Of a stretch of 64,000 nt of DNA, positions 1-64,000 are shown piece after piece (positions within the stretch are counted from its first letter, which is position 1; the number at the start of each line of letters is the position of its first letter). The stretch lies in the IMG/VR virus record IMGVR_UViG_3300036770_008730, one strand, 5' to 3'. This stretch comes from a virus. Lineage: Duplodnaviria; Caudoviricetes. The notes under the pieces are model-generated. The model did no database searches. It worked only from the letters and a program-made list of their open reading frames with translations, and had not been told where the DNA came from. The position numbers and the translations under genes are program-made.

Positions 1-520
1 GTTCTTGTATTTTACTACAAATAAATTGGCAGTTTTTATTATCCGTTTTAATTTCTTCTTTTGAAAGTATGACAAACTTTTTTGTAATGGCTTTTAGTTG
101 ACCTTCATTGAAGATTAAGTTTTTCCATTGGCAATGATCGATTGCTGGCTTAAATGATACAAAAAGAGAATCGGTGTCTGCATAAATACTCACCGGTTCT
201 TCTTTAGGAATTTGTGTAACATTTTTTACACAAAGTAATTTATGTAAATCTAAATCATTTTGCCACTGATTATACCAATAATCTTCATTAACTCTATCCA
301 TAGTTTTGGTGAGATCACGACCCTGAGCAGTTATGGTTCCTGCTACATGGTTATTGTAGAGAATGAAGTAGGATGTAGCGAATGCACCGTAGCTTCCGTT
401 TAGAACGAGTTTTAATGCAAGTTGAAGTGCGTTGTAATAATCAACTTCCTTCTTTATCTCGTTTGCTTTTTTCTTTAATGACTCTAATTTAGTAATTTTT
501 TCTTCTTTTGTCATATACAT
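1..520 (-). CDS. Family-B DNA polymerase, C-terminal half (gp43B-like split polymerase), runs off the window edge
   Basis: Not in the ORF track. Manual translation from ATG 520/514: MTKEEKITKLESLKKKANEIKKEVDYYNALQLALKLVLNGSYGAF...SIYADTDSLFVSF, containing motif B (KxxxNxxYG) and motif C (YxDTDS). In-frame TAA at 532-530 directly upstream. Confidence 0.88.
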   Translation of the reverse strand, partial: MYMTKEEKITKLESLKKKANEIKKEVDYYNALQLALKLVLNGSYGAFATSYFILYNNHVAGTITAQGRDLTKTMDRVNEDYWYNQWQNDLDLHKLLCVKNVTQIPKEEPVSIYADTDSLFVSFKPAIDHCQWKNLIFNEGQLKAITKKFVILSKEEIKTDNKNCQFICSKIQE

Positions 521-543
521 GATATGATTTTAAGAGAAAATGT

Positions 544-897
544 TTACAAAGAGTCCTTCTTCTGAAACGTAGTAGTATCTAATATTTTATTAACGTTATC
601 AGTATCTATTGAATTAATAATAGTATCTTTTTTTGTAACTTTTTTAGGCTTTTTTACTTCTATTACCACTGGTATTTCAACCGGTTTAGATTTAAGAGAG
701 TCTAATTTTTTTTGTAATTCAACTATTGTTGTGTCTCTTTTATTAATTGCAATTTTCAAAAAATCATTTGTGGATTCTGCATTTTCTATATCTTCTTTTA
801 AAGAAAATATCCAAATAATTCCTATTAGGATAAAAAGAAATAACCATCCAATTTGTCTTCTTTGTCTTGCAATTATTCTGTTTTTTTCTATTAGCAT
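544..897 (-). CDS. Single-pass membrane protein with coiled coil and multiple D-(S/T)-(L/I/T) sequons
   Basis: Basic N-terminus, hydrophobic helix GWLFLFILIGIIWIFSL, then DTT, DSL, DTI, DTT, DSL. Confidence 0.7.
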   Translation of the reverse strand: MLIEKNRIIARQRRQIGWLFLFILIGIIWIFSLKEDIENAESTNDFLKIAINKRDTTIVELQKKLDSLKSKPVEIPVVIEVKKPKKVTKKDTIINSIDTDNVNKILDTTTFQKKDSL

Positions 898-1229
898 AGT
901 ATTTTGTTTAATTGTGAATTTCTATCTTCTTGTTTTAGGAACTCTATAAATGTTTCTAGTTTAAGTGAAACTCCTTCATATCCATCACCAAATTGATATC
1001 TAAAATCAGATTTACATAATTCATAAAATTTTTTGTAGATAAGATTTGATTTCTCATGACTTGATTTTGGATTGGTTAAAAAGATATCATTTACTCTTTC
1101 ATCTAAAATAAAGTCGGATGTTTTTTCACCATATAGAACTATTAATTTTCTAGCAGAGGCATATTCTGAATTTGAATCACTCCATTTTAAAGTGACCAGT
1201 TCACTTGCGAGAAAGATTTTATTTTCCAT
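891..1229 (-). CDS. Hypothetical protein
   Basis: 112-aa ORF packed between the clamp and membrane-protein genes on the same strand; ends QEDRNSQLNKILC. Confidence 0.65.
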   Translation of the reverse strand: MENKIFLASELVTLKWSDSNSEYASARKLIVLYGEKTSDFILDERVNDIFLTNPKSSHEKSNLIYKKFYELCKSDFRYQFGDGYEGVSLKLETFIEFLKQEDRNSQLNKILC

Positions 1230-1248
1230 TTAACAAATATATGGAAAA

Positions 1249-2034
1249 TTATTCATCTTCGGAAAAATCCTGTTCAAAACTCAACATTAAATTTGACGAA
1301 TCGTCTTTTATTAACATGAAGGAGTCAAATATATTTACCTCTACTTCATTATTATCATCAATGCAGCTTAAAAACTTTTTATTTAAAATTAGATTAGAAT
1401 TTCTTTGTTCATCCAATTTATCAATTTCAAGTTCCCAGGCTGCCTTTTCAGAGAAAAGGACGGTTCCATTTGTGACAGTTACATTGATAATTCTTTCAGA
1501 GTTTATATTCGAAAGTTTTTTTATATCGGTGAAATCTGATTGTGAAATTTTGAAGGACCACTTTTTATTCTTCAAGTCCAATCTTTGCTTTAAGATATTC
1601 TTATTTATATCTCTCATTTCATAATGTTCCCCTGTAAGCCAGTTGACTTTTAACTTACCACCAACGACTTGTAATGATCTAGCATTCCAGATATTATCAT
1701 CATCAGATGAGGGTTTATAACTTATCTCTAATGTTACTTTTTGACTTTCCTTAATAAAGTTTAGATTTTTAACAAACTTTTTAGAGTTTGGCAAGATCAT
1801 ATCAATAGTAGATTCAAACTCAGAAGATGTTTCAATGAAATCTTTTGTTGGTAGTAAATAGTTTTTGAATGCCAACATCACATTACCACCTAACATAGAA
1901 TACATTAATATATGGTCACTGTCAATTTTTAGTTTGATAGTGTCTTCTATTTTGCACAATTCTTCTAATTTATCGATAAACTCTGAGAACTTTTCAGTTT
2001 TGATATTGAATTTGATTTTATTTGACATATACAT
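1249..2034 (-). CDS. Putative DNA sliding clamp (gp45/PCNA-like); start may be 2028
   Basis: About 260 aa, two-domain beta-rich pattern, clamp-like N-terminus (FSEFIDKLEELCKIEDTIKLKIDSDHILMYS), near the DNA polymerase gene, clamp loader present in the window. Confidence 0.6.
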   Translation of the reverse strand: MYMSNKIKFNIKTEKFSEFIDKLEELCKIEDTIKLKIDSDHILMYSMLGGNVMLAFKNYLLPTKDFIETSSEFESTIDMILPNSKKFVKNLNFIKESQKVTLEISYKPSSDDDNIWNARSLQVVGGKLKVNWLTGEHYEMRDINKNILKQRLDLKNKKWSFKISQSDFTDIKKLSNINSERIINVTVTNGTVLFSEKAAWELEIDKLDEQRNSNLILNKKFLSCIDDNNEVEVNIFDSFMLIKDDSSNLMLSFEQDFSEDE

Positions 2035-2079
2035 GATACTTTTTTATGAATGATTTGTTTAAATAATGAATTACTACTT

Positions 2080-2088
2080 TAATATATA
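2080..2088 (+). promoter_or_regulatory. Late promoter core TAATATATA (representative of about 20 exact copies)
   Basis: Copies at 2080, 4357, 13528, 16490, 24294, 28427, 32735, 41406, 42217, 44133, 48639, 50423, 50855, 62963 (+) and 7240, 8615, 9539, 60178, 61329, 62949 (-), each upstream of a correctly oriented gene. Confidence 0.8.
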
Positions 2089-2093
2089 CTGAT

Positions 2094-3026
2094 ATGGTAA
2101 AAAGATGGCATGAATTTATAAGAGAATTTGTTGAAAACTCTAATAATATTATTGATATTAAAATGCAAGAGTTGAGAGATTTAATTGATAGTTTCTCAAA
2201 TGGCCAAAACATCATATATGAATGGGAAAATATGAATGACCATCAGTTAGATGTTGCATTTAGTTACGAAGGTTTATCTATTAAATATGAATTTGATATA
2301 GACCAAATGAAAGTTACTAAAATCTCAGGAGATGTTGTTGATTTTACAACTGAAGTGGAGTCAATTGATGAAGGACTTGATGTTATTGAAAAGGACATAC
2401 ATTTTGTATTAGGTGTTTCTGAAAGTTACAGTCCAGAATATGATTCATCTTTGTCAGAAGAAGAGGTTAGAGAAGTGGTGAGAAAAATTAGGAATTTTGC
2501 AAAAATTGAAGTTATAGACAATACAGCAGATGTTGAAGGATTAGTAGAAGAGTTACAAAAATCTTTATCGAACTATGATAAAGAAACTATTGATTTAGTT
2601 ATCGACACTACTCTATTCGGTGATGATTCTGATAATTGGGAAGATTGGGCGATTGAACAAATCATTCAAACTGGTGATAAAATAATGAGTAAACATGGAA
2701 CAGAACCAACTCAAATTTTAAATGCTTATGATAACTCATTTCAGTATTTACGAAAATATTTTAGATGGGAAGATGATGTTTTTGAATCAAAGAGTGGAAG
2801 ACCTAGATCTCAAAGATATAAAGGTCGTAAAATACCAGGTAAGTATCTGACTAAAAATCCAAAAGCGATGAAAAGAGAAATTGATACTTACAGAGGTAAA
2901 AAAGAATATAAAAAAGATTGGGATGCTGATTATAAATCTGGTAAAGGTGGTAAAGGTAAAAGAGTAAAGACAAAAAAATCAGCGGCTACTCTAGCCTATG
3001 AGAAAAAATTTAAAAATAAAGAATAA
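2094..3026 (+). CDS. Putative internal head protein: acidic body with a very basic C-terminal domain
   Basis: N-terminus MVKRWHEFIRE (capsid-targeting-like); C-terminal GRPRSQRYKGRKIPGKYL...KTKKSAATLAYEKKF. Confidence 0.7.
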   Translation: MVKRWHEFIREFVENSNNIIDIKMQELRDLIDSFSNGQNIIYEWENMNDHQLDVAFSYEGLSIKYEFDIDQMKVTKISGDVVDFTTEVESIDEGLDVIEKDIHFVLGVSESYSPEYDSSLSEEEVREVVRKIRNFAKIEVIDNTADVEGLVEELQKSLSNYDKETIDLVIDTTLFGDDSDNWEDWAIEQIIQTGDKIMSKHGTEPTQILNAYDNSFQYLRKYFRWEDDVFESKSGRPRSQRYKGRKIPGKYLTKNPKAMKREIDTYRGKKEYKKDWDADYKSGKGGKGKRVKTKKSAATLAYEKKFKNKE

Positions 3027-3028
3027 CT

Positions 3029-3427
3029 ATGGAACATTTATTAAGTTTTGAAGATCTATTTGAAGATTATTCTAAGTATTTAGAATCAGAGGATTTTGAA
3101 TTACAGGATGACTTTGACACCGAGATGGTTGAAGAAGATTTAGAAGAAAATGAAGAACTTTATGAAAAAAAGAAAAGTGGTGTAACTGCTTCACTAAAAA
3201 AGAAATCTAAGGCATCTGGAATTCCTATGGGAATTTTAAGAAAAGTATTTTCAAAAGGAATGCAAGCTTGGAACGCAGGTCATAGACCTGGTGTTGCACA
3301 ACATCAGTGGGGAATGGGTAGAGTAAATAGCTTTATTACCGGTGCGGGTGGAGCTAGAAAATCAGATGCTAAACTTTGGGCACAAGCTAAGAAAGCTAAA
3401 GCAAGAAAAAAGAAAAAGAAAAAATGA
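3029..3427 (+). CDS. Putative internal head protein with basic SGIPxxILxxVxxKGxxAW..GHRPG..QWGxxRV domain (DUF5824-like, from memory)
   Basis: Acidic N-half, Lys-rich C-half ending KARKKKKKK; ATGA overlap with the SET gene. Confidence 0.7.
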   Translation: MEHLLSFEDLFEDYSKYLESEDFELQDDFDTEMVEEDLEENEELYEKKKSGVTASLKKKSKASGIPMGILRKVFSKGMQAWNAGHRPGVAQHQWGMGRVNSFITGAGGARKSDAKLWAQAKKAKARKKKKKK

Positions 3428-3912
3428 AATACGTAAAGTTATTTGAAGAATTCAGCGCTGTAAAAAAATCATCGAAAAAAGAATCTTTGAAGAAAGGTAA
3501 AATTGAAGTTAAAACCTCAACAATACCAAATGCTGGTAAAGGTTTATTCGCCTTACAAGATTTCTCTAAGGGTGATGAGATCTGTGAATTTACTGGAAAA
3601 GAAGTAAGTAAAGAAGAAATTAAAAAACTTACAGGAACAAGAGCTGAGTATTTGATTGGAAAGGATGATGGATCAACTGTGGATGTCTATAACTCAAAGA
3701 GTCCAGCAAAGTATTCAAATGACCACGATGGATATTTAAAAGCTACAAAGAAGACTGGCTTTGAAAAGAAGAACAACTGTGAAATTATGGAACTAGATAA
3801 TGGTGAGTTGTGGCTTATAGCTACCAAAAAAATCAAAGAAGGTGATGAAATCTTCTGTTCTTATGGTTCAAGTTATTGGACAAATTGGTTAAAAAGTAAT
3901 AAAGAAAAATAA
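3424..3912 (+). CDS. SET-domain protein (putative protein lysine methyltransferase)
   Basis: STIPNAGKGLFA (SAM-binding GxG), DEICEFTG, AKYSNDH (R-x-x-NH-like), EIFCSYGSSYW (ELxxxY). Confidence 0.85.
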   Translation: MKYVKLFEEFSAVKKSSKKESLKKGKIEVKTSTIPNAGKGLFALQDFSKGDEICEFTGKEVSKEEIKKLTGTRAEYLIGKDDGSTVDVYNSKSPAKYSNDHDGYLKATKKTGFEKKNNCEIMELDNGELWLIATKKIKEGDEIFCSYGSSYWTNWLKSNKEK

Positions 3913-3916
3913 TAAC

Positions 3917-4318
3917 TTATCTAACCAAAGGTTTGATTTGCTCTTCAAATATTCTTTGAATTTCTTTTAATTTCTTTCTTGTTGTTTTTACATCTAATTG
4001 AATTCTCCAGTTTTTTACTTGATTATCATCATCCTCTGGTACCTCTTCTATTATCAACTCTGAATCAAAATGGTCAATTCGTTCAAAAAGTAATTTGCCA
4101 TCTTCATCAACAGCATTTGACATACCTTCTTCATCTGATATCATTCTACCACCAACACGAGGATTCTCTTCTGACCAACCTCCATAAATAATGTGATATT
4201 CTCCGTTTTTAGTTGGTGTGATTGTGTGTCCCTCAGATAGGATAAGTGTTCTATTTTTAACACCAAGTATACTAGTAGTAATATACCAATCTTTTTTTAA
4301 TTTGAAATCTGGTAGCAT
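3917..4318 (-). CDS. Hypothetical protein
   Basis: 133-aa ORF filling the gap between convergent and divergent genes. Confidence 0.6.
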   Translation of the reverse strand: MLPDFKLKKDWYITTSILGVKNRTLILSEGHTITPTKNGEYHIIYGGWSEENPRVGGRMISDEEGMSNAVDEDGKLLFERIDHFDSELIIEEVPEDDDNQVKNWRIQLDVKTTRKKLKEIQRIFEEQIKPLVR

Positions 4319-4389
4319 AAAATTTGTATTTAGTAAAGAAAATAAGTTGTAGAAAATAATATATAAGTAGTAAAATTATAAAATTTAAT

Positions 4390-5640
4390 ATGATTAAGAA
4401 ATATACAGGATTCCTATTAGAAAACTTTAGATACAATGCTACTCTTATATTAGAAGCTCAATTATCAGCAACTGGTGGTTTTTTAGATAAACTCGATACT
4501 ATCTCAAAAGAAAAAGGAATGGCTGGTGAAATTGCAAAAAATATAAAAGATTTTATAGAGAAAGAGGGTTGGGTAAGTGATGATAACATTAAACAAAATT
4601 ACTTTGATACCACTGAAAAAGAAGATATGATTTCTTTTTTAATGCAAAGTAAGTTACCAAAGGATTGGGATGAAGAAGTTGACCCTTCTCTTCCATACAA
4701 CACAAAAGGTAGAACAGAAGTAAAAGTTTCCAAGATAATCAAATACATCGTCACTCTTATGGATGCCGAAGGTGAGTGGAATAGTGTTCCACCAAAAGAT
4801 AAAGATATAGAGGCATTTGTAAATGCATTTAAAGCAACAAAGGCATCTACTGACTTTAAGTTCAAAGAAATAAAAGGTGATGAAATTGCTAAGTATTACA
4901 ATCAAAAGAAATATTTCAATTCATCAGGAACACTTGGTGGATCTTGCATGGCTGATGAATCAAAAGGAACATTTAAGATTTATAGTCAAAATGAAACTAA
5001 AGTTAAGTTGTTGGTCTTTATAGATGAAAAACAAGATAAAATATCTGGAAGAGCGATTCTTTGGAAACTGAGTAAATCACCATGTGATGCAAATTGGTTT
5101 ATGGATAGAGTATATACAAATAGAGACTCTGACTTTATTAAGTTCAAAAATTATGCTGAAGAAAAGGGTTATTTATACAAATCTATTATGAATAGTCATA
5201 CCAGTGAAAATGTAAAGTTTAGATACAAAGGTTCGGATGTTCAAGGTATAGTAAAAGTAAAATTAGACGGTTCAGCAAAAAGTTATCCTTTTATCGACAC
5301 AATGTGTTTCCTAAATAAAGATAAAACTGAGTTAAGTAATGTTCCATCAGTAGGAAGCTTTTTTCTTCATTCAGTGTCTGGTGATTGTGACCACTGTAGT
5401 GATTGTGATGGGAAGATGTTTATTTGTGACGACTATCAGTGTGGATATAATAATGGTGAGATTGATTGTGATGAATGTAATTCTTCAGGAATGGTTGATG
5501 GAAAAAAATGTACCAGTTGTAAGGGTACTGGTTATATAAAATGTGATCATCCAAATACTGAAATTTGCAATGATTGTTGTGATGGATTAATGACTTTAGG
5601 TGTCAGAACAGTTGAAGACCTTAAGAAGATATCTAAGTAA
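4390..5640 (+). CDS. Hypothetical protein with C-terminal DnaJ-type CxxCxGxG zinc-binding region
   Basis: CSDCDGK, CDECNSSG, CTSCKGTG; central GSCM...GRAILW...MDRVY block; N-terminus MIKKYTGFLLE. Confidence 0.75.
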   Translation: MIKKYTGFLLENFRYNATLILEAQLSATGGFLDKLDTISKEKGMAGEIAKNIKDFIEKEGWVSDDNIKQNYFDTTEKEDMISFLMQSKLPKDWDEEVDPSLPYNTKGRTEVKVSKIIKYIVTLMDAEGEWNSVPPKDKDIEAFVNAFKATKASTDFKFKEIKGDEIAKYYNQKKYFNSSGTLGGSCMADESKGTFKIYSQNETKVKLLVFIDEKQDKISGRAILWKLSKSPCDANWFMDRVYTNRDSDFIKFKNYAEEKGYLYKSIMNSHTSENVKFRYKGSDVQGIVKVKLDGSAKSYPFIDTMCFLNKDKTELSNVPSVGSFFLHSVSGDCDHCSDCDGKMFICDDYQCGYNNGEIDCDECNSSGMVDGKKCTSCKGTGYIKCDHPNTEICNDCCDGLMTLGVRTVEDLKKISK

Positions 5641-5642
5641 TT

Positions 5643-6143
5643 TTATCTACCCAAATAGTTCATTAATTCTATCATATTCTTAATTGAGTATGAAAAACTC
5701 TCTAGGTTCTTAACCGTGTCTCTAAGAAATTCAATATAAGATTCGATTAATTCTAAACTTCTATCATTTTCAGCCAAGTGAGCATCGATTAAGATTGCCT
5801 TTTCACCCATATTTGTTTTTACACCAAATCCAGTAGCATAGAAAATAAATTTATCTTGTCTAATTTTTTTAATTTTTGTAGTTTCTTTACTTCTCTTATT
5901 TAAGAAGAAGTTAATTTGTTCGTTTATTTGCTGTCTAAAAGACAGAGCTATTGCCTGAGCATCCAAAACATGCTTTGAATTTGAGGGATTAGATAAATCC
6001 TGTGATAAAACCTTAAAAACAGGTTCTACATTTTTGTTCCAGTCAGCGCGTTTTTCGTTGAAAAACTCTTCTAATTTATCATTAGTTTCTTTTGCCTTTT
6101 GTATGCGGTCTAATTCTTCCTGATTATATAGATTCATCGTCAA
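5643..6143 (-). CDS. uvsY: UvsY-like recombination mediator
   Basis: Helical, about 165 aa, C-terminal IEFLRDTVKNLESFSYSIKNMIELMNYL resembles the UvsY C-terminus. Confidence 0.5.
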   Translation of the reverse strand: MTMNLYNQEELDRIQKAKETNDKLEEFFNEKRADWNKNVEPVFKVLSQDLSNPSNSKHVLDAQAIALSFRQQINEQINFFLNKRSKETTKIKKIRQDKFIFYATGFGVKTNMGEKAILIDAHLAENDRSLELIESYIEFLRDTVKNLESFSYSIKNMIELMNYLGR

Positions 6144-6525
6144 TTATTTTTTTCATTAAGTATTCTCTATGTAAGTTTTTATTATCACAACTTATTAGAG
6201 TTTTTTCTATTAGGGATTTTAATTTTGATTCAATTTCTGAATTTAGTATTTCATCGAGTATTGTAGTCCAAAAATCAACTAAGTAATGGTCTTCTATCAC
6301 AATCGGTAAATCCTCATCATTATTTATTTCGATACATTTATTTCTATTGTCAATTATGATTGACATCTGCGGCCTTAAAAACGGATTACCATTTCTATCA
6401 ATTAGATCAGAAAAAAATTCAATATAGAAATGTTTGAATCCATATTTCATCTTTTTGTGAAGATTTATTCTTTCATCTTCTCGGTGAGAAATAAGAAATT
6501 CAATAAAATTGTTAAGTTCTTTCAT
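6124..6525 (-). CDS. Hypothetical protein
   Basis: 133-aa ORF overlapping the start of the UvsY-like gene. Confidence 0.6.
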   Translation of the reverse strand: MKELNNFIEFLISHREDERINLHKKMKYGFKHFYIEFFSDLIDRNGNPFLRPQMSIIIDNRNKCIEINNDEDLPIVIEDHYLVDFWTTILDEILNSEIESKLKSLIEKTLISCDNKNLHREYLMKKIIDDESI

Positions 6526-6573
6526 AGTTTTTTTATGAAAAAAAGTTGTTTTTGTTTGAATGTCTATAAAACA

Positions 6574-6599
6574 AAAAATCCCTAAAATATAGGGATTTT
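6574..6599 (-). terminator. Rho-independent terminator
   Basis: aaaatcccta / tagggatttt inverted repeat just after the stop of 6608..7216. Confidence 0.7.
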
Positions 6600-6607
6600 A
6601 ATTTCTA

Positions 6608-7216
6608 TTACATAGAAGGCTGATTCTCATCATCGTCATCATCTCCGACTTCTTCATCTTCCCAATTAGAATCATCATCAACCTCCTCTTCTTCATATTC
6701 ATCTTCAGGAAGTTCTCCTGTCTCATACTCATCAAATTCTTCTTCATACTCTGCATCAAATTCATTATCTTCTTCATCATCTTCATGATCGTGTGATGGA
6801 GATCCGTGATTCATTAAGAAATTATGAACGTGTTCTAGGTTTTCACAAGAAACCGATATGTGGTCTGAAGCCCAATCATGTTCTTTGAGTATCTCATCAA
6901 CTTCCTCTTGTGATAAATTCATAATAGCATCAATATATCTTTGCATTGTTTGAAGATTTGCAAAGAACATATAGTTACTTGTTGTTTGGTGTTCATTAAA
7001 GCTTTTAAGTCTTTTAGATTCATTTTGTTTCATGAAATCTGGTTCCTCAGAAAGATTATAAGGATTTTCTTGAGCTTCTTGTTTTTCATATTCAGTAAAC
7101 TCACCTGTTGGATTATTAACATCATATTCACCAGAATGTGTTTCCGGTTTATCGTCGGAATAAACTTCTGTTTCTTCTGGTAAGTTAAAATGTTCAAATT
7201 TTTTAATATTTTTCAT
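6608..7216 (-). CDS. Highly acidic putative internal head protein
   Basis: MKNIKKFEHF start, second motif ESKRLKSFNEH, long D/E C-terminal tail. Confidence 0.75.
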   Translation of the reverse strand: MKNIKKFEHFNLPEETEVYSDDKPETHSGEYDVNNPTGEFTEYEKQEAQENPYNLSEEPDFMKQNESKRLKSFNEHQTTSNYMFFANLQTMQRYIDAIMNLSQEEVDEILKEHDWASDHISVSCENLEHVHNFLMNHGSPSHDHEDDEEDNEFDAEYEEEFDEYETGELPEDEYEEEEVDDDSNWEDEEVGDDDDDENQPSM

Positions 7217-7259
7217 AGTTAATTCGTTATTTATTAGGTTATATATTAGAATTGAAAAG

Positions 7260-8609
7260 TTATTTTAATACAGTAATAACTTCTGGATACCACTCTATAG
7301 CTTCTTTATTCTTTTCAGGATAGTTTAAAACTGAAAGTGCATATCTGATAGCATTCAGTCTTCCAATCTTTTTATCATTTGAATTTACAACGACCCAAGG
7401 ACATTTAGAACTGGATGTTCTGTTAAACATTTGATTTTTATAATTTGTGATTAAGTCATACTTATCTACAACTCTAGCATCATTAGGTGAGAATTTCCAA
7501 AATTTAAGTGGGTTAGTTTGTCTTAATTTGAATCTTTCTTTTTGTTTTTCTTCAGTAATTGAGAACCAAAACTTGATAAGTATTATTCCGGAATCGACCA
7601 AACTTTCTTCCCACGGAAGAACTTTCTCCATAAAGTCTTTATATTCTTCTTCTGTGCAATATCCATTTACTGGTTCAACAACAGCTCTATTATACCAACT
7701 TCTATCGAAGTAAACTATTTCTCCTGGATTTGGTAAATTCCTTTCATATCTTGAAAACCAATTTTTTCTTTCTTCTTCTGTTGGTATTCCCAAACCAGCA
7801 ACAACTCTTGCAACACCAGGTATTGCATTTAACATAAATCTTTTAATCGAAGATCCTTTGCCAGCGGAATCTCTACCTTCAAAAATTATGGCTACACGTT
7901 GTTTTTTATAACCAGGAATTGGTTCAAATCTGTATTTTTGTGTGGTGTCCATACCATCAACTTCTCTTAAAAACTTATGTCTTGTTCCTTCACCTGGAGT
8001 AGTATTTTTTCCAAGTTTTTCTTGATTTTCTTTCCAAGCTTTTATTTTCGATTGATATGCGTCATTAGCATCTGAAGTTTTAATCCTCTTTCCACCTTTT
8101 ACCCAACATTGAAGTTTTATCAACTCATCTTGAAGTTCTTCTTCTTCTGGTTGATAAACAGAACCTCTTATCAAAGAACTTTCTCCTTCTTCCGAGTCGA
8201 AATGTTCAGAGTCTTCTCCTCTAATTTGACCTGATTCAATTGATTCAAATCTTTCATCTAAGCTTTCTATGAAATTATCAAATTCTAATCGGATTAATTT
8301 CTTAGTATCTTTTCTTTTTAACTCTAGCAATTGATGGATTTTTATCAAGAATGTTTTGACATTCAAATCTCTTATTAGTTCTTCAGTAAATTCATTTGTA
8401 AGCTCTCTTATAGCAGTATTAAGATTAAAAAAGTCATCTGCTTCATAGCTAACTCCTCCACCTAATTTGTCTAACTTGATGTTTACTAATATAGATTCTT
8501 TATATTCTTGTAATCTATCAGTTAAGTTATATTTTATTTGTTGAAGATTCTCCTTAGAAAGGTTATTTAGTTCTTCATTTATAAACTTTAAATAATCTAA
8601 AATTTTCAT
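7260..8609 (-). CDS. ppk2: Polyphosphate kinase 2 with N-terminal extension and internal insertion
   Basis: Walker A FEGRDSAGKG, Walker B/lid FDRSWYNRAVVEPVNG, LIKFWFSIT, PLKFWKFSPND. Confidence 0.93.
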   Translation of the reverse strand: MKILDYLKFINEELNNLSKENLQQIKYNLTDRLQEYKESILVNIKLDKLGGGVSYEADDFFNLNTAIRELTNEFTEELIRDLNVKTFLIKIHQLLELKRKDTKKLIRLEFDNFIESLDERFESIESGQIRGEDSEHFDSEEGESSLIRGSVYQPEEEELQDELIKLQCWVKGGKRIKTSDANDAYQSKIKAWKENQEKLGKNTTPGEGTRHKFLREVDGMDTTQKYRFEPIPGYKKQRVAIIFEGRDSAGKGSSIKRFMLNAIPGVARVVAGLGIPTEEERKNWFSRYERNLPNPGEIVYFDRSWYNRAVVEPVNGYCTEEEYKDFMEKVLPWEESLVDSGIILIKFWFSITEEKQKERFKLRQTNPLKFWKFSPNDARVVDKYDLITNYKNQMFNRTSSSKCPWVVVNSNDKKIGRLNAIRYALSVLNYPEKNKEAIEWYPEVITVLK

Positions 8610-8627
8610 ATTATTATATATTAAAAT

Positions 8628-9533
8628 TTATGCTAATTTTTTATCGAATAAGTAGAGGTCATATAAAGAGTTGCCTTTAACCTTTTTAATACTTTTTAAA
8701 ACATCACCAGTAATAGAATCTAAAACTTTATAAACACCTAAAAGTCCTCCTTTATCGTTCATAACTTTTACTGTGTTACCTGGTTGACCGAGTGCTCCTA
8801 AGATTGCAATATATTTATTTCCATATATGCTTTTCAAAAAGGAAACTCTGAGATTTGTTGTATCTTTTGTATTATTTACATAAGCATTTTCAAAAGGTTT
8901 CAGTAAATCCAATTTAGTAGATGTATCTTTAACTCTGATGGTAATAAACTTTCTTTCTTCAGAACCTAAGGTTACCTCTTCTCTGTTTTGAATTTTGTTT
9001 TGTTTTACTAAATCTTGTTGGTTTTTTCTGATGATATTAAAATCGGCCTTAGCAATTATTCCACCTCTCATGCCTTTGTCATTCATATTATAACCTGTTG
9101 GTGGTAACCTATAAAAAGATCCTGTAAAAGTCATGGATAGAATTCTATCAGCTCTAAACAACCTCCAAATTTTATTTATATGTCTTTTTTGAGAAACAGA
9201 CCAACCATTAAGATGCCAACCTCTTATAAGTAATTTACCTTGACTAGATTTACCTAATACCATAGGATAAATAACTCTTTCATGTCCTGCGAAATGTTTA
9301 TCTTCTTCTCCTTTGTAGTTAATAAGAAATATCATTCCATATTTAATTGCCTTTGTAAGTATTTCCTGAGTGAATTTAATGGGTTTATTAACAGGTATAT
9401 CGGATATTTCTTTAACATTGTTTAAAGAAAAACGAGGGATAAATTCATTATCCTCAATCAAATTATAATGTTCCCTTATAACAAACTCTACAGGTTTCTT
9501 ATTGTAGAAGTCTCTCAATTGGCTAAGATTCAT
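8628..9533 (-). CDS. WYL-like domain protein
   Basis: INYKG...ERVIYPMVLG...LLIRGWHL...WRLFRADRILSM matches the WYL pattern R.v.P..l...R.FR.DRI. Confidence 0.55.
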   Translation of the reverse strand: MNLSQLRDFYNKKPVEFVIREHYNLIEDNEFIPRFSLNNVKEISDIPVNKPIKFTQEILTKAIKYGMIFLINYKGEEDKHFAGHERVIYPMVLGKSSQGKLLIRGWHLNGWSVSQKRHINKIWRLFRADRILSMTFTGSFYRLPPTGYNMNDKGMRGGIIAKADFNIIRKNQQDLVKQNKIQNREEVTLGSEERKFITIRVKDTSTKLDLLKPFENAYVNNTKDTTNLRVSFLKSIYGNKYIAILGALGQPGNTVKVMNDKGGLLGVYKVLDSITGDVLKSIKKVKGNSLYDLYLFDKKLA

Positions 9534-9577
9534 AAATGTATATATTATTTCTTCTTTGTTGACTTTTTAAAATAAAA

Positions 9578-9602
9578 AAAGAGAGAACAAACTTCTCTCT
9601 TT
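9578..9602 (-). terminator. Rho-independent terminator
   Basis: aaagagagaa-caaac-ttctctcttt hairpin with an A-run (minus-strand U-tract), after the stop at 9628. Confidence 0.75.
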
Positions 9603-9627
9603 CAATTCCTACTTTTAGTAAATAATA

Positions 9628-9888
9628 TTATTTAACTTCGTTAGTAGAGTCAGCAACTGTAACTGTTGCTGAAGCATCATATATAATACCATTAATTTTG
9701 TAATTAAGATTTGTTACATTAAAAATCATTCCAGTTCCTGACCAAGATGCAGCACCTGAAATAAGTTGTGTATCTGTACCACCTGGTAAATCATTTAATG
9801 TTAAATAATAATTTGTTGCAGTAGGAGAATTAGCTTCTGTTGCTGCAAGATATTTATTATTTGGTAAATCTCTTCTTAATTGTCCCAT
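9628..9888 (-). pseudogene. Truncated structural-protein N-terminus, apparently fused to the 3' end of the lipoprotein gene
   Basis: Only 86 aa; the final codons (TVADSTNEVK) share 13-nt and 10-nt identities with the lipoprotein gene at 13260-13335. Confidence 0.5.
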
Positions 9889-9910
9889 GTTATTTTATGT
9901 TGTACATTAA

Positions 9911-12535
9911 TTATATTGTTTTTATAAAAGCAGGATCTCCTACTAAAAGATTACTAGATTGTCCTGGAGTTAATATATTTTGTATACTAGGAACTCCTTT
10001 AGATATTCCATTAGGTAAACTGTTAACATACCTTATACCTTTTGAAGTAGAGCTTTTTTTGCTATCAGTTATTACTAATAATTGTTGTGGCCTTGATAAT
10101 GTGCAACCACTAATATCTACAAACTTTGCTATTTTTTCAAAATTATCTGTAAATGTTACGGTATAATTGTTTGTTGCGATTGTCGGTCTAACAACTGTTC
10201 TTGTATAAGCATTACCACAGAAAAATTCATTCATAGTTAAAATTGTTGCTGTACCTGCAACATTAACACTTTTCCAAGCAATTTTGTGCATATTTGTAAG
10301 CGTGTGATTCAAATTTTGATTTAAGTACAAATCGCATTTACTTGCATCAACATTACCCCTTATTAAGTTTATTATTCTTGCTACTCCATTTGCAAAATTG
10401 ATAGGAGTACTAATTGTTATTTTACCACCAGTATCAAAATATAAATTTGTATTTATAGGATAAATTATATTTAAACTTGATATAACCCCATTACCTACCA
10501 TATAAATATTTCCTGCTCCTTGAGTTGATGCAGGCGCATTGAAAAATACACTACCTCCAACATATACTGTTCCTGTGATTGAACAGACACTACTGTTACC
10601 ACTAAATGTTAAATTATTTGAACAATAAATTATTCCTGAATATGTTATTGTTGTAACAGATGCCCCAGAAGAAGAATTATTTATATTGCAATTCCCACAA
10701 TAAATATCAAAAGTACCACTTATTGTTCCATTACCACCACAAGTAAAAGTGTTTGAAATATATAAATTATTTGCTAATGTCATAGTATTTGCTCCACCAC
10801 TAGCAAAGAAAAAATTATTCCAAGTAATATCAGAAATATTTATGGTACCGCCACGCACATAGAAAGTATTAGAATTTGTCGTAGTGTCAATAGTTCCAGA
10901 TAATTTACTTATTGTTCCACCACCTAAAAACACAATAGTTCCAAATGTTATAGTTCCTGCTGTGTCTATTGTTATATCTCCATTATGGGAAGCATAAAAA
11001 CCCGCAACAGTTGTAGTACAAGACCAAGTTCCATTTCCAACTAATCTAATAGGTGTGCAAGTAATAGTTCCAGAACTATTATCCATATTATTAAGTGTAT
11101 AATTACCTGATATATTTATATTAGCACTACCATTATTTACTACATAAGTATAACCTAATCTTAAATTAACAAAAAGATTAACAATGTTTATATCAGTATT
11201 TGTAAATGATACATTTACACTTGAAATATTATTACCAATATATAAATCCCCAGTTAGATTGTAAACTGCTCCTGAATGGGTTATAGTTCCATTAAAGTAT
11301 TGAGCATAATTAGTAATGTTTAAATTACTTGTTAATGTTATTGTTGCTGTTGTTCCACATATTAATCTATACCAACTCATATCACTTGTATTAAGTGTTG
11401 TTGAACCACCTATATTCAATATACTTGAATTAGATGTAGCATCTACCGTTCCTCCTGATGCAATAAAAGTTAGAGTACCTGTTCTATAATAAACATTTGA
11501 TCCTAAAGTGAGAGTTCCGCTTGGTTTGTTTATTGTAATATTTTTTTGAATATAACCTGCTGCGGTATGAGTCCAAGATTGACTACCTGTTCCATTAATT
11601 AATATATCAAATGAACCAGTTATAGTAGCTGTCGTTGTTACACTTAAATTACCTGTAACTATAATATCACTACCATTAATAGTCGTTGTTGTTGTTCCTG
11701 AAAATGATAATGTTCCTGAAACAGTTAAGTTATTATTTAGTGTAAAAGTTTGAGCTGTTGTACCTGCAAAAGTAAAATTATTCCAAATAATACCATCTGT
11801 TTCAAAAGTTGTACCAACTGCTGAATTTAAAGTTGATGTACCTTCATCAACTGTTCCTTGAACATAGGTAAAAGTTCCTGTGTTGTAGTTTATTGTTCCT
11901 GATAAAAAAAGTGTACCACCTGTTTTATCTATTTTTATATTACTTCTTGTTTGTCCAGTTGATGAGTAAGATATGGTTTGATTTGCAGTACCAGTAAACT
12001 TAATTGTTGCATTACCAGTTAATACTGCACCTGTTCCACTTGATGTAAAATCTCCAAGCACATCAAATCTTTCAGGGTCAAGAGCATCACTTGAATCTAA
12101 AGTAAATGTATTACCTGTTGCTCCACTTACAGTTATTAATCCACTAATAGTTATTTTATCAATTAATGTAATAGTGTATGAACCAGGAGCGAAAGTAAAC
12201 CTAAATGTCCAAATTTTTCCATTTGATGTTAAATTACCAGTACCAGTTTTTCTAAAATCTCCATTAGCACCTGATGCAACTGTATATGTAGATAATCCAC
12301 CAGCATCACCAAATGTTATGTTTCTTGAAACACTTAATGTAGAATTAAAAGTAATAACATTTTGATAATTAGAAAAATCTATATCTTGTATAGTAGTAGT
12401 AGTATTAACAGTTAATTGACCAGATGATGTTGTAAAATCAATAGCATCTGTTGCTCCTGGTATTCCTACCCCGCCAACATAAGTTGATGCAGAATTTATA
12501 TTACCTCCACTTGGAGCTACTGTGTAAGTTGCCAT
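9911..12535 (-). CDS. Large T/G/N-rich beta-helical structural or adhesin-like protein
   Basis: 874 aa with repeated LTxSGTxT and NITINKxxGTLTL motifs. Confidence 0.65.
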   Translation of the reverse strand: MATYTVAPSGGNINSASTYVGGVGIPGATDAIDFTTSSGQLTVNTTTTIQDIDFSNYQNVITFNSTLSVSRNITFGDAGGLSTYTVASGANGDFRKTGTGNLTSNGKIWTFRFTFAPGSYTITLIDKITISGLITVSGATGNTFTLDSSDALDPERFDVLGDFTSSGTGAVLTGNATIKFTGTANQTISYSSTGQTRSNIKIDKTGGTLFLSGTINYNTGTFTYVQGTVDEGTSTLNSAVGTTFETDGIIWNNFTFAGTTAQTFTLNNNLTVSGTLSFSGTTTTTINGSDIIVTGNLSVTTTATITGSFDILINGTGSQSWTHTAAGYIQKNITINKPSGTLTLGSNVYYRTGTLTFIASGGTVDATSNSSILNIGGSTTLNTSDMSWYRLICGTTATITLTSNLNITNYAQYFNGTITHSGAVYNLTGDLYIGNNISSVNVSFTNTDINIVNLFVNLRLGYTYVVNNGSANINISGNYTLNNMDNSSGTITCTPIRLVGNGTWSCTTTVAGFYASHNGDITIDTAGTITFGTIVFLGGGTISKLSGTIDTTTNSNTFYVRGGTINISDITWNNFFFASGGANTMTLANNLYISNTFTCGGNGTISGTFDIYCGNCNINNSSSGASVTTITYSGIIYCSNNLTFSGNSSVCSITGTVYVGGSVFFNAPASTQGAGNIYMVGNGVISSLNIIYPINTNLYFDTGGKITISTPINFANGVARIINLIRGNVDASKCDLYLNQNLNHTLTNMHKIAWKSVNVAGTATILTMNEFFCGNAYTRTVVRPTIATNNYTVTFTDNFEKIAKFVDISGCTLSRPQQLLVITDSKKSSTSKGIRYVNSLPNGISKGVPSIQNILTPGQSSNLLVGDPAFIKTI

Positions 12536-12548
12536 AACTTATAATCTA

Positions 12549-12974
12549 TTAATAATCTCCTGCAAAAGCACAAGCGTCTGTTTGGTCTTGTCCGCCTAAA
12601 AAAATTGATTGAATAACACTCATTATTTGACCAGATTGCATAATTATTGGTTGATCAAAAGTGTAAATAGCTGTTTGTCCAATAGTAGATGTATTATTTC
12701 TTGTTGCTGCCGCTGCTGCTACTTCTCCAATTAATCTTGGATTTGCACCAAGAGTATCAGATAAAAATATTCTATACTGTTTTGCCCCTGCTGCAACTCC
12801 TGCAGTAGCTTGTGAGTTAATAAATCTTACTCCATCTACTCTTGTACCGTCAGTAACTGCTGTAACTAAAGTCTCTAAAGTTCCTGATCCGTCAGATGCT
12901 GTATTAGCAGCTGCTATTCTAGCAGGAGTAAAGTTGCCTTGTCTTATAAATATTGGTGTTGTGTTTGCTGCCAT
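12549..12974 (-). CDS. Small phage structural (tail-associated) protein
   Basis: MAANTTPIF...AANTASDGSGT...DGTRVDGVRF pattern, in an operon with the beta-helical gene. Confidence 0.55.
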   Translation of the reverse strand: MAANTTPIFIRQGNFTPARIAAANTASDGSGTLETLVTAVTDGTRVDGVRFINSQATAGVAAGAKQYRIFLSDTLGANPRLIGEVAAAAATRNNTSTIGQTAIYTFDQPIIMQSGQIMSVIQSIFLGGQDQTDACAFAGDY

Positions 12975-13237
12975 TATATTAAAGTGTTATTGTTTATGTA
13001 TTCTATTAATTCTTCGTTGCTATATTCTTTTATTTTTATAGTCATGTTTCCATTATCAACTGTTCTAGTTATATGAATAGCTTGTATTCCTATTTCTGTT
13101 GCAGCTCCTTTTACTTCATCACTATGATATATACCATCTGTATATTCTTTAGGATTACAAACACAAGAATAGATTACTTCCTCTGGATAAGGTAAACTTT
13201 CAATAATATGCCCATCAGGCGCAGGATATTTCATCAT
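12974..13237 (-). CDS. Hypothetical protein
   Basis: 87-aa ORF translationally coupled to both neighbours. Confidence 0.55.
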   Translation of the reverse strand: MMKYPAPDGHIIESLPYPEEVIYSCVCNPKEYTDGIYHSDEVKGAATEIGIQAIHITRTVDNGNMTIKIKEYSNEELIEYINNNTLI

Positions 13238-13452
13238 ATTTTTTTATTTTTAAAGTTAACAGCAACTGTTGTGTCAACAACTACTGCTGTAGCAGTAGAG
13301 TCAGCAGCTGGTGCTGCAGTTTCAACAGCAACTGTTGTGTCAACAACTACTGCTGTAGCAGTAGAGTCAGCAGCTGGTGTTTCTTCAGTAGTAGCAGTTC
13401 CACAAGAGAACAAAAATGCTGAACATACTAAAATAAGCGCGATTTTTTTCAT
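13234..13452 (-). CDS. Small Bacteroidota-type lipoprotein
   Basis: Signal peptide MKKIALILVCSAF with lipobox LFSC, followed by a duplicated AADSTATAVVVDTTVAV unit. Confidence 0.8.
   Translation of the reverse strand: MKKIALILVCSAFLFSCGTATTEETPAADSTATAVVVDTTVAVETAAPAADSTATAVVVDTTVAVNFKNKKI
13258..13379. repeat. 56-bp exact direct repeat, period 66 bp, inside the lipoprotein gene
   Basis: aacagcaactgttgtgtc...gcagctggtg at 13258-13313 and 13324-13379. Confidence 0.92.
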
Positions 13453-13556
13453 GTTTTAATTTATTTTTTTCAGACATATATATAATTTTTTTCTCTCTTT
13501 GTTTTAAAATTAAGAGATAATTTTTTTTAATATATACAAAAAAACCTTAGAATATT

Positions 13557-14288
13557 ATGTCTATTAATAGCAGAGAAGAATTAAATAATTATTATCAATA
13601 TTTTAATAATTTAGTTGATGACTATACAGATAAGTGGAAAATTAGACCATCTAATCTAAAAAGATATCTTCAACCTGGTAGTGAAAGATTTAATAAATTT
13701 TTAGAAAAATCCAAATCTCACGTAAGACAAAAATGGGGTGTCGAAATTAATGATGCTTATGGTAGATTAGTTCTTCAGAATATTTTGGAAGATAGATATC
13801 ATATGGAAAAAGACGGAGTTCTTACTTTTGAATCTTATAATGTTTTTGAATCTGATGAGTTTAAACTAAAATCAATGAAAGATTGTTTATATAAAGGAAT
13901 TGAAAAATCTACTATTAAAATGGAAAAAATTCTAGCAGATTATTTTGATACTAATTTATCCGACATCGATGTTGAAGATTCCAACAAACATTTATTCAAA
14001 ATTAGCGAATGGAAAGAAAAAGATTTATCAGTCATTATTTATTCTGAGGAAGAGATGGATGTCATAAAAGAAAATATAAGTGGTCATTTGTTAGAAGAAT
14101 TACAAGATAAAAAAATAATGCTAACTGATGACTTACATATTGACTTAAAAGATATTTTAGATAGAGAATCTTATGAATCTAAAGTAAAGTCTAAACTGAC
14201 AGACAACTATTGTATTAAAGTGATTGAGGATTTAACAGGACATAAATATAAAGGTAATCCGGATTCACATTACGTTTGGGTCATGTAA
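13557..14288 (+). CDS. Hypothetical protein
   Basis: 243-aa ORF preceded by TAATATATA (13528); internal VLTFESYNVFES motif. Confidence 0.7.
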   Translation: MSINSREELNNYYQYFNNLVDDYTDKWKIRPSNLKRYLQPGSERFNKFLEKSKSHVRQKWGVEINDAYGRLVLQNILEDRYHMEKDGVLTFESYNVFESDEFKLKSMKDCLYKGIEKSTIKMEKILADYFDTNLSDIDVEDSNKHLFKISEWKEKDLSVIIYSEEEMDVIKENISGHLLEELQDKKIMLTDDLHIDLKDILDRESYESKVKSKLTDNYCIKVIEDLTGHKYKGNPDSHYVWVM

Positions 14289-14733
14289 CATCATGATATA
14301 ACTCTTTATATAATTTTATAATTTTTGCATTCTCCAATTCAATATTAACCATTTCAATATATTTTTTTATAATGGTTTTGTGACTTTCCTTTAATTCTAA
14401 TTTATGCAGTGTTTCTAAAGGAGTCCAGTAGTAGTTTTCGGATGTATTGATTGGTTCTATGTTTGAGATACAAACTCCGTGATGTATTTTTACATCTTTT
14501 ATTGTTTGTATACTCCACGGATTTATAATTGCGTCGTGATTAATGGTATATGAGTTTGTAATATCTTCTAATTTTGTTTCGAATATTTGTTCTGTTAATT
14601 TTATAGTGCTTTTAATTGATGTAATTTCATCTTCTAATTCTTTATGTGGTAATATCCAATTTTCATTTTCTTTTTTTAGAAGTATCATATCTCCGTTTAG
14701 TATGCAGGTAAATGTAATTTCGACTTTTCTCAT
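14281..14733 (-). CDS. Degenerate Nudix-fold protein
   Basis: ILLKKENENWILPHKELE...YWTPLETLHKLELKESHKTII mimics the Nudix scaffold but lacks the GX5EX7REUXEE box. Confidence 0.4.
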   Translation of the reverse strand: MRKVEITFTCILNGDMILLKKENENWILPHKELEDEITSIKSTIKLTEQIFETKLEDITNSYTINHDAIINPWSIQTIKDVKIHHGVCISNIEPINTSENYYWTPLETLHKLELKESHKTIIKKYIEMVNIELENAKIIKLYKELYHDVT

Positions 14734-14793
14734 TTTTAAAATTAATTTTTTAATTTTTATATCAAATATATATTCTAAAAATAATAATTTGTT

Positions 14794-15621
14794 ATGTTGT
14801 TAAAAATAGGGAGTAAAGGCGAAGATGTAAAAAAACTTCAATCTAAATTAGGATTATCATCTGATGGTGTTTTTGGTAATGGTACTGACTTAGCTGTAAA
14901 GAAATGGCAGTCAGAAAATGGACTAACACCTGATGGTATTGTCGGTGATGCAACTTGGAATAAAATGTTTGGACCAACTGTTGCTGCTACACTTTCAAAT
15001 GTTGTACCTGTTGTTGGTGAAATTAAATTAGAAAAATTAAAAGGTCATATTCCAGATGCAGTTTTATCTCAAATACCAGATGTGATTTCTAAATTCAACT
15101 GTAATACTCCTTTGAGATTAGCTCATTTTTTAGCTCAGTGTGGTCATGAAAGTGGTAATTTCAAAGCCGTTTCAGAGAATCTAAATTATTCCGCTGATGG
15201 ATTGAAAAAAATATTCGGAAAATATTTTCCAGGTGATTTATCTAATTCTTATGCTAAGAATCCAGAAAAGATTGCTTCACGTGTTTATGGTAGTAGGATG
15301 GGTAACGGAGATGAGAGTACAAAAGATGGATTTAAATTTCGCGGTCGAGGATATATTCAATTGACTGGAAAAGATAACTATACTAAATTTACAAAATTTA
15401 TTGGAGAGGATTGTATTGGTAATCCAGATTTAGTTGCGACTAAATATCCTTTAGCTTCTGCTGCATTTTTCTTTGATTCTAACAAATTATGGGCTATTTG
15501 TGATAAAGGATCAGATGATGCGACCGTTACTGCTGTAACTAAACGAGTAAATGGCGGTACTATTGGATTATCTGATAGAATAAAACACTTTAAAGAGTTT
15601 TACTCATATTTAATCAAATAA
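14794..15621 (+). CDS. Endolysin: peptidoglycan-binding domain plus GH19 lysozyme/chitinase-like domain
   Basis: LLKIGSKGEDVKKLQ...DGIVGDATW; AHFLAQCGHES, FRGRGYIQLTGKDNY, TKRVNGG. Confidence 0.92.
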   Translation: MLLKIGSKGEDVKKLQSKLGLSSDGVFGNGTDLAVKKWQSENGLTPDGIVGDATWNKMFGPTVAATLSNVVPVVGEIKLEKLKGHIPDAVLSQIPDVISKFNCNTPLRLAHFLAQCGHESGNFKAVSENLNYSADGLKKIFGKYFPGDLSNSYAKNPEKIASRVYGSRMGNGDESTKDGFKFRGRGYIQLTGKDNYTKFTKFIGEDCIGNPDLVATKYPLASAAFFFDSNKLWAICDKGSDDATVTAVTKRVNGGTIGLSDRIKHFKEFYSYLIK

Positions 15622-15836
15622 TTATTTTGATGGTCAAATCTTTGATTAATAACATTTATTAAAAATTGACAATCTTCATATCTTTCAATGGTCTCAAAAT
15701 AAGAGACCATTTTTTTTATGAAGATTATATCATATGTTTTTAGATTTTTATCGAAATAAATTCCTGATTTTATTCTCTTTATCGATTCCTCATAAAGACG
15801 CAGTAGAGCAATTTCTATAATTTCTTTGTTATTCAT
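15600..15836 (-). CDS. Hypothetical protein
   Basis: 78 aa, ERYEDC motif, coupled to the upstream gene. Confidence 0.55.
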   Translation of the reverse strand: MNNKEIIEIALLRLYEESIKRIKSGIYFDKNLKTYDIIFIKKMVSYFETIERYEDCQFLINVINQRFDHQNNYLIKYE

Positions 15837-16399
15837 TTGTAGTTGTTTAAGAATTCTAATTCTTCCTTTGTTAAGGATTCTAATCCAGTCGCTGAAATTT
15901 TATCTAAAATTTGGTCTATGTTGTAATTATTTTCTTCCTCACTTTTTTTGAGGTTGCTAAATTTCATTATTTGTTGATTGAATTGACTATTTAAATACTC
16001 CTTAGACATTTGTATACCCATCACTTCTATTACATCATTTATTTGATGATTATGTTTTTCTTGAATTTGAAATATTATTTTATTTATAAAATTATTTTCT
16101 TTTATTTGAATTGATGATGTTATGAACTTATCTTCTTTGAATATCCATATCTCTTCTTTATCCATCATATAGATAACCATCACTATTCCAAAATTATTAA
16201 GTGTTGTTTCAATTAACACTGAATTTTTAATTCTGTTTCTAAAAATTGTCTGATTTGAAATCAACTTTTCATTAAATTCTATGAAAATTTTTTTCGAGTG
16301 TTTACTTTTTTTAAATGATTTCAATTGATTTGATAGTAAAATAAACACGTAAGAGGTTAGTAGCCCTACTATAAGTCCTGTTAAGAATATTATAATCAT
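15833..16399 (-). CDS. Membrane-anchored protein with C-terminal IDxILDKISxxGxxSLTxEE motif (DUF6576-like)
   Basis: N-terminal hydrophobic helix; C-terminus IDQILDKISATGLESLTKEELEFL. Confidence 0.65.
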   Translation of the reverse strand: MIIIFLTGLIVGLLTSYVFILLSNQLKSFKKSKHSKKIFIEFNEKLISNQTIFRNRIKNSVLIETTLNNFGIVMVIYMMDKEEIWIFKEDKFITSSIQIKENNFINKIIFQIQEKHNHQINDVIEVMGIQMSKEYLNSQFNQQIMKFSNLKKSEEENNYNIDQILDKISATGLESLTKEELEFLNNYK

Positions 16400-16517
16400 T
16401 TATTATTTATAAAAATAAGTGAATTGAGTTGTAAAATTACGAAATAAATATTGAATAGAAAAAAATGTAATCAATTAAGTTTTCTAAATTAATATATACA
16501 AAAAAAATAATAGTTTA

Positions 16518-17546
16518 ATGGCATTAGTAGGATCATATTCGGTACCTGGACCCTCCTCTTCTATAACATTTTCTGAAGAATATAACACAATTGATGAGTT
16601 GTTAGTTCAGATTCCGAATAATACATCAAATCAAATACAAGCACAAGATGTTCGAGATTCTGTTTTGTCTTTATGGAGAAGAATAGATTATGTTCAATCA
16701 ATTGCTGCTACAGCAGCCTCAGCTTCTACACTTTATACAAATGCAACTCCAACTCCTATTACTATTGGTGGGATTTCAGCAGGAACTTCTTTTCCTACTC
16801 CTCAAACTATGCAACAGATGTGGGATGCTTTACTTTATCCTTATATCGCACCTGCAGCTGGACTAAGTATTGCTAGTAATGCTAGTAGAGAATATGGGTC
16901 GTCAACTGGTGTGACATTGAATTGGTCAGTAACTAAAAATTCCAATACAATAACTTCTATTTTAGTTGATGGAGTTCCTCAAATACCAACTGGTGTTTCT
17001 CAGGCTGGTACTAAACTAGCAACTGCTACTCATAGTGTGACTCCTGTTTCGCCTAGCACAAGTCAAGTTTATTCTATGACTGTTTCTGACGGAACATCTA
17101 CTCCTTCTGCTAACACTACACTTACTTGGCTTACAAGAATTTATTGGGGAAGAATTGATTTTAGTTCAATTGGTAATCCTAATCTGACTACAAATCCTGG
17201 TTCCGCATCACTTTGTGCTACTTTAGCAACTGATGCTGTAATAGAAGCATTGTCTGGAGCTAATGCAAATAGTCAAGCTTTTGGAAGTGAATTATCATCA
17301 ACCAAAAGTAAAACATACACTGGTATAGATGGAGCTGGTCAATATTTGATATTTGCCTGGCCAAGTATAGTTTCTAATCCTTATACTCCAACCTTTACTG
17401 TGAATGGACTACCTAACACAGCTTTTACTAGAATAAGAAATAATTCATCCTTTTATAGATCACTTTATGGATATAGTGGAGTAAATTATGAGGTTTGGGT
17501 AAGCAATACTTTACAAAATTCACCTTTAAATTTAGTAGTGAGTTAA
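16518..17546 (+). CDS. Virion structural protein (tail/fibre module)
   Basis: S/T-rich Ig-like beta pattern, late promoter at 16490. Confidence 0.65.
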   Translation: MALVGSYSVPGPSSSITFSEEYNTIDELLVQIPNNTSNQIQAQDVRDSVLSLWRRIDYVQSIAATAASASTLYTNATPTPITIGGISAGTSFPTPQTMQQMWDALLYPYIAPAAGLSIASNASREYGSSTGVTLNWSVTKNSNTITSILVDGVPQIPTGVSQAGTKLATATHSVTPVSPSTSQVYSMTVSDGTSTPSANTTLTWLTRIYWGRIDFSSIGNPNLTTNPGSASLCATLATDAVIEALSGANANSQAFGSELSSTKSKTYTGIDGAGQYLIFAWPSIVSNPYTPTFTVNGLPNTAFTRIRNNSSFYRSLYGYSGVNYEVWVSNTLQNSPLNLVVS

Positions 17547-17565
17547 TGAAAAATAATAAAAATAG

Positions 17566-20322
17566 ATGTCACAAAACGTAGGAACATTAATATCAGCAGC
17601 AATTAGACCGAACGATTCACTCGATCCTATTGCATCCGCCTTTGCATCCGAAATAAAAGGTGGTTTTCATACGGCTACTTCTTCTACTGATAGAGATGCC
17701 ATAATCGTTGAGAGAAGAGAATGGGGAATGATGTGTTATGTAATCAATGATAATAAAACATATCAACTTACATATGCTTACTCTAGTACATCAATTATAG
17801 ATAATAGCAATTGGAAAGAATTCAGTGGTGCTGGGTCTGGTGGATCTGGTAACGAGTGGATAGATTCTGTTTTGTCTGTTACTTTTAGTCAACCTGGATC
17901 ACCAATCAACGGTGATAGATATTTAGTTGGTAGAAATCCTTCAGATTCAATAAGTTGGGGAACTTGGAGTCAACCAGGTTTCGTGGCTCAGTGGAATTCA
18001 TCTTTATCAAACTGGGATATTACAATTCCAACTAACGGAATGTCTGTGAGAGTCGATAATGAGGATAACTCTATATATCGATACGAGGGAAATTTTGATA
18101 CCGGTCAATGGGAAAAAGAGATGTTAGGTCAAGTGAGGTCTATAACATCAACAACCATTAACGGAACTAGTTATTCAGTAACAATGGATCCTCCTATAGG
18201 TGGTTATGTTGAAGACATGATATTTTTAACAAAATTCAACGCTACAAACACTGGATCTACCGTATCTTTAAATATAAATGGTCTTGGTGAAAAACTTATA
18301 AAAAGACCATCATCTACTGGGTTATCGAATTTAAATCCACTTGAGATAGAACCTTCTTTTGTTTATAGCTTAGCTTTCGATGGAACTTACTTTCAGATGA
18401 TTAAACCTTTTGAAGAAGGTGTTTTTGATATTAAGTATTACATAGAACCTACAGATTATGTTATTGTTCCTCAGTATTATCAATATTGGGTATATGGTGA
18501 TTTAACAATTTCTGGTTATTTAGAAAACTATGGAAATGTTATTATAATGAATGGTGGTTTAATTTTAACGGGTGGTACATTTTCTAATTTTGGGCAACTT
18601 CTTTTATTTAGTTCAGCAGTTGGACTAACACCATCATTTAATAATTCCGATACAATACAATTTACTCAACAAAGCACTTTGCTTGGATTGTCAGTATCAT
18701 CAACAATAATTAACGGTTCTATAACTCAATCAAAATTAGATATTACTAATCCTTCTTCTGGAACTGCTGGTTCATTATTGGCTTGGACAGCATCTGGTGA
18801 GTTTATGTGGGTTGATGGATCTTCTTTTGGAGTAATAGGTCAGGCAGAAGATGGTGATTACACAGATGGTATTTTCACAGACTTCACCCCTACGACACCA
18901 ATTGGAACAGCTGTTGATAGATTCAACGAGATGTTATTATTACTGGCTCCTACACCTCCCTCTAATTGGAATAATGCTATTACATCAATAGGATTTACTA
19001 ACACTTCTTATTCAGCAAGAGCTCTTTCAACATCAAGTCCTGTGACAATATATAGCACAACAACTCCTACTTTAACTAATGTTGACATAGTGGGTTCACA
19101 ATCGAGTGCTAGAGTAGACACTTCTGGATTGACATTTTCATTAGTAGATAATGGTTCTCAAATTGAATTAGTCACCCTTTCTGGAACTGCAACTGCAATA
19201 AAAAATACAGGAAATATAAGACATTCAGCTTCACAAGATCCTTATTCTGGAGTATCTGGAAAAGCTGGATTCTGGACTGGAATAATTGATTTCTCTTTGA
19301 GTGGAAATTTACCAGCAATAACTCCTTCTTCGTCACAACGTCTATTGGAGTTGTATCATCCTGGAATTGATTCCCCTGAAACTTTCTACTACTATATTGA
19401 TAATCCGTTGACAGTTACTATAGGGACAATAACTGCAAGCGTTCCATCCATGACTAGCTATATATCTGGTGTTCCAACATTGACGACATCTGATACAATC
19501 ACATCTATAGGATTTAGTGTGAGTAATGTTAGTAGTTATTTTTACGCAGCTACTTCAGTATATCAAATAAATGCTGGTATAATTGCTGGTTCGACTGGTG
19601 ATCCAAACACTATACCTTCTGCCTTCGGAGAAACTGGTAATGTTACTGGGAAATCAGGTGCGATACAGACTAATCAATTCAGTGATTTATCAATTAGCTT
19701 TACGGTAAGAGGAAGAAACTCGATAGGAACTTATGGTTCAAATACAACCTTTACTTCCACATCACATAGAGTCGATACTGTTTCAAGCGAAAGTGCTAGA
19801 AAAACATCTGGATCTGGAAGTTATCCTGCTTCGGGATATAACGGAGTTTTTGACTCGACACAATCACTTGTAGGAACTTACACTGAAGAATTGCAATTAA
19901 GAAACGGTATATATGTTTATCCTTCTGTTAATTATACATCTATAGGTGGTCCTGATTATTCATCAGCATCCGGAACTAGATGGGCAACTTTTAATATTGG
20001 AACCTTTACTAATAATAGTGCATTCACATTAAACATAAATGGTTCTTCTGGTATCTCATCTATTGGTCAAGCAAACTTATTAATTGAGGTAAAAATTGAA
20101 GGAGCTACTTTCTGGGTTGATGGTGATGCTGCTTACTCAGGTACTGGTAATCCAGGGTCTGTGTCAGATGGTGTTGCTGCTGTGGTGATTGGTTCATCTA
20201 CCGCCACATCTAGAAGAATAACATTTGGTGCGGTCACATATAGTGGTTCGATTATAGTTAGAATTGGATTTACCGGAACTGGATTGCAGTTTACAAACTT
20301 AACAGCAACAAGTATAGTATAA
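17566..20322 (+). CDS. Large virion structural protein with DUF2793-like segment
   Basis: 918 aa; EWIDSVL...GDRYLV...PTNGMSVRVDNEDNSIYRY segment; beta-rich. Confidence 0.65.
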   Translation: MSQNVGTLISAAIRPNDSLDPIASAFASEIKGGFHTATSSTDRDAIIVERREWGMMCYVINDNKTYQLTYAYSSTSIIDNSNWKEFSGAGSGGSGNEWIDSVLSVTFSQPGSPINGDRYLVGRNPSDSISWGTWSQPGFVAQWNSSLSNWDITIPTNGMSVRVDNEDNSIYRYEGNFDTGQWEKEMLGQVRSITSTTINGTSYSVTMDPPIGGYVEDMIFLTKFNATNTGSTVSLNINGLGEKLIKRPSSTGLSNLNPLEIEPSFVYSLAFDGTYFQMIKPFEEGVFDIKYYIEPTDYVIVPQYYQYWVYGDLTISGYLENYGNVIIMNGGLILTGGTFSNFGQLLLFSSAVGLTPSFNNSDTIQFTQQSTLLGLSVSSTIINGSITQSKLDITNPSSGTAGSLLAWTASGEFMWVDGSSFGVIGQAEDGDYTDGIFTDFTPTTPIGTAVDRFNEMLLLLAPTPPSNWNNAITSIGFTNTSYSARALSTSSPVTIYSTTTPTLTNVDIVGSQSSARVDTSGLTFSLVDNGSQIELVTLSGTATAIKNTGNIRHSASQDPYSGVSGKAGFWTGIIDFSLSGNLPAITPSSSQRLLELYHPGIDSPETFYYYIDNPLTVTIGTITASVPSMTSYISGVPTLTTSDTITSIGFSVSNVSSYFYAATSVYQINAGIIAGSTGDPNTIPSAFGETGNVTGKSGAIQTNQFSDLSISFTVRGRNSIGTYGSNTTFTSTSHRVDTVSSESARKTSGSGSYPASGYNGVFDSTQSLVGTYTEELQLRNGIYVYPSVNYTSIGGPDYSSASGTRWATFNIGTFTNNSAFTLNINGSSGISSIGQANLLIEVKIEGATFWVDGDAAYSGTGNPGSVSDGVAAVVIGSSTATSRRITFGAVTYSGSIIVRIGFTGTGLQFTNLTATSIV

Positions 20323-20339
20323 AAAAAGAAAGAAAATAA

Positions 20340-23300
20340 ATGGCTTTAACAAGTTCACAAATATCAAGTAAATTGTTCAAGAAAGCACTCGGTGCTGGTG
20401 AAACCATTGTCAGTAGACAATTTTTTGAAGAGCCACGTCTTGGCAGAGAATTGGTTTTATCTGACCAGATTTGGTCTCAATCTAACTTGATACCGACTTC
20501 GGCTCCTAGTTTAGCTCCTGGTGCTAGTGCTGGAGTTGTTCAATATTTACAATTAGAAACTCTTTCACATGTTTCTGGATCACTTAATCTTTCTTATTTT
20601 AGTTCTAATTTAATAGATTCTATTCCTTTCAATTATGGAGATGGATCATATAATTATCAATTATTCAAAAATGATGGTGTTACTCCTATAGCATTTGGTG
20701 ACGGAGACTGGATTGTTGATAATACTGCTGGATTATTGACCTTTTACGGAACTTTACCTTCTGGTGTGAGCTCTGCATTACCTCCTAAAATATCCTTTTA
20801 CAAATATATCGGAACTAAAGGAATGGGAATTGGATCTGGAATAGGAACAATAACAGGAGTCAACGCTGGTGTTGGATTAACTGGTGGAGGAACTGCTGGT
20901 AATGTCAATTTAGATATAGTTGTCGATAATGGATTATCGATAGTTGGTGATAATGTTGTATTAGGTGGTACCTTATCACAGGATACTTTAATTGATGGTG
21001 ATGATAATAGCTGGCAATTACATGTTATTGATACATCTAATATACTTTTAAGTAATGTTACATCAGCAACTCAGGGTGGTGTTTTATCATTATATCCAGG
21101 TGAATCAAAGATTACCTACCTAAATAATAGTACTCTTGGTGAAGTTGCAATTGATTTACAAGGAATTAAAGTTCTCTCAAGTACACCACTGGGGATTGCA
21201 AAATTAGAATTATTAAATAGTCCTGATTTTACAGTTGGTGATGGATCAGATGATAGTTATATGGTTATTACTGATAATATTAGTAATAAAGGATTAGTCT
21301 ACTGGGATGATTACTCCTCAAACTTTACAACTTATTCACTTGTTACCAAAGGTTATGTAGATTCGGTAGTTGGTTCAGTTGGAGCTACAAACGGGTTAAC
21401 AGAAATTGCAACAGGTGTTGTTGCATTAGGAGGAACTCTTTCTCAAAATACAAATATCGAGGCCTCAGGATTTGATTTCACTTTATCTGGAGCAGATAAT
21501 ATAATATTCACCTCTTCCACTTTTGATATAATTGCAGATGGTTTGGTGAGTATCGATGCGGGTTTTGGAACCATACAAGTAGTAGCTGACGATGATATTG
21601 ACATAATATCAACAGGAGCTAATATTTATCTTAATTCTCTCGAATTATACATAACTAACACTTCAAGTAACGTTACTACCTATGATAGTAGAGGTTTGGT
21701 CTATACTTCTGATTATTCTGGAACATTTGTCACTAATTCATTGATTACGAAAAAATATGTAGATGATGCGGTTGCTGTAATTAATAGTGACTTTATCTCT
21801 GGAGTTACAGCAGGTGCTGGTATTTCAGGAGGAGGAACATCCGGATTTGTTGACATTTCAGTTGAAATTACAAACTCTAAAGGTCTTACTTTTTCAACTA
21901 CTGGAGACTCTGGAACACTTGAGGTCTCTCTTACCGAAAATGGAGGGTTAACCTTCTCGACTGGTGGCGGAATAGAGGCTGTTGTTGATGGAGTGACAGT
22001 GTTTGTTGTAGATGGAGTTATTAAAGGTGCTGCACAGGGAGTTTTAGGAGTTACAGCAGGGTCTGGTCTTGTAGGAGGTGGAACCAACTCATACATAACC
22101 GTAGAGGTTGCTGATACAATAGCTGGTAACGGTTTAACATTCTCCGCTGGTGTTATTGATGTTAATGTAAATTCCGATTCTCTGGAGATAGTTGGAGACA
22201 CTATAAGACTCAAAGATACTATAACAGGAGATAGAACATTCCAAGACTCAATAACTGTCGCTGGTAACATGACAATTAATGGGACTGTATCTTATGTTTT
22301 TACTGAAAATGTATACATATCAGATAACATATTGACATTAAATGCGACTTGGTCAAGTGGAACACCATTCTTAGATGCAGGGTTTGAAGTATTAAGAGGA
22401 GCTTCTCAAGCAGCTGTATTGAAGTGGGATGAAAGTCAAGATCTTTGGACAATTGGTCTTTCTGGATCAACTTCACCTATAATTACTGAAGCGGGAACTG
22501 GATTAACAAAATCTGGAAATACACTATCAATAGATTCAACTGGATTTGCTTCTTCTTTAGCAGGAAACGGATTAACTTCAAATGCTGGAGTTTTAAATGT
22601 AAATGTAACAAACGGATTAACTATAATAAATGATGATGTTCAGATTTCGAGTGATGTAGCAGGTGCTGGTTTAACCTTTTCTTCAGGTGTTATGGATGTT
22701 CAAATAACATCTTCAAAGGGTTTAACCTTTTCAACATCTGGTAATAATGGAACATTAGAGGTATCACTTAAACAAAATGGAGGTTTGACTTTTTCAACTA
22801 GTGGTGATATAGAAGCCGTTGTTGATGGAGTTACAGTATTTGTTGTTGATGGTGTTATTAAAGGAGCAGCTCAGGGAGTTTTAGGAGTTACCGCTGGTAG
22901 TGGTTTATCTGGAGGAGGTACTAATTCCTATATTACATTAGATGTGAACACCGGATTAGGATTAACATTATCAAATGATGATGTTTCTATAATCTGGGGT
23001 GGAACTTCCACAGGTTTAACTTTTTCAAACAATGCATTAGCCGTAAATGTTGATGGTACGACTATACAAATCGTAAATGGTCAGTTGACTGGTTCTTCTC
23101 AAGGTATTTTGGGTATTACCGCAGGATCTGGTTTAACATTTAGTGCTACTGGTTCTTATGTTACTTTAGATGTAAATGTAGGTAATGGAATTTCAATCTC
23201 GAGTGATAATGTTGTGCTTGGTGGTTCTTTTTCACAAAATACTTTTATTGATGGCCAGTTTTATGATTTCTTTTTAACAAATTTTGATTACATACAATTT

Positions 23301-24275
23301 ACTTCTTCTACATTTGATGTAGAATCTGAATTCATAAGTCTAGAATCTGGAACAGGTTCGGTTCAGATTATTGCCGGTGATCAAGTTAATATCTCAGGTG
23401 TTGATGGTTCTTTTATAGCTAGTAATAGTTTAAGTCTTTCTTCTAATACATTTGATCTTCAAACTAGTGGATTATTAAATATTGATTCTGGTATAGGTCA
23501 AATTCAAATTACATCCGATAGTGATATAAACTTAAATTCCAATTCTGGAGATATATCATTGACGGCTATTTTTGACTTATTAATCAATGTTACATCAAGT
23601 ACAATCACAGTAAGTGATGGTAGAGGTTTGGTTTATAATTCAGACTATTCTAATACCTTTGTTACACACTCATTAGTTGATAGAAATTTTGTAGATAATG
23701 CTACAGCTTCTTTGTGGTCAGCTATAAACCTTTTGAGTGGGTCTTCTATTTTTGGATTGACTGCTGGTCAAGGATTATTGGGTGGTGGAACTGCTGGATA
23801 TCTTACAATTGATGTAAATACTGGAATTGGTCTTACAATTTCTAACGACCAGGTTTCAATGATTTGGGGTGGTACTTCTTCGGGTTTGACTTTTTCTAAT
23901 AACTCAATTAGTGTAAATGTTGATGGTACAACCATATATATCAATAGCAATGGTCAGTTGAGTTCAGTTTCGGGAGCGTCTGTTCCTGTTTATGAGAAGA
24001 AACTTTCTTTATCAACAACAGGTGATAATCAACCTACTGGATTTACATTGTCATATGTTCCAAGTGACTATTCAAGAATACAAGTTTTTATAAATGGACA
24101 AGTTCAATTTGTAGGCGATGGGACTTCAAGTAATGTTGATTGTTATTTTTGGAATGGTTCTATTGCAAAAAATTTAAATAATCTAAATATTACGGACGAA
24201 CTTTATTGGAATGGATCAGTCTCTGGATTCGATTTGACTACTTCTGATGTAATTTATGTTGTCTATGAAGTGTAG
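20340..24275 (+). CDS. Long tail-fibre-like protein 1
   Basis: 1311 aa of GLTFS and GVTAGxGLSGGG repeats; modules shared with the next two genes. Confidence 0.72.
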   Translation: MALTSSQISSKLFKKALGAGETIVSRQFFEEPRLGRELVLSDQIWSQSNLIPTSAPSLAPGASAGVVQYLQLETLSHVSGSLNLSYFSSNLIDSIPFNYGDGSYNYQLFKNDGVTPIAFGDGDWIVDNTAGLLTFYGTLPSGVSSALPPKISFYKYIGTKGMGIGSGIGTITGVNAGVGLTGGGTAGNVNLDIVVDNGLSIVGDNVVLGGTLSQDTLIDGDDNSWQLHVIDTSNILLSNVTSATQGGVLSLYPGESKITYLNNSTLGEVAIDLQGIKVLSSTPLGIAKLELLNSPDFTVGDGSDDSYMVITDNISNKGLVYWDDYSSNFTTYSLVTKGYVDSVVGSVGATNGLTEIATGVVALGGTLSQNTNIEASGFDFTLSGADNIIFTSSTFDIIADGLVSIDAGFGTIQVVADDDIDIISTGANIYLNSLELYITNTSSNVTTYDSRGLVYTSDYSGTFVTNSLITKKYVDDAVAVINSDFISGVTAGAGISGGGTSGFVDISVEITNSKGLTFSTTGDSGTLEVSLTENGGLTFSTGGGIEAVVDGVTVFVVDGVIKGAAQGVLGVTAGSGLVGGGTNSYITVEVADTIAGNGLTFSAGVIDVNVNSDSLEIVGDTIRLKDTITGDRTFQDSITVAGNMTINGTVSYVFTENVYISDNILTLNATWSSGTPFLDAGFEVLRGASQAAVLKWDESQDLWTIGLSGSTSPIITEAGTGLTKSGNTLSIDSTGFASSLAGNGLTSNAGVLNVNVTNGLTIINDDVQISSDVAGAGLTFSSGVMDVQITSSKGLTFSTSGNNGTLEVSLKQNGGLTFSTSGDIEAVVDGVTVFVVDGVIKGAAQGVLGVTAGSGLSGGGTNSYITLDVNTGLGLTLSNDDVSIIWGGTSTGLTFSNNALAVNVDGTTIQIVNGQLTGSSQGILGITAGSGLTFSATGSYVTLDVNVGNGISISSDNVVLGGSFSQNTFIDGQFYDFFLTNFDYIQFTSSTFDVESEFISLESGTGSVQIIAGDQVNISGVDGSFIASNSLSLSSNTFDLQTSGLLNIDSGIGQIQITSDSDINLNSNSGDISLTAIFDLLINVTSSTITVSDGRGLVYNSDYSNTFVTHSLVDRNFVDNATASLWSAINLLSGSSIFGLTAGQGLLGGGTAGYLTIDVNTGIGLTISNDQVSMIWGGTSSGLTFSNNSISVNVDGTTIYINSNGQLSSVSGASVPVYEKKLSLSTTGDNQPTGFTLSYVPSDYSRIQVFINGQVQFVGDGTSSNVDCYFWNGSIAKNLNNLNITDELYWNGSVSGFDLTTSDVIYVVYEV

Positions 24276-24321
24276 AATTGATATTCTAAAAATTAATATA
24301 TAAAAAAAAAATAAAACTAAA

Positions 24322-27300
24322 ATGGCGTTATTAGATGGTAAACAATTAAAAGATGGTTCGATATCACTTGATAAGTTAAATGGAACCGGTTTGGTTTCAT
24401 TCTCATCAGGAACTATGAGTTTCGGAACCGGAACATTTTTAAGAACCGATGATTCAAATATACTTACAGGATTAGATGTTGTCAATAAAAATTATGTAGA
24501 TGCTGTTGCATCTGGTCTCGATGCGAAATCTCCTGTAAAAATGGTTTCTGCAACTGAATCTATATCACTTTCTGGTGGTATTGGAACATTGGTTATTGAC
24601 GGTATCACTGTGTCTGCTTTTGATAGAATACTTGTTGCTGCTCAAGCTGGTCCTAATGTTGCTACTACTTCAAACGGTATTTATATTGCAACATCATCTA
24701 CATGGTATAGAGCAGATGACTCAGACGGAACGCCACTGAGTGAAGTCTCTCATGGTAACTTTGTATTCGTAACAGATGGGACAACTTACGAACATTCTGG
24801 TTGGGTACTTACAATAACCGATGCTTCTAATCCTAGTCAAATTTTAGTTGGAACCGATTCTCAAGGATGGGTTCAATTCTCTGAACAAACTAACATCACC
24901 GCTGGTGATGGTCTTTATTACACTGGTCAATCAATAAACGTTGGTGCTGGTACTGGTCTTACAGTTTCGGCTAATGATATATCCATAGCTAACACTACAG
25001 TTTCTGCTGGTTCTTATGGTCAGTCAAACGCTGTTACGACATTTACTGTTAATGCACAAGGTCAACTCACTACAGCTGGAACAACTTCTATATCTATTAA
25101 TTCCTCACAAGTTACTGATTTTAATACTGCATCTGAAACCGCAATATTTACTGACTCTAATTTTGTAGATGGTGTCACTATAACTTTTTCTGTTACTTCA
25201 GGTGCTTCTGTAACCGCTGAGGTTCAAAGTGGTTCATTGACCGCTTCTAAGTTAAACTCTACTAATAATCCTGTTCAAGGTTATGTATTAGGATATACTG
25301 GATCTGGTCAGTTTTACTGGTTAGACCCAACACTCATTGGTGATGTGACTGAAGTTATCGCGGGAAATGGTCTTACTGGTGGTGGTGCTTCTGGATCTGT
25401 TACTTTGAGTGTAAATGTTGGAAATATGCTAGAAATCACTAATGATGTAGTTGAGTTTGGTGGAACACTTTCTAGAACTACTGTAATAAACGGTGGTGGA
25501 TTTGACCTATTCTTCAATGGAATTGATAATTTAGTTTTCACATCTTCTGTTTTCGATGTAACGGCTGATGGATTTGTTTCTATAGATGCTGGTACTGGTT
25601 CTGTTCAAATAGTCGGTGATGACCAAGTCACAATTATTTCTACTAATAATGACATAAATTTAAGTGCTGATAATTATCTTTATATAACTACATCTGCTAG
25701 TCAAATTACCACTACTAACTTAAAAGGTTTGGAGTATGATACCGATTATTCAGCTACCTTTGTTTCTAATTCATTGGTATCTAAACAATATGTAGACAAT
25801 GCTGTCTCAGTAATTAACGGAGACTTCATCACTGGAGTGACTGCTGGTAATGGTTTATCTGGTGGTGGGACTTCAGGAGCTATCACACTTGATGTTAATT
25901 TGGGTGTGAATTCTGGTCTTACTTTCTCAGGTGATAATATAATCGTTGAAGTTGATGGTACTACGATACAAATTGTTAATGGTGTATTACAAGGAGCAGC
26001 ACAAGGAGTATTAGGAATAACAGCTGGTAATGGTTTATCTGGTGGTGGAACAACTTCATATGTCACACTTGATGTGAATTTAGGAGTAAACTCTGGTCTT
26101 ACATTCTCTGGGGATAATATAATTGTTGATACTGATATAGCTGGTGATGGTTTATCAATTTCTTCTGGTGTTCTATCGGTTAACACTGCAAATGGTTTAA
26201 CAATTAATGGTGATAATGTTGAAGTAAATCAAACAATTGCGGGTTCTGGTTTAACATTTTCAGCAGGTGTTATTGATGTTAATGTTAATTCTGATTCATT
26301 GGAGATTACTGGTGATAACATCAGATTAAAAGATACAATTACTGGAGATAGAACATTCCAGGACTCTTTAATTGTCGGTGGAAATTTAACAGTTAATGGA
26401 ACAGTATCTTATATTTATACTGAAAATTTATATATCTCTGATAATATTTTAACACTTAACGCCACATATTCTTCAGGAACGCCGTTTCTAAATGCTGGTA
26501 TTGAAGTATTAAGAGGAGCATCACAGGCTGCATCATTCATATGGGATGAATCCTTAGACTTATGGGCTGCTGGACTTTCTGGTTCAACATCTACTATAAT
26601 AACAGAAGCTGGTGTAGGATTGACTAAATCTGGAAACACATTATCAATAGATTCAAGCAGTTTTGCTTCTTCTTTGGCTGGAAATGGACTTACTTCTTCT
26701 GGTTCAACATTAAATGTTAATGTTGCAAATGGATTAGTTATCAATTCCGATAATGTTGAGGTTGCTGATACAATTGCTGGGAATGGTTTAACTTTCTCTG
26801 CAGGTGTTATCAATGTTAATGTTGCGAATGGATTAATAATTAATTCTGATAATGTTGAGGTTGCTGATACAATTGCTGGAAGTGGTTTAACTTTCTCTTC
26901 TGGTGTAATTAATGTAAATGCGACTAATGGTTTGAGTATTATCTCCGATTCTGTTGGATTGGGTGGAACACTTTTACAAAATACTACTATAGATGCTAAC
27001 AATAATCAGTTGGAGATATTTAATTTAAGCTTTGGTAGAATATCTGGAACATATGGTAATGGACAAGTCAATGAGTTAGTGGTGAGTGCGGCTGGTGCTT
27101 CACTTAATGGATATACAGACTATGATAATGGTAATGGTACATCTTCACAAGTGTTAGCAAATACTTTTGGTGAAATATACCTTAGCACTTACGATGGGTT
27201 AAATGATAATCGATTTATTATGAGACCGTTTGCAAGTCCGGTAAACGATTCATCTACAAATAACTACTTTATAGTAGAAGATAATATGGCACAGAAGGGT

Positions 27301-28362
27301 CTAGTTTACTTAGATGACTACTCCCCAAACTTCACAACCTATTCACTTGTCACCAAAGGTTATGTAGATTCGGTAGTTGATTCAGTTGGTGCTACTAACG
27401 GATTAACGGAAATTACAACAGGCGTTGTTGCATTAGGGGGTACATTATCACAGAATACTACGATAACTGGTGACTCAACACAATATGAATTGCATTTATC
27501 ATCTTTGACTAATTTCAGAGTTACTGGATATAATGGAGTTTCTAGATTTAGTGGATCAGGAGCTAGTGGATTTGAAGTAAATACTGGAGCAGTTTCATTA
27601 ACCGCATCCTTTGGGGATTTAACACTATCTTCTCCTATTGGATTTACATCTTCTATATCTGGCGGAACTCTTAAATTATATTTTTCTGAACAGTCATTGG
27701 TAACAGATGCATCCGGTGCGTCAGCTGGTTTAGTTTATGATAGTGATTATTCATCAGGATTTGTAAATAATTCACTTATTACTAAAAAATATGTAGATGA
27801 TACTGTATCCGCACTTGGTTCTGGTACTATAGCTGGTGTTACAGCAGGTGCTGGTTTATCTGGTGGTGGTAGTTCAGGGGCAATTACACTTGATGTTGAA
27901 TTGACTAGCAATAAAGGTCTTACTTTCTCGACTTCTGGTGATTCTGGAACTTTAGAAGTTCTTTTAACCACTAATGGTGGTTTAACATTCTCATCTGGTG
28001 GAATAATTCCTTATGTTGATGGTACAACAATAACGGTAAATGGATCTGGTCAATTATCTACAGTGGCTGGTTCATCTCAGCCTGTTTATGACAGATTTAC
28101 CGCGTCTGTTACAACTGGGGATGCTCAATCAACCGGTGTTACATTAACATCTTCTCCTAATGATTATTCAAGAGTTCAGGTCTTTGTTAATGGTCAGTTA
28201 CAAAGATTAGGAGACGGGGTTAATACACTTGATTGTTATTTTGGTTCTTCACCTATAGCATTGAATAGCTTGTCTTCCGGAGATGAATTATATTGGAACG
28301 GATTGATTGCTGGATTTGATTTATCCACCACTGATGTTATTGATATAATTTATGAGGCTTAA
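24322..28362 (+). CDS. Long tail-fibre-like protein 2
   Basis: 1346 aa; same module set and same C-terminal domain as 20340..24275. Confidence 0.72.
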   Translation: MALLDGKQLKDGSISLDKLNGTGLVSFSSGTMSFGTGTFLRTDDSNILTGLDVVNKNYVDAVASGLDAKSPVKMVSATESISLSGGIGTLVIDGITVSAFDRILVAAQAGPNVATTSNGIYIATSSTWYRADDSDGTPLSEVSHGNFVFVTDGTTYEHSGWVLTITDASNPSQILVGTDSQGWVQFSEQTNITAGDGLYYTGQSINVGAGTGLTVSANDISIANTTVSAGSYGQSNAVTTFTVNAQGQLTTAGTTSISINSSQVTDFNTASETAIFTDSNFVDGVTITFSVTSGASVTAEVQSGSLTASKLNSTNNPVQGYVLGYTGSGQFYWLDPTLIGDVTEVIAGNGLTGGGASGSVTLSVNVGNMLEITNDVVEFGGTLSRTTVINGGGFDLFFNGIDNLVFTSSVFDVTADGFVSIDAGTGSVQIVGDDQVTIISTNNDINLSADNYLYITTSASQITTTNLKGLEYDTDYSATFVSNSLVSKQYVDNAVSVINGDFITGVTAGNGLSGGGTSGAITLDVNLGVNSGLTFSGDNIIVEVDGTTIQIVNGVLQGAAQGVLGITAGNGLSGGGTTSYVTLDVNLGVNSGLTFSGDNIIVDTDIAGDGLSISSGVLSVNTANGLTINGDNVEVNQTIAGSGLTFSAGVIDVNVNSDSLEITGDNIRLKDTITGDRTFQDSLIVGGNLTVNGTVSYIYTENLYISDNILTLNATYSSGTPFLNAGIEVLRGASQAASFIWDESLDLWAAGLSGSTSTIITEAGVGLTKSGNTLSIDSSSFASSLAGNGLTSSGSTLNVNVANGLVINSDNVEVADTIAGNGLTFSAGVINVNVANGLIINSDNVEVADTIAGSGLTFSSGVINVNATNGLSIISDSVGLGGTLLQNTTIDANNNQLEIFNLSFGRISGTYGNGQVNELVVSAAGASLNGYTDYDNGNGTSSQVLANTFGEIYLSTYDGLNDNRFIMRPFASPVNDSSTNNYFIVEDNMAQKGLVYLDDYSPNFTTYSLVTKGYVDSVVDSVGATNGLTEITTGVVALGGTLSQNTTITGDSTQYELHLSSLTNFRVTGYNGVSRFSGSGASGFEVNTGAVSLTASFGDLTLSSPIGFTSSISGGTLKLYFSEQSLVTDASGASAGLVYDSDYSSGFVNNSLITKKYVDDTVSALGSGTIAGVTAGAGLSGGGSSGAITLDVELTSNKGLTFSTSGDSGTLEVLLTTNGGLTFSSGGIIPYVDGTTITVNGSGQLSTVAGSSQPVYDRFTASVTTGDAQSTGVTLTSSPNDYSRVQVFVNGQLQRLGDGVNTLDCYFGSSPIALNSLSSGDELYWNGLIAGFDLSTTDVIDIIYEA

Positions 28363-28366
28363 AAAT

Positions 28367-28395
28367 AAAAAGGAGAGAATTTCTCTCCTTTTTTT
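28367..28395 (+). terminator. Rho-independent terminator
   Basis: aaaaaggagag / ctctccttttt hairpin followed by a T-run. Confidence 0.8.
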
Positions 28396-28463
28396 ATGCT
28401 TCATTTCAAAAAAGAGTATTTCATTTTAATATATACTTTAGAAAAAAATGAATTAAGTCCTTA

Positions 28464-31400
28464 ATGGCTCAAATAAATATTAAACAAATCCGTGGCGCCT
28501 CTCAAGGATCATTGGTTTTTTTAGGAACAAACAGTGTATTAACTGAAGATTTTAATAGATTGAATTGGAATCAATCTCAAAATACACTTTCTATAAATGG
28601 TTCTGTTAAAATTCAAGATGGACTCCAACAAGATGGTTATGTTTTGACATCAGATGTCAATGGATTGGGAAAATGGTCACCGATTATTGCAACAAATGGA
28701 TTATCAAATATAAATGGTCAAATTTATTTAGGAGGCACGGTTGGAACCGGCTCTTATTTATACGGAAATGGTAATGATTTTATATTTGATAATTTTGATA
28801 ATATAATTTTTACTTCTTCTAGTTCATTTGAGATTGATTCTTCTTTTATTCATCTAGATGCTGGTGTTGGTAATATGCAGTTATATGCTGATACTGAAAT
28901 TGAAATATTTTCTTTTCAAGGAGAACTATCATTAGGTTTTAGTTTTTCGTCTGTTACTGATTATTCTGGTTTATCAGCGGGTTTAGTTTACACTGATGAT
29001 TATAGCTCAGGATTTGTTACTCATTCATTGATAACAAAAAAATATTTAGACGATGTTGTAAGTACTCTAAGTGCTAACACATCTGGTACTTCTGGTTCAT
29101 CTGGTACTTCCGGTTCTAGCGGAACCTCTGGTTCTAGTGGAACTTCTGGCTCATCTGGAACATCCGGTTCTAGCGGAACTTCTGGTTCCTCTGGTACTTC
29201 CGGTTCATCTGGTACTTCCGGTTCATCTGGAACATCCGGTTCTAGCGGAACTTCTGGTTCCTCTGGTACTTCCGGTTCATCTGGAACATCCGGTTCTAGC
29301 GGAACTTCCGGTTCATCTGGCACTTCCGGTTCATCTGGTACTTCCGGTTCATCTGGCACTTCTGGCTCATCCGGTTCATCTGGTTCTAGTGGTACTGGAT
29401 TTACTACAATTTCCAATTTCGCTGATAATAGAATACTGACTTCAGATGGAACTTCTAATTCAGCAAATGCTGAATCTAATTTAACATTTGATGGAACAAC
29501 TCTCAGTGTTTTTGGAGACTTAGTAGTAAGTGGAAGTTTTTCAGTTTTTGGATCTTCATCTGTGATTAATACTACAAACCTATCAGTTTCTGACCCAATT
29601 ATTGTACTAGCTGCTAGTCAGTCAGGTTCACCTATAGTAGATTCTGGTGTATTTTTTAATAGGGGTACTGGTCTTACTCAAGCATTTATTTGGGATGAAT
29701 CCAATGATGAGTTTGCACTTATTGGAACAAATAACAATTCGTCTGTAGTAGGTAATATCAATATCAACTCTTACAGTCCATTTAAATCTTCGGATTATAT
29801 AATTATTGGATCTAATACACAATCAACTTCATATTCTCTAACAATTAAGGATAGTAATCTGAGCAACCTGTGGTTTATAAGAAATGATGGTAATGTTGCG
29901 CATGCCTCTGCAGGTTCGGACATAGCTCAATATTGGCTACAGAAACCAACAAGAAATATGGATTATGGATTCTATGTTTCTGGAAATTATACCGTTTCAA
30001 GTTTCGCTGGTACTGGAAAACCGAGAGCGCATTTTTATAGTGTTAATGGTGGATCTTCTGGTGTAGAGGTTGATTTCACTGATAATATTTCTTTTAATAG
30101 AAATGGTATTTCGATAGCTAATACTGGTAATAATACATCAATTAATAAAGGATTGGCTATATCTGTATCTAATGGATCATCAAACATAGGATTTGATACA
30201 AATGGATATAATAAGATAGGAGCTTTAGGAGTTGGTAACCCGAGCGCTAATCTACACATAACTGGGTATAATAACACATCATCTGAATATTCGCTTAAAA
30301 TTGATAATTATGGAACGGTAAGTTTAATAACATCTCCTTTGTTTAATGTTAGGAATGATGGAAATATAGGAATTGGAACTGCTTCCGCTACAACAAAACT
30401 TCACATATTTGCAACTCAATCTGGTGCTTTTAGATTACAAGACGGAACACAAGCAAATGGTTATATACTTGTTTCTGATTCCAATGGTGTCGCTACTTGG
30501 ACAGCTTCTATTCCTGGAACATCCGGTTCATCTGGAACTTCTGGCTCTAGTGGAACATCTGGTTCTAGCGGCACTTCCGGTTCATCTGGAACATCTGGCT
30601 CATCTGGAACATCTGGTTCTAGCGGCACTTCCGGTTCATCTGGTTCATCTGGAACATCTGGTTCTAGTGGCACTTCCGGTTCATCTGGAACTTCTGGCTC
30701 TAGTGGAACATCTGGTTCTAGTGGAACATCTGGTTCATCTGGAACTTCTGGCTCTAGTGGAACATCTGGTTCTAGTGGAACATCTGGTTCATCTGGAACT
30801 TCTGGCTCTAGTGGAACATCTGGTTCTAGTGGTACTTCCGGTTCATCTGGAACTTCTGGCTCTAGTGGAACATCTGGTTCTAGTGGTACTTCCGGTTCAT
30901 CTGGAACTTCTGGCTCTAGTGGAACATCTGGTTCTAGTGGTACATCTGGTTCATCTGGAACTTCTGGCTCTAGTGGAACATCTGGTTCTAGTGGTACTTC
31001 CGGTTCATCTGGAACATCTGGTTCTAGTGGTACATCCGGTTCATCTGGAACATCTGGTTCTAGTGGTACTTCCGGTTCATCTGGAACATCTGGTTCTAGT
31101 GGAACATCCGGTTCATCTGGAACATCTGGCTCTAGTGGAACATCCGGTACTGGATTTAACACAATAACAAATCCGGCTGATAATAGAATATTAACTTCCG
31201 ATGGTGGAACTAATTCAGCGGTTGCTGAATCAAATCTTACGTTTGACGGAAATACTTTGAGTGTTACTGGTGACTTACTAGTATCTGGTGACTTTACAGT
31301 TAATGGAACTGTTTCTTATATCTATACTGAAAATTTATATGTATCTGACAACATACTAACATTAAACGCGACATATTCTTCAGGAACTCCTTTCCTTAAT

Positions 31401-32714
31401 TCTGGTTTAGAGGTATTGAGAGGATCATCTCAGTCTGCAGCTCTCATATGGGATGAATCATTAGATTTATGGACGGCTGGATTATCCGGATCTACATCTG
31501 CTATAATAACAGAAGCTGGCGTAGGATTGACTAAATCTGGAAATACACTTTCTGTTGATACTACCCAAATAGTTTCGACCTTAGCAGGTAATGGTTTAAC
31601 CTCTAATGGTGGATCTTTAGATGTTAATGTTGGTAACGGTTTATCAATAGTTTCTGACATAGTTTATTTGGGTGGAGCACTTTCACAAACTACAACGATT
31701 GATGGAGGATTATTCGACTTAGCACTGTCAAACGCGACAAATTTCACAGTTGGTGTCACAAATTCAGGAAATATCTCATTGGATGCTACTGATGATGGTG
31801 TGAATTATGGTTCATTAGATATTACAAGTGCGTCATCTCAATTAGAAGTTTCTTTTGGTGGAAGTGTTTCCTTAATCTATGCGGGATTTGATCAAATATT
31901 TTTGGAGACTAGTGATGGAATTAGCACATACGCTAATTTTAAGATGTTTCAACCAGGAAATACACAACCAGCTAATGATGGTTCGGTAGGAAATTCAATG
32001 TTAATTGATGATAATATTTCTAGTAAAGGATTAGTTTACTTAAATGACTATTCTGCTAACTTTACAACCTATTCACTTGTTACCAAAGGTTATGTTGATT
32101 CTGTTTCTGTTGGTGGTAGTGGGACAAATAATTATGTTCCTTACTGGACTGGTACTAGTAGCTTATCTTCAACAAGCTCAATATTTGATAATGGTAAAGT
32201 AGGTATTTTAACCACAAATCCATCAGCAAGTTTACATATTGTTGGTGATGGATCAAGTCCTGTATTAAAAGTAGATGGTAATTCAGGAGAATTATTCTCT
32301 ATCAATGATTCACTTGTTGGTTCTTTATTTTCTGTTAATGATATATCCGGTCTTCCTATTTTAGAAGTATTTTCTGATAATACTTTGTTGATGGGTGATT
32401 TTCAATCACGTGGATTATATACAACAAAAAAGACATCTGTTATTTCTGGTAATAATCCAATTTATTACTTTGCTACTGCTTCTTATGATGGTGCATTTGT
32501 TGATTATACTGCATTTGATGGTTCGAATGCTAGAGCTGGAAGTTTGAATGCAATTTGGTTAGGAAATCAAATTCAATATACAGAAACTTCTACTTTAGAT
32601 ATAGGTACAACATCGGGTTTAACTTTCTCCTTTGTTTTATCTGGAACATATGCTGTTCTTAGTGTAGATGCTACTTCAAATTGGACAGTTAAGTCTATAA
32701 TTAGAAGTATATAA
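28464..32714 (+). CDS. Long fibre-like protein 3 with two (GTSGSS)n tracts
   Basis: 1416 aa; Gly-X-Y tracts plus modules shared with fibres 1 and 2. Confidence 0.75.
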   Translation: MAQINIKQIRGASQGSLVFLGTNSVLTEDFNRLNWNQSQNTLSINGSVKIQDGLQQDGYVLTSDVNGLGKWSPIIATNGLSNINGQIYLGGTVGTGSYLYGNGNDFIFDNFDNIIFTSSSSFEIDSSFIHLDAGVGNMQLYADTEIEIFSFQGELSLGFSFSSVTDYSGLSAGLVYTDDYSSGFVTHSLITKKYLDDVVSTLSANTSGTSGSSGTSGSSGTSGSSGTSGSSGTSGSSGTSGSSGTSGSSGTSGSSGTSGSSGTSGSSGTSGSSGTSGSSGTSGSSGTSGSSGTSGSSGTSGSSGSSGSSGTGFTTISNFADNRILTSDGTSNSANAESNLTFDGTTLSVFGDLVVSGSFSVFGSSSVINTTNLSVSDPIIVLAASQSGSPIVDSGVFFNRGTGLTQAFIWDESNDEFALIGTNNNSSVVGNININSYSPFKSSDYIIIGSNTQSTSYSLTIKDSNLSNLWFIRNDGNVAHASAGSDIAQYWLQKPTRNMDYGFYVSGNYTVSSFAGTGKPRAHFYSVNGGSSGVEVDFTDNISFNRNGISIANTGNNTSINKGLAISVSNGSSNIGFDTNGYNKIGALGVGNPSANLHITGYNNTSSEYSLKIDNYGTVSLITSPLFNVRNDGNIGIGTASATTKLHIFATQSGAFRLQDGTQANGYILVSDSNGVATWTASIPGTSGSSGTSGSSGTSGSSGTSGSSGTSGSSGTSGSSGTSGSSGSSGTSGSSGTSGSSGTSGSSGTSGSSGTSGSSGTSGSSGTSGSSGTSGSSGTSGSSGTSGSSGTSGSSGTSGSSGTSGSSGTSGSSGTSGSSGTSGSSGTSGSSGTSGSSGTSGSSGTSGSSGTSGSSGTSGSSGTSGSSGTSGSSGTSGSSGTSGSSGTSGSSGTSGTGFNTITNPADNRILTSDGGTNSAVAESNLTFDGNTLSVTGDLLVSGDFTVNGTVSYIYTENLYVSDNILTLNATYSSGTPFLNSGLEVLRGSSQSAALIWDESLDLWTAGLSGSTSAIITEAGVGLTKSGNTLSVDTTQIVSTLAGNGLTSNGGSLDVNVGNGLSIVSDIVYLGGALSQTTTIDGGLFDLALSNATNFTVGVTNSGNISLDATDDGVNYGSLDITSASSQLEVSFGGSVSLIYAGFDQIFLETSDGISTYANFKMFQPGNTQPANDGSVGNSMLIDDNISSKGLVYLNDYSANFTTYSLVTKGYVDSVSVGGSGTNNYVPYWTGTSSLSSTSSIFDNGKVGILTTNPSASLHIVGDGSSPVLKVDGNSGELFSINDSLVGSLFSVNDISGLPILEVFSDNTLLMGDFQSRGLYTTKKTSVISGNNPIYYFATASYDGAFVDYTAFDGSNARAGSLNAIWLGNQIQYTETSTLDIGTTSGLTFSFVLSGTYAVLSVDATSNWTVKSIIRSI
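29079..29399 (+). repeat. 18-bp coding tandem repeat (GTSGSS)n, about 17 units
   Basis: Direct reading of the sequence and translation. Confidence 0.92.
30516..31154 (+). repeat. 18-bp coding tandem repeat (GTSGSS)n, about 35 units, with 54-bp higher-order period
   Basis: A 47-nt unit recurs at 30678, 30732, 30786, 30840, 30894 and 30948. Confidence 0.92.
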
Positions 32715-32788
32715 TTTTTCAGACTATTTTATTTTAATATATAAGGTAACTTTTATTTTGGAGAGTGAAAAAATAAAATTATTTTATA

Positions 32789-35700
32789 ATGGCAAATGAA
32801 TTTGTGACCAGAAAAGGTCTTATTTCTTTAGGTGGGATATCTTTTCCTTACACCCAAAAAACATCAGATTATATTGTAACCTCTGAGGACTACTATGTAG
32901 ATTGTTCCGGAACTTTCTCCGTTACTCTACCAATATCTGACTCGACTAATGTTGGTCGACTTTATGTTATAAAAAATAGTGGTTCTAATCAGGTAACCGT
33001 TTTTGCGACCGCCTCGCAATTAATTGATGGTAGTGCTACAAAATCACTTATTCAATATGAAAGTCTTCAAATACAGAGTACTGGTAATAATTGGGTTGCA
33101 TTGTCAGCTGTGGCCGGTACAAGTGGAACTTCTGGATCTTCCGGTACAAGTGGAACTTCTGGATCTTCCGGTACAAGTGGAACTTCTGGATCTTCCGGTA
33201 CAAGTGGAACTTCCGGTACAAGTGGAACTTCTGGTTCATCTGGTACAAGTGGAACTTCTGGTTCATCTGGCACTAGTGGTGTTGATGGAACTTCTGGAAC
33301 CGGGTTTACTACAATTTCCAATACCGCTGATAATAGAGTATTAACTTCCGATGGTGCTACTAACTCAGCAAACGCTGAGTCTAATTTGACCTTTGATGGT
33401 AATTTACTCTCAGTTAGTGGTAAATTATCGGTTGGTCTGAATACAGTTGCTTCTGGTACATATTCTTTCGCATCTGGAAGATTCTCGGAATCAGCTGGTG
33501 ATGCTTCATCAGCATTTGGTAATTCTACTTTTGCTTACGGAACCAACTCTACTACATTCGGAGAAGAAACATTGGCGTATGGTCAATCACAAATGGTTGT
33601 AGGTAAATTCAACTCTGACTTAAACTATGATGATTTATTTGTCATAGGTAATGGATTAGATAACTCAAATAGAGCAGATTTAGCAAAATTTGGAACTAAT
33701 TCAATAACTTTCAACTCAAATCTAAGTCTATACTCTTTAGACTTTTCAACTCAATCAACAACATCTCAGGAGAGAAGACTTTATTGGGATGATAAAAATA
33801 AAACTTTAGCTTTAGGATTGGCTGGTGGTAATGTTAATTTACAAATAGGTCAGGAAGAGTTTTATTTAGCTTCAAATTATACAGGAGCAACACTATCTAA
33901 TGGAAAAGTAGTAGGTGCTGTTGGAGTTTCAGCTTCCGGTGATACAATTAATGCTGGTTATTACTTGGCAGATGGATCTACACCTGGTGAATTCGTAATG
34001 GGTATAGTTACCGAGGATATCGCTAATGGTGATAAAGGATACGTAACGGAATTTGGATTGGTAAGAGGAATAGATACCACAGGTAGTGAGTATAGTGAGT
34101 CCTGGCTAGAAGGAGATCTTCTTTACGCATCTCCTACAAATCCTGGAGGGTTGACTAAAGTAAAACCAACAGCTCCTAATTTGTCAATTTTGACAGCTAT
34201 TGTAATATCTGCAACATCTTCAGGTTCTATCTTTGTTAGGCCAACTTTCAATGGTCGATTAGATGATTTGGACAATGTTGAATTCTACGGTGTTACTCCA
34301 TCACAAGACGATATATTGCAGTATTCTGCAACATCCTCACTTTGGACAAGAAGAGAGTATAGTTATGGTGCATACGCTGCCGGTGTTATCAGTGGTGCTA
34401 CAGCTTGGTCACAATCAGGTAATGGTACAATAACACTACCAACTGTCACGGTTGCTCTTTATGATAATGAAAACTTCACACCACCTCTTAGGATTTATAC
34501 TTTAAGTGGAACAGTATCTGGTACTGGTACGACACCAGCTCTAGTTGATAATGATACTAATTACATTTCAATAGAGTATAACAATGGTTCACCTATATGG
34601 AATATAGACCAGACAGGCACAACTATAAATAACTCAAGTGTCATTAGATACATGATAGTTTATAGATTAGGAAACTTCATACACAATCTCGAGTTTGGAA
34701 ATCAAGGTTCAGGATTGGTTGAAAAGTTAAACGCTAGAATAATACAAACAGAGAGATTTGCTAGAGAGAGTGGTCTAACAATTGGATTAAGTGGATCTAC
34801 TGGTATTTTGACAATATCAGAAGGTGTCGCATGGAACGGACCATACAGACAAAGTTTAGCTAGTGTAAATTCAGCAGATGACTTTATATTTAAAAACTAT
34901 CATGTTTCTGGAAATTGGACATACTCTGTATCAACCCCATTCACATACTCAACAACATTAGACCTAATAAATAATGAATTTTATGATGATGGTACAGATT
35001 TAGTTTCAGCATCAGCTTCAAAGTATTTAGTAAACTGGTATTATAGAGGTCAAGAAATTAATGATCACATATATGAGGTCTTTGGAAATGACCAATATGA
35101 TACATTTGCTGAAGCTGAATTATCAGGAGAACCTTCGATACCTGAGTTAGTTCAATCACACGCAATTTTAGTTGGTAGAGTAATAGTTCAAGTTGGTACC
35201 TATTCAGGAGCGGCTCAGTCAGCATTTGTTTCGGTATTCCAATCCTCATCAGTAACATCACATAATGATCTATCTGGTTTACAAGGTGGAATAACCAATG
35301 AGTATTATCATCTTTCTCAAGCTGAATATAATAATAATGCATATAAAAACGTTGATAACCAATTTACGACAAATCAAACAGTAAATGGATATTTACTTAA
35401 TACAAATACTTGGACTGAAAGTAATATTCTTATTGCTGGAACCAATTCGGTAATAGGCTCTGGGGTAACAATAACAGATAGTCTAACATCATCTAATAAT
35501 TTGTGGACCTCTCAGAAGGTTTATGATTATTCTAATAGAGATACAATAGAAGGAAATAAAACCTTCTCAGGTGATATTTTAATTCAAGGAACTCTTTCAG
35601 TGTTAGATTCATTCACAGCTGGTACTCAATTTACAGTAAATACAAATTCAGTATTTAATGGTAATATACTACCTTCAATTGATGCTACTTATGACTTGGG

Positions 35701-38700
35701 TAGTCCTACATTCCAATGGGATAAACTATATGTTGCTTCACAATCACTATATGTTGGTGGCGTGACCATCTCATCTGACAACGATGCTATCAATATTCAA
35801 AGATTAAACTTAGGAACCGAAGCTAATCCTGTTATACTTTCTGCTTCTGGAAGTGAAATTTACATCAATAATTCCATATTCTCATCAGGAGATAGTAAAA
35901 CAATAATAGTGGCCAAAGATGGAGCTGATTTTACTTCAATTAAAACAGCTGTTGAGAGCATTACTGATGCGACGGCTTCAAATGTTTATACTGTTGAGGT
36001 TAGAGGTGGTGTTTATTATGAAGAACCATTCACTATACCATCCTATGTTGCGGTAGTTGGTGAGAGTTCAATTTCAACAATAATTGAAGCTACTTTCTCT
36101 AACCAAACACTAATAACACTTTCTGATCAGTCCGCTATATTTGATGCTCAAATTCAAGGATGTACAGGATCAGGAGTCGCTGCTATTGTTTATCAATCAT
36201 CTACTTCACCACAAGCTCAGGCAATTGCATACGTTGAGAATGTAAGATTTGGATCTAATTACACACATGTTAAAGTAATAGCTGATGGGGCAAACATTAT
36301 AGTTCAGTGTTCTAATGTAAAATATGGTGGATATCCATTTACAGAAGGATTTGTTGCTACAAACACAGGTTCTGGACAAGGTAGAATGCAGTTAAGAAAT
36401 GTGACATCCACTAATGGTGGAATAACAACAACAACAAATTTAGTTTTTGCTAGAGCTATTGCTAGTGGTTGTGGATTTATTGTACAAGGGTGTTTATTGA
36501 CAAAGGCTGTTGGTGCAGCAGCAGGAACCGGATTCTTAATAGAAAATGGTGGATTCCTAAGATTAACATCGGTTAATTTCCAAAGATGGTCTAAGGGTAT
36601 ATATGCACCAGCTGATGGTGGATCACCTAATATAGATGCTGTTGGATTGAACTTTGAGAATAATACAATAGATGTTCAAATTGATAATCCAAATGCAATT
36701 GGTAAAATACAAGGAACGGATAATTATTCTAAGACAATAATTAGTCCAACTGCATCACTTTATGTTGTATCAAAGGATGCTAGAAGAATACAGGTTGCTA
36801 AAAAAGGTGGAGATTTCTCAAGCATAAGAGATGCCGTTTTATCTATAACTGACTCTTCAGAGTCGAATAGGTACACTGTGGAAGTTGGACCTGGAGTATT
36901 TTATGAAGGTCTAATCGATCTTTCAACAAGACCATATGTCAGTATAGTTGGTTCAAACATACAAACTACACAAGTTTATGCATCGGCCTCTAATCAAAAC
37001 CTATTCAAAATGGGTATCGCAAATGAAATATCATTCTTATCAATTAATGATGTTGGTACTTTAGGAAGTGGATTTGCAGGAATAATAGCAGATGATAGTG
37101 GAGACTTCTCACAAGCTCATAAATTATCTTTCTACAATTGTGATATTGGTATAAAAGTATTATCAAGTACTCAAGAGACTATTTTCTATGGAGAGTATGT
37201 AGATTTCAATGGTACATTTTCACAGGCGGTTTGTGTTGATGCACAAGGAAGTTCATTTTCAGCATTTGCTAATATAGAAAACTTCTATACATTCCCAGGG
37301 TTAACTGGTAGTTTCGCAGGTTGCGTATATGACACAAATGCATCACTAAATGTAGCGGTTGCTACACTTGAGGGATTTGGAGATGATGTTGCTTTCTATG
37401 TTGAGAATGGTGGAAAACTTGATGTGAACGCAACTGATATTAATGGATATCAGACAGGACTTTGGATTCCAAATATTGGAACAGCAAGTAATTTCAACTT
37501 TAATGGTGTTGTAATTAATCAGGATGTAACAATACCAATAAAGATTGAACAACCAAATACGATTGGATTCTTTCAAGGTTCACTTTACAATCATCAATTA
37601 ATTGAAAATAATTCCCAGGACATCTACTGGAGTTTCTTGGATCAATTTGATGGTGAATTAAATATAACTAGAAAGGCGTCAGTTACATTTGCTGATGGAA
37701 CTACAACTGATTTGACAACATTAGTTTTCGAGACTGCTCCGATGGGTGTTATCAGTGGTGGTATTATTTCTACTTTTTCTGGATTAACTGTAAGTATTAG
37801 TGCTGGATACGGATATCTTGAAGTTTCATCCGGTGAAGTGCATAAAAGGATAGATTGGTCAATATCTACATTACAACTGCCGGACAATTCTTCTGAATAC
37901 ATATTTATCAATGAAAATGAAATTTTAACCAGTCAATCTGGGTTACCAAATATAGAAAATAATATACTTTTAGGAAGAGTAGTTACTTTTGGAGGAGATG
38001 TTTTATTTATCGATAATACAAGAGTTGACACCAAACATGCTGATAATAAGCTTAATCTATTTAATAGAAATGCAATTGGTGCAATTTATGAATCTGGATC
38101 TATTGTAAGTATAGGTAGTGGTTCTTATTCAATTGATGTTACCGCTGGTTCATACTGGTTTGGTGATTCTAATTTCACGCCTACTGGTGGTTCTACTGTT
38201 TCTTTCACTCAATTTTATAGAGATGGCTCAGGTGAATGGATTATTGGGTCTACCAACTCTATCACCTCTCAATATGATAGTGGAACAGGTGCTTTAATTA
38301 CAATGTCAGCTTCCTATTTTACTAAACATACATTGTATGTTGTTGGTGAGAGTGTAGACGAGAAATATCTACTTGTTGTTGGTCAGGTGCAGTATGAAAA
38401 TTTAGTAGATGCTGAGGCCGCTTCACTTGCAACACCACCTACATATTTTGAAGATGGAGTTTCTCCAATAGCCGCTATTTATGTTCAAGAAGGCGGAAAT
38501 TCAATACTACAAATAGAAGATATTAGGCCAGTATTAGGTTTCAAATCTTCTGGTGTGAATGCTACTTCTGATCATGGAAATCTGATAGGTCTATCTGATG
38601 ATGATCATCAACAATACCTTTTGATATCTGGTTCTAGAGCAATGACTGGAAATTTACAGATGGGTTCTAACTCAATAACTGGAGTTTTACAAGTTAATGG

Positions 38701-39511
38701 AGTTACAGTAGAATCACACGCCTCAAGACATTTACCTAATGGTGATGATCCAATTGCAACTGGAGCTCCGTCTACTATAGGTACTGCTAATTCAGAAGGA
38801 ACGGCGAATGCTTTTGCTAGACAAGATCACATTCACGCACATGGTAATCAATCAGGTGGTAGTTTACACGCTACCGCATCAACTTCAACTGCAGGATTTA
38901 TGTCTGCTGAAGATAAAACAACATTTGACGCAATTCCAACCACATACTTAAAACTCACAGGTGGTCAAATCTCAGGATATTTTGGAGTTACTGGATCTTT
39001 GGCATTTACATTTAGTAATGGATTACTAACTGATAGCTCAGTAAATGGATTCGGACTTAGATACACAACCGATTATAAAAATACATTTACATCTAGTTCA
39101 TTAGTATCTAAATCCTACGTTGATGAATTGATTACAGGTTCTGTTAGTAGACTATTAGGTGAAACTACGACTTTATCAAATAGAAGACAATTATTGGAAA
39201 TTACTACTACTGGTTCCACAACAACAATAGCTACGATATCAGTGCCTCAGAATACTACTTCTATCTACGAAGTATATGTTTCAGCAACTAGCTCTACTAC
39301 AGTTTGGGGAGCTTGGAAAAGAGAAATAGTAGTTACTAATCACACAGGAACTGCAAATATCGAGTTTGTAAATTCTCAACTAGATAAACAATCTGGATTA
39401 ATTCCTGCCAATCTATCATTTACATCTTCAACAAGTAACTTATTGATTAGAGTAACTGGTACATCAGGAACCAATGTCTATTGGACATCAAAACATGAAA
39501 GAATAATATAA
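32789..39511 (+). CDS. Giant fibre/tailspike-like protein with G/S/T tract, YadA-like head repeats and two pectinesterase-like beta-helix domains
   Basis: 2240 aa; ASGTYSFASG..AFG..TFG repeats; two IxVAKxGxDFxSIxxAVxSITD...YTVEVxxGVxYE starts. Confidence 0.75.
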   Translation: MANEFVTRKGLISLGGISFPYTQKTSDYIVTSEDYYVDCSGTFSVTLPISDSTNVGRLYVIKNSGSNQVTVFATASQLIDGSATKSLIQYESLQIQSTGNNWVALSAVAGTSGTSGSSGTSGTSGSSGTSGTSGSSGTSGTSGTSGTSGSSGTSGTSGSSGTSGVDGTSGTGFTTISNTADNRVLTSDGATNSANAESNLTFDGNLLSVSGKLSVGLNTVASGTYSFASGRFSESAGDASSAFGNSTFAYGTNSTTFGEETLAYGQSQMVVGKFNSDLNYDDLFVIGNGLDNSNRADLAKFGTNSITFNSNLSLYSLDFSTQSTTSQERRLYWDDKNKTLALGLAGGNVNLQIGQEEFYLASNYTGATLSNGKVVGAVGVSASGDTINAGYYLADGSTPGEFVMGIVTEDIANGDKGYVTEFGLVRGIDTTGSEYSESWLEGDLLYASPTNPGGLTKVKPTAPNLSILTAIVISATSSGSIFVRPTFNGRLDDLDNVEFYGVTPSQDDILQYSATSSLWTRREYSYGAYAAGVISGATAWSQSGNGTITLPTVTVALYDNENFTPPLRIYTLSGTVSGTGTTPALVDNDTNYISIEYNNGSPIWNIDQTGTTINNSSVIRYMIVYRLGNFIHNLEFGNQGSGLVEKLNARIIQTERFARESGLTIGLSGSTGILTISEGVAWNGPYRQSLASVNSADDFIFKNYHVSGNWTYSVSTPFTYSTTLDLINNEFYDDGTDLVSASASKYLVNWYYRGQEINDHIYEVFGNDQYDTFAEAELSGEPSIPELVQSHAILVGRVIVQVGTYSGAAQSAFVSVFQSSSVTSHNDLSGLQGGITNEYYHLSQAEYNNNAYKNVDNQFTTNQTVNGYLLNTNTWTESNILIAGTNSVIGSGVTITDSLTSSNNLWTSQKVYDYSNRDTIEGNKTFSGDILIQGTLSVLDSFTAGTQFTVNTNSVFNGNILPSIDATYDLGSPTFQWDKLYVASQSLYVGGVTISSDNDAINIQRLNLGTEANPVILSASGSEIYINNSIFSSGDSKTIIVAKDGADFTSIKTAVESITDATASNVYTVEVRGGVYYEEPFTIPSYVAVVGESSISTIIEATFSNQTLITLSDQSAIFDAQIQGCTGSGVAAIVYQSSTSPQAQAIAYVENVRFGSNYTHVKVIADGANIIVQCSNVKYGGYPFTEGFVATNTGSGQGRMQLRNVTSTNGGITTTTNLVFARAIASGCGFIVQGCLLTKAVGAAAGTGFLIENGGFLRLTSVNFQRWSKGIYAPADGGSPNIDAVGLNFENNTIDVQIDNPNAIGKIQGTDNYSKTIISPTASLYVVSKDARRIQVAKKGGDFSSIRDAVLSITDSSESNRYTVEVGPGVFYEGLIDLSTRPYVSIVGSNIQTTQVYASASNQNLFKMGIANEISFLSINDVGTLGSGFAGIIADDSGDFSQAHKLSFYNCDIGIKVLSSTQETIFYGEYVDFNGTFSQAVCVDAQGSSFSAFANIENFYTFPGLTGSFAGCVYDTNASLNVAVATLEGFGDDVAFYVENGGKLDVNATDINGYQTGLWIPNIGTASNFNFNGVVINQDVTIPIKIEQPNTIGFFQGSLYNHQLIENNSQDIYWSFLDQFDGELNITRKASVTFADGTTTDLTTLVFETAPMGVISGGIISTFSGLTVSISAGYGYLEVSSGEVHKRIDWSISTLQLPDNSSEYIFINENEILTSQSGLPNIENNILLGRVVTFGGDVLFIDNTRVDTKHADNKLNLFNRNAIGAIYESGSIVSIGSGSYSIDVTAGSYWFGDSNFTPTGGSTVSFTQFYRDGSGEWIIGSTNSITSQYDSGTGALITMSASYFTKHTLYVVGESVDEKYLLVVGQVQYENLVDAEAASLATPPTYFEDGVSPIAAIYVQEGGNSILQIEDIRPVLGFKSSGVNATSDHGNLIGLSDDDHQQYLLISGSRAMTGNLQMGSNSITGVLQVNGVTVESHASRHLPNGDDPIATGAPSTIGTANSEGTANAFARQDHIHAHGNQSGGSLHATASTSTAGFMSAEDKTTFDAIPTTYLKLTGGQISGYFGVTGSLAFTFSNGLLTDSSVNGFGLRYTTDYKNTFTSSSLVSKSYVDELITGSVSRLLGETTTLSNRRQLLEITTTGSTTTIATISVPQNTTSIYEVYVSATSSTTVWGAWKREIVVTNHTGTANIEFVNSQLDKQSGLIPANLSFTSSTSNLLIRVTGTSGTNVYWTSKHERII
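33116..33304 (+). repeat. Coding (GTS/GSS)n tract
   Basis: Direct reading of the sequence. Confidence 0.88.
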
Positions 39512-39512
39512 T

Positions 39513-40118
39513 ATGGCAACATCTAATCTGATAACTAAAAGTATTGGTAGTTCTGAACTACAAAGTGGACTAGGAACTCCAGACCATGTTTCACCTATAG
39601 GGTCTCTTTATGTTGACACCTCAACAGGAGCATTATATCAAAGTAAAAGTGGAACTGCTTCTCAATGGGAAGCATTTCAAACAGCAGGTTATGCAGAAGC
39701 GACTTATGTTGGAAATACCACCGCTACAACTATAGCATCAGCAAATACCTGGGTAATTGTTGGAAATACCTTTACACAAGGAACATCTCTTGGTTTTTCA
39801 GTTTCTACAAATTCGCTCGTGGTTGGTCCTGGTTTCAATGGATTTTATAGAGTAGAGGGAAATATGACTATCGTTTATCAAGCAGGAACAACAGTGGACA
39901 TAGAAGGTGGTGTTTCGATAAATGATGCAAATCCATCCGGTGGCGAATACAATGGTGCGACTGTAACTGCTACTACTTTGACTACACAGAATATAACTAG
40001 TAGCTTTGAAGCTTTCTTAAATGCTGGAGATACATTAAAATTAGCGGTAAGAAACTTAACATCAGCTAGTAATATATTAATAAGACATGGTCAAATACAT
40101 GTTTATAGAATCGGATAA
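39513..40118 (+). CDS. Fibre-associated structural protein
   Basis: Beta-sandwich pattern, coupled to the giant fibre gene. Confidence 0.6.
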   Translation: MATSNLITKSIGSSELQSGLGTPDHVSPIGSLYVDTSTGALYQSKSGTASQWEAFQTAGYAEATYVGNTTATTIASANTWVIVGNTFTQGTSLGFSVSTNSLVVGPGFNGFYRVEGNMTIVYQAGTTVDIEGGVSINDANPSGGEYNGATVTATTLTTQNITSSFEAFLNAGDTLKLAVRNLTSASNILIRHGQIHVYRIG

Positions 40119-40123
40119 ATAAT

Positions 40124-41401
40124 ATGGCAATACTAAATGAAATATCAGTAGGCAGTGTAGTTTATTACTTAGTGGACTCTCAGCCAAATTTTACAGCATC
40201 AACCGGTAGTGTAGCGATATCATTAGAACCTATATATCCCACTATGAATACACCACTAACAAAGTATTATATTTATAGATATGGTAGTTGGTCAAAATGT
40301 CTTAAAGGTGCTGCTTATGGTGAGAGCTACTTAGAGAATTTTACAACACTAAGAGACGCCGGAATAAATACATTCGCGGAAGTAATTTCACTAAACGCTG
40401 GAGTTTTAGATGGATTCACATTCTCCGCAACAGATAGATTAAGATATACCGGAAATAAGATGATAAGAGGGTTTACTTCTATGTCCATGACTATTAGAAG
40501 TGGAAGTGCACAATGGATGGATTTTGAAGCAGGAGTTTCAGGTAATATAATAGCGCCTACAGTATATCAAGGTGGAACTGGTCAAGATAACGCTGGGACA
40601 GTTCAAATAGACTCTCGAAAAATGTTCGATATATCATCAGGAACTGGATCGCCCGCAATCATAGGGGGTACCTATCCGAACAGATTTACTGTCGGACTTA
40701 GATACATCGCTAGAGAGGGTGGTGGTGGTCCTGCAGTTAGAGAACACATACCTAGACATCTTGCACTTACAGTGAACAAGATAGACGAGACAGATTTATT
40801 ATTTTTAGAAGATTGGAGCAGCGGTACTTCATCTACAAATGGATGGACTATTACAAACGATACAACTAACCAATGGTTTATTGGTAGTGCAGAAAATTTC
40901 GGAAGTGGAAATAATTCAATTTACATATCTAATAATAATGGAGTATCAGCTGGTTATACAATAACTACCACCCAAGTTTCTCATTTCTGGAGAGACTTTA
41001 CCTTTCCTAATACATCTGGTGATATATTTCTATCATTTGAGTGGAAATGTAATGGAGAAAATCAGGCGGGTAGTACAACAAACTATGACTATGGTCAAGT
41101 TTATGTGACTACCACCGCAACTACACCAGTGGCGGGTACTGAATTGACACCAACAACGCTAGCAACTACACTAAGTGGTGGTCCAACTGGAAACGGAAGG
41201 ATCGGAGCCAATACAACCACCAGCTTGGGAAAATTTAATTCTGGATATGGCGCAGCCGATAATATATGGAGGACAGAAGTAATAAAAATGAACAACTACA
41301 AGAATCAAACAAAAAGGTTAGTATTTACTTGGGTTAATGATACATCGATAGGAAACAATCCGCCATTTGTTGTTGATAACATTAGAATAGAATCATATTA
41401 A
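40124..41401 (+). CDS. Structural protein with C-terminal Bacteroidota-adhesin-like beta-sandwich
   Basis: NGWTITNDTTNQWFIGSA...SIYISNNNG...HFWRDFTFP...LVFTWVND...VDNI. Confidence 0.6.
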   Translation: MAILNEISVGSVVYYLVDSQPNFTASTGSVAISLEPIYPTMNTPLTKYYIYRYGSWSKCLKGAAYGESYLENFTTLRDAGINTFAEVISLNAGVLDGFTFSATDRLRYTGNKMIRGFTSMSMTIRSGSAQWMDFEAGVSGNIIAPTVYQGGTGQDNAGTVQIDSRKMFDISSGTGSPAIIGGTYPNRFTVGLRYIAREGGGGPAVREHIPRHLALTVNKIDETDLLFLEDWSSGTSSTNGWTITNDTTNQWFIGSAENFGSGNNSIYISNNNGVSAGYTITTTQVSHFWRDFTFPNTSGDIFLSFEWKCNGENQAGSTTNYDYGQVYVTTTATTPVAGTELTPTTLATTLSGGPTGNGRIGANTTTSLGKFNSGYGAADNIWRTEVIKMNNYKNQTKRLVFTWVNDTSIGNNPPFVVDNIRIESY

Positions 41402-41418
41402 AAAATAATATATAGTTA

Positions 41419-42126
41419 ATGAGTTGGAAAATTGGAAAAATAAAAGTTCAAAGAACAACCTGTGTTCAACCAGGTGAGATAGTTGAACCATATATAGTTG
41501 TTACACAAGGAGACATTGATACCAATCTATATGAAGATATCACTTCAATTGAGAATTGGTTTGGTCTATCAGAATATGATTACAAATTTAAAAGGAGAAG
41601 AATTCAGGAATTAGTTCCATCTAATGATACTGATTGGTTAAATCTTACACAAAGTGAGAAATTTATTATCGCTTCGATAAAAGCCACAACTATTGAAAGA
41701 GTAAGAGATGTTTTGGGAAATGACATGAATTCCATCATGGTTAATTTTGATCAAAATTCTCAAAGATGTAGAGAATCCAGATTCAATTTTTGTAGATCTA
41801 TACTACTCAATAATGTTGAAAAATTTGACGCTTTATCAATTTTACAAATACTTGAACAGGATAATCTTTTAGATAGATACATTATTCAAGGTATAGAGGG
41901 AACAAATGATCAGGATTTGATAGAGGGTCTTTTCAACTTTATTGAATCTACTCCATTATCATCATATAATGGTCAAACACAAGATCCTTTTGGTAATAAC
42001 CTAGGAAGATATGAGAGTACTGGAATACTTGCTAGAAATATAAGCTTTTTACCAAACTCTCAGATTACAAATAAAAACGATCTTGTATCAGTTATTATGA
42101 ATTGCTTGAGAGAGGGTATCTATTAA
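41419..42126 (+). CDS. Hypothetical late protein
   Basis: 235-aa ORF, TAATATATA 4 nt before the ATG. Confidence 0.7.
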   Translation: MSWKIGKIKVQRTTCVQPGEIVEPYIVVTQGDIDTNLYEDITSIENWFGLSEYDYKFKRRRIQELVPSNDTDWLNLTQSEKFIIASIKATTIERVRDVLGNDMNSIMVNFDQNSQRCRESRFNFCRSILLNNVEKFDALSILQILEQDNLLDRYIIQGIEGTNDQDLIEGLFNFIESTPLSSYNGQTQDPFGNNLGRYESTGILARNISFLPNSQITNKNDLVSVIMNCLREGIY

Positions 42127-42233
42127 TAGTTTCAGATAACTCTTCAACCTTTTCTATAATCATTTTAGATGTAATATTTTATTTTATTTCATGTCTAAAT
42201 ATAGGTTTTTCAATTTTAATATATACTTATACT

Positions 42234-42998
42234 ATGGTAATGTATAAATTTTATGAATTCAAATCTTCAGACTTTGATCCTATAAAATCTTTTTATCTTA
42301 AAGATGAGTTGAATCCAAAGTTGTGGGAAAATTTCAGATTGGATAAAGAAGTGAGAGAAAACTTACTTACAATCGCGCAGGATTTTTTCGAGAATGTTAA
42401 GATTGATGCTGAGGTTAAAGATATAGCACTTTGTGGATCATTATGTAATTATAATTGGTCTGAAAAGTATTCTGATTTTGACCTACACATAATAATTAAT
42501 TTTTCTGATGTTGATGAAAATTATGAACTGGTTGAAAATCTTTGTGATTATGCTAAGAAGATATGGAATGAACAACATGATATTAAAATAAAAGGATATG
42601 AAGTTGAAATTGCTATTCAAGATGAAGATGATTTGAAAAAGGGTATTTCTCAAGGTAGAATGGGTGGTGTTTTTTCACTTATGAATAATAAGTGGATAAA
42701 AAGGCCTGAAAAAGCTGACTTTGAACCAGATGAAAAGATGATAAAAGAAAAATCCAAATCTTTAATGATACAAATTGATGATATTGAAGATGAAGTGGAT
42801 GAGGATAAATATGAGTCTTTCAAAAATAAAATTGATAAAGTCTGGAAGAAAATAAAAGACTATAGACAGAGTGGTTTACTCAGTGAGAGTGGTGAGTATT
42901 CAGTTGGTAATTTAGTTTTTAAATTATTAAGACGTAATGGATACATTGGTAAGGTTATGGATCTTAAAAGATATGCTTATGATAAACAATTCAAATAA
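42234..42998 (+). CDS. Pol-beta-superfamily nucleotidyltransferase (start revised from 42102 to 42234 or 42240)
   Basis: CGSLCNYNWSEKYSDFDLH (GS...DxD motif) and YEVEIAIQD; late promoter at 42217 lies inside the track's 5' extension. Confidence 0.8.
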   Translation: MVMYKFYEFKSSDFDPIKSFYLKDELNPKLWENFRLDKEVRENLLTIAQDFFENVKIDAEVKDIALCGSLCNYNWSEKYSDFDLHIIINFSDVDENYELVENLCDYAKKIWNEQHDIKIKGYEVEIAIQDEDDLKKGISQGRMGGVFSLMNNKWIKRPEKADFEPDEKMIKEKSKSLMIQIDDIEDEVDEDKYESFKNKIDKVWKKIKDYRQSGLLSESGEYSVGNLVFKLLRRNGYIGKVMDLKRYAYDKQFK

Positions 42999-43000
42999 TT

Positions 43001-43696
43001 ATGGATATTAAAATTCAGGAAATAGAACAAACATTCAAAGATATATTTGAAGAAGAAGACGGTGTAGTAAGCTCCGTAGACACTGTTTATGAAACACCTG
43101 AAGAAGGAGACTTTCTAAAGTTGATTATTTCTATACAAGGTCTATCGGTTCAAGATATCTCAATTATTCACACGAAATTCATTTTTAAAGTTGATACTGG
43201 TAAAAAGAATCTAATAGAGAATTCTTTTATTTATCTTTATGATATAAATTGCGTTTATCATAAAATTGAGTTTTCAAATATACTTGACTTAAAAAGTAAG
43301 ATAGAAGAGATTATAGAATCGAATAATTTCGGAGAGGATCTTCAAATTTTATCTGATTTCATAGAGGCACCTGCGATGTTTTTGAATTATTACATGAGAA
43401 GGGCTAATATAACTGAGTATTCTGTTTTTGATGTTGAGTATGAACCAAAGTTCAAAATACAACCTTGTGATAAAACTACTTTTGATTTTAAAATCAATAT
43501 TAATAATAATTATAATATAGAGTTGTCAATTAGTAAAGTTGATAGACAAGAGGAGGATGAGGTAGATTCATATAAATTTCAATTCAAATTTATGGATGAG
43601 ATTCAAACTGTTCAAACTGATACGCTTAAAAATGTTCACTTTTTTATAGGAAATAATATAGCCAAGCTTTTGGATAAAAAATTGAAAAATAAATAA
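43001..43696 (+). CDS. Hypothetical protein
   Basis: 231-aa ORF, 2 nt downstream of the nucleotidyltransferase gene. Confidence 0.7.
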   Translation: MDIKIQEIEQTFKDIFEEEDGVVSSVDTVYETPEEGDFLKLIISIQGLSVQDISIIHTKFIFKVDTGKKNLIENSFIYLYDINCVYHKIEFSNILDLKSKIEEIIESNNFGEDLQILSDFIEAPAMFLNYYMRRANITEYSVFDVEYEPKFKIQPCDKTTFDFKININNNYNIELSISKVDRQEEDEVDSYKFQFKFMDEIQTVQTDTLKNVHFFIGNNIAKLLDKKLKNK

Positions 43697-43708
43697 AATA
43701 TATACTCT

Positions 43709-44107
43709 ATGATAAAGAAATGGAACGAATATAACGAAGAAGTCTCTTGGTTTTCGAAAAAAGAAGAAAAACCTTCTGACATAACTCCAAAGGGTATAAT
43801 GTCTACTGTTTATCCAGAAGGTGGTAAATTAACATCATATTCTGATGTAAAGGTAAATCCACCACAAAAAAATCCATTAGTTGATGATAAAGTTGATAAA
43901 TCTCTAATACAAGAAATATCTGATAGACTATATGGACCTGATTCGGAAGAATATATCGCAGCTATAAAAGAACTGAATAGTAAATTCAGAAGAGCTAATG
44001 TTTTAGTGGGTCATCAAATGAGAAATCAAGATACCGTGGAAAGAGAAAAACGTAGAGCTGAAGCTGAGCGTGAACTTGCTAACAAATATGGTAGAACTAA
44101 TCCATAA
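43709..44107 (+). CDS. Putative internal head protein
   Basis: MIKKWNEYNEE start; AAATATATA 4 nt upstream. Confidence 0.65.
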   Translation: MIKKWNEYNEEVSWFSKKEEKPSDITPKGIMSTVYPEGGKLTSYSDVKVNPPQKNPLVDDKVDKSLIQEISDRLYGPDSEEYIAAIKELNSKFRRANVLVGHQMRNQDTVEREKRRAEAERELANKYGRTNP

Positions 44108-44164
44108 TTCAATTTTAGGGACTATTCATTTTTAATATATAAATAAATTTTTATTTAAAAATAA

Positions 44165-45862
44165 ATGGCTTCTTATAATAACTTCAATAGCTCTTCAAAT
44201 ACCGGTGGTTTTATTCAAAATTCAGCTGTTGAAAACAAAGGTTTATTCAGTAGAATACTAAGAAATCTATCATCATATGGTATGAATTATGATGATATGA
44301 TTATTCGTAATCAAGTTGGTATTGGTGTTAATGAAGATCCATATGCTGCAAGAGGAAATTCAATGTATGATTTTTTTTCACAGAGAGCTGTAGCTTCTGT
44401 TTTGAATCGAAAATCAATTCCTTATTTAGATAAATCTTATGCTGATAAAAGAAGAATTTTAAGAGAGTATTCTATAAAAGATGAGATACGAGACTTTGTA
44501 AGTTCTCTTTCAGATGAATGTATTATTTACAATGATGAGAGAGATTTTTGTTTTCCAAAAAAAATATCAAATGAATATCCTCAGGAAATTCAAGATAAAT
44601 ATCAAGAATACTTTGAAAAAGTCTATATTAAGTATGGATTTAGTGATAATATCAGTGCTTGGAGTATGATGAAAGACTTCCTTATTGATGGTTATTTAGC
44701 AGTAGAGATAGTCTATGATGATAAAAAGAAAAATATTATTGCTTTCAATAGATTAAGACCTGAGACTTTAGTTCCAGCATATGAACCAAATGTTGGTCAT
44801 CTTTGGATTCAATTTCCAGAAGATCCACAATTAAGAAGAATATTTTTAGATTCTCAAATTGTTTTTATTTCTTACTCTTCTCAGAACGATTATAGTGAGA
44901 CTTCCTATGTTGAGGGTTTAATTAAACCATATAATCAGTTAAAGATTTTAGAACAAACTAGAATTATGTTTAACGTTATTAATGCTACTATGTATCAAAA
45001 GTTTACTATACCAATTAAAGGTATGTCAAGACAAAGAGCTGAAGAGCAAATTGGGCAATTGATACAGGATTACTCAGAGGAAGTAGAATGGGATGATACA
45101 CTTGGTACGTTAAGCATCAATGGTTCAAAACATTTACCTTATAATAAGCAGATTTGGTTTCCTGATGGTGATGCTGGTACACCTAATATGGAATTAGTTA
45201 GTCAAGAAGGTCATAACTTGAATGAACAGGATATGTTGACTTGGTTTTTTAATGCTCTTAAAAGAGCGTCGAGAATACCACTTCAAAGATTTGAAAAAGA
45301 AAGTGGTGGTGGTAATTTAATTACTGATGCTGCTGAGATGACAAGAGATGAGATTAAGTTTTATAATTTTATCAATAGAATAAGGGCTAATTTCAAAGAG
45401 TTAATAGTTAAGCCTCTTAAATTACAAATGTTAATTGAATTTCCAGAATTAAAAGATGATGAGGTTTTCATAAATCAAATAGACATTGGATTCAATACTA
45501 ATCAAGTTTTTGAAGAGTGGAAGAAACTGAATAATATGAGTAAGAAGGCCGAGATTTTTGGAACTTTAATTGGTATTATGAATGGTGAAAAGCCTTATTT
45601 CCATATCGAGTATTTAATTGATAATGTTTTCAAACTTACGGCTGAAGAAAAGGCTGAGAATCAAAAGTATTGGGCTAAGGATGCGGCCGCTGCTGGTGCC
45701 GCTGCTCCCGCTGAGGGTGGTGCTCCTGCTGAAGGTGGTGGTGAAGCTCCTCCTGCTGAGGGTGGTGAAGCTCCTCCTGCTGAGGGTGGTGGTGAAGCTC
45801 CTCCTGCTGAGGGTGGTGGTGAAGCTCCTCCTGCTGAAGGTGGTGGTGAATTTGAATTTTAA
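44165..45862 (+). CDS. gp20: Portal vertex protein (T4 gp20-like)
   Basis: DFLIDGYLAVEI, LIKPYNQLKILE, KRASRIPLQRF, ITDAAEMTRDEIKFYNFINRIRANF; upstream of the protease and capsid genes. Confidence 0.9.
   Translation: MASYNNFNSSSNTGGFIQNSAVENKGLFSRILRNLSSYGMNYDDMIIRNQVGIGVNEDPYAARGNSMYDFFSQRAVASVLNRKSIPYLDKSYADKRRILREYSIKDEIRDFVSSLSDECIIYNDERDFCFPKKISNEYPQEIQDKYQEYFEKVYIKYGFSDNISAWSMMKDFLIDGYLAVEIVYDDKKKNIIAFNRLRPETLVPAYEPNVGHLWIQFPEDPQLRRIFLDSQIVFISYSSQNDYSETSYVEGLIKPYNQLKILEQTRIMFNVINATMYQKFTIPIKGMSRQRAEEQIGQLIQDYSEEVEWDDTLGTLSINGSKHLPYNKQIWFPDGDAGTPNMELVSQEGHNLNEQDMLTWFFNALKRASRIPLQRFEKESGGGNLITDAAEMTRDEIKFYNFINRIRANFKELIVKPLKLQMLIEFPELKDDEVFINQIDIGFNTNQVFEEWKKLNNMSKKAEIFGTLIGIMNGEKPYFHIEYLIDNVFKLTAEEKAENQKYWAKDAAAAGAAAPAEGGAPAEGGGEAPPAEGGEAPPAEGGGEAPPAEGGGEAPPAEGGGEFEF
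45704..45850 (+). repeat. GC-rich coding repeat (PPAEGG(G)EA)n at the portal C-terminus
   Basis: 24/27-bp units read directly. Confidence 0.9.
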
Positions 45863-45871
45863 TAGAATAAA

Positions 45872-45896
45872 AAAACCTATCATTTTGATAGGTTTT
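45872..45896. terminator. Probable bidirectional terminator
   Basis: aaaacctatca-ttt-tgataggtttt between convergent genes. Confidence 0.75.
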
Positions 45897-46272
45897 ATTG
45901 TTTTCTGGATATATTATCAACTCCGTATTTCTCAATTAGAGTTGATTTCATTTTGTTCAAAACTTTTTTATTTTGTATTGGATAATCAACACCAAAGTTT
46001 TTTTGTAAGGTTTTTTTCCTCTTATACTCTGAACATCTTCTACATAAATACTCTCCCCATTTATTATCATATTTTATGTAATTTTTGAATATTACGGATT
46101 TTTCTATTCCACAGTTATCGCATTTGCAAACTATTTTATAATGAGAACCTTTTGACATTAATTCAATCGGAATGATAACTTCTTCTCCTATTGTTACGTC
46201 ATAACCTAAATCTTCGTAGTAGTGATAATTGGACTCACTTATTTTTATTGTTATTTCTCTTGTTAGAATCAT
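45895..46272 (-). CDS. Zinc-ribbon / KxTxxxKYGVxN-repeat protein, likely a homing-endonuclease remnant
   Basis: CKCDNC...CRRC, KKTLQKNFGVDY, KSTLIEKYGVDN; no nuclease domain; antisense within the head operon. Confidence 0.55.
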   Translation of the reverse strand: MILTREITIKISESNYHYYEDLGYDVTIGEEVIIPIELMSKGSHYKIVCKCDNCGIEKSVIFKNYIKYDNKWGEYLCRRCSEYKRKKTLQKNFGVDYPIQNKKVLNKMKSTLIEKYGVDNISRKQ

Positions 46273-46355
46273 AAAAAACCACTTAATTTCTTTTATTTAT
46301 AAAAATATCTAATCTCTCTCTAAAACTTTAAGCTGTTTAATTTTTCAAATGACTG

Positions 46356-46402
46356 TAAAAAATCCACCATTGAAAAATATACGATTTTTGAGTCAATATA
46401 TA
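46356..46402 (+). promoter_or_regulatory. TAAAAAATCCACC box plus CAATATATA upstream of the protease/scaffold gene
   Basis: The same 13-mer occurs at 48600-48612 at nearly the same distance from the promoter core. Confidence 0.6.
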
Positions 46403-46429
46403 ATCTACCACAAAAAATAATTATTTTAA

Positions 46430-48595
46430 ATGAAACCGGTTCTAATCGTAGAAAATTCAACTTCTTCTCTTCTCAGAGAGAATAATAGTGGCAGAAAAGA
46501 TTATGTGTTAGGTGGTACTTTTACAGAGTTTGGTGTTAAAAACCGTAACGAAAGAGTATATACAGCAGATAAATTTCTTCCAGCATTAGATGAACTTAAT
46601 GAGAGAATGAAAACGCTTGGTGCAGTTTACGGAGAATTCGATCATCCAGATGTTTTTGATACATCTTTATCAAGAGCATCACACGTTATCACAAAGGCAG
46701 AATACTTAAAAGAATCCAATAAAGTTACTGGTGAAATCAGACTACTTAGTACATATTGGGGTAAAGAAGCTAAGTCTTTGGTAGATGATGGATGTCCTGT
46801 CTTCGTATCTTCAAGAGCGGCTGGTGTTACAGAGTCTGATGGTTCTGTTTCTCTAAAAAAATTGTTCACATATGACATCGTTGCTGACCCAGGTTTTGCT
46901 TCTGCAAAAATGAGTGTTAAAAGTCTTAACGAGTCACTTGGATACAACCCAAAATCTAACTTTAGGATATATGAAATGTCCGATGAGTCCAAAATAAATG
47001 AACTATTCAATATGAATAAAGATGAATTTGTAACAAAAAAACAATTAACTGATTACTCTAAATATTTAGTTAATGAATTAGCTTCTACAAAGAAAGAAGT
47101 TAAGAGTGCAATTTCAAAAGGGAATATGAATCCTAAGAAATTGGAGCAGTTACTTGAATACTACGAAGAATTAAATAAGACAAACGGTCAAGTTGTTAAA
47201 TACTTAGACTATTTGGCTGAGAAAGTACAAGTAATGGTAAATGAAAACAAGTCTTTAAAAGCGACTACTGATAAACTTATTAAACACAATGATTATTTAG
47301 CAGAGAATTTAGAAAAAGCGGTAAACTATTCTGAATACTTAGCAGAAAATCTTGACAAAAACATTGAGTATTCTGAATACTTAGCAGAAAACTTAGATAG
47401 AAATATTTCTTATTCTGAGTATATCGCTGAAAATTTAGATAAAAACATTTCTTATTCTGAATACTTAGCAGAAAACTTAGATAAGAATATTGCTTACTCT
47501 GAGTATATCGCAGAAAACTTAGATAAGAATATCGCTTATTCTGAGTATATCGCAGAAAACTTAGACAAAAACATTGGATATTCTGAATATTTAGCTGAGC
47601 ATGTTGACAATTCAATTGCTTATTCTGAATATTTAGCTGAGCATGTTGAAGGTAACATCGCTTACTCTGAATACATTGCTGAACATTTAGATGATAACAT
47701 TGCTTATTCTGAGTATATCGCAGAAAATCTTGATAAATCAATTTCTTATCAGTCACTAATTACTGAAAAATTAAATGGTACAAGATTAAACGAAAATAAT
47801 GATCATGACGCTTTACCTGGAGTAAATGTTGTTGGTATTGAAAATGTTGAAGATGCTGACAATGATGATAATTGTGGACCAGTTAAAAATAATGATGGAG
47901 ACGATGATGATGCTGACTTAGCTGGTATCAGTCATGGTAATCCAGAAAATAAATGGAATAAAGAAAATAATGATGGAGACGGTGATGCTGATGGAGATGC
48001 TGATGCTGATGCTGATGGAGACGGAGCTTATGGACATGATGGTGCACATAACAACGCTCACTTAGAAGGTAACTCTGATTCTGAATTATCAAAATCTATT
48101 AATAAATTAATTGAAGAAGCTAAAAAACGTAAAGTTTCTGAAACAACTGACTTGAATTTCTTAAAGTTCTTAAACAAGTCACAAGTTGATAGCTTTTATG
48201 CACTTACAGAGAGTGAACAAGAAACTGTTAAACTTCACATAAACGAAAGAAGTTATTTCACACAAAAAGAAGTATTGTCTCTAATTGCAGAAGCTTTGTC
48301 TACAAAGAATGAATCTATCGAAGAAAGAGTAATCAGATTGATGCCTGAAAACATTAAGCCAATCTGGAATCAGTTAAATGAGTCTTCTAAAAAATCAGTG
48401 CTTTCACAAGCTAGATTATATCCAGAAGATGTATTAAAAACTGAAAATCAAGTTGAACATTTCTGGTTAACCAGAAATCTCAAAAAAAATGAGTCTGTAA
48501 CTAAAAAGTTAGTAGCACACGAAAGTTTAATACAAGAAGATAAACTTTCAGATAAAGATGTGAAAGCTATTATGGAAAGATTCAAAACAATTTAA
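46430..48595 (+). CDS. gp21: Prohead protease (gp21-like) fused to a scaffold (gp22-like) region
   Basis: GVKNRNERVY, GEFDHP, VSSRAAG, TYDIVADPGFASA; then coiled coil, 14-aa repeats and acidic linker. Confidence 0.88.
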   Translation: MKPVLIVENSTSSLLRENNSGRKDYVLGGTFTEFGVKNRNERVYTADKFLPALDELNERMKTLGAVYGEFDHPDVFDTSLSRASHVITKAEYLKESNKVTGEIRLLSTYWGKEAKSLVDDGCPVFVSSRAAGVTESDGSVSLKKLFTYDIVADPGFASAKMSVKSLNESLGYNPKSNFRIYEMSDESKINELFNMNKDEFVTKKQLTDYSKYLVNELASTKKEVKSAISKGNMNPKKLEQLLEYYEELNKTNGQVVKYLDYLAEKVQVMVNENKSLKATTDKLIKHNDYLAENLEKAVNYSEYLAENLDKNIEYSEYLAENLDRNISYSEYIAENLDKNISYSEYLAENLDKNIAYSEYIAENLDKNIAYSEYIAENLDKNIGYSEYLAEHVDNSIAYSEYLAEHVEGNIAYSEYIAEHLDDNIAYSEYIAENLDKSISYQSLITEKLNGTRLNENNDHDALPGVNVVGIENVEDADNDDNCGPVKNNDGDDDDADLAGISHGNPENKWNKENNDGDGDADGDADADADGDGAYGHDGAHNNAHLEGNSDSELSKSINKLIEEAKKRKVSETTDLNFLKFLNKSQVDSFYALTESEQETVKLHINERSYFTQKEVLSLIAEALSTKNESIEERVIRLMPENIKPIWNQLNESSKKSVLSQARLYPEDVLKTENQVEHFWLTRNLKKNESVTKKLVAHESLIQEDKLSDKDVKAIMERFKTI
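47327..47746 (+). repeat. Ten tandem 42-bp repeats encoding YSEY(L/I)AExxxxxxx
   Basis: Units counted from 47327 to 47746 with exact 42-bp period. Confidence 0.92.
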
Positions 48596-48599
48596 TCTA

Positions 48600-48647
48600 T
48601 AAAAAATCCACCTTAGTAAAAATAAGACTTTCAGGTGATAATATATA
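48600..48647 (+). promoter_or_regulatory. TAAAAAATCCACC box plus TAATATATA upstream of the major capsid gene
   Basis: Identical 13-mer to 46356-46368. Confidence 0.6.
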
Positions 48648-48673
48648 GATAACAAAAAAAAATAAAAAACAAT

Positions 48674-50368
48674 ATGTCACACATTAGAATAGACAAACAA
48701 AAAGCAGTTAAGAAATGGGCTCCAGTGTTGGAGAACATGGGTGTAACTGGTGAGAGAGTTGACTGGATGGCTGAATACGCTGAGTTCCACTCAATTAATG
48801 AAAATGCATACGTAAACGCTTCTAACGTAGCGGGTATGGGTGCTGTTTTTAATCCAACTGTAGGTACATTAGCTGGTAGCCCAACATTAGGTGGAGCACT
48901 TGCTGGTTCTGGAGATGTAGGTCAAAACTTACTTCCTGTAGCTATGAAAATTGCAGCTCAAACAATCGGTTTAGATTTAGTAGCTGTAAAACCTTCTCCA
49001 GGTCCAAAAATTGACTTACTTTATATCGATTTCCGTTATGACGATACTCGTGAAGGTAACTTAGATGAGAGACCACAAGTTTTCAAATTTAATCAAACTA
49101 CTTGGTTATCTGCTATTCAAGCAGCAATCAGAGCTGATTTAACTGTTGCTGGTGGTGCTCCTGCTGCTATTAGCGAATCAACTGGTGGTTTATCAAACGG
49201 TAGAGTATGGTATAATATCAATGATGGTAGTGTAACTTATACTGATCCAGGTTCTGGTTCAAAAGCTAACTTAGTTGAGTTCTTAGGTTTCTCTCGTATT
49301 GATGGTTATCCAATGTTCAGAGCTTACAGACAAAATAATACAGCTCATACAGCTACTAACCCAGCTGGTGGTTCTACATTATGGTCATTTGATGCTACTA
49401 GAAATACATTCAATGCAACACAGTCAATGACTGATCAAATCGTATTAATCGCTGGTGTTACTGCTTCGGGTGGTGCTGTTGAATTAGTATCTGCTCTTGA
49501 AGATCATATCCCAGGTTTCTCTGCAAACTGGACATCTGCATCTTCTGGAAGTGCTGCTGGTTCTTATCCAATGTCTCGTCAAGATGATGATGATACATAT
49601 GCAGGTGTTATTGGTCCTAAGATTTCTTCTAAAACTATCGCAGTTGGTACTATTGAAGTATCTTCAGCTTTAAGAAGAACTGAAATCGAAGATATCAAAG
49701 CTAACACAGGTATGGATATCGTTCAAAAAATGGAATCTATCTTAGTTAATGAATTATCTCAAACAATCTCTAAGCAAATTGTTGCTAAGATTTTTGAAAT
49801 GGGTGCGTTAAACAGATCTACTGCTCCTTTAAGAAGTGGTGCATCTATCTTTGACTTAGATACAAATTATGCATATGGTGCTTCTAGTCCGGGTGGTGAA
49901 ACTACACACGCGGTTCAACGTAAGTTAATCACTAAGATTGCTCACGCTTCTAACTATATCGCAACTGAAGGTCGTGTTGGTCCTGCTCAATACCTTATCA
50001 CAAACGGGGGTCTTGCAGCTGCTTTATCTGATATTGCTGGTTATACAATTAACCCTTTAAAATCTAAAATGAATACACAAGGTCAACTTTACCCAGTTGG
50101 TTCAATCGGTGATATTTCAATTTATGTTGACCCATATATGAAGTACAACGATAACAGAATCGTTTTAGGTCGTAAAAATAATCCTGACCAACCAGGTATC
50201 ATTTTCGTTCCTTACTTAATGGCTCAGTCTATTTCGGTTATCTCTGAAGCTACATTCGCTCCAAGAATGTTGTTAAGAAGCCGTTACGCTGTAGCAGAAG
50301 TAGGTTGGTTCCCACAAAAACAGTTCATGCAAATCAATGTAACTGATGGACAAGGATTTCTTAACTAA
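48674..50368 (+). CDS. gp23: Major capsid protein (T4 gp23-like)
   Basis: KKWAPVLE, LLPVAMKIAAQTIGLDLVAVKP, VYVDPY-like segment, FVPYLM, PRMLLRSRYAV. Confidence 0.92.
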   Translation: MSHIRIDKQKAVKKWAPVLENMGVTGERVDWMAEYAEFHSINENAYVNASNVAGMGAVFNPTVGTLAGSPTLGGALAGSGDVGQNLLPVAMKIAAQTIGLDLVAVKPSPGPKIDLLYIDFRYDDTREGNLDERPQVFKFNQTTWLSAIQAAIRADLTVAGGAPAAISESTGGLSNGRVWYNINDGSVTYTDPGSGSKANLVEFLGFSRIDGYPMFRAYRQNNTAHTATNPAGGSTLWSFDATRNTFNATQSMTDQIVLIAGVTASGGAVELVSALEDHIPGFSANWTSASSGSAAGSYPMSRQDDDDTYAGVIGPKISSKTIAVGTIEVSSALRRTEIEDIKANTGMDIVQKMESILVNELSQTISKQIVAKIFEMGALNRSTAPLRSGASIFDLDTNYAYGASSPGGETTHAVQRKLITKIAHASNYIATEGRVGPAQYLITNGGLAAALSDIAGYTINPLKSKMNTQGQLYPVGSIGDISIYVDPYMKYNDNRIVLGRKNNPDQPGIIFVPYLMAQSISVISEATFAPRMLLRSRYAVAEVGWFPQKQFMQINVTDGQGFLN

Positions 50369-50380
50369 TTCTTAATAATC

Positions 50381-50417
50381 AAAAGAAAAAGACCCTTAAT
50401 GGGTCTTTTTTCTTTTT
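50381..50417 (+). terminator. Strong terminator after the capsid gene
   Basis: aaaagaaaaagaccc-ttaat-gggtcttttttctttt. Confidence 0.85.
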
Positions 50418-50435
50418 AAAATTAATATATACTCT

Positions 50436-50852
50436 ATGAAGTATATCAAATATTTTGAAGGTAAAAAAGATAAATTTCCTAATCTTAAAAAGATTGAAAA
50501 GGATGAATTTGTAATATATGTAGGTGGTGATGCTAAATCTAATGACTATCTCACCTTCAATATGGCTAATGATGATGATATTTGGTTACATGCTATGGGT
50601 CTTCCAGGAAGTCATGTTGTTATCAAAATTAAAAGTTCCCAGAATATACAAGAAAAAACTTTACCTACAGATGTAGTCTTAAGATTTGCAGCTGAGTTGG
50701 CTAAAAAACACAGTAAAGCGCCTAAAGATCAACCCTGTGATGTTAGATGGTGCCAAAGAAAGTTTGTCTATAAAACACCAAATATGAATACAGGTGAAGT
50801 TGGAATAGAAAAGCAAATAGAAATGGATCCTACCAAAAAGATTACAATTTAA
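50436..50852 (+). CDS. Stand-alone NFACT RNA-binding (NFACT-R/DUF814) domain protein
   Basis: VGGDAKSNDYLT...DIWLHAMGLPGSHVVI...AAELAKKHSK...VRWCQRKFVYK. Confidence 0.85.
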   Translation: MKYIKYFEGKKDKFPNLKKIEKDEFVIYVGGDAKSNDYLTFNMANDDDIWLHAMGLPGSHVVIKIKSSQNIQEKTLPTDVVLRFAAELAKKHSKAPKDQPCDVRWCQRKFVYKTPNMNTGEVGIEKQIEMDPTKKITI

Positions 50853-50871
50853 TTTAATATATACTATTATT

Positions 50872-52212
50872 ATGGCTGAAATTAAACCCATCTTCACAGA
50901 AGAATTACAAAAAATTCTAAAAGAATTAGAATCAGAAAATAACTATGTTGCTTTTGAGTTGATGTGGATGTCTGAACCAGATTCTAAATTTCATAACGGA
51001 TTAAGAATATCAAAAGTAGATGTTTCTAAGCAGGATTATTGCTTTGATGTTACTATTGATGGTAAAACACATCCAATGAAAATTGGAAAGTTTATAAGAT
51101 ACTTTTTAGCTAATATTATAAAGGATAATGAGGCTGTTGAATTTTCAAAACTTTATAATAATCTTAAAAAAGGTGAAAAGATACAATCCGGAACTCCTAT
51201 TACTATTGATAAGTTTTCTTACAATCCAAGAGATGTTAAAGCAACTTTTCTTTCTTTGGTTACAAAAACTTATCCTCATGGACATGAAGAAGAAGTATTA
51301 CAATTTTTACCGGGACTTAAAAAAGATCAATTTGGTAACTACTATAAAATAATAGGTAATATACAACCTCAAACTATGTTTACCTCGCATTTAGACACCG
51401 CAGATAGACAGCAAAAAGTTACAAAACTTTTTTCTATGGTTGAAGATGGTGAAGAATATATTTATACTGATGAAAGTACTATATTAGGCGCTGATGATAA
51501 GTCTGGTGTTGTGGTGATGTTATATATGATGACATATAATATACCAGGTCTTTATTATTTCTTTATTGGTGAAGAAAGAGGTGGAATCGGTTCTAATGCA
51601 TTGGCTTCTATTTTTGACCAAATTGATTATTTGAAGAATGTCAAAAGATGTATATCTTTTGATAGAAGAAACTATCACTCTGTTATCACAAGTCAATTAG
51701 GAAGAACTTGTTGTTCTAATGAGTTTGGAAATGCACTTTGTGATGAATATAATAGAAATGGATTAAGTTTATCTTTAGATAATACAGGTATTTACACAGA
51801 TTCTGCATCTTTTATGGATGATATTAGAGAATGTACTAATATATCTGTTGGTTATTTTAATGAACATACTGGAAAAGAATATCAAAATATAACTTACTTA
51901 AAGAATCTTTGTGAAGCTTCTGTTAAGGTTAATTGGAATTCTTTGCCTTCTGTTAGAAAGGCTGGATTAAATGAGGAAGTTATGAAAAAACACAGATTGC
52001 TTATCCAAGATATAAAAAAATCTGTTTTTGACTTAGAAACAAAAATAGTTGGTGAAGAAGGTAGAGTGTTTATCAGAGTTGATTTAGATGAGACTGACGT
52101 TGACGCTATTTCCAATGGCTTAAACATGGTTGATAGTATTCTTACTAAACATAAAATTAACAACAATGATGTAGTATTTACCAATACTTACATGAAAATA
52201 GAATTAAGATAA
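50872..52212 (+). CDS. M20/M28-family metallopeptidase with N-terminal phage module
   Basis: SHLDT, LGADDKSG, GEERG, SFDRR, YTDS, SVGYFNEHT metal ligands. Confidence 0.8.
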   Translation: MAEIKPIFTEELQKILKELESENNYVAFELMWMSEPDSKFHNGLRISKVDVSKQDYCFDVTIDGKTHPMKIGKFIRYFLANIIKDNEAVEFSKLYNNLKKGEKIQSGTPITIDKFSYNPRDVKATFLSLVTKTYPHGHEEEVLQFLPGLKKDQFGNYYKIIGNIQPQTMFTSHLDTADRQQKVTKLFSMVEDGEEYIYTDESTILGADDKSGVVVMLYMMTYNIPGLYYFFIGEERGGIGSNALASIFDQIDYLKNVKRCISFDRRNYHSVITSQLGRTCCSNEFGNALCDEYNRNGLSLSLDNTGIYTDSASFMDDIRECTNISVGYFNEHTGKEYQNITYLKNLCEASVKVNWNSLPSVRKAGLNEEVMKKHRLLIQDIKKSVFDLETKIVGEEGRVFIRVDLDETDVDAISNGLNMVDSILTKHKINNNDVVFTNTYMKIELR

Positions 52213-52213
52213 T

Positions 52214-52684
52214 ATGAATCTAAAAAAGTTTAATCAATTTGAAAAATACGAAAGTCCTTGGGATGAAGAAGATGAGTCATATTATAACGATGATCAATAT
52301 CTTTTTGGAAGACCATATCATTCAAATAAAGACAAAGGCAAATCTGAAGAAGAAGAGGAGGAAGATGAGTATGAAGATATAGATGATGATCAGAATGAGG
52401 ATATTCAACACTTGATGGATTTATTGAGAACCTATTTTGAAAACCAAGGTGTAGAAGTAGATATAGAAAATAAAGGATTAGATATCACAATATCAACTTA
52501 TCTTAATAAAGTAGAGAAATTAAAAAATATCATTAAAGTTTTTAACATAGTTAAAAAAGTTAAAAAAGATATTTTACCACAATATGAATCTGAGTTTGAA
52601 CTATGGGAAACAAAGGATAAAAGTCCTGTGCTTTATTTTAGTTTTTACTATGAAGGTGATTTCGATGATGAAAAACCATTCTAA
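52214..52684 (+). CDS. Acidic putative internal head protein
   Basis: MNLKKFNQFEKYE start; poly-E/D tract. Confidence 0.7.
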   Translation: MNLKKFNQFEKYESPWDEEDESYYNDDQYLFGRPYHSNKDKGKSEEEEEEDEYEDIDDDQNEDIQHLMDLLRTYFENQGVEVDIENKGLDITISTYLNKVEKLKNIIKVFNIVKKVKKDILPQYESEFELWETKDKSPVLYFSFYYEGDFDDEKPF

Positions 52685-52705
52685 ACTTTTCTTAATTTTT
52701 TAATA

Positions 52706-52714
52706 TTATATATA
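52706..52714 (+). promoter_or_regulatory. Late-type promoter TTATATATA of the tmRNA
   Basis: Ends 4 nt before tmRNA G1 at 52719. Confidence 0.65.
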
Positions 52715-52718
52715 CTTT

Positions 52719-53094
52719 GGGGAAGTGATAGAATAGATTCGCAGAGTGAGATCAATTATGCAGACATCGGTTGGTAAAATATCCGATTAATAAATTAGGT
52801 TACATCTGTCTTAAATGGCAAAACAAATGAAGTAGGAACCCGTGAAGATTTAGTAGCGGCTCTACAAAACAACCTGTTCTTGGTAGAAGAACTAGAGACA
52901 GCTTAACAAAGCATCTCTAAAAAATTCTCCAACTGAATCACAACAGTTCATAAAATAGTGAAACCTGAGTTGTTAGAATGGCGGGTAATTCAACTAACTA
53001 TTTTGTGAGTTTAGAAAAACTTTCTAAGTCTGTGAATGAATAGTTTATTTTAACTGAGGAAGACACCAGGGGCGGTTCCTGGTCTTCTCCACCA
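52719..53094 (+). ncRNA. ssrA: tmRNA
   Basis: 5' GGGGAAG pairs with CTTCTCC-A-CCA giving the G3.U70 Ala identity pair; T-arm ACCAGG-GGCGGTT-CCTGGT; PK1-like atcgg/ccgat; tag frame 52817-52906 with its stop in an H5-like hairpin; encoded CCA. Confidence 0.9.
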
Positions 53095-53098
53095 CATT

Positions 53099-53124
53099 AA
53101 AAGTCCACTTTGGTGGACTTTTTT
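53099..53124 (+). terminator. Terminator after the tmRNA
   Basis: aaaagtccac-tttg-gtggactttttt. Confidence 0.88.
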
Positions 53125-53145
53125 AGTTTAAAACATATAAATTAA

Positions 53146-53628
53146 ATGATAGATAAATTTGACGGTAAATACCGATTCTTAAGTAACTTTTATCCCTGTA
53201 AAATAGAACATCAGGGAATCACTTATCCAAGTGTGGAACATTATTATGTTGCAATGAAAGTCAATGATGAACAACTTATTAATGGTAAATATTACACTCC
53301 TGGTGATTTTAGAGAAATGATAAGTAGAGTAAAAGAAGCTGCCTTAGTTAAAAAAATTGGAAATAAAATTAAATTAAGATCTGACTGGGATAATAAAAAG
53401 TTAGATGTAATGAATTGGGCAATTAGAGAAAAATTCAAAGATGAGAATCTGAAGGAATTGTTACTTGGTACCGGTGATCAGGAACTTATTGAGGGAAATT
53501 TTTGGAAGGACTTTTTCTGGGGAGTTTGTAACGGTAGGGGCCAAAATCATTTAGGTAAAATCTTAATGATAGTTAGAGATGAGATAAGAGGAATCAAAAA
53601 GACTGGATTGGAAGAGTTTCTTAAATAG
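53146..53628 (+). CDS. NADAR (YbiA-like) protein
   Basis: FLSNFYP, SVEHYY.AMK, LRSDWD, ELIEGN.WKDFFWG, GQNHLGKILM. Confidence 0.92.
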   Translation: MIDKFDGKYRFLSNFYPCKIEHQGITYPSVEHYYVAMKVNDEQLINGKYYTPGDFREMISRVKEAALVKKIGNKIKLRSDWDNKKLDVMNWAIREKFKDENLKELLLGTGDQELIEGNFWKDFFWGVCNGRGQNHLGKILMIVRDEIRGIKKTGLEEFLK

Positions 53629-53677
53629 AAACTTTATTACTATTGTATGATATAAATAAAAATTAAAATTAAATAAA

Positions 53678-54622
53678 ATGGCGGCAATAAGTTATTTTGG
53701 AGGCAAAAGCTCAAATGTATTCATAGAATTCATTAATAAAAAAATACCTAAAACAGGAATAAAGACCTATTTAGAACCATTCTCTGGTTCAATGGGAACA
53801 TATATGGATGATGATAATCTTAAGTTTGATATTGTTATCTATAATGATAAAAATCGCCACCAGGTTAACCTATATAAGTGTTGTTCACAACCTGATAAGT
53901 TCTTACCTTATTTAGATAATCTAAAAAAGACATTATTATATACAACAGAAACAGATCCATTGAAAAAATGGGACTTCTACAAAAAAATTTATAAAGATTA
54001 TCAAAAGAATAATTTCCTAGATGATATGAATTTTGAAATTGGTGATTTTGAGAAAGCTTCAATTTATGCTTTTCTTATCACATCTGCTCATAATTCTGTT
54101 TATCCTCGTGGTGCGGGATTCAATGGGTATAAAAAAGATAAAGATAAACTTAAATTAGAAGTCCTTATTGATAAATTAAAGAAGAATAAATATACTTCAA
54201 AACTTCAGTCTATTACTGATTTCTTTAATGAAGATTTTGAATCTCTTATTAAGAGATATGATTCGGAAGATACTTACATATATTTAGATCCTCCGTATGC
54301 TAGATTTGATGATAAAAAGGGAGAAGATGATGCTAAAAGATTATTCTGGTATGGCGCTGATGCTGATGGTGTATTTGGACCAGCTTCTCATAGAAGACTT
54401 TTGGAGTTAATTAAAACAACAAAATCTCGTTGGTCACTTTCTTATTATTATTTTCCTTTATTGGAAGAATTATTACCGAAAGACAAATATATTTGGACTG
54501 AAAAAGAGGTATTTAGAAGTTCTGCTCAAGGTGGTAATAATGCTGATACCAAAAAAGAACAATCCAAAGGTGTTGAACTTTTAATTTTGAATTATGATCC
54601 ACAGACCGGTAAAAAATTATAA
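53678..54622 (+). CDS. dam: D12-class N6-adenine DNA methyltransferase
   Basis: YFGGKS, EPFSGS, YLDPPY, ELLILNY. Confidence 0.88.
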   Translation: MAAISYFGGKSSNVFIEFINKKIPKTGIKTYLEPFSGSMGTYMDDDNLKFDIVIYNDKNRHQVNLYKCCSQPDKFLPYLDNLKKTLLYTTETDPLKKWDFYKKIYKDYQKNNFLDDMNFEIGDFEKASIYAFLITSAHNSVYPRGAGFNGYKKDKDKLKLEVLIDKLKKNKYTSKLQSITDFFNEDFESLIKRYDSEDTYIYLDPPYARFDDKKGEDDAKRLFWYGADADGVFGPASHRRLLELIKTTKSRWSLSYYYFPLLEELLPKDKYIWTEKEVFRSSAQGGNNADTKKEQSKGVELLILNYDPQTGKKL

Positions 54623-54624
54623 TC

Positions 54625-54846
54625 ATGTCCTATAACACATTTCAAATAAATAATGGATCTGGTTCAAATTCATTGTCTGTTGATCCATCTGGTTTAGTAG
54701 TAATTTCGAATTTAGCTTTAATTGATGAAAAAACCGGTAATAAATGGTTAATTAAAATAGTTGATGGTGAATTGACTATTGTTCCAGTTGAGTTAGAAGA
54801 TAAAAGGAATTTTAAAATTAATTCATTGTTAAATGGTGGTATCTGA
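54625..54846 (+). CDS. Hypothetical protein
   Basis: 73-aa ORF coupled to dam; ends EDKRNFKINSLL. Confidence 0.55.
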   Translation: MSYNTFQINNGSGSNSLSVDPSGLVVISNLALIDEKTGNKWLIKIVDGELTIVPVELEDKRNFKINSLLNGGI

Positions 54847-55216
54847 TAAACTTGATGAAATATTTAAATTGGGATTCTGGATTACTATAAATTGGAAAGA
54901 GGAATTTGGTATTTACTATAATGCTAATGATGTTTTTCCAGCTACGGCTTACTCAATTAGAATAATGGATTGTTCTTATTATACAAGTAAAACTAATCCT
55001 TATAGTTTTGAAAAAATGATTGAGGTTTGTTGTGATATGTTTTTCAATTGGTATAACAAAAATTTAAGTGTTATTAACGATTTTGACAAAAATTATAATA
55101 AGGACTCGATGTCTAAGTTAGAAGATGTTTGTTTAGGTGATGTTACTAAAGTTGTTGCTAGAGAACTTAATTTGGAAGATGTACTTAAAGTTATTATTCG
55201 TCACTATCCAGATTAA
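54833..55216 (+). CDS. Hypothetical protein
   Basis: 127-aa ORF in the same operon. Confidence 0.6.
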   Translation: MVVSDKLDEIFKLGFWITINWKEEFGIYYNANDVFPATAYSIRIMDCSYYTSKTNPYSFEKMIEVCCDMFFNWYNKNLSVINDFDKNYNKDSMSKLEDVCLGDVTKVVARELNLEDVLKVIIRHYPD

Positions 55217-55220
55217 GAAT

Positions 55221-55898
55221 TTATAAATTTCTTCTTATTCTCATTATATGATTTTTGAGAGCATCATATTTACCATTAATATCTTTTTGAATATTGTATA
55301 GGTCTTCTAAAATAACTTTTTGCATTTCTTGATCTCTTTGCTTACTTGTTTCTATTTTAGTTTTCCAGATATCAAATAATTTTTTAGGATCATATTTATT
55401 TGTTGGATGTGCTGAAATGAGAAACTTTGGTAGCATATACATAGATATTTTATGTGCAAATATTATTTTTGATGCATCAAATTCCATAAGTGCATATTCA
55501 AATCCTATCGATTTTAATTCACTATACACCCCATCAAATGTTGCCTTTATAAAGTTATTTTTTTCATAATCCTTCTCTGATATAAACTTATCAAAGAATA
55601 GTATTCTTACTTCCAGTGGAATAAAATTAAGATTCACCCCAAAGAAAATAATTTTATCAGATACTTTTCTATAGTCAACTATAAATACCGGTGAGTTTCT
55701 CATCCAATTTGATTCATTAACACAGGTGAGGTGATAAAATCCTCCAGATTTAATATTTGCAATTCTCACATTTTGCACATCATCTGATGATTTTGAATAC
55801 ATTCCAACCAATTCAATTGAGTTTTTTTTGAAATTTTCTGCAAGTCCATCGCCATTAACAAGTAATTTCAAAGCTGTTTTTTCTATTAAATATCCCAT
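55221..55898 (-). CDS. DNA end-protector-like protein (T4 gp2-like)
   Basis: GGFYHL...SPVFIV...FFGVNLNFIPLEVRILFFD resembles gp2 GxNLHYLP..R; divergent from the gp4-like gene. Confidence 0.5.
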   Translation of the reverse strand: MGYLIEKTALKLLVNGDGLAENFKKNSIELVGMYSKSSDDVQNVRIANIKSGGFYHLTCVNESNWMRNSPVFIVDYRKVSDKIIFFGVNLNFIPLEVRILFFDKFISEKDYEKNNFIKATFDGVYSELKSIGFEYALMEFDASKIIFAHKISMYMLPKFLISAHPTNKYDPKKLFDIWKTKIETSKQRDQEMQKVILEDLYNIQKDINGKYDALKNHIMRIRRNL

Positions 55899-55941
55899 AA
55901 ACTATATATTTAGAAAAACATTACAGATAAATATATAATCT

Positions 55942-56469
55942 ATGATAAACTCTAAGCCAAATAATTCAAATTACCATCAAGGTAATTATATACCAAAAAA
56001 TAAAGATAAAGTCATCAAATTAAATAATTATGGTGGTGTTCACTTCAGGTCTTCTTGGGAAAAGAAAATTATGACCTGGCTTGATTACAATACTTCTATC
56101 ACAAAATGGGGATCTGAATGTTTACGGATACCTTATCAAATGACACATTTTGATAATGGTGATACAAAAATTAAAGAACATTCTTATTATCCGGACTTTT
56201 ACTATGAGATGAGACTTCCGGATGGTAGTTTAAGACAGGTTGTAGTTGAGGTTAAGCCAATGAAAGAGTATAAAATGGTTCAGAGTCTAAATGAAGGTAG
56301 TTTACAAGTTCCTCAGAATGGTGCGAAAAAACTTAAGAACTTTGAATACGACTTAAAGATGGCTTATAAGAACAAGCAAAAATGGGAAACAATGATAAAC
56401 TGGTGTAATAAAAAGGGTTACGATTTTATCATCATAACAGAGGAACATCTTAAAAAGTTCAACTTATAA
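55942..56469 (+). CDS. Head completion nuclease (T4 gp4-like, TnsA-N fold)
   Basis: FRSSWEKKIMTWLD...KWGSE...IPY...YYPDFY...VEVKP. Confidence 0.87.
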   Translation: MINSKPNNSNYHQGNYIPKNKDKVIKLNNYGGVHFRSSWEKKIMTWLDYNTSITKWGSECLRIPYQMTHFDNGDTKIKEHSYYPDFYYEMRLPDGSLRQVVVEVKPMKEYKMVQSLNEGSLQVPQNGAKKLKNFEYDLKMAYKNKQKWETMINWCNKKGYDFIIITEEHLKKFNL

Positions 56470-56806
56470 TAAATTTTATAACAAAAATTGTTAGAATTAA
56501 TGCCGATGATATCAATGGTAAAAAGTTTTCGTAATAAATGAAAAACTTTCTACTAATGTGATAAATTGGAAATTGTAAAATTTTAATTAAAAATAAAATC
56601 CAGAAAAACAAGCTCATAGTTGAAAAAAGACCTATGATTATACTCAACCAATAGATAATTCGTATAAAATAAAAAAGTCTATCTATCTTGGTTAGTGACT
56701 CAATTGGTCTAAGTTTGAAATTAGAATCTAATTTTTTTTTGTTTTTTATATAATAGATTTCACTCCAGATAAAAACCAATAAAAATATATAAAATATTGA
56801 TGTCAT
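56459..56806 (-). CDS. Small multi-pass membrane protein
   Basis: Three to four hydrophobic segments. Confidence 0.55.
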   Translation of the reverse strand: MTSIFYIFLLVFIWSEIYYIKNKKKLDSNFKLRPIESLTKIDRLFYFIRIIYWLSIIIGLFSTMSLFFWILFLIKILQFPIYHISRKFFIYYENFLPLISSALILTIFVIKFIIS

Positions 56807-57114
56807 TTTGTTATTAGCTCTTCAAATTTTATTAAATTATTTAATTCTACTTGTGATAGTTTGATATTTTTTTCAACAATTAATTTTTGATAAACCTCAT
56901 CTTCAACAAATGCTTCTATAGACTGCCCCACTATTCTTTCGTAACGATCAGGTATTTCTTTTCCAATTCTTATACTATAAATATTTTCTATGTATTTATC
57001 TTTTTCAATGGAATCAATGTGAATTGTACATCCGTCTGGAATTGGATTACTTCCCTTAATTGATTCTTCCCAAAGTTGTAAGATGACTTTATTCATTTTT
57101 ATAATTTTATGCAT
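56803..57114 (-). CDS. Hypothetical protein
   Basis: 103-aa ORF coupled to the downstream gene. Confidence 0.6.
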   Translation of the reverse strand: MHKIIKMNKVILQLWEESIKGSNPIPDGCTIHIDSIEKDKYIENIYSIRIGKEIPDRYERIVGQSIEAFVEDEVYQKLIVEKNIKLSQVELNNLIKFEELITK

Positions 57115-57174
57115 ATTTTATATTAATTTTTCAACAAAGTTTATTTCAATTTATAAAATAAAAAAAAACAACTT

Positions 57175-58311
57175 ATGAAAATTAAACTTGAATACATTTG
57201 GTTAGATGGATCTAATCCCCAACAATTGCGAAGCAAAACTAAAATAACAAATCAACAGCATGGATTGGATGCAACAAAATATGATATCTGGTCTTTTGAT
57301 GGTAGCTCAACAAATCAGGCTAAATCCGGTAAAGGAAAAAATACAGATTGTTTACTAAAACCAGTTTTTGTATCTGATGATCCATTCAGAGGAAGTCCAC
57401 ATAAATTGGTCCTTTGTGAGGTTCTTACTCCAGAAGGAAATCCACATCCTTCAAATCACAGAAGATCATTAGAAGCACTTTTAAACGAGTTGAATCTTGG
57501 AGGTGCAGATAAGTTTGCAGGAACTGATTGGTCAAATATATATGAATCCTTCAAAAAAGATTCGCCTTGGTTTGGATGGGAACAAGAATATACACTAACT
57601 CATAAACCAAATTCACCATTTTCGGCTGGTATTGGAATTCCTTTAGGATTCTCATCAGACTATCACAATCCTATTAAGACACCTCGTCCTCAAGGCGATT
57701 ATTATTGTGGTGTGGGTGCTGATACGGTTGTAGGTAGAGAAATCGTTGAGGAGCATATGGATAAATGTATAGAAATTGGTCTATGTATTTCTGGAATTAA
57801 TGCTGAGGTGTTATTAGGTCAATGGGAATATCAAATTGGACCGGTTACTGCATTGAACGGATCTGATCAATTATGGATATCTCGATATATTCTTCAGAGA
57901 GTCGCTGAAAAGCACAATATAAATGTGTCTTTGCATCCAAAACCAATTAAAGGAGATTGGAACGGAACTGGTTGTCATGTCAATTTCTCAACAAAAGAAA
58001 TGAGAGAAAAAGGTGGTTTATCTTTAATAAAAGAAACTATGGAAAAACTTAAAGAAAATCATAGAAATCATATCGAAGTTTATGGTCTACATAATGAAGA
58101 AAGATTGACTGGTGAACACGAGACCTCTGGTATTAATGATTTTAGCTTTGGATTTTCAACTCGTGATACTTCTATACGTATACCAGCTCAATCAATTATT
58201 GATGAAAGAGGATATTTTGAAGACAGGAGACCAGCCTCAAACTGCGATCCATATTTAGTTGCAGCTAGAATGTTAAAAACTGTTTACTCTGAAGTAAATC
58301 AAGAGGCTTAA
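57175..58311 (+). CDS. glnII: Glutamine synthetase, type II (GlnII-like)
   Basis: EYIWLDG, FDGSST.QA, WEQEY, GINAEV..GQWEYQIGP, HPKPIKGDWNGTGCH, RLTGEHET, SIRIP, YFEDRRPASNCDPY. Confidence 0.93.
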   Translation: MKIKLEYIWLDGSNPQQLRSKTKITNQQHGLDATKYDIWSFDGSSTNQAKSGKGKNTDCLLKPVFVSDDPFRGSPHKLVLCEVLTPEGNPHPSNHRRSLEALLNELNLGGADKFAGTDWSNIYESFKKDSPWFGWEQEYTLTHKPNSPFSAGIGIPLGFSSDYHNPIKTPRPQGDYYCGVGADTVVGREIVEEHMDKCIEIGLCISGINAEVLLGQWEYQIGPVTALNGSDQLWISRYILQRVAEKHNINVSLHPKPIKGDWNGTGCHVNFSTKEMREKGGLSLIKETMEKLKENHRNHIEVYGLHNEERLTGEHETSGINDFSFGFSTRDTSIRIPAQSIIDERGYFEDRRPASNCDPYLVAARMLKTVYSEVNQEA

Positions 58312-58317
58312 AAAAAT

Positions 58318-58345
58318 AAACCCACTCAATTTGAGTGGGTTTTTT
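58318..58345. terminator. Bidirectional terminator
   Basis: aaacccactca-att-tgagtgggttttt between convergent genes. Confidence 0.85.
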
Positions 58346-58365
58346 AATATATTTTCTATTATTGA

Positions 58366-58731
58366 TTATAAAGAGTGAAGACCTTGTCCGTCATTACTTC
58401 CTTCTATTGATATCAACCTTATTAAGTGTTCATTGTCTCCTTTTTTCTTGTATATTTCGTTATATCCTTTAGCAATTCCTCTTTTGAAGACCTCGGTAAA
58501 ATAGGCAAAAGCATTTACTGATTTTTCCTCATTAAAATTATACCAATTTTGGAACATATCTAAAAGACCTGACTGGTAGCAATCTAACTTATCATCATTT
58601 GACCAGTATCTCATTTTTTTGATTGTTTTTTTAGCTAGTAATTCTAGCATTTTTTCTGCGTTTCTTGTAAGTTTTCCCTGTGCTTTAGACACTATGACCT
58701 CGACGTAGAGGTCCTTATTATTTAAGTAAAT
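58366..58731 (-). CDS. gp55: Late-transcription sigma factor (T4 gp55-like); true start lies upstream of the track's GTG at 58692
   Basis: In-frame YLNNKDLY (T4 gp55 YVNNKELL) upstream of 58692; NFNEEKSVNAFAYFTEVFKR (T4 NFDETKYKNPHAYITQ). Confidence 0.75.
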   Translation of the reverse strand: MYLNNKDLYVEVIVSKAQGKLTRNAEKMLELLAKKTIKKMRYWSNDDKLDCYQSGLLDMFQNWYNFNEEKSVNAFAYFTEVFKRGIAKGYNEIYKKKGDNEHLIRLISIEGSNDGQGLHSL

Positions 58732-58834
58732 AGGCGTTGGATTATTTTTTGAATAAAAAACAATTTTTGTTTCATATTTTTAACTTTTAATTCGTTTCAT
58801 GTTATAGATTTTACTAATTAAAAAGTTTTAAAAT

Positions 58835-58860
58835 AAAAAACCCTCCAGTGGAGGGTTTTT
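58835..58860 (-). terminator. Rho-independent terminator
   Basis: aaaaaccctcc-agt-ggagggttttt after the stop of 58864..60147. Confidence 0.85.
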
Positions 58861-58863
58861 AGA

Positions 58864-60147
58864 TTAGTATTTTATTCTTTCTTTGTATTGAAGTTCTTTA
58901 ATTGCTTTTAGTTCAGCATCTAAATTTGATTTTCTTTTCTCAAGATTACTCAGAGCTGTTTTTAATACATTTGATTCTCCAATCATTTGTATTGAACCTT
59001 TAACTTTTTCAATGTTGAATTCAACATCCTCAAGTTTCAAAGTTACTTCTCTTTCTTTATCTTCTAATTTTCTTTTCACGATTAATTCTTTTCCTAGTTT
59101 ATTTTCGTAGAAAAAAGTTAAGTCGTAATTCAATTCGTTTCTTACTTCATTAACCAATTCAATAGCTGATTCGTATTTGAAGAATGAGTTACCATATCTT
59201 TCATCACATCTATAAACAAAAGTGTTATTTTTGTAATTGAATGCAAAAACTTCTAAATAAGGATTTATAAGGTTGTTAACTTTTTTAACAACATCTAACT
59301 CAACAAACTTATCAATATTTTTATTAACTTCTAAAAGGATTGGATAAAAGTTCTTATTTACAATTGGAACAATTGGAGAAGAGAATAAACTTTCTAAAGT
59401 TGTTTCCTCATTCATTTCGTCATCATTTATGAAAATTGAACCTTTTTTGCTAACTGAAAGACCAATAGTCAAATATTCAGAAATTCTGAAATTTACTCTA
59501 TCTTCATTGATTGTTGCATATTTCATAGCTGACTCTAACATTCTCATCGTTCTTAAGTCTTCTTCAGATTTAATGTTATTTTCTAATAATGTTTTTTCTA
59601 TGATATTTTCAGTTAAAAGAAACCAAGAATCTTTCACTAAGGCGATGTGTCCATTTTCAACTTGCTCTACTATAGTAAAAACTGACTCACCTTTACCACC
59701 ACTTAATAGATTTGTTCTTTGTTCAGGTGATTTAGTTAGATTATGAACAAATAATTTTACCTCTGGAACCCAATCATAAATAGCTAATTCATTCAGAATC
59801 TTAGACATTCTGTCTTGGTCATTCTCTAAATTAATTGTCTGAAGTAATACATTTATTGGCTGTCTATATAATTCTCCTTGATTTTTGGTATTAAGAACGC
59901 TGTATAAATTCTTCAATTCATATAGAAGTTCGTAATTTTTCATATCATCATTCAAATTTTCCAACAGCTTTTTAACACTCTTATCATAAGAGTAAGCTTT
60001 TAATCTTTCATTAAGTGAACCGATAATTGCTTTTTCGGGTAATTCGTTGCAAGCATTCATATGTCCTTCAATTACATAAGCAATTTCTTCTTGTTCAAGA
60101 GACAGATTTTTCTTGAAATTATAGAGTTCAAGTTTAAGATTCTTCAT
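58864..60147 (-). CDS. Hypothetical late protein with C-terminal coiled coil
   Basis: 427-aa ORF; TAATATATA at 60178-60186 (minus). Confidence 0.75.
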   Translation of the reverse strand: MKNLKLELYNFKKNLSLEQEEIAYVIEGHMNACNELPEKAIIGSLNERLKAYSYDKSVKKLLENLNDDMKNYELLYELKNLYSVLNTKNQGELYRQPINVLLQTINLENDQDRMSKILNELAIYDWVPEVKLFVHNLTKSPEQRTNLLSGGKGESVFTIVEQVENGHIALVKDSWFLLTENIIEKTLLENNIKSEEDLRTMRMLESAMKYATINEDRVNFRISEYLTIGLSVSKKGSIFINDDEMNEETTLESLFSSPIVPIVNKNFYPILLEVNKNIDKFVELDVVKKVNNLINPYLEVFAFNYKNNTFVYRCDERYGNSFFKYESAIELVNEVRNELNYDLTFFYENKLGKELIVKRKLEDKEREVTLKLEDVEFNIEKVKGSIQMIGESNVLKTALSNLEKRKSNLDAELKAIKELQYKERIKY

Positions 60148-60213
60148 ATTTTTAAAGTAATTTTTTTTCTTATGGTATATATATTATTAAATAAAACTCA
60201 TTTTTTACCATTT

Positions 60214-61323
60214 TCATATTGTTGGTGATTCTCCATCATTTTGTGTGTTTGGATCTTGTGAGTTGGGGTTATTAATATTCCCAGAAGCTCTTTCACGAGC
60301 TCTAAGTATATTATTGAACCATCTTGTTCTCTTTGGAGACACTGATTGATACTCGTCATTTATAAATTGACCATACTGACTATTTGCTCCTACATTCTGA
60401 TTATCAAAGAATGATAATGAGTTTGTTCCAGAATTTTCAATTCCTCCTGTTGAAGAGAATTGACTTGGTATGTTGTTTTGATTTTGAGCGAGATTATCAT
60501 AACTTTGACCAATGTTCTGAGTAGTTAGATTTGCGGTTTGTGTGTTATAAGAATTTCCTGATAAATTCTGACTGCTTCCAGGTATAATAACATCGTTATT
60601 AAAGAAAGATGAAAACCCACCTGTCATCGTATGACCGTTTGAATCTTTCATACCACTTCCGAATGGTCTTGGATATCCAGTTTGAACAACTCTATCTCTT
60701 CTAAACGAAGGGTAATAAGTTTCTACGGTAAATGAGCACTTTAATTTTATATTATTGTCACTGGTGAGATTTTTTTCTCTTGACATTTCTATACTATTTG
60801 TATCTGGCATCAGAATTACAGCATCGATATTCATAAAATTATGCTCAAAATACATATATTTGTAAATCCACATAGTATCCATAAGAGCTTGGCTACATTT
60901 AAAAGTATCAATTTCGTTATTTAGTAATATATCTAGTTCGTAGTTTACTGTTATTGGAATCGCTCTTACTCTCGCTAGAACTTTTCTAATCTCTATTTCA
61001 TTTTCAACAACCATTCTGAGCCAAACATTTGGATTTGCAAATTCATCTGATTTTATATTAAATCCAGTCATAGTTAGATGACCTCTAGGTATTTGATCTG
61101 TATTTAGTTCTATAAATCTATTTTCCGAAACTATATCATCCGAAAATGAGTCTAGAAGAAATCTTTCGTCTCCGGTTAGTGAATAATAAAAAGGAACCTG
61201 AACAAACCTATCTCCTGATGAAAATCTGTTTATCCATTTGACTTGCCCTTCTAATGTGTCTAAAACACAAACCGTTAAATCTCTGAAAAATACGTCCTCA
61301 AAATTAAATCTTTCTCCAATCAT
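60214..61323 (-). CDS. Tail terminator / sheath stabiliser (T4 gp15-like) with N/Q/S-rich insert
   Basis: VQVPFYY, IPRGHLTMTG, IPITVNYELDI, FTVETY pattern. Confidence 0.6.
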   Translation of the reverse strand: MIGERFNFEDVFFRDLTVCVLDTLEGQVKWINRFSSGDRFVQVPFYYSLTGDERFLLDSFSDDIVSENRFIELNTDQIPRGHLTMTGFNIKSDEFANPNVWLRMVVENEIEIRKVLARVRAIPITVNYELDILLNNEIDTFKCSQALMDTMWIYKYMYFEHNFMNIDAVILMPDTNSIEMSREKNLTSDNNIKLKCSFTVETYYPSFRRDRVVQTGYPRPFGSGMKDSNGHTMTGGFSSFFNNDVIIPGSSQNLSGNSYNTQTANLTTQNIGQSYDNLAQNQNNIPSQFSSTGGIENSGTNSLSFFDNQNVGANSQYGQFINDEYQSVSPKRTRWFNNILRARERASGNINNPNSQDPNTQNDGESPTI

Positions 61324-61385
61324 GCAATTATATATTAAATAAACTTTCTCTCAAAGAGAGATATAAAAAATGTAAAAACAAATCT

Positions 61386-62348
61386 ATGTCAGTAAAGTCA
61401 TTATTACTTTGGGAAAAATGGAGACCAAAAAAATTCGAAGATATTATTCTTATTCCGAGAATAAGAAAGCAATTTGAGTCTGGGATATCTCAACACTATA
61501 TTTTCTATGGACACTACGGGTCTGGCAAAACATCATTGGCTAGAATATTAATAGGTAAGTATAGTAAAGATACACCTTATTTGGAACTTAATTGTTCTAT
61601 GGATACATCTATAGATGTTTTGAGGTCTGAGATAGATACTTTTTGTAAAGTTAGACCTATGATGGATGTTGAATCTGAAATTAAATACGTTTTTCTGGAT
61701 GAATTCGAAAGAGTTTCTCCACAATTTCAAGATGCATTCAAAGCCTTTATCGAAAAGTATAATAACAAAGTTAGATTCATAATCTGTACTAATCACATAA
61801 ACAAAATTTCTGAAGGAATAAAATCCAGGATAAAATCAATAAACTTTGATTGTATCGATTTATCAGAAGAAAAATTTATAAAAATTGAACTTTTTAAGAG
61901 AATTTCTAATTTGATATTACCATCTGAGAAAAAACAAATATCAAAAGAAAATTTAATTAGTATAATAAATAAAACTTTCCCCGATTTTCGAGGAGTTTTA
62001 GTAGAGGTTCAGAATTTTTTAGAAACTGGTGATAATAATATTAATAGTAGTAATATTTCAAATTCTCTAAAATTTGAACTTTTTAATTTAGTTTTTTCAA
62101 AGTCAAATTATAATGAAACGTATCAGTTTGTTTTGAAAAATTTTGGTCCAGATAAAGTTGACATTTTGATGAAACAACTAGGAAAACCTTTTATCGATTT
62201 TTGTATCGAAAATAATAAATCTATTGATAAACTCTTTGAATGTAATTTTATTTTAGCAGACTACTCTGATAAACTTGACACAAACACTGACCCTATTGTT
62301 TTGGCAATGACAATCATAGGTAAATTTCAATTATTACTATCCGAATAG
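61386..62348 (+). CDS. Clamp-loader AAA+ subunit (gp44/RFC-like)
   Basis: WEKWRP, GHYGSGKT, LDEFE, RFIICTN, SRI, PDFR. Confidence 0.88.
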   Translation: MSVKSLLLWEKWRPKKFEDIILIPRIRKQFESGISQHYIFYGHYGSGKTSLARILIGKYSKDTPYLELNCSMDTSIDVLRSEIDTFCKVRPMMDVESEIKYVFLDEFERVSPQFQDAFKAFIEKYNNKVRFIICTNHINKISEGIKSRIKSINFDCIDLSEEKFIKIELFKRISNLILPSEKKQISKENLISIINKTFPDFRGVLVEVQNFLETGDNNINSSNISNSLKFELFNLVFSKSNYNETYQFVLKNFGPDKVDILMKQLGKPFIDFCIENNKSIDKLFECNFILADYSDKLDTNTDPIVLAMTIIGKFQLLLSE

Positions 62349-62369
62349 TTATATTTTTATATATAGTTT

Positions 62370-62744
62370 ATGGATTTAAACTTCATAGATTTTTATATTC
62401 TTTATCCTGGTCATCCAGGTTATTCCTCAATTGAATTAATAGAGGATGATTTAACTAAAGTAATAGTTCAAAAATACCAAATGATTATCTTTACAAATAA
62501 AGGAGATGTTTTTGGTTTACCAGACTTGGGTGCGAATCTACTTGAATTATTACATGATACTAGCTATTCCGCCCAGACTGTTGAGGAAGATTTAAATAAT
62601 CAGATTAGATTGTATATTCCTGAACTACAGAATCTTGAGTACGATATAAAAGTTAGCTTTTTTCAACATCCTGAAAGATTTGAAGAATTTATGGTTATAG
62701 ATTTTAGTTTTAATGGTATGTTAGTCTCTACAATAGTTCAATAA
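62370..62744 (+). CDS. Baseplate wedge gp25-like protein
   Basis: TNKGDVFGLPDLGANLLELL matches the gp25 xGE....PxxG..l..lL pattern. Confidence 0.6.
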   Translation: MDLNFIDFYILYPGHPGYSSIELIEDDLTKVIVQKYQMIIFTNKGDVFGLPDLGANLLELLHDTSYSAQTVEEDLNNQIRLYIPELQNLEYDIKVSFFQHPERFEEFMVIDFSFNGMLVSTIVQ

Positions 62745-62928
62745 AGTCTTTGAAATTTAATACCGATTCTTTCATCATTTTTTTAAAAATACCCATTGTA
62801 TAAGCCCAATTATCTCTTTTACCTTTTCTTTCCTTAGATAGTTTTTTTGCCTTCTGCCATCTTTCTTCTACTTCCGATATTTTCATCTTTTTTTTCTTTG
62901 CTAATTTTTTCACATAACTTGTTGGCAT
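62728..62928 (-). CDS. Small basic protein
   Basis: Lys-rich 66 aa, W..AK...WAYTMGIFK; C-terminal ESVLNFKDF. Confidence 0.6.
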   Translation of the reverse strand: MPTSYVKKLAKKKKMKISEVEERWQKAKKLSKERKGKRDNWAYTMGIFKKMMKESVLNFKDFIELL

Positions 62929-62979
62929 AAAATCAATTTACTTTTTCATATATATTATTTTTTAATATATAAAACTTCA

Positions 62980-64000
62980 ATGAAATATTTAGTTAAGTTT
63001 AAATTATTTGAGGAAATAAATTATAGAGATATCTCTGAAATTGTAACAGGGTTTGATGATTACTTTACCGTATCTTTTGAATTTGAAATCGAAACTGAAA
63101 GTCAAGATGATATAAAATTAAACTTTGAAGATTTAGATGATGAGATTGCTGAGGACATCATTGCCATAATTTTTAAAGATTTAGAAGTAAGAGGTAGAAC
63201 TAATAAAAAGTTTGTTAGAGATTTAGTTTATTCACTTTTAGACTATGTAGATAATGATGTTATTGATATAGAAACATATAATTCGATGTTTTCTGATGGA
63301 GTCGCTTCAAATAGCGAACAGATAAATATACTTAGACATGCAAAGGCTGTAATATCTAGTTTTATCGGCATTGAGGATTTGACACATCTTAAAAAGATGG
63401 TAAAATTACATTTATCTGACTTTTATAGAAAATGGTACAGAAGGATTGATTTTATTGGTGATGCTACCTTAGATAGGGGTATAGAAATTAAACCTAAAAC
63501 ATATCTAAAAAGTATTTCTGAATCTATTGAAATGTTGAACGACTTTTTTACAAATATGAAATCTCAGGATTATTGGGTTTTTTCGGAAAGAACTGGACTA
63601 CATATAAATGTTGGAACAAATAAAAAAAGTGAGTGGAATTCGATTAAAGGTCTATTGATTTTAAATGATATTTCAAAATCTGGAACACCTCTAGTATTTA
63701 AAGATATGACCTGGCGAATGAATAATAACTTTTGTGGATCACTTATATCTCAAATAAATAATATGAGTGATATTGAAAAATTAGATTTAAAATCTAAGAT
63801 TGATTTAAATAATGTCAACTCAGCAGAAGATATACTAAATCAATTTTTAGTAGAAAGAATAAAACTATGGGGTGTCAAAAACTTTGGATTTAATATAACA
63901 AAACTAGATCAGAATTATGTTGAATTTCGATATGTTGGTGGTATTATAAATTCAGAAGTTGTAATTGAAAAGCTTAAATATTTCTGTTTTTTGGTTTATT
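62980..64000 (+). CDS. Putative amidoligase (COOH-NH2 ligase type 2), partial at the window edge
   Basis: Not in the ORF track. Open from ATG 62980 to the end: SFEFEIE, GDATLDRGIEIKP, TGLHINVG, KNFGFN, YVEFRYVGG. Confidence 0.8.
   Translation, partial: MKYLVKFKLFEEINYRDISEIVTGFDDYFTVSFEFEIETESQDDIKLNFEDLDDEIAEDIIAIIFKDLEVRGRTNKKFVRDLVYSLLDYVDNDVIDIETYNSMFSDGVASNSEQINILRHAKAVISSFIGIEDLTHLKKMVKLHLSDFYRKWYRRIDFIGDATLDRGIEIKPKTYLKSISESIEMLNDFFTNMKSQDYWVFSERTGLHINVGTNKKSEWNSIKGLLILNDISKSGTPLVFKDMTWRMNNNFCGSLISQINNMSDIEKLDLKSKIDLNNVNSAEDILNQFLVERIKLWGVKNFGFNITKLDQNYVEFRYVGGIINSEVVIEKLKYFCFLVY

What the first reader, a model, noticed from the sequence alone, without database searches (positions are those of the whole stretch)
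2094..64000. Candidate injected enzyme cargo: at least 11 proteins share a T4-like capsid-targeting N-terminus, including SET, PPK2, nucleotidyltransferase, NFACT-R and amidoligase
Seen: unrelated proteins begin with the same short motif, M-(K/I)-x-x-(K)-x-(F/W/Y)-x-(E/x)-F...E. Examples are 2094 MVKRWHEFIRE, 3029 MEHLLSFEDLFE, 3424 SET MKYVKLFEEF, 4390 MIKKYTGFLLE, 7216(-) MKNIKKFEHF, 8609(-) PPK2 MKILDYLKFINEE, 42240 NTase MYKFYEF, 43709 MIKKWNEYNEE, 50436 NFACT-R MKYIKYFE, 52214 MNLKKFNQFEKYE and 62980 amidoligase MKYLVKFKLFEE. All lie behind the TAATATATA late promoter, directly or within its operon. Tail proteins, GS, Dam, NADAR and replication proteins lack the motif. Known: T4 internal proteins IPI-III carry MKT(Y/F)xEF(I/L)xE, which targets them to the prohead and is cut after Glu by gp21. 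Inference: the phage preloads a lysine methyltransferase, a polyP-driven NTP generator, a nucleotidyltransferase, an RNA-binding domain and a peptide ligase, and delivers them before any phage gene is expressed.
Basis: partly seen in the sequence, partly recalled or inferred. Interest (0 to 1): 0.82.

Follow-up and report, generated by a model that had tools for sequence, protein, structure and literature searches.

The report
T4-like capsid-targeting leaders, huge phage
In this stretch of a roughly 0.6-Mb uncultured phage, about ten unrelated proteins (including SET, PPK2 and NFACT-R enzymes) start with a short tag that statistically matches the signal phage T4 uses to load proteins into its head, so the phage probably packages a large, varied protein cargo, but packaging and injection have not been shown.

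Summary
All quoted N-termini are present. The shared leader is far beyond chance: six window proteins score at least 13 bits with models trained on other phages, against 0 of 235 internal-Met controls. In a complete 635-kb relative, 131 of 907 genes carry it, against 0.23% of controls. The leader is conserved as a peptide, not as DNA. It is kept in type across orthologues, absent from cellular SET homologues, and absent from three equally AT-rich related jumbo phages. A model built only from these phages ranks T4's IPI, IPIII and IPII at 1, 6 and 7 of 269 T4 genes. The window also holds a T4-type head module: gp20 portal, gp21-like protease fused to a repeat scaffold, and gp23 capsid protein. 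Leader genes are enriched behind the AATATATA motif that also precedes head and fibre genes. Leaders usually end in hydrophobic-x-Glu followed by Ser/Ala. Of the 11 listed proteins, six are robust, four are supported by orthologues or a T4-core pattern, and one (3029) is doubtful. The amidoligase call is only a lead. Packaging, cleavage and injection remain inferences. This scan reported the same system earlier in neighbouring windows of this genome. Verdict: a new, massively expanded variant of the T4 capsid-targeting sequence.

The parts
2094..3026 (+). 310-aa protein of unknown function. Leader MVKRWHEFIRE, the T4-core type (W-H-E-F-I-R-E against T4 Y-Q-E-F-I-A-E).
   Evidence: 6.3 bits here, but the orthologue in LR745206 begins MIKKWNQFIRE and scores 12.8 bits. 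AATATATA at 2081-2088. No Pfam or PHROG hit.
3029..3427 (+). DUF5824 protein beginning MEHLLSFEDLFE. Doubtful leader.
   Evidence: Pfam DUF5824, 8.9e-15. Leader score 6.6-7.5 bits, reached by 2 of 235 controls. In the operon behind 2094.
3424..3912 (+). SET-domain methyltransferase. Leader MKYVKLFEEF, then a K/S-rich linker, then the SET domain.
   Evidence: Pfam SET, 4.2e-11. Leader 21.5 bits. Phage orthologues keep leader and linker; cellular homologues, including one from Flavobacterium, lack both. AF2 model: helix 2-10 and linker at low confidence, confident fold from about residue 27.
4390..5640 (+). 416-aa protein of unknown function. Leader MIKKYTGFLLE.
   Evidence: 8.9 bits. Orthologue begins MLTKYESFLLE (8.2 bits) and a paralogue MIKKYLDFIKE. 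AATATATA at 4358-4365.
6608..7216 (-). 202-aa protein of unknown function. Leader MKNIKKFEHF.
   Evidence: 16.5 and 13.9 bits; 0 of 235 controls reach this. AATATATA at 7240-7247(-).
7260..8609 (-). PPK2 with a 234-aa N-terminal extension beginning MKILDYLKFINEE. Probable T4-core-type leader.
   Evidence: Pfam PPK2, 1.6e-67, at residues 235-435. Only 4.6 bits on the leader model. However, 15 orthologues at 51-98% identity (plus the LR745206 orthologue from its likely true start) keep M-K-x-L-x-Y/F-I/L-K-F-I-N-E. AATATATA at 8615-8622(-).
42234..42998 (+). Nucleotidyltransferase-like protein (weak call) beginning MVMYKFYEF.
   Evidence: Pfam MTPAP-like domain, 18.8 bits, below the cut-off. phrog_36119. 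The leader is degenerate here (3.4 bits), but orthologues begin MKLxKFYEF. AATATATA at 42218-42225.
43709..44107 (+). 132-aa protein of unknown function. Leader MIKKWNEYNEE.
   Evidence: 12.6 and 13.3 bits. Some orthologues lack the leader. AATATATA at 43697-43704.
44165..45862 (+). Portal protein of the T4 gp20 family. No leader.
   Evidence: Pfam Portal_T4, 1.7e-54. AATATATA at 44134-44141.
46430..48595 (+). Prohead protease (gp21-like, about aa 5-300) fused to a scaffold-like C-terminal part. The presumed enzyme that removes the leaders.
   Evidence: phrog_207 head maturation protease, 2e-30. Pfam Peptidase_S77, 24.1 bits, just under the cut-off. BLASTP against T4 gp21: 27% identity over 150 aa, E 2e-6, with the GE(F/L)xHP His and the VSSR Ser aligned. 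AATATATA at 46395-46402.
47315..47737 (+). Ten tandem 14-aa units (K-N-I-A-Y-S-E-Y-I/L-A-E-N-L-D) inside the protease-scaffold protein. Each carries an I/L-A-E site, and the core YSEYIAE is close to the T4 CTS core YQEFIAE.
   Evidence: Translation. Exact period of 14 residues, with 9-12 units in 81 of 82 relatives.
48674..50368 (+). Major capsid protein of the T4 gp23 family. No leader.
   Evidence: Pfam Gp23, 5.8e-28. BLASTP against T4 gp23, 3e-9. AATATATA at 48640-48647.
50436..50852 (+). Stand-alone NFACT-R protein. Leader MKYIKYFE, then G-KKDKFP.
   Evidence: Pfam NFACT-R_1, 3.5e-14. 12.9 bits. In 48 distinct orthologue N-termini the leader sequence and length vary, but the leader almost always ends in Glu followed by S/G-KKDKFP. 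AATATATA at 50424-50431.
52214..52684 (+). 156-aa acidic protein. Leader MNLKKFNQFEKYE.
   Evidence: 14.1 and 16.6 bits. Orthologues begin MKLKKYNNYLKE, MKLKNYKELFE and similar. In the operon behind 50872, whose AATATATA is at 50856-50863.
62980..63999 (+). Amidoligase-like protein, cut off by the window end. Leader MKYLVKFKLFEE.
   Evidence: 14.4 and 19.0 bits. No Pfam or PHROG hit. Atlas feature match of 0.94 to viral clusters in which 20-58% of members carry Amidoligase_2. The LR745206 orthologue lacks the leader. AATATATA at 62964-62971.

Best explanation
The shared N-termini are a genuine, portable, roughly 9-14-residue leader peptide. Its consensus is M-(K/R)-x-(I/L)-K-K-(F/Y)-x-x-(F/Y/L)-x-E. 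A sub-class reads aromatic-x-x-F-(I/L)-x-E, like T4's MKTYQEFIAE. The leader is the counterpart of the T4 capsid targeting sequence in a clade of 0.6-0.7-Mb phages.

Proposed mechanism, all steps inferred:
1. Leader-tagged proteins are made late, together with portal, protease-scaffold and capsid protein.
2. The leader brings them into the scaffold core of the assembling prohead.
3. The gp21-type protease then cuts after the Glu of the hydrophobic-x-Glu site that ends the leader.
4. The mature proteins stay inside the head with the DNA and most likely leave with it at infection.

Shown here: the leader exists, is selected as a peptide, is modular, resembles the T4 signal, and coexists with a T4-type head module and the shared upstream motif.
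For: Beyond chance:
- 42 clustered N-termini among 221 unrelated families, against 0.11 in controls.
- Six window genes at 13 bits or more, against 0 of 235 controls.
- 131 of 907 genes (14.4%) in the complete relative LR745206, against 7 of 3062 internal-Met windows. Four or five of those seven are probably mis-called starts.

Selected as a peptide, not as DNA:
- Leader codon usage equals body usage. The same-codon rate is 0.63 against 0.555 expected.
- Orthologue leaders differ in sequence and length but keep the pattern.

Modular:
- Phage SET orthologues carry leader plus linker; cellular homologues lack both.
- The amidoligase-like and 43709 orthologues in LR745206 lack the leader.
- The cargo bodies are unrelated: SET, PPK2, NFACT-R, Nudix, cyclase, Acb1-like, exonuclease.

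T4 likeness:
- An HMM trained only on these phages ranks T4 IPI, gp61.1, IPIII and IPII at 1, 2, 6 and 7 of 269 T4 genes. Chance is about 4e-4 if IPII and IPIII count as one (my arithmetic).
- The T4-core pattern is enriched 7.8-fold at N-termini.

Machinery: Portal_T4, Gp23, and a gp21-like protease with aligned His and Ser, in the order portal, protease-scaffold, MCP.

Cleavage-site-like end:
- Hydrophobic-x-E occurs in residues 6-15 of 82% of leaders, against 21-22% of controls.
- The next residue is S, A or G in about half of cases.
- The [IL]-x-E-[SA] or E-[SG] junction is kept in nearly all members of two orthologue families.
- gp21-family proteases cut after Glu in an x-x-E motif (PMC5694885).

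Co-expression proxy: AATATATA lies upstream of 44-50% of leader genes against 13-20% of other genes, odds ratio 3.9-5.5. The same motif precedes portal, protease, MCP and fibre genes.

Not a composition effect: 0 leaders in the head regions of the equally AT-rich LR756500, Lak-A1 and PTm1.
Against: - There are no virion, cleavage or injection data for this phage or any relative, and no cultured member of the clade.
- The match to T4 is limited to M-K-x-hydrophobic-x-x-F plus a later Glu. The commonest leader form (MKYIKxFExF) differs from MKTYQEFIAE after the Phe.
- The bare 4-residue T4 core is not enriched at N-termini.
- P3 of the putative site is often F or Y rather than T4's L or I.
- The Glu and Ser statistics are partly circular, because the model that selects leaders contains those columns.
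- Only about half of the leader genes have the upstream motif directly. That the motif is a late promoter is itself inferred.
- Leader proteins are acidic (median pI 4.9), unlike, from my own knowledge, the basic T4 IPII and IPIII.
- 14% of the proteome would be an unprecedented cargo diversity.
Confidence: 0.6

Rival explanations
1. The leader is real and functional but is not a capsid address. It could set protein stability, set another location in the infected cell, recruit a chaperone, or boost translation of near-leaderless late mRNAs. One stability route would be cleavage after Glu exposing F, Y or L as an N-degron for a ClpS/ClpAP route.
For: - The AATATATA motif often starts only 12-13 nt before the ATG, so many of these mRNAs may have almost no 5' UTR.
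- The residue at +3 after the anchor is F, Y or L in 76% of leaders, and a Glu often precedes it.
- An earlier scan note reports a ClpS gene nearby; I did not check this.
- Nothing here shows capsid location.
Against: - Conservation is at the peptide level, not the codon level.
- Non-leader genes with the same 12-nt spacing exist in equal numbers.
- The model picks out exactly the proteins of T4 that are experimentally capsid-targeted.
- A complete T4-type head module with a gp21-like protease is present.
Confidence: 0.2
2. The leader does target proteins to the prohead, but they are not injected effectors. They would act inside the head (core or inner-body mass, DNA packing, head maturation), or be degraded and expelled like scaffold.
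For: - In T4, the scaffold and core proteins gp22, gp67 and gp68 are also gp21 substrates and are destroyed (PMC5694885).
- About 90% of leader proteins in LR745206 have no recognisable domain, and they are acidic as a class.
- The scaffold itself carries ten CTS-like heptads.
Against: - Several cargo proteins are enzymes with no obvious role inside a capsid: SET, PPK2, NFACT-R, Nudix, cyclase and an Acb1-like phosphoesterase.
- In T4, the CTS-bearing internal proteins are ejected, and IPI* acts against host restriction (PMC3012670).
Confidence: 0.15
3. The resemblance is a by-product of AT-rich coding (abundant K, N, I, F, Y, E) and the usual Met-Lys start of well-translated genes.
For: - The genome is about 30% GC.
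- The 4-residue T4 core is no commoner at N-termini than after internal Met.
Against: - 63-fold excess over internal-Met windows of the same proteome.
- 0 leaders in three related jumbo phages of 25-30% GC.
- Orthologue-level conservation of the pattern.
- Absence from cellular homologues.
Confidence: 0.02

Closest known systems
Capsid targeting sequence (CTS) of phage T4 internal proteins IPI, IPII and IPIII (Mullaney & Black 1996; reviewed in PMC3012670 and PMC5694885)
   Same: - A 10-20-residue N-terminal tag on otherwise unrelated proteins.
- The shared pattern M-K-x-hydrophobic-x-x-F followed by a Glu.
- It sits beside a gp20, gp21, gp23 head module.
- The model trained on these phages ranks the T4 IPs at the top of the T4 proteome.
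- A sub-class of leaders (W/Y-x-x-F-I-x-E) is nearly identical to T4's YQEFIAE.
   Different: - Scale: about 130-145 proteins, or 14% of the genes, against a handful in T4.
- The commonest form, MKYIKxFExF, diverges from T4 after the Phe.
- The cargo includes recognisable enzymes and is acidic as a class.
- The protease is fused to a repeat scaffold.
- There is no experimental proof of targeting or cleavage.
T4 Alt (ADP-ribosyltransferase packaged in the head, processed by gp21 and injected)
   Same: It is a precedent for an enzyme that is loaded into a T4-type head, trimmed by the prohead protease, and active on arrival (annotation; PMC5694885).
   Different: Alt's own N-terminus (MELITELFDE) is not of the IP type. 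It is a single enzyme, not a family of more than 100 tagged proteins.
Long propeptides of ejection proteins in phiKZ-like giant phages such as SPN3US, phiKZ and 201phi2-1 (PMC5694885)
   Same: These are giant phages with a gp21-family protease that cuts after Glu. [quoted passage not shown]
   Different: Those propeptides are mostly 80-130 residues long and are not a shared short motif. Eight of about 50 head proteins are processed in SPN3US. Here, a 10-residue consensus is shared by more than 100 proteins.
N-terminal packaging signal of phage P1 DarB (PMC9024508)
   Same: A short N-terminal segment (30 residues) is sufficient to send a large anti-restriction enzyme, or a reporter, into the capsid for delivery.
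   Different: The sequence is unrelated, the head lineage is not T4-type, and the signal is known for one protein.

Membership tests
T4-type capsid targeting sequence (CTS) | A short (10-20 aa) tag at the extreme N-terminus of otherwise unrelated proteins | tested here: met
   The leader occupies residues 1 to about 9-14. The bodies carry SET, PPK2, NFACT-R, Nudix, cyclase and other unrelated domains. The AF2 model shows a separate short helix plus linker.
T4-type capsid targeting sequence (CTS) | Sequence resembles MKT(Y/F)xEF(I/T)xE | tested here: met
   The HMM trained only on these phages ranks IPI first, IPIII sixth and IPII seventh of 269 T4 genes. The T4-core pattern is enriched 7.8-fold at N-termini. 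Caveats: the commonest leader form differs after the Phe, and the bare 4-mer core is not enriched.
T4-type capsid targeting sequence (CTS) | Ends in a prohead-protease site (x-x-Glu, cut after Glu) | tested here: inconclusive
   Hydrophobic-x-E is present in 82% of leaders against 21-22% of controls, followed by S, A or G in about half. The Glu junction is kept in nearly all members of the NFACT-R family and family 21. This is sequence evidence only, is partly circular, and P3 is often F or Y.
T4-type capsid targeting sequence (CTS) | Encoded by a phage with the gp20 portal, gp21 protease, scaffold core and gp23 capsid system | tested here: met
   Pfam Portal_T4 and Gp23; PHROG head maturation protease; BLASTP against T4 gp21. 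Gene order is portal, protease-scaffold, MCP.
T4-type capsid targeting sequence (CTS) | Made late, together with the head proteins | tested here: inconclusive
   The AATATATA motif shared with head and fibre genes is enriched upstream of leader genes, odds ratio 3.9-5.5. No timing data exist. The metatranscriptome contigs covered only the protease, MCP and an intergenic RNA.
T4-type capsid targeting sequence (CTS) | Sufficient to load a foreign protein into the prohead; tag removed; protein present in virions and ejected | not testable with these tools
   This needs virion proteomics or a reporter-fusion experiment. No cultured relative carries the leaders (PTm1 has none in its head region).
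Peptidase S77 (T4 gp21 prohead protease) | Significant profile or sequence match to gp21, with the active-site His and Ser conserved | tested here: met
   phrog_207, 2e-30. BLASTP against T4 gp21, E 2e-6, 27% identity over 150 aa, with GEFDHP aligned to GELNHP and VSSRAAG aligned to VSSRGLG. That these are the catalytic residues is from my memory of the gp21 structure paper. The Pfam S77 score of 24.1 bits is just below the 27-bit cut-off.

The most novel reading that the evidence does not exclude
The largest known phages (0.6-0.7 Mb) use one 10-residue address label to load more than 100 different, fast-evolving proteins into the head. About 14% of their genes would be involved. The cargo would include chromatin-type (SET), polyphosphate (PPK2), RNA-binding (NFACT-R) and nucleotide-signalling or anti-defence enzymes (Nudix, cyclase, Acb1-like). 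The phage would deliver this ready-made takeover and counter-defence proteome with the DNA. The tag is gained and lost on individual genes, so cargo membership would be an evolvable switch.
Probability: 0.4. Interest if true: 0.85.

Novelty: new variant of a known kind. Interest (0 to 1): 0.72.

Why it matters
If the tag works as in T4, part of the puzzle of what huge phages do with their extra genes would have a concrete answer. A large share would encode proteins that travel inside the particle and act before any phage gene is read. A simple sequence rule would then predict the injected proteome of uncultured phages and point to new anti-defence and host-takeover proteins, most of which have no known domain. 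It would also offer a short portable tag for loading proteins into capsids of phages likely to infect Bacteroidota. In addition, it would extend the T4 capsid-targeting principle, known from a few T-even proteins, to a distant branch of the gp23 capsid lineage. No paper in the searchable library links a capsid targeting sequence with huge metagenomic phages.

Tried and rejected
- **Complex prediction.** I submitted the protease-scaffold protein with residues 1-40 of the SET protein. The result was no verdict, score 0.00, and the controls were not run.
- **Leaders as mimics of the scaffold repeat.** This idea was not supported. A 14-mer repeat HMM scores leaders no higher than controls (p 0.69). 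A 7-mer core PSSM puts 3 of the top 25 hits at N-termini against 1.2 expected (p 0.12). The resemblance of YSEYIAE to T4's YQEFIAE stays an unexplained observation.
- **Bare T4 core.** [FYW]xE[FYW] in residues 3-14 shows no enrichment: 2.4% against 2.5% after internal Met.
- **Solved structures.** A phmmer search of solved structures with the protease found nothing.
- **Own genome.** The window's own genome is not held, so genome-wide counts come from the relative LR745206.
- **Metatranscriptomes.** Only assembled contigs were available. They cover the protease, the MCP and one intergenic RNA, so they give no information on leader genes, transcript starts or timing.
- **Cultured relative PTm1.** No leaders in its head region, so its virion data cannot help.
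- **Amidoligase call.** Pfam and PHROGs found nothing for the truncated protein. Only an Atlas lead exists.
- **RNA genes in the window.** No tRNA or tmRNA by ARAGORN and no Rfam family at gathering score.
- **Extra candidates not accepted as leaders.** 6124-6525(-) MKELNNFIEF (4.5 bits; orthologue 3.6) and 58864-60147(-) MKNLKLELYNF (6.6 bits).

Full report
**What the window is.**
The 64-kb window has about 30% GC. Its nearest database relatives are uncultured phage genomes of 635 and 642 kb (LR745206, LR756502), at 78-80% nucleotide identity over the capsid region. More distant relatives are 636-735-kb metagenomic phages, then Tenacibaculum, Chryseobacterium, Lak and T4-like cyanophages. The window's own genome is not held. 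The window carries a T4-type head module in T4 order:
- Portal, 44165-45862 (Pfam Portal_T4, 1.7e-54).
- A 721-aa protease-scaffold protein, 46430-48595 (phrog_207, 2e-30; Peptidase_S77, 24.1 bits, just under the cut-off).
- Major capsid protein, 48674-50368 (Pfam Gp23, 5.8e-28).
The protease domain aligns with T4 gp21 at 27% identity over 150 residues (E 2e-6). The GE(F/L)xHP histidine and the VSSR serine are in register.

**Checking the observation.**
- Pfam confirms SET, PPK2 (domain at residues 235-435, behind a long N-terminal extension), NFACT-R and DUF5824.
- The nucleotidyltransferase call is sub-threshold.
- Pfam and PHROGs do not recover the amidoligase call for the truncated last gene. 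There is only an Atlas feature match to viral Amidoligase_2-containing clusters.
- Collagen-like tail fibres, GS, Dam, NADAR and the clamp loader are confirmed and have no leader.

**Is it more than chance?**
I fetched 80 related head loci through the capsid protein. I called 1717 genes and grouped them into 221 families.
- An all-against-all comparison of residues 2-12, which assumes no motif, found 42 family representatives with a mean top-5 similarity of at least 22. One hundred control sets of internal-Met windows gave 0.11 on average and never more than 1.
- An HMM trained on 32 families that have no member in the window gave five window N-termini at 10 bits or more, against 0 of 232 controls.
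- With the truncated last gene added, and a second model trained on LR745206, six window proteins score at least 13 bits in both models, against 0 of 235 controls: 3424 SET, 62980, 52214, 6608(-), 50436 NFACT-R and 43709.
- In the complete relative LR745206 (fetched), 131 of 907 called genes (14.4%) reach 8 bits, against 7 of 3062 internal-Met windows. Four or five of those seven are probably true starts hidden by an over-long ORF call. This independently matches the figure of about 125 of 921 that an earlier agent of this scan gave for a complete relative.
- The same model finds 5 leaders among 49 genes around the capsid gene of the 735-kb LR756501. It finds none in the equivalent regions of LR756500, Lak-A1 and PTm1, which are just as AT-rich. 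Composition is therefore excluded.

**Anatomy of the leader.**
Anchored on the first aromatic residue, the consensus is M, K/R, K/H/Y, I/L (87%), K, K/R, F/Y (96%), x, x, F/Y/L (76%), x, E.
- Codon usage in leaders equals that of gene bodies. Identical residues use the same codon only slightly more often than expected (0.63 against 0.555). Selection therefore acts on the peptide, not on a DNA cassette or a translation box.
- Orthologues keep the type but not the sequence. NFACT-R orthologues show 48 distinct N-termini. These vary in sequence and length yet almost always end in Glu followed by S/G-KKDKFP.
- Another family reads M-K-H-L-x-K-F-x-x-Y-[IL]-x-E-[SA], followed by an indel-rich linker and then a conserved domain.
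- In LR745206, 82% of leaders contain hydrophobic-x-Glu in residues 6-15, against 21-22% of controls. The residue after it is S, A or G in about half of cases. This is partly circular, because the model includes those columns.
- The tag is modular. Phage SET orthologues carry the leader plus a Lys/Ser linker. Cellular homologues, including one from Flavobacterium, start directly before the SET fold.
- The AF2 model gives a short, low-confidence helix (residues 2-10), a disordered linker and a confident SET fold from about residue 27.
- The amidoligase-like and 43709 orthologues in LR745206 lack the tag.

- 2094 (MVKRWHEFIRE), 4390 (MIKKYTGFLLE) and PPK2 (MKILDYLKFINEE) score only 4-9 bits. They belong to a second form, aromatic-x-x-[FY]-[ILV]-x-E, which is the core of T4's YQEFIAE.
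- In LR745206 this pattern is on 24 N-termini, 7.8 times its internal rate. About half of these fall below the 8-bit line, so the true total is nearer 145.
- Their orthologues keep the form. The 2094 orthologue begins MIKKWNQFIRE (12.8 bits). Fifteen PPK2 orthologues at 51-98% identity, and the LR745206 orthologue from its likely true start, keep M-K-x-L-x-Y-I-K-F-I-N-E.
- The NTase copy is degenerate here, but its orthologues begin MKLxKFYEF.
- 3029 remains doubtful.
- My tally is six robust, four supported and one doubtful.

**Is it T4-like?**
I read the T4 leaders from the T4 genome: IPII and IPIII begin MKTYQEFIAE, and IPI begins MKTFKEFTST.
- I scored all 269 called T4 genes with the model trained only on the huge-phage clade. 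IPI ranks first, gp61.1 (MKTFKEFIKE) second, IPIII sixth and IPII seventh.
- Among all 1992 ATG-started open frames on both strands, IPI ranks second.
- Counting IPII and IPIII as one event, the chance of this is about 4e-4 (my arithmetic).
- The shared part is M-K-x-hydrophobic-x-x-F plus a later Glu. The bare four-residue core alone does not discriminate.
- According to the literature, the T4 CTS brings internal proteins into the scaffold core, is removed by gp21, and can load foreign proteins. All gp21-family proteases studied cut after Glu (PMC3012670, PMC5694885).

**Expression proxy.**
AATATATA occurs 31 times in the window against 11.6 expected.
- It lies just upstream of portal, protease, MCP, three fibre genes, and 8 of the 11 listed genes. 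The other three are downstream in the same operons.
- Across the related loci, 50% of leader genes have it within 60 nt, against 20% of other genes (odds ratio 3.9). The difference also holds at the family level.
- In LR745206 the figures are 44% against 13% (odds ratio 5.5, p 2e-15).
- That it is a late promoter is inferred from its company and from the analogy with T4's TATAAATA.

**Cargo.**
In LR745206 the 131 leader proteins are spread over the whole genome with some clustering: 44 adjacent pairs against 19 expected.
- Their median length is 161 aa.
- They are acidic, with a median pI of 4.9 against 5.6 for other proteins.
- About 90% have no Pfam domain. The few with one include two Nudix proteins, an adenylate/guanylate cyclase, an Acb1-like 2H phosphoesterase, an RNase T-type exonuclease, M15 and zinc peptidases, and NFACT-R.
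- This profile fits rapidly evolving host-takeover or counter-defence proteins, but that is an inference.

**Conclusion.**
The T4-CTS reading is the best explanation (about 0.6). What is missing is any direct evidence of encapsidation, cleavage or injection. The main rivals are a real leader with another role (0.2) and capsid targeting without delivery (0.15). The composition artefact is excluded for practical purposes. Relative to the literature I could search, no paper connects a capsid targeting sequence with huge metagenomic phages. This is therefore a new, greatly expanded variant of a known mechanism. The same system was already reported by this scan for neighbouring windows of this genome.

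Noticed in passing
window 47315-47737 (+), inside 46430-48595: The protease-scaffold protein holds ten exact-period 14-aa repeats, K-N-I-A-Y-S-E-Y-(I/L)-A-E-N-L-D. The core YSEYIAE shares 5 of 7 residues with the T4 CTS core YQEFIAE, and each unit has an (I/L)-A-E site. There are 9-12 units in 81 of 82 relatives. Leaders as a class do not score above controls against this repeat.
   Followed up: yes
window 52700-53140 (+): A structured non-coding stretch between 52214-52684 and NADAR. It has a 5' GGGGAAGUG, a 3' ...CUUCUCCACCA, and then a terminator hairpin, with z -3.3. Metatranscriptome contigs are identical or nearly so (0-1 differences) over 52775-52949 in two runs from different studies. 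It looks like a divergent tmRNA, but ARAGORN finds none and the Rfam tmRNA match is only a 9.6-bit fragment.
   Followed up: partly
window, for example 50424-50435, 43697-43708, 2081-2093; also LR745206: The AATATATA motif most often starts 12-13 nt before the ATG, leaving only 4-5 nt between motif and start codon. If it is a -10-like late promoter, many late mRNAs would be leaderless or nearly so.
   Followed up: partly
L083 (T4 AF158101) 18966-19130 (-): T4 gp61.1, an annotated 54-aa hypothetical protein, begins MKTFKEFIKE. This is an IPI-type capsid targeting sequence ending in I-K-E. It ranks second of 269 T4 genes on the leader model.
   Followed up: no
window 48674-48760 (+) against T4 gp23 (L082:4945-6510): The capsid protein N-terminus KKWAPVLENMG parallels T4 gp23's NKWKPLLEGEG. 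The propeptide start, including a V/L-L-E site, therefore seems conserved between the two lineages.
   Followed up: no
LR745206 460435-460686 (-) (locus L096): A small 83-aa protein carries two scaffold-repeat-like units (NISYSEYISENLN and NYEDYIAESLE) outside the protease-scaffold gene.
   Followed up: no
window 50872-52212 (+) and relatives (for example L004:12201-13736): The peptidase-like gene next to NFACT-R has no leader here (MAEIKPIF). In some relatives, proteins of about 500 aa that fall in the same family cluster begin with a leader (MNLLKYSQIFE). This may be another case of tag gain or loss.
   Followed up: no
window 55942-56469 (+): A TnsA-like endonuclease N-terminal domain protein (Pfam 1.8e-14) sits in a divergent pair with 55221-55898(-). 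Both lie behind AATATATA motifs.
   Followed up: no

Follow-up and report, generated by a model that had tools for sequence, protein, structure and literature searches.

A stand-alone NFACT-R domain linked to an atypical tmRNA in very large phages: a possible ribosome-rescue block

In the bacterial rescue protein RqcH (NEMF/NFACT), NFACT-N and HhH hold the tRNA and the NFACT-R domain touches helix 38 of the 23S rRNA. Its DWH motif is needed for 50S binding, and the protein requires the contacts of both NFACT-R and CC-M. A solo NFACT-R is found in the eukaryotic release factor Jlp2/CCDC25 (bioRxiv 10.1101/2025.09.04.673968; PMC4075521), and H44 of Jlp2 is essential for release (bioRxiv 10.1101/2025.09.04.673968). 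Phage-borne ssrA genes are known in Bacillus phage G, mycobacteriophages and huge phages (PMC4131195, PMC7162821). The Mahaphage clade of huge phages includes genomes of 634,780 and 642,428 bp (Al-Shayeb 2020, PMC7162821). In phage T4, the capsid targeting sequence (CTS), an N-terminal propeptide of 10-20 residues, directs packaging and is cleaved (PMC5694885).

The DNA analyzed here, called the window, is a stretch of 64,000 nucleotides from the virus record IMGVR_UViG_3300036770_008730. The phage is T4-like and one of a family of very large phages from lakes; its relatives are Mahaphage genomes of 635-642 kb, whose predicted hosts are Bacteroidetes. An earlier sequence-only reading had described a possible rescue module composed of NFACT-R, a metallopeptidase, a tmRNA and NADAR. 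All four parts were confirmed at the locus and in that order, together with a further gene, ORF156, that had been omitted (Table 1). The end of the NFACT-R gene lies 1,866 nt from the start of the tmRNA, and NADAR starts 51 nt past the tmRNA CCA, beyond the terminator-like hairpin at 53099-53122.

Table 1. Features of the NFACT-R/tmRNA locus and its surroundings (window coordinates)
Feature	Position	Strand	Remarks
Major capsid protein (gp23-like)	48674..50368	+	PF07068, E 5.8e-28; context, outside the block
Terminator-like hairpin in the gap between capsid and NFACT-R genes	50385..50411	+	
TAATATATA, probable phage late promoter of NFACT-R	50423..50431	+	Function inferred
Stand-alone NFACT-R, 138 aa	50436..50852	+	PF05670
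His52 codon of NFACT-R	50589..50591	+	
TAATATATA, probable late promoter of the peptidase	50855..50863	+	
M20/M28-clan metallopeptidase, 446 aa	50872..52212	+	
Acidic 156-aa protein (ORF156), CTS-like N-terminus	52214..52684	+	Conserved block member
One-piece tmRNA, 376 nt	52719..53094	+	Comparative analysis
tmRNA tag reading frame, 29 codons and TAA	52817..52906	+	
Covarying hairpin within the tag frame	52834-52863	+	
Atypical T-arm of the tmRNA	53065..53083	+	
Terminator-like hairpin 3' of the tmRNA	53099..53122	+	Similar hairpins seen in relatives
NADAR ribosyl N-glycosidase	53146..53628	+	E 7.8e-26; neighbor, non-core

Comparative analysis leaves hardly any doubt that the RNA at 52719-53094 is a true one-piece tmRNA. 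In the window it is called neither by default ARAGORN nor at the Rfam gathering cut-off (RF00023 gives only 9.6 bits), and default ARAGORN called no tmRNA in about 90 close loci; this silence is likely due to the T-arm. Relaxed ARAGORN produced many false calls, yet placed an identical resume codon in several relatives. Relatives of the RNA were sought with an nhmmer profile. The acceptor stem of the window copy is of the alanine type, with G3·U70, A73 and an encoded CCA. G3·U70 and A73 are present in 46/46 distinct copies, while CCA is encoded in only four of these. Pseudoknots were located at 52766-52803 (pk1), about 52933-52961 (pk2) and about 53007-53027 (pk4); pk3 was not placed. Over 49 pairs, including those of pk1, pk2 and pk4, 96% are paired, compared with 36-41% in slid controls, and compensatory change was found in 29 of the 49. 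Covariation is seen in pk2, in stem 1 of pk4 and in the long helix 2; stem 2 of pk4 is paired without covariation. The T-arm has a 6-bp stem, with compensatory change at 5/6 pairs, and a 7-nt loop, GGCGGUU in the window and GGCRGUN as the family consensus. The canonical 5-bp T-stem and UUCRANY loop are absent from the window and the close clade. The 6-bp stem and GGCRGUN loop presumably resemble those of alphaproteobacterial tmRNA. Two distant orthologs, L108 and L109, have a canonical T-loop and pass both ARAGORN and RF00023 (50.4 and 58.7 bits; cut-off 47), and they match the window RNA over near-full length (E 4e-11 and 3e-23). Therefore, the odd T-arm is a variant inside one orthologous family. 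The acceptor stem, covarying pseudoknots, T-arm, tag frame and orthologs that pass the tools corroborate the earlier description of a real and atypical tmRNA.

Usual tmRNA tags are about 10 amino acids long and end in ALAA. The tag frame in the window begins with GKTN and ends with EELETA. In the family it spans 27-29 codons, with indels of 3 or 6 nt and about twice as much variation at third codon positions, and in both L108 and L109 ARAGORN reads a tag of this family. Acidic residues are found close to the tag end; the final residue is Ala or Val in 46/46 copies, and none ends in Ala-Ala. Given this ending, the tag is probably an altered degron, one that either is recognized by some protease different from standard ClpXP or is recognized weakly. 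Alternatively, the long acidic tag could be a deliberate non-degron, by which ribosomes are freed and the product is spared. The acidic terminus without Ala-Ala and the departure from the usual short tags point in this direction, but the constant Ala/Val end and the conservation of the peptide along its 27-29 codons suggest that something reads it. Moreover, Lon is known to read long tags in Mollicutes (PMC9382460). We consider a non-degron role conceivable but on balance doubtful.

The NFACT-R protein matches PF05670 with an E value of 3.5e-14, above the cut-off, and no further domain was found in it. It carries the motifs D48-x-W50-x-H52 and G58-S59-H60. All 120 close homologs share N36, D48, W50, H52 and H60, and conservation extends to the basic residues K90, K94 and K113. 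The phage family ranges from 127 to 138 aa. The structural model of the window protein matches RqcH with Z 17.9; against CCDC25 it reaches Z 15.2 at an rmsd of 1.7 for 113 residues, aligning only to CCDC25 residues 1-122. In sequence the match is to RqcH with E 1e-23 versus 1e-11 to CCDC25, and in a quick tree of profile-selected rows the phage domains group on a branch of their own (47 rows, SH-aLRT 94). His52 is the counterpart of RqcH H486 and probably, going by inferred numbering, also of CCDC25 H41 and Jlp2 H44; the CCDC25 equivalence was derived from alignment end-points, the match ending at index 51 of 8woh_B with a tag assumed at -8..0. Four divergent relatives (L053, L057, L077 and, by homology, L071) have lost His52, one lineage lacks the whole gene, and all of these retain the tmRNA. 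An apparent absence of NFACT-R from one genome (G002) was rejected, since a divergent His-less copy is present. NFACT-N, HhH and coiled-coil domains are absent from the 138-aa protein, and no NFACT-N (PF05833) was found in the five relatives searched, two complete genomes included. A pattern-limited search of genome contigs returned only two full-length RqcH genes, so that solo copies may exist in cells too.

NFACT-R and the tmRNA occur together in 41/44 distinct tmRNA-bearing loci, in agreement with the co-occurrence expected from the sequence-only reading. NFACT-R, the peptidase, ORF156 and the tmRNA are usually found together, also away from the capsid gene, which is split from the block in one lineage. 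In five distant loci the block is intact without capsid gene, NADAR or methylase; all five belong to one clade and thus may represent a single event. Inversions shift the tmRNA 4.8-6.7 kb off and to the opposite strand. An unrelated DNA methylase is about equally linked in close relatives (40/44), and the linkage of the block may be inherited gene order. The peptidase is PepT-like, with a weak match to PF04389 (E 0.0066) and a match to the PHROG 4191 peptidase (E 2.6e-67). The two-metal His/Asp/Glu site and the catalytic Glu of M20/M28 enzymes are present, the ligands being intact (H173, D175, D208/D209, E234, E235, D264 and H332), and the metal-ligand and catalytic positions are near-invariant across 68 orthologs. 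In L099, NFACT-R and the peptidase are fused. ORF156 has no Pfam match and its feature neighbors in Atlas are unnamed viral clusters; it is present in 36/44 loci and retained in the distant ones. NADAR adjoins the tmRNA in 44/44 close loci; no NADAR match was found beside the block in the five distant loci, which speaks against the core membership first proposed for it.

Residues 1-8 of NFACT-R form a CTS-like peptide, so the N-terminal motif attributed to this protein is indeed there. A loose K/R-aromatic...Glu pattern, drawn up after viewing the same N-termini, fits 7/57 window genes versus 0.5% of internal positions, and Glu8 of NFACT-R is kept in 117/120 homologs. The motif may target the protein to the capsid. 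There are 20 copies of TAATATATA in the window, mostly shortly 5' of gene starts, including those of portal and capsid. This late-promoter motif and the T4-type N-terminal peptide suggest that NFACT-R may be packaged and injected.

We tentatively propose that the block is part of the megaphage's own ribosome-rescue kit, a reading to which we give somewhat less than an even chance. By established tmRNA biology, the RNA would be charged with Ala via G3·U70, enter stalled ribosomes with SmpB and resume at 52817, yielding a 30-residue tag. The solo NFACT-R, presumably derived from the RqcH C-terminal domain, is possibly a Jlp2-like peptidyl-tRNA release factor, an analogy that we likewise hold with caution and that the earlier reading had missed. 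Its His52 would free nascent chains from peptidyl-tRNA on large subunits or stalled ribosomes, and the protein would complement the tmRNA without binding it. The peptidase might trim the released peptides, and NADAR would be an ADP-ribose counter-defence enzyme, a neighbor by chance. His52 in itself is no proof of catalysis, because RqcH has H486 in the DWH motif used for 50S binding. The greater closeness to RqcH than to CCDC25, and the loss of His52 or of the gene in lineages that retain the tmRNA, also tell against the analogy. A more far-reaching version seems unlikely to us, if worth stating: megaphages would independently have freed the RqcH C-terminal domain and turned it into a peptidyl-tRNA release factor that depends on its His, travels in the virion and works with the linked peptidase and with a tmRNA encoding a long, non-standard degron of its own.

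The same residues are open to a non-catalytic explanation, in which DWH binds the A-site finger (H38) of the 50S subunit and NFACT-R competes with the RqcH of the host or with some other factor, acting as a decoy, as the earlier reading had suggested, or modulating the ribosome. The invariance in the main family of what is the 50S-contact motif of RqcH, the closeness to bacterial RqcH and the conserved lysines are in keeping with it. However, RqcH needs its NFACT-R and CC-M contacts together, so one domain may bind weakly, and RqcH may be lacking in the predicted hosts, as a Bacteroides control (one genome) had no PF05670. We judge this explanation rather improbable, and we give similarly little credence to a role away from the ribosome, as a small internal head protein that binds nucleic acid and whose proximity to the tmRNA would be inherited gene order. 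The CTS-like N-terminus and late-promoter motif are shared with other window genes, NFACT-R usually lies immediately 3' of the capsid gene, CCDC25 was crystallized on DNA, His-less variants retain the N-terminal motif and the methylase is similarly linked. These points suit a head protein, but no pocket residue varies among the 120 homologs, block and tmRNA stay together where the capsid gene lies far off, and the phage clade carries further rescue factors elsewhere.

No smpB showed up in the window, of which part was scanned with the SmpB model, but canonical SmpB is encoded in three relatives, two complete (G001, W01 and W02 being the two complete relatives and one close 385-kb relative), about 130 kb from the tmRNA; no canonical tmRNA was found in these three. 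Relatives also encode an enzyme of the CCA-adding type and a short fragment of a GGQ release factor, and Pth was not found among four of them. With canonical SmpB encoded by relatives, NFACT-R is unneeded as a substitute, and its earlier casting as an SmpB-like partner, here widened to an accessory partner offsetting the odd T-arm of the tmRNA, was not supported. Co-occurrence with the tmRNA and a predicted RNA-binding domain would fit such a partner, but NFACT-R has no SmpB family or fold match and no basic tail (net charge -1 in the last 20 residues); it accompanies the canonical-T-loop tmRNAs of L108 and L109 and is missing in a lineage with an odd T-loop. We regard the partnership as very improbable. 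The phage had also been thought to supply both Ala-tagging routes. Trans-translation is supported by the real tmRNA, but homology to the RqcH C-terminal domain is all that favors a parallel RqcH-type route: without NFACT-N, HhH and coiled coil, which hold tRNA-Ala and span the 50S subunit, NFACT-R cannot add Ala tails, and the lack of NFACT-N in the relatives searched agrees, so that the chance of this route is close to nil.

Returning to the proposed rescue kit, the block can be compared with known systems. The Mahaphages LR745206 and LR756502 have capsid proteins 76-78% identical and share the block. The phage tmRNA shares with the tmRNA/SmpB system (RF00023) a one-piece gene, an Ala acceptor stem, pk1, the resume context, a tag frame and downstream pseudoknots, and SmpB exists within the phage clade, where the two complete genomes already have it annotated. 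It differs from known tmRNAs in its 6-bp T-stem with GGCRGUN loop and its 27-29 codon tag without an Ala-Ala end, and in being missed by default ARAGORN and the Rfam cut-off. A whole huge-phage clade thus has a tmRNA that default tools miss, and phage tmRNA counts taken from ARAGORN/Rfam are too low. In the part of the PMC7162821 supplement text that was searched, SmpB is mentioned and there is no tmRNA entry, and the Mahaphage tmRNA may be unannotated so far. The long ssrA tags of Mollicutes (PMC9382460) are likewise extended with a non-LAA end, but the phage tag lacks their NYAFA motif and the host group differs; it is a candidate orthogonal degron.

Like bacterial RqcH, the phage protein has the C-terminal domain with DWH, D482/W484/H486 being equivalent to D48/W50/H52, but it is devoid of NFACT-N, HhH and CC-M. 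With Jlp2/CCDC25 it shares the solo NFACT-R organization and fold, a His at an apparently equivalent position and a neighboring Asn and second His, with the 8-residue spacing of Jlp2 H44/H52 recurring in H52/H60. It differs in being viral, closer in sequence to RqcH and without the C-terminal extension; D46 of Jlp2 is apparently replaced by Lys or Met, and the N-terminus is CTS-like. The Jlp2 preprint (bioRxiv 10.1101/2025.09.04.673968) leaves open how general His-bearing NFACT-R release factors are. The phage family of 127-138 aa is a minimal system in which to ask this, its natural His-less variants serving as controls, and what it shows would bear on RqcH H486 as well. If the more far-reaching version above is true, the virion-delivered NFACT-R would give yeast Jlp2 a counterpart beyond the eukaryotes.

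The window encodes a prohead protease, a gp23 capsid, a head closure protein and a late sigma factor, as expected of a T4-like giant phage. In the 721-aa prohead protease, the protease domain is followed by ten 14-residue repeats (YSEY, residues 300-426) that may represent a fused scaffold, and the portal protein has a C-terminal end of repeated Glu/Gly/Ala/Pro-rich units. A glutamine synthetase of the GlnII type is also present. Gene and domain calls placed NFACT-R, the peptidase and NADAR where the sequence-only reading had located them, and revealed a fifth gene between the peptidase and the tmRNA, encoding an acidic protein of 156 aa (ORF156). The block is common to two complete relatives, LR745206 (634,780 bp) and LR756502 (642,428 bp). 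In the huge-phage set of Al-Shayeb et al. 2020 (PMC7162821), every genome above 634 kb was assigned to the Mahaphage clade, with Bacteroidetes as predicted hosts.

Positions of the block and of other features in the window
Feature	Position	Strand	Detail
Portal protein	44165-45862		
Prohead protease	46430-48595		
NFACT-R	50436-50852		
Peptidase	50872-52212		
ORF156	52214-52684		
tmRNA	52719-53094	+	G3·U70, A73, CCA
Tag frame	from 52817	+	29 codons
NADAR	53146-53628		
Glutamine synthetase	57175-58311		

The tmRNA was missed by ARAGORN and Rfam. The atypical tmRNA proposed earlier is real, as indicated by covariation in 46 distinct copies and by two distant orthologs (L108 and L109) that passed both ARAGORN and RF00023. 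Both orthologs have a normal T-loop and a long tag of the same family, and each aligns directly with the window RNA. G3·U70 and A73 never vary among the 46 copies, just 4 of which encode CCA; most have a T-arm made of a 6-bp stem and a GGCRGUN loop. The 49 pairs scored, spanning acceptor stem, helix 2, pk1, a hairpin in the tag frame, pk2, pk4 and T-stem, were 96% paired, a value that leans high because the structure was derived from the same alignment; 29 showed compensatory changes, and slid controls gave 36-41%. T-stem covariation was strong by itself. The odd T-arm is probably a derived state, although the tree is unrooted. The tag has 27-29 codons; its indels measure 3 or 6 nt, its third codon positions vary more, and it ends in Ala (20 copies) or Val (26), never in Ala-Ala. 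Since this last residue is so constrained, an altered degron is favoured over a neutral tail.

The capsid gene and the tmRNA each have a terminator behind them, and the motif TAATATATA precedes NFACT-R and the peptidase separately, so that the stretch probably comprises several transcription units rather than a single operon. The motif, found also ahead of portal, capsid and other genes, has 20 window sites (e.g. 2080, 16490, 44133, 48639 and 50423), found on either strand shortly before gene starts, and is likely the late promoter of this phage clade. A Bacteroidetes-type TAnnTTTG box was detected upstream of the tmRNA in 32/53 related upstream regions; the box and short leader present in most relatives are absent from the window (52700-52719), and a motif resembling the late promoter stops about 7 nt short of the mature 5' end. 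Seven genes (2094, 3424, 4390, 6608-7216, 43709, 50436 and 52214) have in common an N-terminal peptide that resembles the T4 CTS and has Glu as its last residue; their products are candidate head-packaged, injected proteins.

A canonical SmpB that scores above cut-off is found about 130 kb away in both LR745206 and LR756502, and G001, one of the nearest relatives of the window, encodes one too. The protein belongs to a large family (144-146 aa) with some members on contigs of 630-642 kb. No canonical tmRNA was found in these three genomes, which makes the atypical RNA the natural partner of SmpB. All three encode a CCA-adding-type enzyme. A short GGQ protein of 138 aa, akin to the RF1 C-terminal part rather than ArfB, occurs in LR745206 (L101 1423-1839) and LR756502 (L100) and is a possible codon-independent rescue factor. 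Pth and NFACT-N were not found in the relatives searched.

The tmRNA is present in 44/46 distinct capsid-anchored loci; in the other two the block lies 16 and about 44 kb away. These 44 loci contain peptidase (44), NADAR (44), NFACT-R (41, 37 with the His), DNA methylase (40) and ORF156 (36), bearing out the expected co-occurrence of NFACT-R and tmRNA. Among close relatives such linkage is indistinguishable from ordinary gene-order inheritance. Five distant loci, forming one clade, keep NFACT-R, peptidase and tmRNA together, with ORF156 in 4/5; no capsid, NADAR or methylase match was found in the stretch compared, which extends little past the tmRNA in L113 and L114. A fusion of NFACT-R to the M28 peptidase occurs in one of the five, on a 629-kb contig (L099 7001-8500, one protein cluster). 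Inversions separate the tmRNA in three loci, and one lineage is missing NFACT-R. Functional linkage of the block is plausible, with modest support. More than 48% of medium and jumbo phages have NADAR, which was interpreted as ADP-ribose counter-defence. Several loci (e.g. L093 12804-13250) have another gp23-like match downstream of the methylase, diverged to 24-28% identity; none was found in the window stretch tested.

The phage NFACT-R proteins, mostly 127-138 aa and seen on phage contigs in this data set, form their own branch apart from full-length RqcH. The structure model (pLDDT 88.6) matches RqcH and CCDC25. In B. subtilis RqcH, NFACT-N and HhH bind tRNA, while NFACT-R contacts helix 38 via D482/W484/H486, a motif kept as D48/W50/H52 in 120/120 close homologs. 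Lacking NFACT-N, HhH and the coiled coil, and with no NFACT-N in the five relatives searched, the phage protein is incapable of Ala-tailing; of the two Ala-tagging routes suggested, the tmRNA is supplied and the RqcH type is not. Nor is it SmpB-like, given its fold and the canonical SmpB of the relatives. Overall, the sequence-only reading is confirmed as observation and partly supported as interpretation. A divergent subfamily with an inserted loop lies directly upstream of the peptidase in L030, L031, L043, L053, L057, L067, L071 and L077, and occupies two distinct places in the peptidase tree; His52 is retained by some members and lost from others, the latter no longer being recognised by Pfam.

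Phage tmRNA and SmpB were already known; a tmRNA variant invisible to standard tools across a megaphage clade is new. Its tag exceeds the usual 10 aa with an ALAA end for ClpXP, as does that of Mollicutes, which is read by Lon (PMC9382460). For NFACT-R, the closest functional parallel may be yeast Jlp2. According to a preprint, this solo NFACT-R frees peptides from peptidyl-tRNA on the ribosome, and H44 (CCDC25 H41) is essential for the reaction; the authors leave undecided whether the same holds for other NFACT-R domains that carry the His (bioRxiv 10.1101/2025.09.04.673968). His52 appears to be the same residue, from an inferred numbering offset. However, this His is also present in RqcH, to which the phage domain is nearer by sequence, and is absent from divergent members in the same slot (L053, L057, L077; 71%-identical copy in L071). 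The phages offer a new solo NFACT-R family with a candidate, testable mechanism like that of Jlp2.

Follow-up and report, generated by a model that had tools for sequence, protein, structure and literature searches.

The question raised by this locus is whether a phage RNA that standard finders fail to recognise is nevertheless a tmRNA, and what the long tag that it would encode might be for. The window (the whole stretch of 64,000 nucleotides of DNA that was analysed) has in this region a sole sizeable ORF-free gap, 52685-53145, between an ORF that ends at 52684 and another that starts at 53146. The preliminary description had placed in this gap a phage tmRNA with a 29-residue acidic tag, and the analysis presented here makes it likely that a Mahaphage-type megaphage has a functional tmRNA (ssrA) gene, in one piece, at 52719-53094. 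That phages may carry a tmRNA together with SmpB is already known (PMC7162821; PMC4131195; PMC9723777); what is new is a family of such RNAs that has a variant elbow and evades the detectors.

The gene and the phage family that carries it

The tmRNA gene occupies most of the gap and the parts that could be placed along it, together with an adjacent terminator, are as follows.

52719-53094, + strand: whole tmRNA gene (likely), 376 nt including the encoded CCA; based on homologues and structure counts
52719-52725, + strand: acceptor stem, 5' strand GGGGAAG; partner 53084-53090, with G3:U70
52726-52737, + strand: D-loop analogue UGAUAGAAUAGA; AG where canonical tmRNAs carry GG
52738-52765, + strand: P2 long helix, 5' strand (P2a-d); partner 53028-53061
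52766-52803, + strand: pseudoknot PK1; AUCGG/CCGAU invariant, GUAA/UUAC covarying
52812-52816, + strand: frame-setting UAAAU upstream of the tag; U at -5 (52812), A at -4 (52813)
52817-52906, + strand: tag reading frame; 29 sense codons 52817-52903, TAA 52904-52906, peptide (A)GKTNEVGTREDLVAALQNNLFLVEELETA
52832-52865, + strand: covarying hairpin within the tag ORF, GUAGG..CCGU / GCGG.CUCUAC
52876-52892, + strand: second covarying hairpin within the ORF, GUUCU / AGAAC
52893-52919, + strand: H5 hairpin around the stop codon, UAGAGA-c-a-GCUU/aaca/AAGC-a-UCUCUA
52932-52961, + strand: pseudoknot PK2; ACUG/CAGU and UCAC/GUGA
52966-53024, + strand: 3' body; PK3-region helix 52966-52997, long hairpin 53005-53024
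53028-53061, + strand: P2 long helix, 3' strand; helices 2-4 of the model
53065-53083, + strand: T arm; 6-bp stem ACCAGG/CCUGGU, 7-nt loop GGCGGUU at 53071-53077
53084-53094, + strand: acceptor 3' strand CUUCUCC (53084-53090), then discriminator A and encoded CCA (ACCA, 53091-53094)
53099-53122, + strand: intrinsic terminator directly 3' of the gene; 10-pair stem, then a T run

The search for terminators returned one site where 0.3 would be expected. The neighbouring gene encodes a stand-alone NFACT-R protein, confirmed by both domain and synteny, which could belong to the same ribosome-rescue toolkit.

Homologues of the RNA were sought in several ways. A profile search recovered approximately 70 loci in huge-phage contigs, representing 46 unique full-length sequences. 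Sensitive blastn against GenBank phages found homologues, at 73-75% identity, in two records alone, LR756502.1 (642 kb) and LR745206.1 (635 kb), and in both of these the locus is unannotated; the same search begun from two relatives with canonical T loops (L015 and L075) gave no match. For retrieval the family was defined by a gapped PK1 pattern, ATCGG-N11-14-CCGATTAATAAATTA, which was used in place of a bare 16-mer whose scan returned at least 80 loci that were mostly chance matches. With the gapped motif, 66 contigs were recovered from IMG/VR, the longest of 483 kb. Among 185,579 bacterial and archaeal species, each represented by one genome, it occurs in five places, three of them chance matches and two of them small MAG contigs, and no family member was found in a bacterial chromosome. 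The family is phage-borne. One of the family-bearing MAG contigs is the same contig as an IMG/VR record. Three candidate loci, L133 (in a Bacteroidales chromosome), L132 and L135, were rejected as tmRNAs, being chance matches in coding sequence.

The major capsid protein of the window is 76-78% identical to those of LR756502.1 and LR745206.1, the next closest being those of a 636-kb and a 735-kb genome at 52%, with the Prevotella Lak phages distant at 29%. On the basis of these identities the window was assigned to the Mahaphages of Al-Shayeb et al. (2020), a study that predicted Bacteroidetes hosts for the genomes larger than 634 kb and relied on ARAGORN for its tmRNA calls (PMC7162821).

The secondary structure was assessed on an alignment of 42 sequences (A3) with a hand-built model, in which 12 helices comprise 68 pairs; an automatic diagonal search of this alignment for stems gave too much noise, the RNA being rich in both G-U and AT. 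Pairing under the model holds in 93.0% of cells, and sliding the 3' partners by 1-3 columns lowers this to 36-51%. Changes on both sides were seen for 36 pairs, and none of 500 shuffles equalled the observed values. Covariation in the acceptor and T stems is visible among the first three sequences. Pairing in the acceptor stem (7 bp) reaches 97%, pairs 5 and 6 show compensatory changes, and a G:U at pair 3, the identity pair for alanine, is present in 41 of the 42 sequences, the single exception being a misaligned row. For P2a-d (helices 2-4) the pairing is 90-100%, and 14 pairs have changed on both sides. In PK1 (helices 5 and 6) the first stem is invariant and three of the four pairs of the second have changed on both sides, while the stems of PK2 (helices 7 and 8) are 87% and 95% paired and also show compensatory changes. 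In the 3' body, helices 9-11 show 77-92% pairing and two of them, 10 and 11, compensatory changes as well; the regions of PK3 and PK4 hold covarying helices for which several pairings are possible. The T stem (helix 12), which abuts the acceptor 3' strand, is 97.6% paired with changes on both sides at five of its six pairs. The stop codon is enclosed by the H5 hairpin in all 32 unique versions (mean z -2.6), as had been described for the window, where H5 folds as a two-tier hairpin with the stop in its loop (-15.5 kcal/mol, z -4.6). These data show that a tmRNA architecture is maintained by compensatory changes across a phage-only family. With homologues that carry such changes in about 70 loci, the tmRNA features go well beyond what chance would give, and the original identification of the locus as a phage tmRNA was upheld by the position of each listed feature and by this compensatory family.

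The order of parts is that of the standard one-piece bacterial SsrA (RF00023), for which a gene in a Bacteroidales MAG (L150:1501-1899) served as the example. Features common to both include G3:U70, the D-loop analogue, P2, PK1, a U-A 4-5 bases before GGC, the stop within H5, PK2 and further helices on its 3' side, the T arm and the SmpB partner. The differences lie in the T arm, where the phage RNAs have NGCRRUN on 6 bp and the standard SsrA has UUCGANU on 5 bp, in a D-loop with AG rather than GG, in a tag of 25-29 aa in the phage family against 9 aa (GENNFALAA) in the Bacteroidales example, and in two covarying hairpins inside the ORF of the phage family, unlike the standard SsrA. The most frequent tmRNA tag length is 10 aa (PMC11915505), and the earlier statement that Bacteroidota tags have about 9-10 aa agrees with this one Bacteroidales MAG example.

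The variant elbow and detection by standard tools

The preliminary description had noted that the T loop of the window is a non-canonical GGCGGUU on a 6-bp stem, and this was confirmed and extended to the family. Nearly every member has a variant T loop with the consensus NGCRRUN, usually on a 6-bp stem, in the forms GGCAGUA, GGCGGUA, GGCGGUU, UGCAAUA and AGCAGUA, a few members having a version of 6 or 8 nt. The canonical T loop (T-Psi-C-R-A-N-Y) and the 5-bp T stem are absent from the variant-arm members. All members that have the variant T loop read AG(A/C/U)(A/U)U in the D-loop analogue. Six distant relatives in IMG/VR (L015, L046, L026/L072, L075, L119 and L120) share the PK1 motif and the P2 layout of the family and have T loops of the UUCGANN or AUCGNNN type together with a D-loop GG; the T stem is of 5 bp in five of them and in L120 is of 6 bp with AUCGAA. 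The tags of these canonical- or intermediate-loop relatives are long too (19-29 aa) and start G/A-N/K-T/V-N-E/Q-V or similar. The NGCRRUN T loop is thus coupled to a change from GG to AG in the D-loop. By tRNA numbering, G18:Psi55 may have been replaced by A18:G55 with G19:C56 kept. Because the relatives with canonical or intermediate loops are the most divergent by profile score, the NGCRRUN arm seems to be derived within phages. In these RNAs the elbow would have to form, and SmpB, EF-Tu and the ribosome would have to recognise it, with a T loop that lacks the UUCRA core.

The tmRNAs of alphaproteobacteria likewise depart from the canonical T loop and their two-piece tmRNA has the T loop GGCRGUA. 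This is nearly the same as the GGCGGUU, GGCAGUA and GGCGGUA of the present family. The phage RNA is one-piece and unpermuted and its predicted hosts are Bacteroidota, whereas the alphaproteobacterial tmRNA is two-piece, and the merged permuted model RF04321 gives the phage RNA only 16.6 bits. A literature search for the GGCRGUA motif found nothing. Since the alphaproteobacterial tmRNAs deviate in this loop as well, the non-canonical T loop is treated here as a variant trait and not as a ground for exclusion from tmRNA.

The 3' end also varies. An encoded CCA is found in the window alone among the variant-loop members, the others reading ACAA or ACUA; most relatives end in ACAA, and the divergent relative L119 reads ACCA. 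A CCA-adding-family enzyme is encoded by all five of the near-complete relatives considered below, which fits the ACAA and ACUA ends of most members.

ARAGORN reported no tmRNA gene in the whole 64-kb window and no tmRNA in 11 related or candidate loci, including the homologues in LR756502.1 and LR745206.1. Rfam 15, in runs that included the 2025 RF00023 and tmRNA_permuted models, gave none in the window at the gathering score, and the listing by E-value yielded nothing useful. When the 380 bases were searched alone, RF00023 scored 9.6 bits and RF04321 the 16.6 bits given above, against a cut-off of 47 each; for the Bacteroidales gene, whose T arm is canonical, RF00023 gives 139.9 bits. ARAGORN does call four of the relatives with canonical or intermediate loops (L015, L046, L026/L072 and L119), makes no call for the other two (L075 and L120), and calls none of the variant-loop members. 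As canonical relatives were found and variant ones were not, the altered T arm is the likely cause of the missed detection. It had been suggested that ARAGORN or Infernal with RF00023 be used to confirm the structure; both were run and neither recognises the RNA. Since both tools fail on it, such a check would wrongly speak against a tmRNA. Recognition by a detector is an operational criterion and not a biological one.

The previously reported phage ssrA genes, in huge phages (Al-Shayeb et al., 2020; PMC7162821), Bacillus phage G and Bxz1-type mycobacteriophages (PMC4131195), and the marine Mar_Mega_1 (PMC9723777), are likewise phage-borne, and the huge phages pair them with smpB and other translation genes. 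These were detected by ARAGORN or Rfam, whereas the present family escapes both. The tmRNA database is itself seeded from ARAGORN and Rfam hits (PMC11915505).

The reading frame and sequence of the tag

In the window the context for resumption of translation is UUAAAU|GGC, and nearly all members have UAAAY|GGN with GGC, GGA or GAC as the first codon. In E. coli, A86 acts as the ruler, four bases before the resume codon (PMC2481249), and the placing of U and A at -5 and -4 by analogy with E. coli U85/A86 is supported by the same work. In the relative L026, which has a canonical T loop, ARAGORN picks the identical start, UUAAAU|GGC AAA AC, with a tag that ends in RAAA. The frame that follows is open in all 34 unique nucleotide variants, giving 30 distinct peptides of 25-29 codons, and the other two frames have stops in all 23 sequences compared. 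Five patterns of indel were seen within the ORF and all are of 3 or 6 nt, while indels of one or two bases are common elsewhere in the RNA. In two members, L008 and L069, the tag continues in its second half with unrelated sequence (…ATLKAIGVNTPELV) which is still open, and the differences between the two in this half are only synonymous.

Substitutions provide a more modest coding signal. Third-position differences number 2206, against 1454 at position 1 and 1582 at position 2, and pN/pS is 0.61 in the tag frame against 0.71 and 0.74 in the other frames. As pN/pS separates the frames weakly, the open frame and the in-frame indels were used as evidence instead. The weak signal is in part due to the two covarying hairpins inside the ORF, which taken together are 94% paired, against 28-47% when slid, with compensatory changes at 9 of 14 pairs. 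The hairpin at 52832-52865 is 92-95% paired, all four pairs of its inner helix being compensatory, and that at 52876-52892 is 95.5% paired with four of five pairs changed on both sides. Some residue changes track the RNA pairing, R/S/N at tag position 9 going with A/F at position 14 and F/I/L at position 21 with E/D at position 25. Given these hairpins, the apparent ‘conserved core’ EVGT-x-EDLVAALQNN may partly reflect constraint on the RNA and not on the peptide.

A different reading would begin one base later (GCA...), the three upstream A residues shifting the frame-setting ruler, and would give the window the short tag AKQMK*. The TAG reached after six codons in this frame is conserved, as the GUAG sequence is invariant, and for this reason stops alone fail to exclude it; in E. 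coli an extra A beside A86 does cause frame slippage (PMC2481249). Nonetheless the first codon of this frame is GCA, GAA or ACA according to the member and its peptide is not conserved, whereas the 0 frame, with GGC, GGA or GAC as its first codon, runs through 25-29 codons without a stop in each of the members. A six-codon tag would also leave the in-frame indels 60-80 nt further downstream unexplained. The Bacteroidales host-type gene has UAAUU|GGC with a canonical tag, and the same UAAAU|GGC context as in the window precedes the RAAA-ending tag of L026. The shifted frame is accordingly regarded as scarcely credible, and the 29-residue frame put forward in the preliminary description stands.

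Family tags start G-K/N-T/V-N-E/Q-V, like ordinary tags, and are net acidic. That of the window ends in LETA and has a net charge of about -4. All 30 distinct tags have A or V as the last residue, with T, V, A, I or E before it, and usually L or P as the fourth residue from the end. Common endings are LATV, LMTV, PATV, LATA, LAVA, DLVVA, DLVIA and DLVA; LETA is a minority form, present in the window and L103 only, and none of the family tags ends in (A)LAA. In sequence these C-termini appear degron-like, of the usual non-polar C-terminal type. The tag had been described as acidic and lacking a terminal ALAA, and the LETA ending agrees with this; the accompanying headline that it lacks a degron does not fit the degron-like C-termini of the family. 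A literature search for phage-encoded tag peptides found nothing.

Expression, partner proteins and the fate of tagged chains

The DNA of the window is complete in three subsurface metagenome runs, which are probably its source, and partial in runs from freshwater, lakes, lagoons and sediment. Four metatranscriptome runs on freshwater or lake samples, from four studies, gave RNA contigs that cover only 52730-53076 and include pieces identical to the window at 52768-52983, 52775-52949 and 52921-53021; the ends, strand and level of the RNA are not readable from contigs. There was zero coverage by these contigs of the flanks at 52400-52705 and 53080-53400, which does not in itself prove the flanks silent. 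Two of the RNA contigs pass into sequencing adapter within the T arm, at 53069 and 53075. This pattern is consistent with an abundant, discrete and structured RNA, with the proviso that these are assembled contigs and that the libraries may contain DNA.

Partner proteins were searched for in five near-complete relatives (W01, W02 and G001-G003). SmpB (PF01668) is present in all five (E 1e-50 to 1e-54) and is full length, including the C-terminal tail GKKxWDKR. SmpB was not found within the 64-kb window, and the SmpB and Clp genes are known from the relatives. A single-protein scan for phage SmpB in viral contigs gave six loci, none of them on tmRNA contigs, and for this reason the co-occurrence of tmRNA and SmpB was shown on whole records instead. 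No other tmRNA above the Rfam cut-off was present in the two GenBank records (W01 and W02). AlaRS is essentially absent from the five relatives, with a fragment in one, so that charging would be by the host enzyme. ClpS is encoded in all five and ClpP in four of the five, in 2-3 copies each, while Lon was found in none of the five. All five also encode a ClpC-like Hsp100 unfoldase of about 710 residues that is without an N domain; its middle motif is short and of the UVR type, and a GVGF loop lies where the ClpP-docking loop is expected. From these sequences a phage-encoded reader of the tag is conceivable.

A pathway can be proposed in which the host AlaRS would charge the tmRNA with alanine and the phage SmpB would deliver it to stalled ribosomes. 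Translation would then resume at GGC, four bases past the conserved A, and a 30-residue extension (Ala and 29 residues) would be added. Tagged proteins would bear the tag peptide, for example EDLVAALQNNLFLVEELETA, at their C-termini, and the non-polar C-terminus would direct the product to a Clp-type protease, either that of the host or the ClpC-like unfoldase and ClpP of the phage. For a phage with a very large and AT-rich genome, the gain would be the recycling of ribosomes in the course of a long infection.

On one tentative reading, which we hold to be possible and would not put more strongly, the elbow-remodelled tmRNA serves a private channel of the phage in which the tag is a phage-specific degron or adaptor signal read by the phage ClpC-like protein and ClpP and not by host ClpXP; the elbow (NGCRRUN with D-loop AG) may then be matched to the phage SmpB or shielded from host factors. 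It had instead been proposed that the RNA rescues stalled ribosomes without degradation of the nascent chain, the acidic ...EELETA being no degron and escaping ClpXP so that rescued chains are spared. ClpX requires a C-terminal LAA-COOH and the ssrA-DD variant is stable. The ETA ending of the window tag, its charge of about -4 and the lack of an ALAA ending throughout the family are in agreement with such a role. Against it, most relatives end in LATV-, LAVA- or DLVVA-like sequences in which the last residue is never acidic, the general form being L-x-(T/V/A)-(A/V) with some LVA or VVA. The survival of frame and length through five patterns of in-frame indel would be unexpected for a tag without a reader, and the relatives carry their own Clp unfoldase and ClpP. 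The in-frame conservation of a length of 25-29 codons suggests more than a merely tolerated tag, and rescue without degradation therefore appears unlikely. The companion proposal that the chain is sent to another protease is plausible, and candidates for this are the ClpC-like protein with its VGF loop, ClpP and ClpS of the relatives.

An RNA of this kind might alternatively act untranslated, as a decoy or inhibitor that titrates host SmpB or blocks host trans-translation. A phage tmRNA that consists of the TLD only is known from mycobacteriophage DS6A and such molecules are reported to inhibit tmRNA (PMC4131195), and the altered T arm could in principle render the present RNA non-productive. 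The mRNA-like domain is, on the other hand, fully retained: the frame-setting sequence is present, the frame is open and has no indels other than in-frame ones, and the H5 stop and PK1-PK2 are in place. The phages also supply their own SmpB, which a decoy would not need. We consider a decoy very improbable, and the preferred reading continues to be a functional tmRNA whose tag is translated.

If this is correct, standard finders and the pipelines seeded by them (PMC11915505) overlook an entire lineage of phage tmRNAs, and with it the copies carried by two published phage genomes that rank among the largest. Surveys of translation genes in phages would in consequence report too few tmRNAs, and a covariance model built for this family is needed. 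The coupled change in T loop and D-loop provides a natural experiment on which features of the elbow are dispensable for trans-translation. The long tag is doubly constrained, by the peptide frame and by the RNA hairpins, and is accompanied by phage SmpB and Clp parts. The tmRNA with its SmpB and Clp partners thus offers a concrete system in which to ask what a phage may gain from its own ribosome rescue, and whether its tag leads to a different protease from that of the host tag.

Genes around the tmRNA

Immediately 3' of the Gp23-like capsid gene and approximately 1.9 kb upstream of the tmRNA lies a gene for a stand-alone NFACT-R_1 protein. The genes flanking the tmRNA in the window are as follows.

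50436-50852, + strand: NFACT-R_1 (PF05670) protein, 138 aa (E 3.5e-14)
50872-52212, + strand: 446-aa protein that resembles PepT/M28 peptidases only weakly (NCBIfam match across 70 residues, E 1e-10)
52214-52684, + strand: 156-aa protein, between NFACT-R and the tmRNA
53146-53628, + strand: NADAR-domain protein (PF08719; E 8e-26)
53678-54622: D12-class adenine methyltransferase, downstream of the NADAR gene
55942-56469: TnsA-like endonuclease-domain protein, downstream of the NADAR gene

The NFACT-R_1 domain was found in all five near-complete relatives, and in the GenBank megaphage records LR756502.1 and LR745206.1 it again lies upstream of the tmRNA, at the same spacing as in the window. NFACT proteins work in the RqcH route, the other bacterial ribosome rescue pathway, and for this reason a functional tie between the NFACT-R_1 protein and the tmRNA is possible. 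Two genes (50872-52212 and 52214-52684) separate NFACT-R from the tmRNA; a family search with the 156-aa product of the second gave no match. On the downstream side the NADAR gene adjoins the tmRNA terminator.

Phage Clp components

A phage Hsp100 was identified on L149, a piece of LR756502.1.

L149:1045-3165 (LR756502.1 440544-442664): phage Hsp100, about 707 aa

This protein has two AAA+ rings and lacks an N domain; its middle motif is of the UVR type, and its GVGF loop is of the ClpP-docking type. Equivalents are present in four other megaphage records. Genomes bearing the Hsp100 also carry a ClpS gene and two to three ClpP genes. The combination of a GVGF-bearing Hsp100 with ClpP and ClpS in one genome suggests that these megaphages encode their own Clp protease.

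RNA contig ends and the tag template

At window positions 53069 and 53075, within the T stem and loop, contigs of two separate metatranscriptome studies pass into Illumina adapter sequence. Reverse transcription may have stopped here because the elbow is structured or modified, or these junctions may simply be the ends of fragments.

Compensatory changes were seen in two hairpins of the tag ORF (52832-52865 and 52876-52892), which couple tag residue 9 to residue 14 and residue 21 to residue 25. Both coding and the folding of the RNA thus shape the template. Relatives on four IMG/VR contigs have a canonical T arm and share the PK1 motif of the window tmRNA.

L015:4236-4609, - strand: phage tmRNA, canonical T arm
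L046:12989-13353, + strand: phage tmRNA, canonical T arm
L026:3842-4167, - strand: phage tmRNA, canonical T arm
L075:4296-4682, + strand: phage tmRNA, canonical T arm

Their long tags, respectively VVSEKIDVLDALDSTESVQDGELVLAV, VETEKVNVLDALISTEVKEEALLLAV, GKTKNVPVIEMITEMRAAA and ANTNEVGSVADVLTVVNETAEAVSV, differ from that of the window, and long tags thus seem to be general across the wider PK1-sharing group of phage tmRNAs. Blastn of L015 and L075 against GenBank phages gave no match. In the family members on IMG/VR contigs L094 and L120 the tag stop is TAG rather than TAA. TAG is recoded in some megaphages, and if these two phages do so the tag would be translated past its stop.
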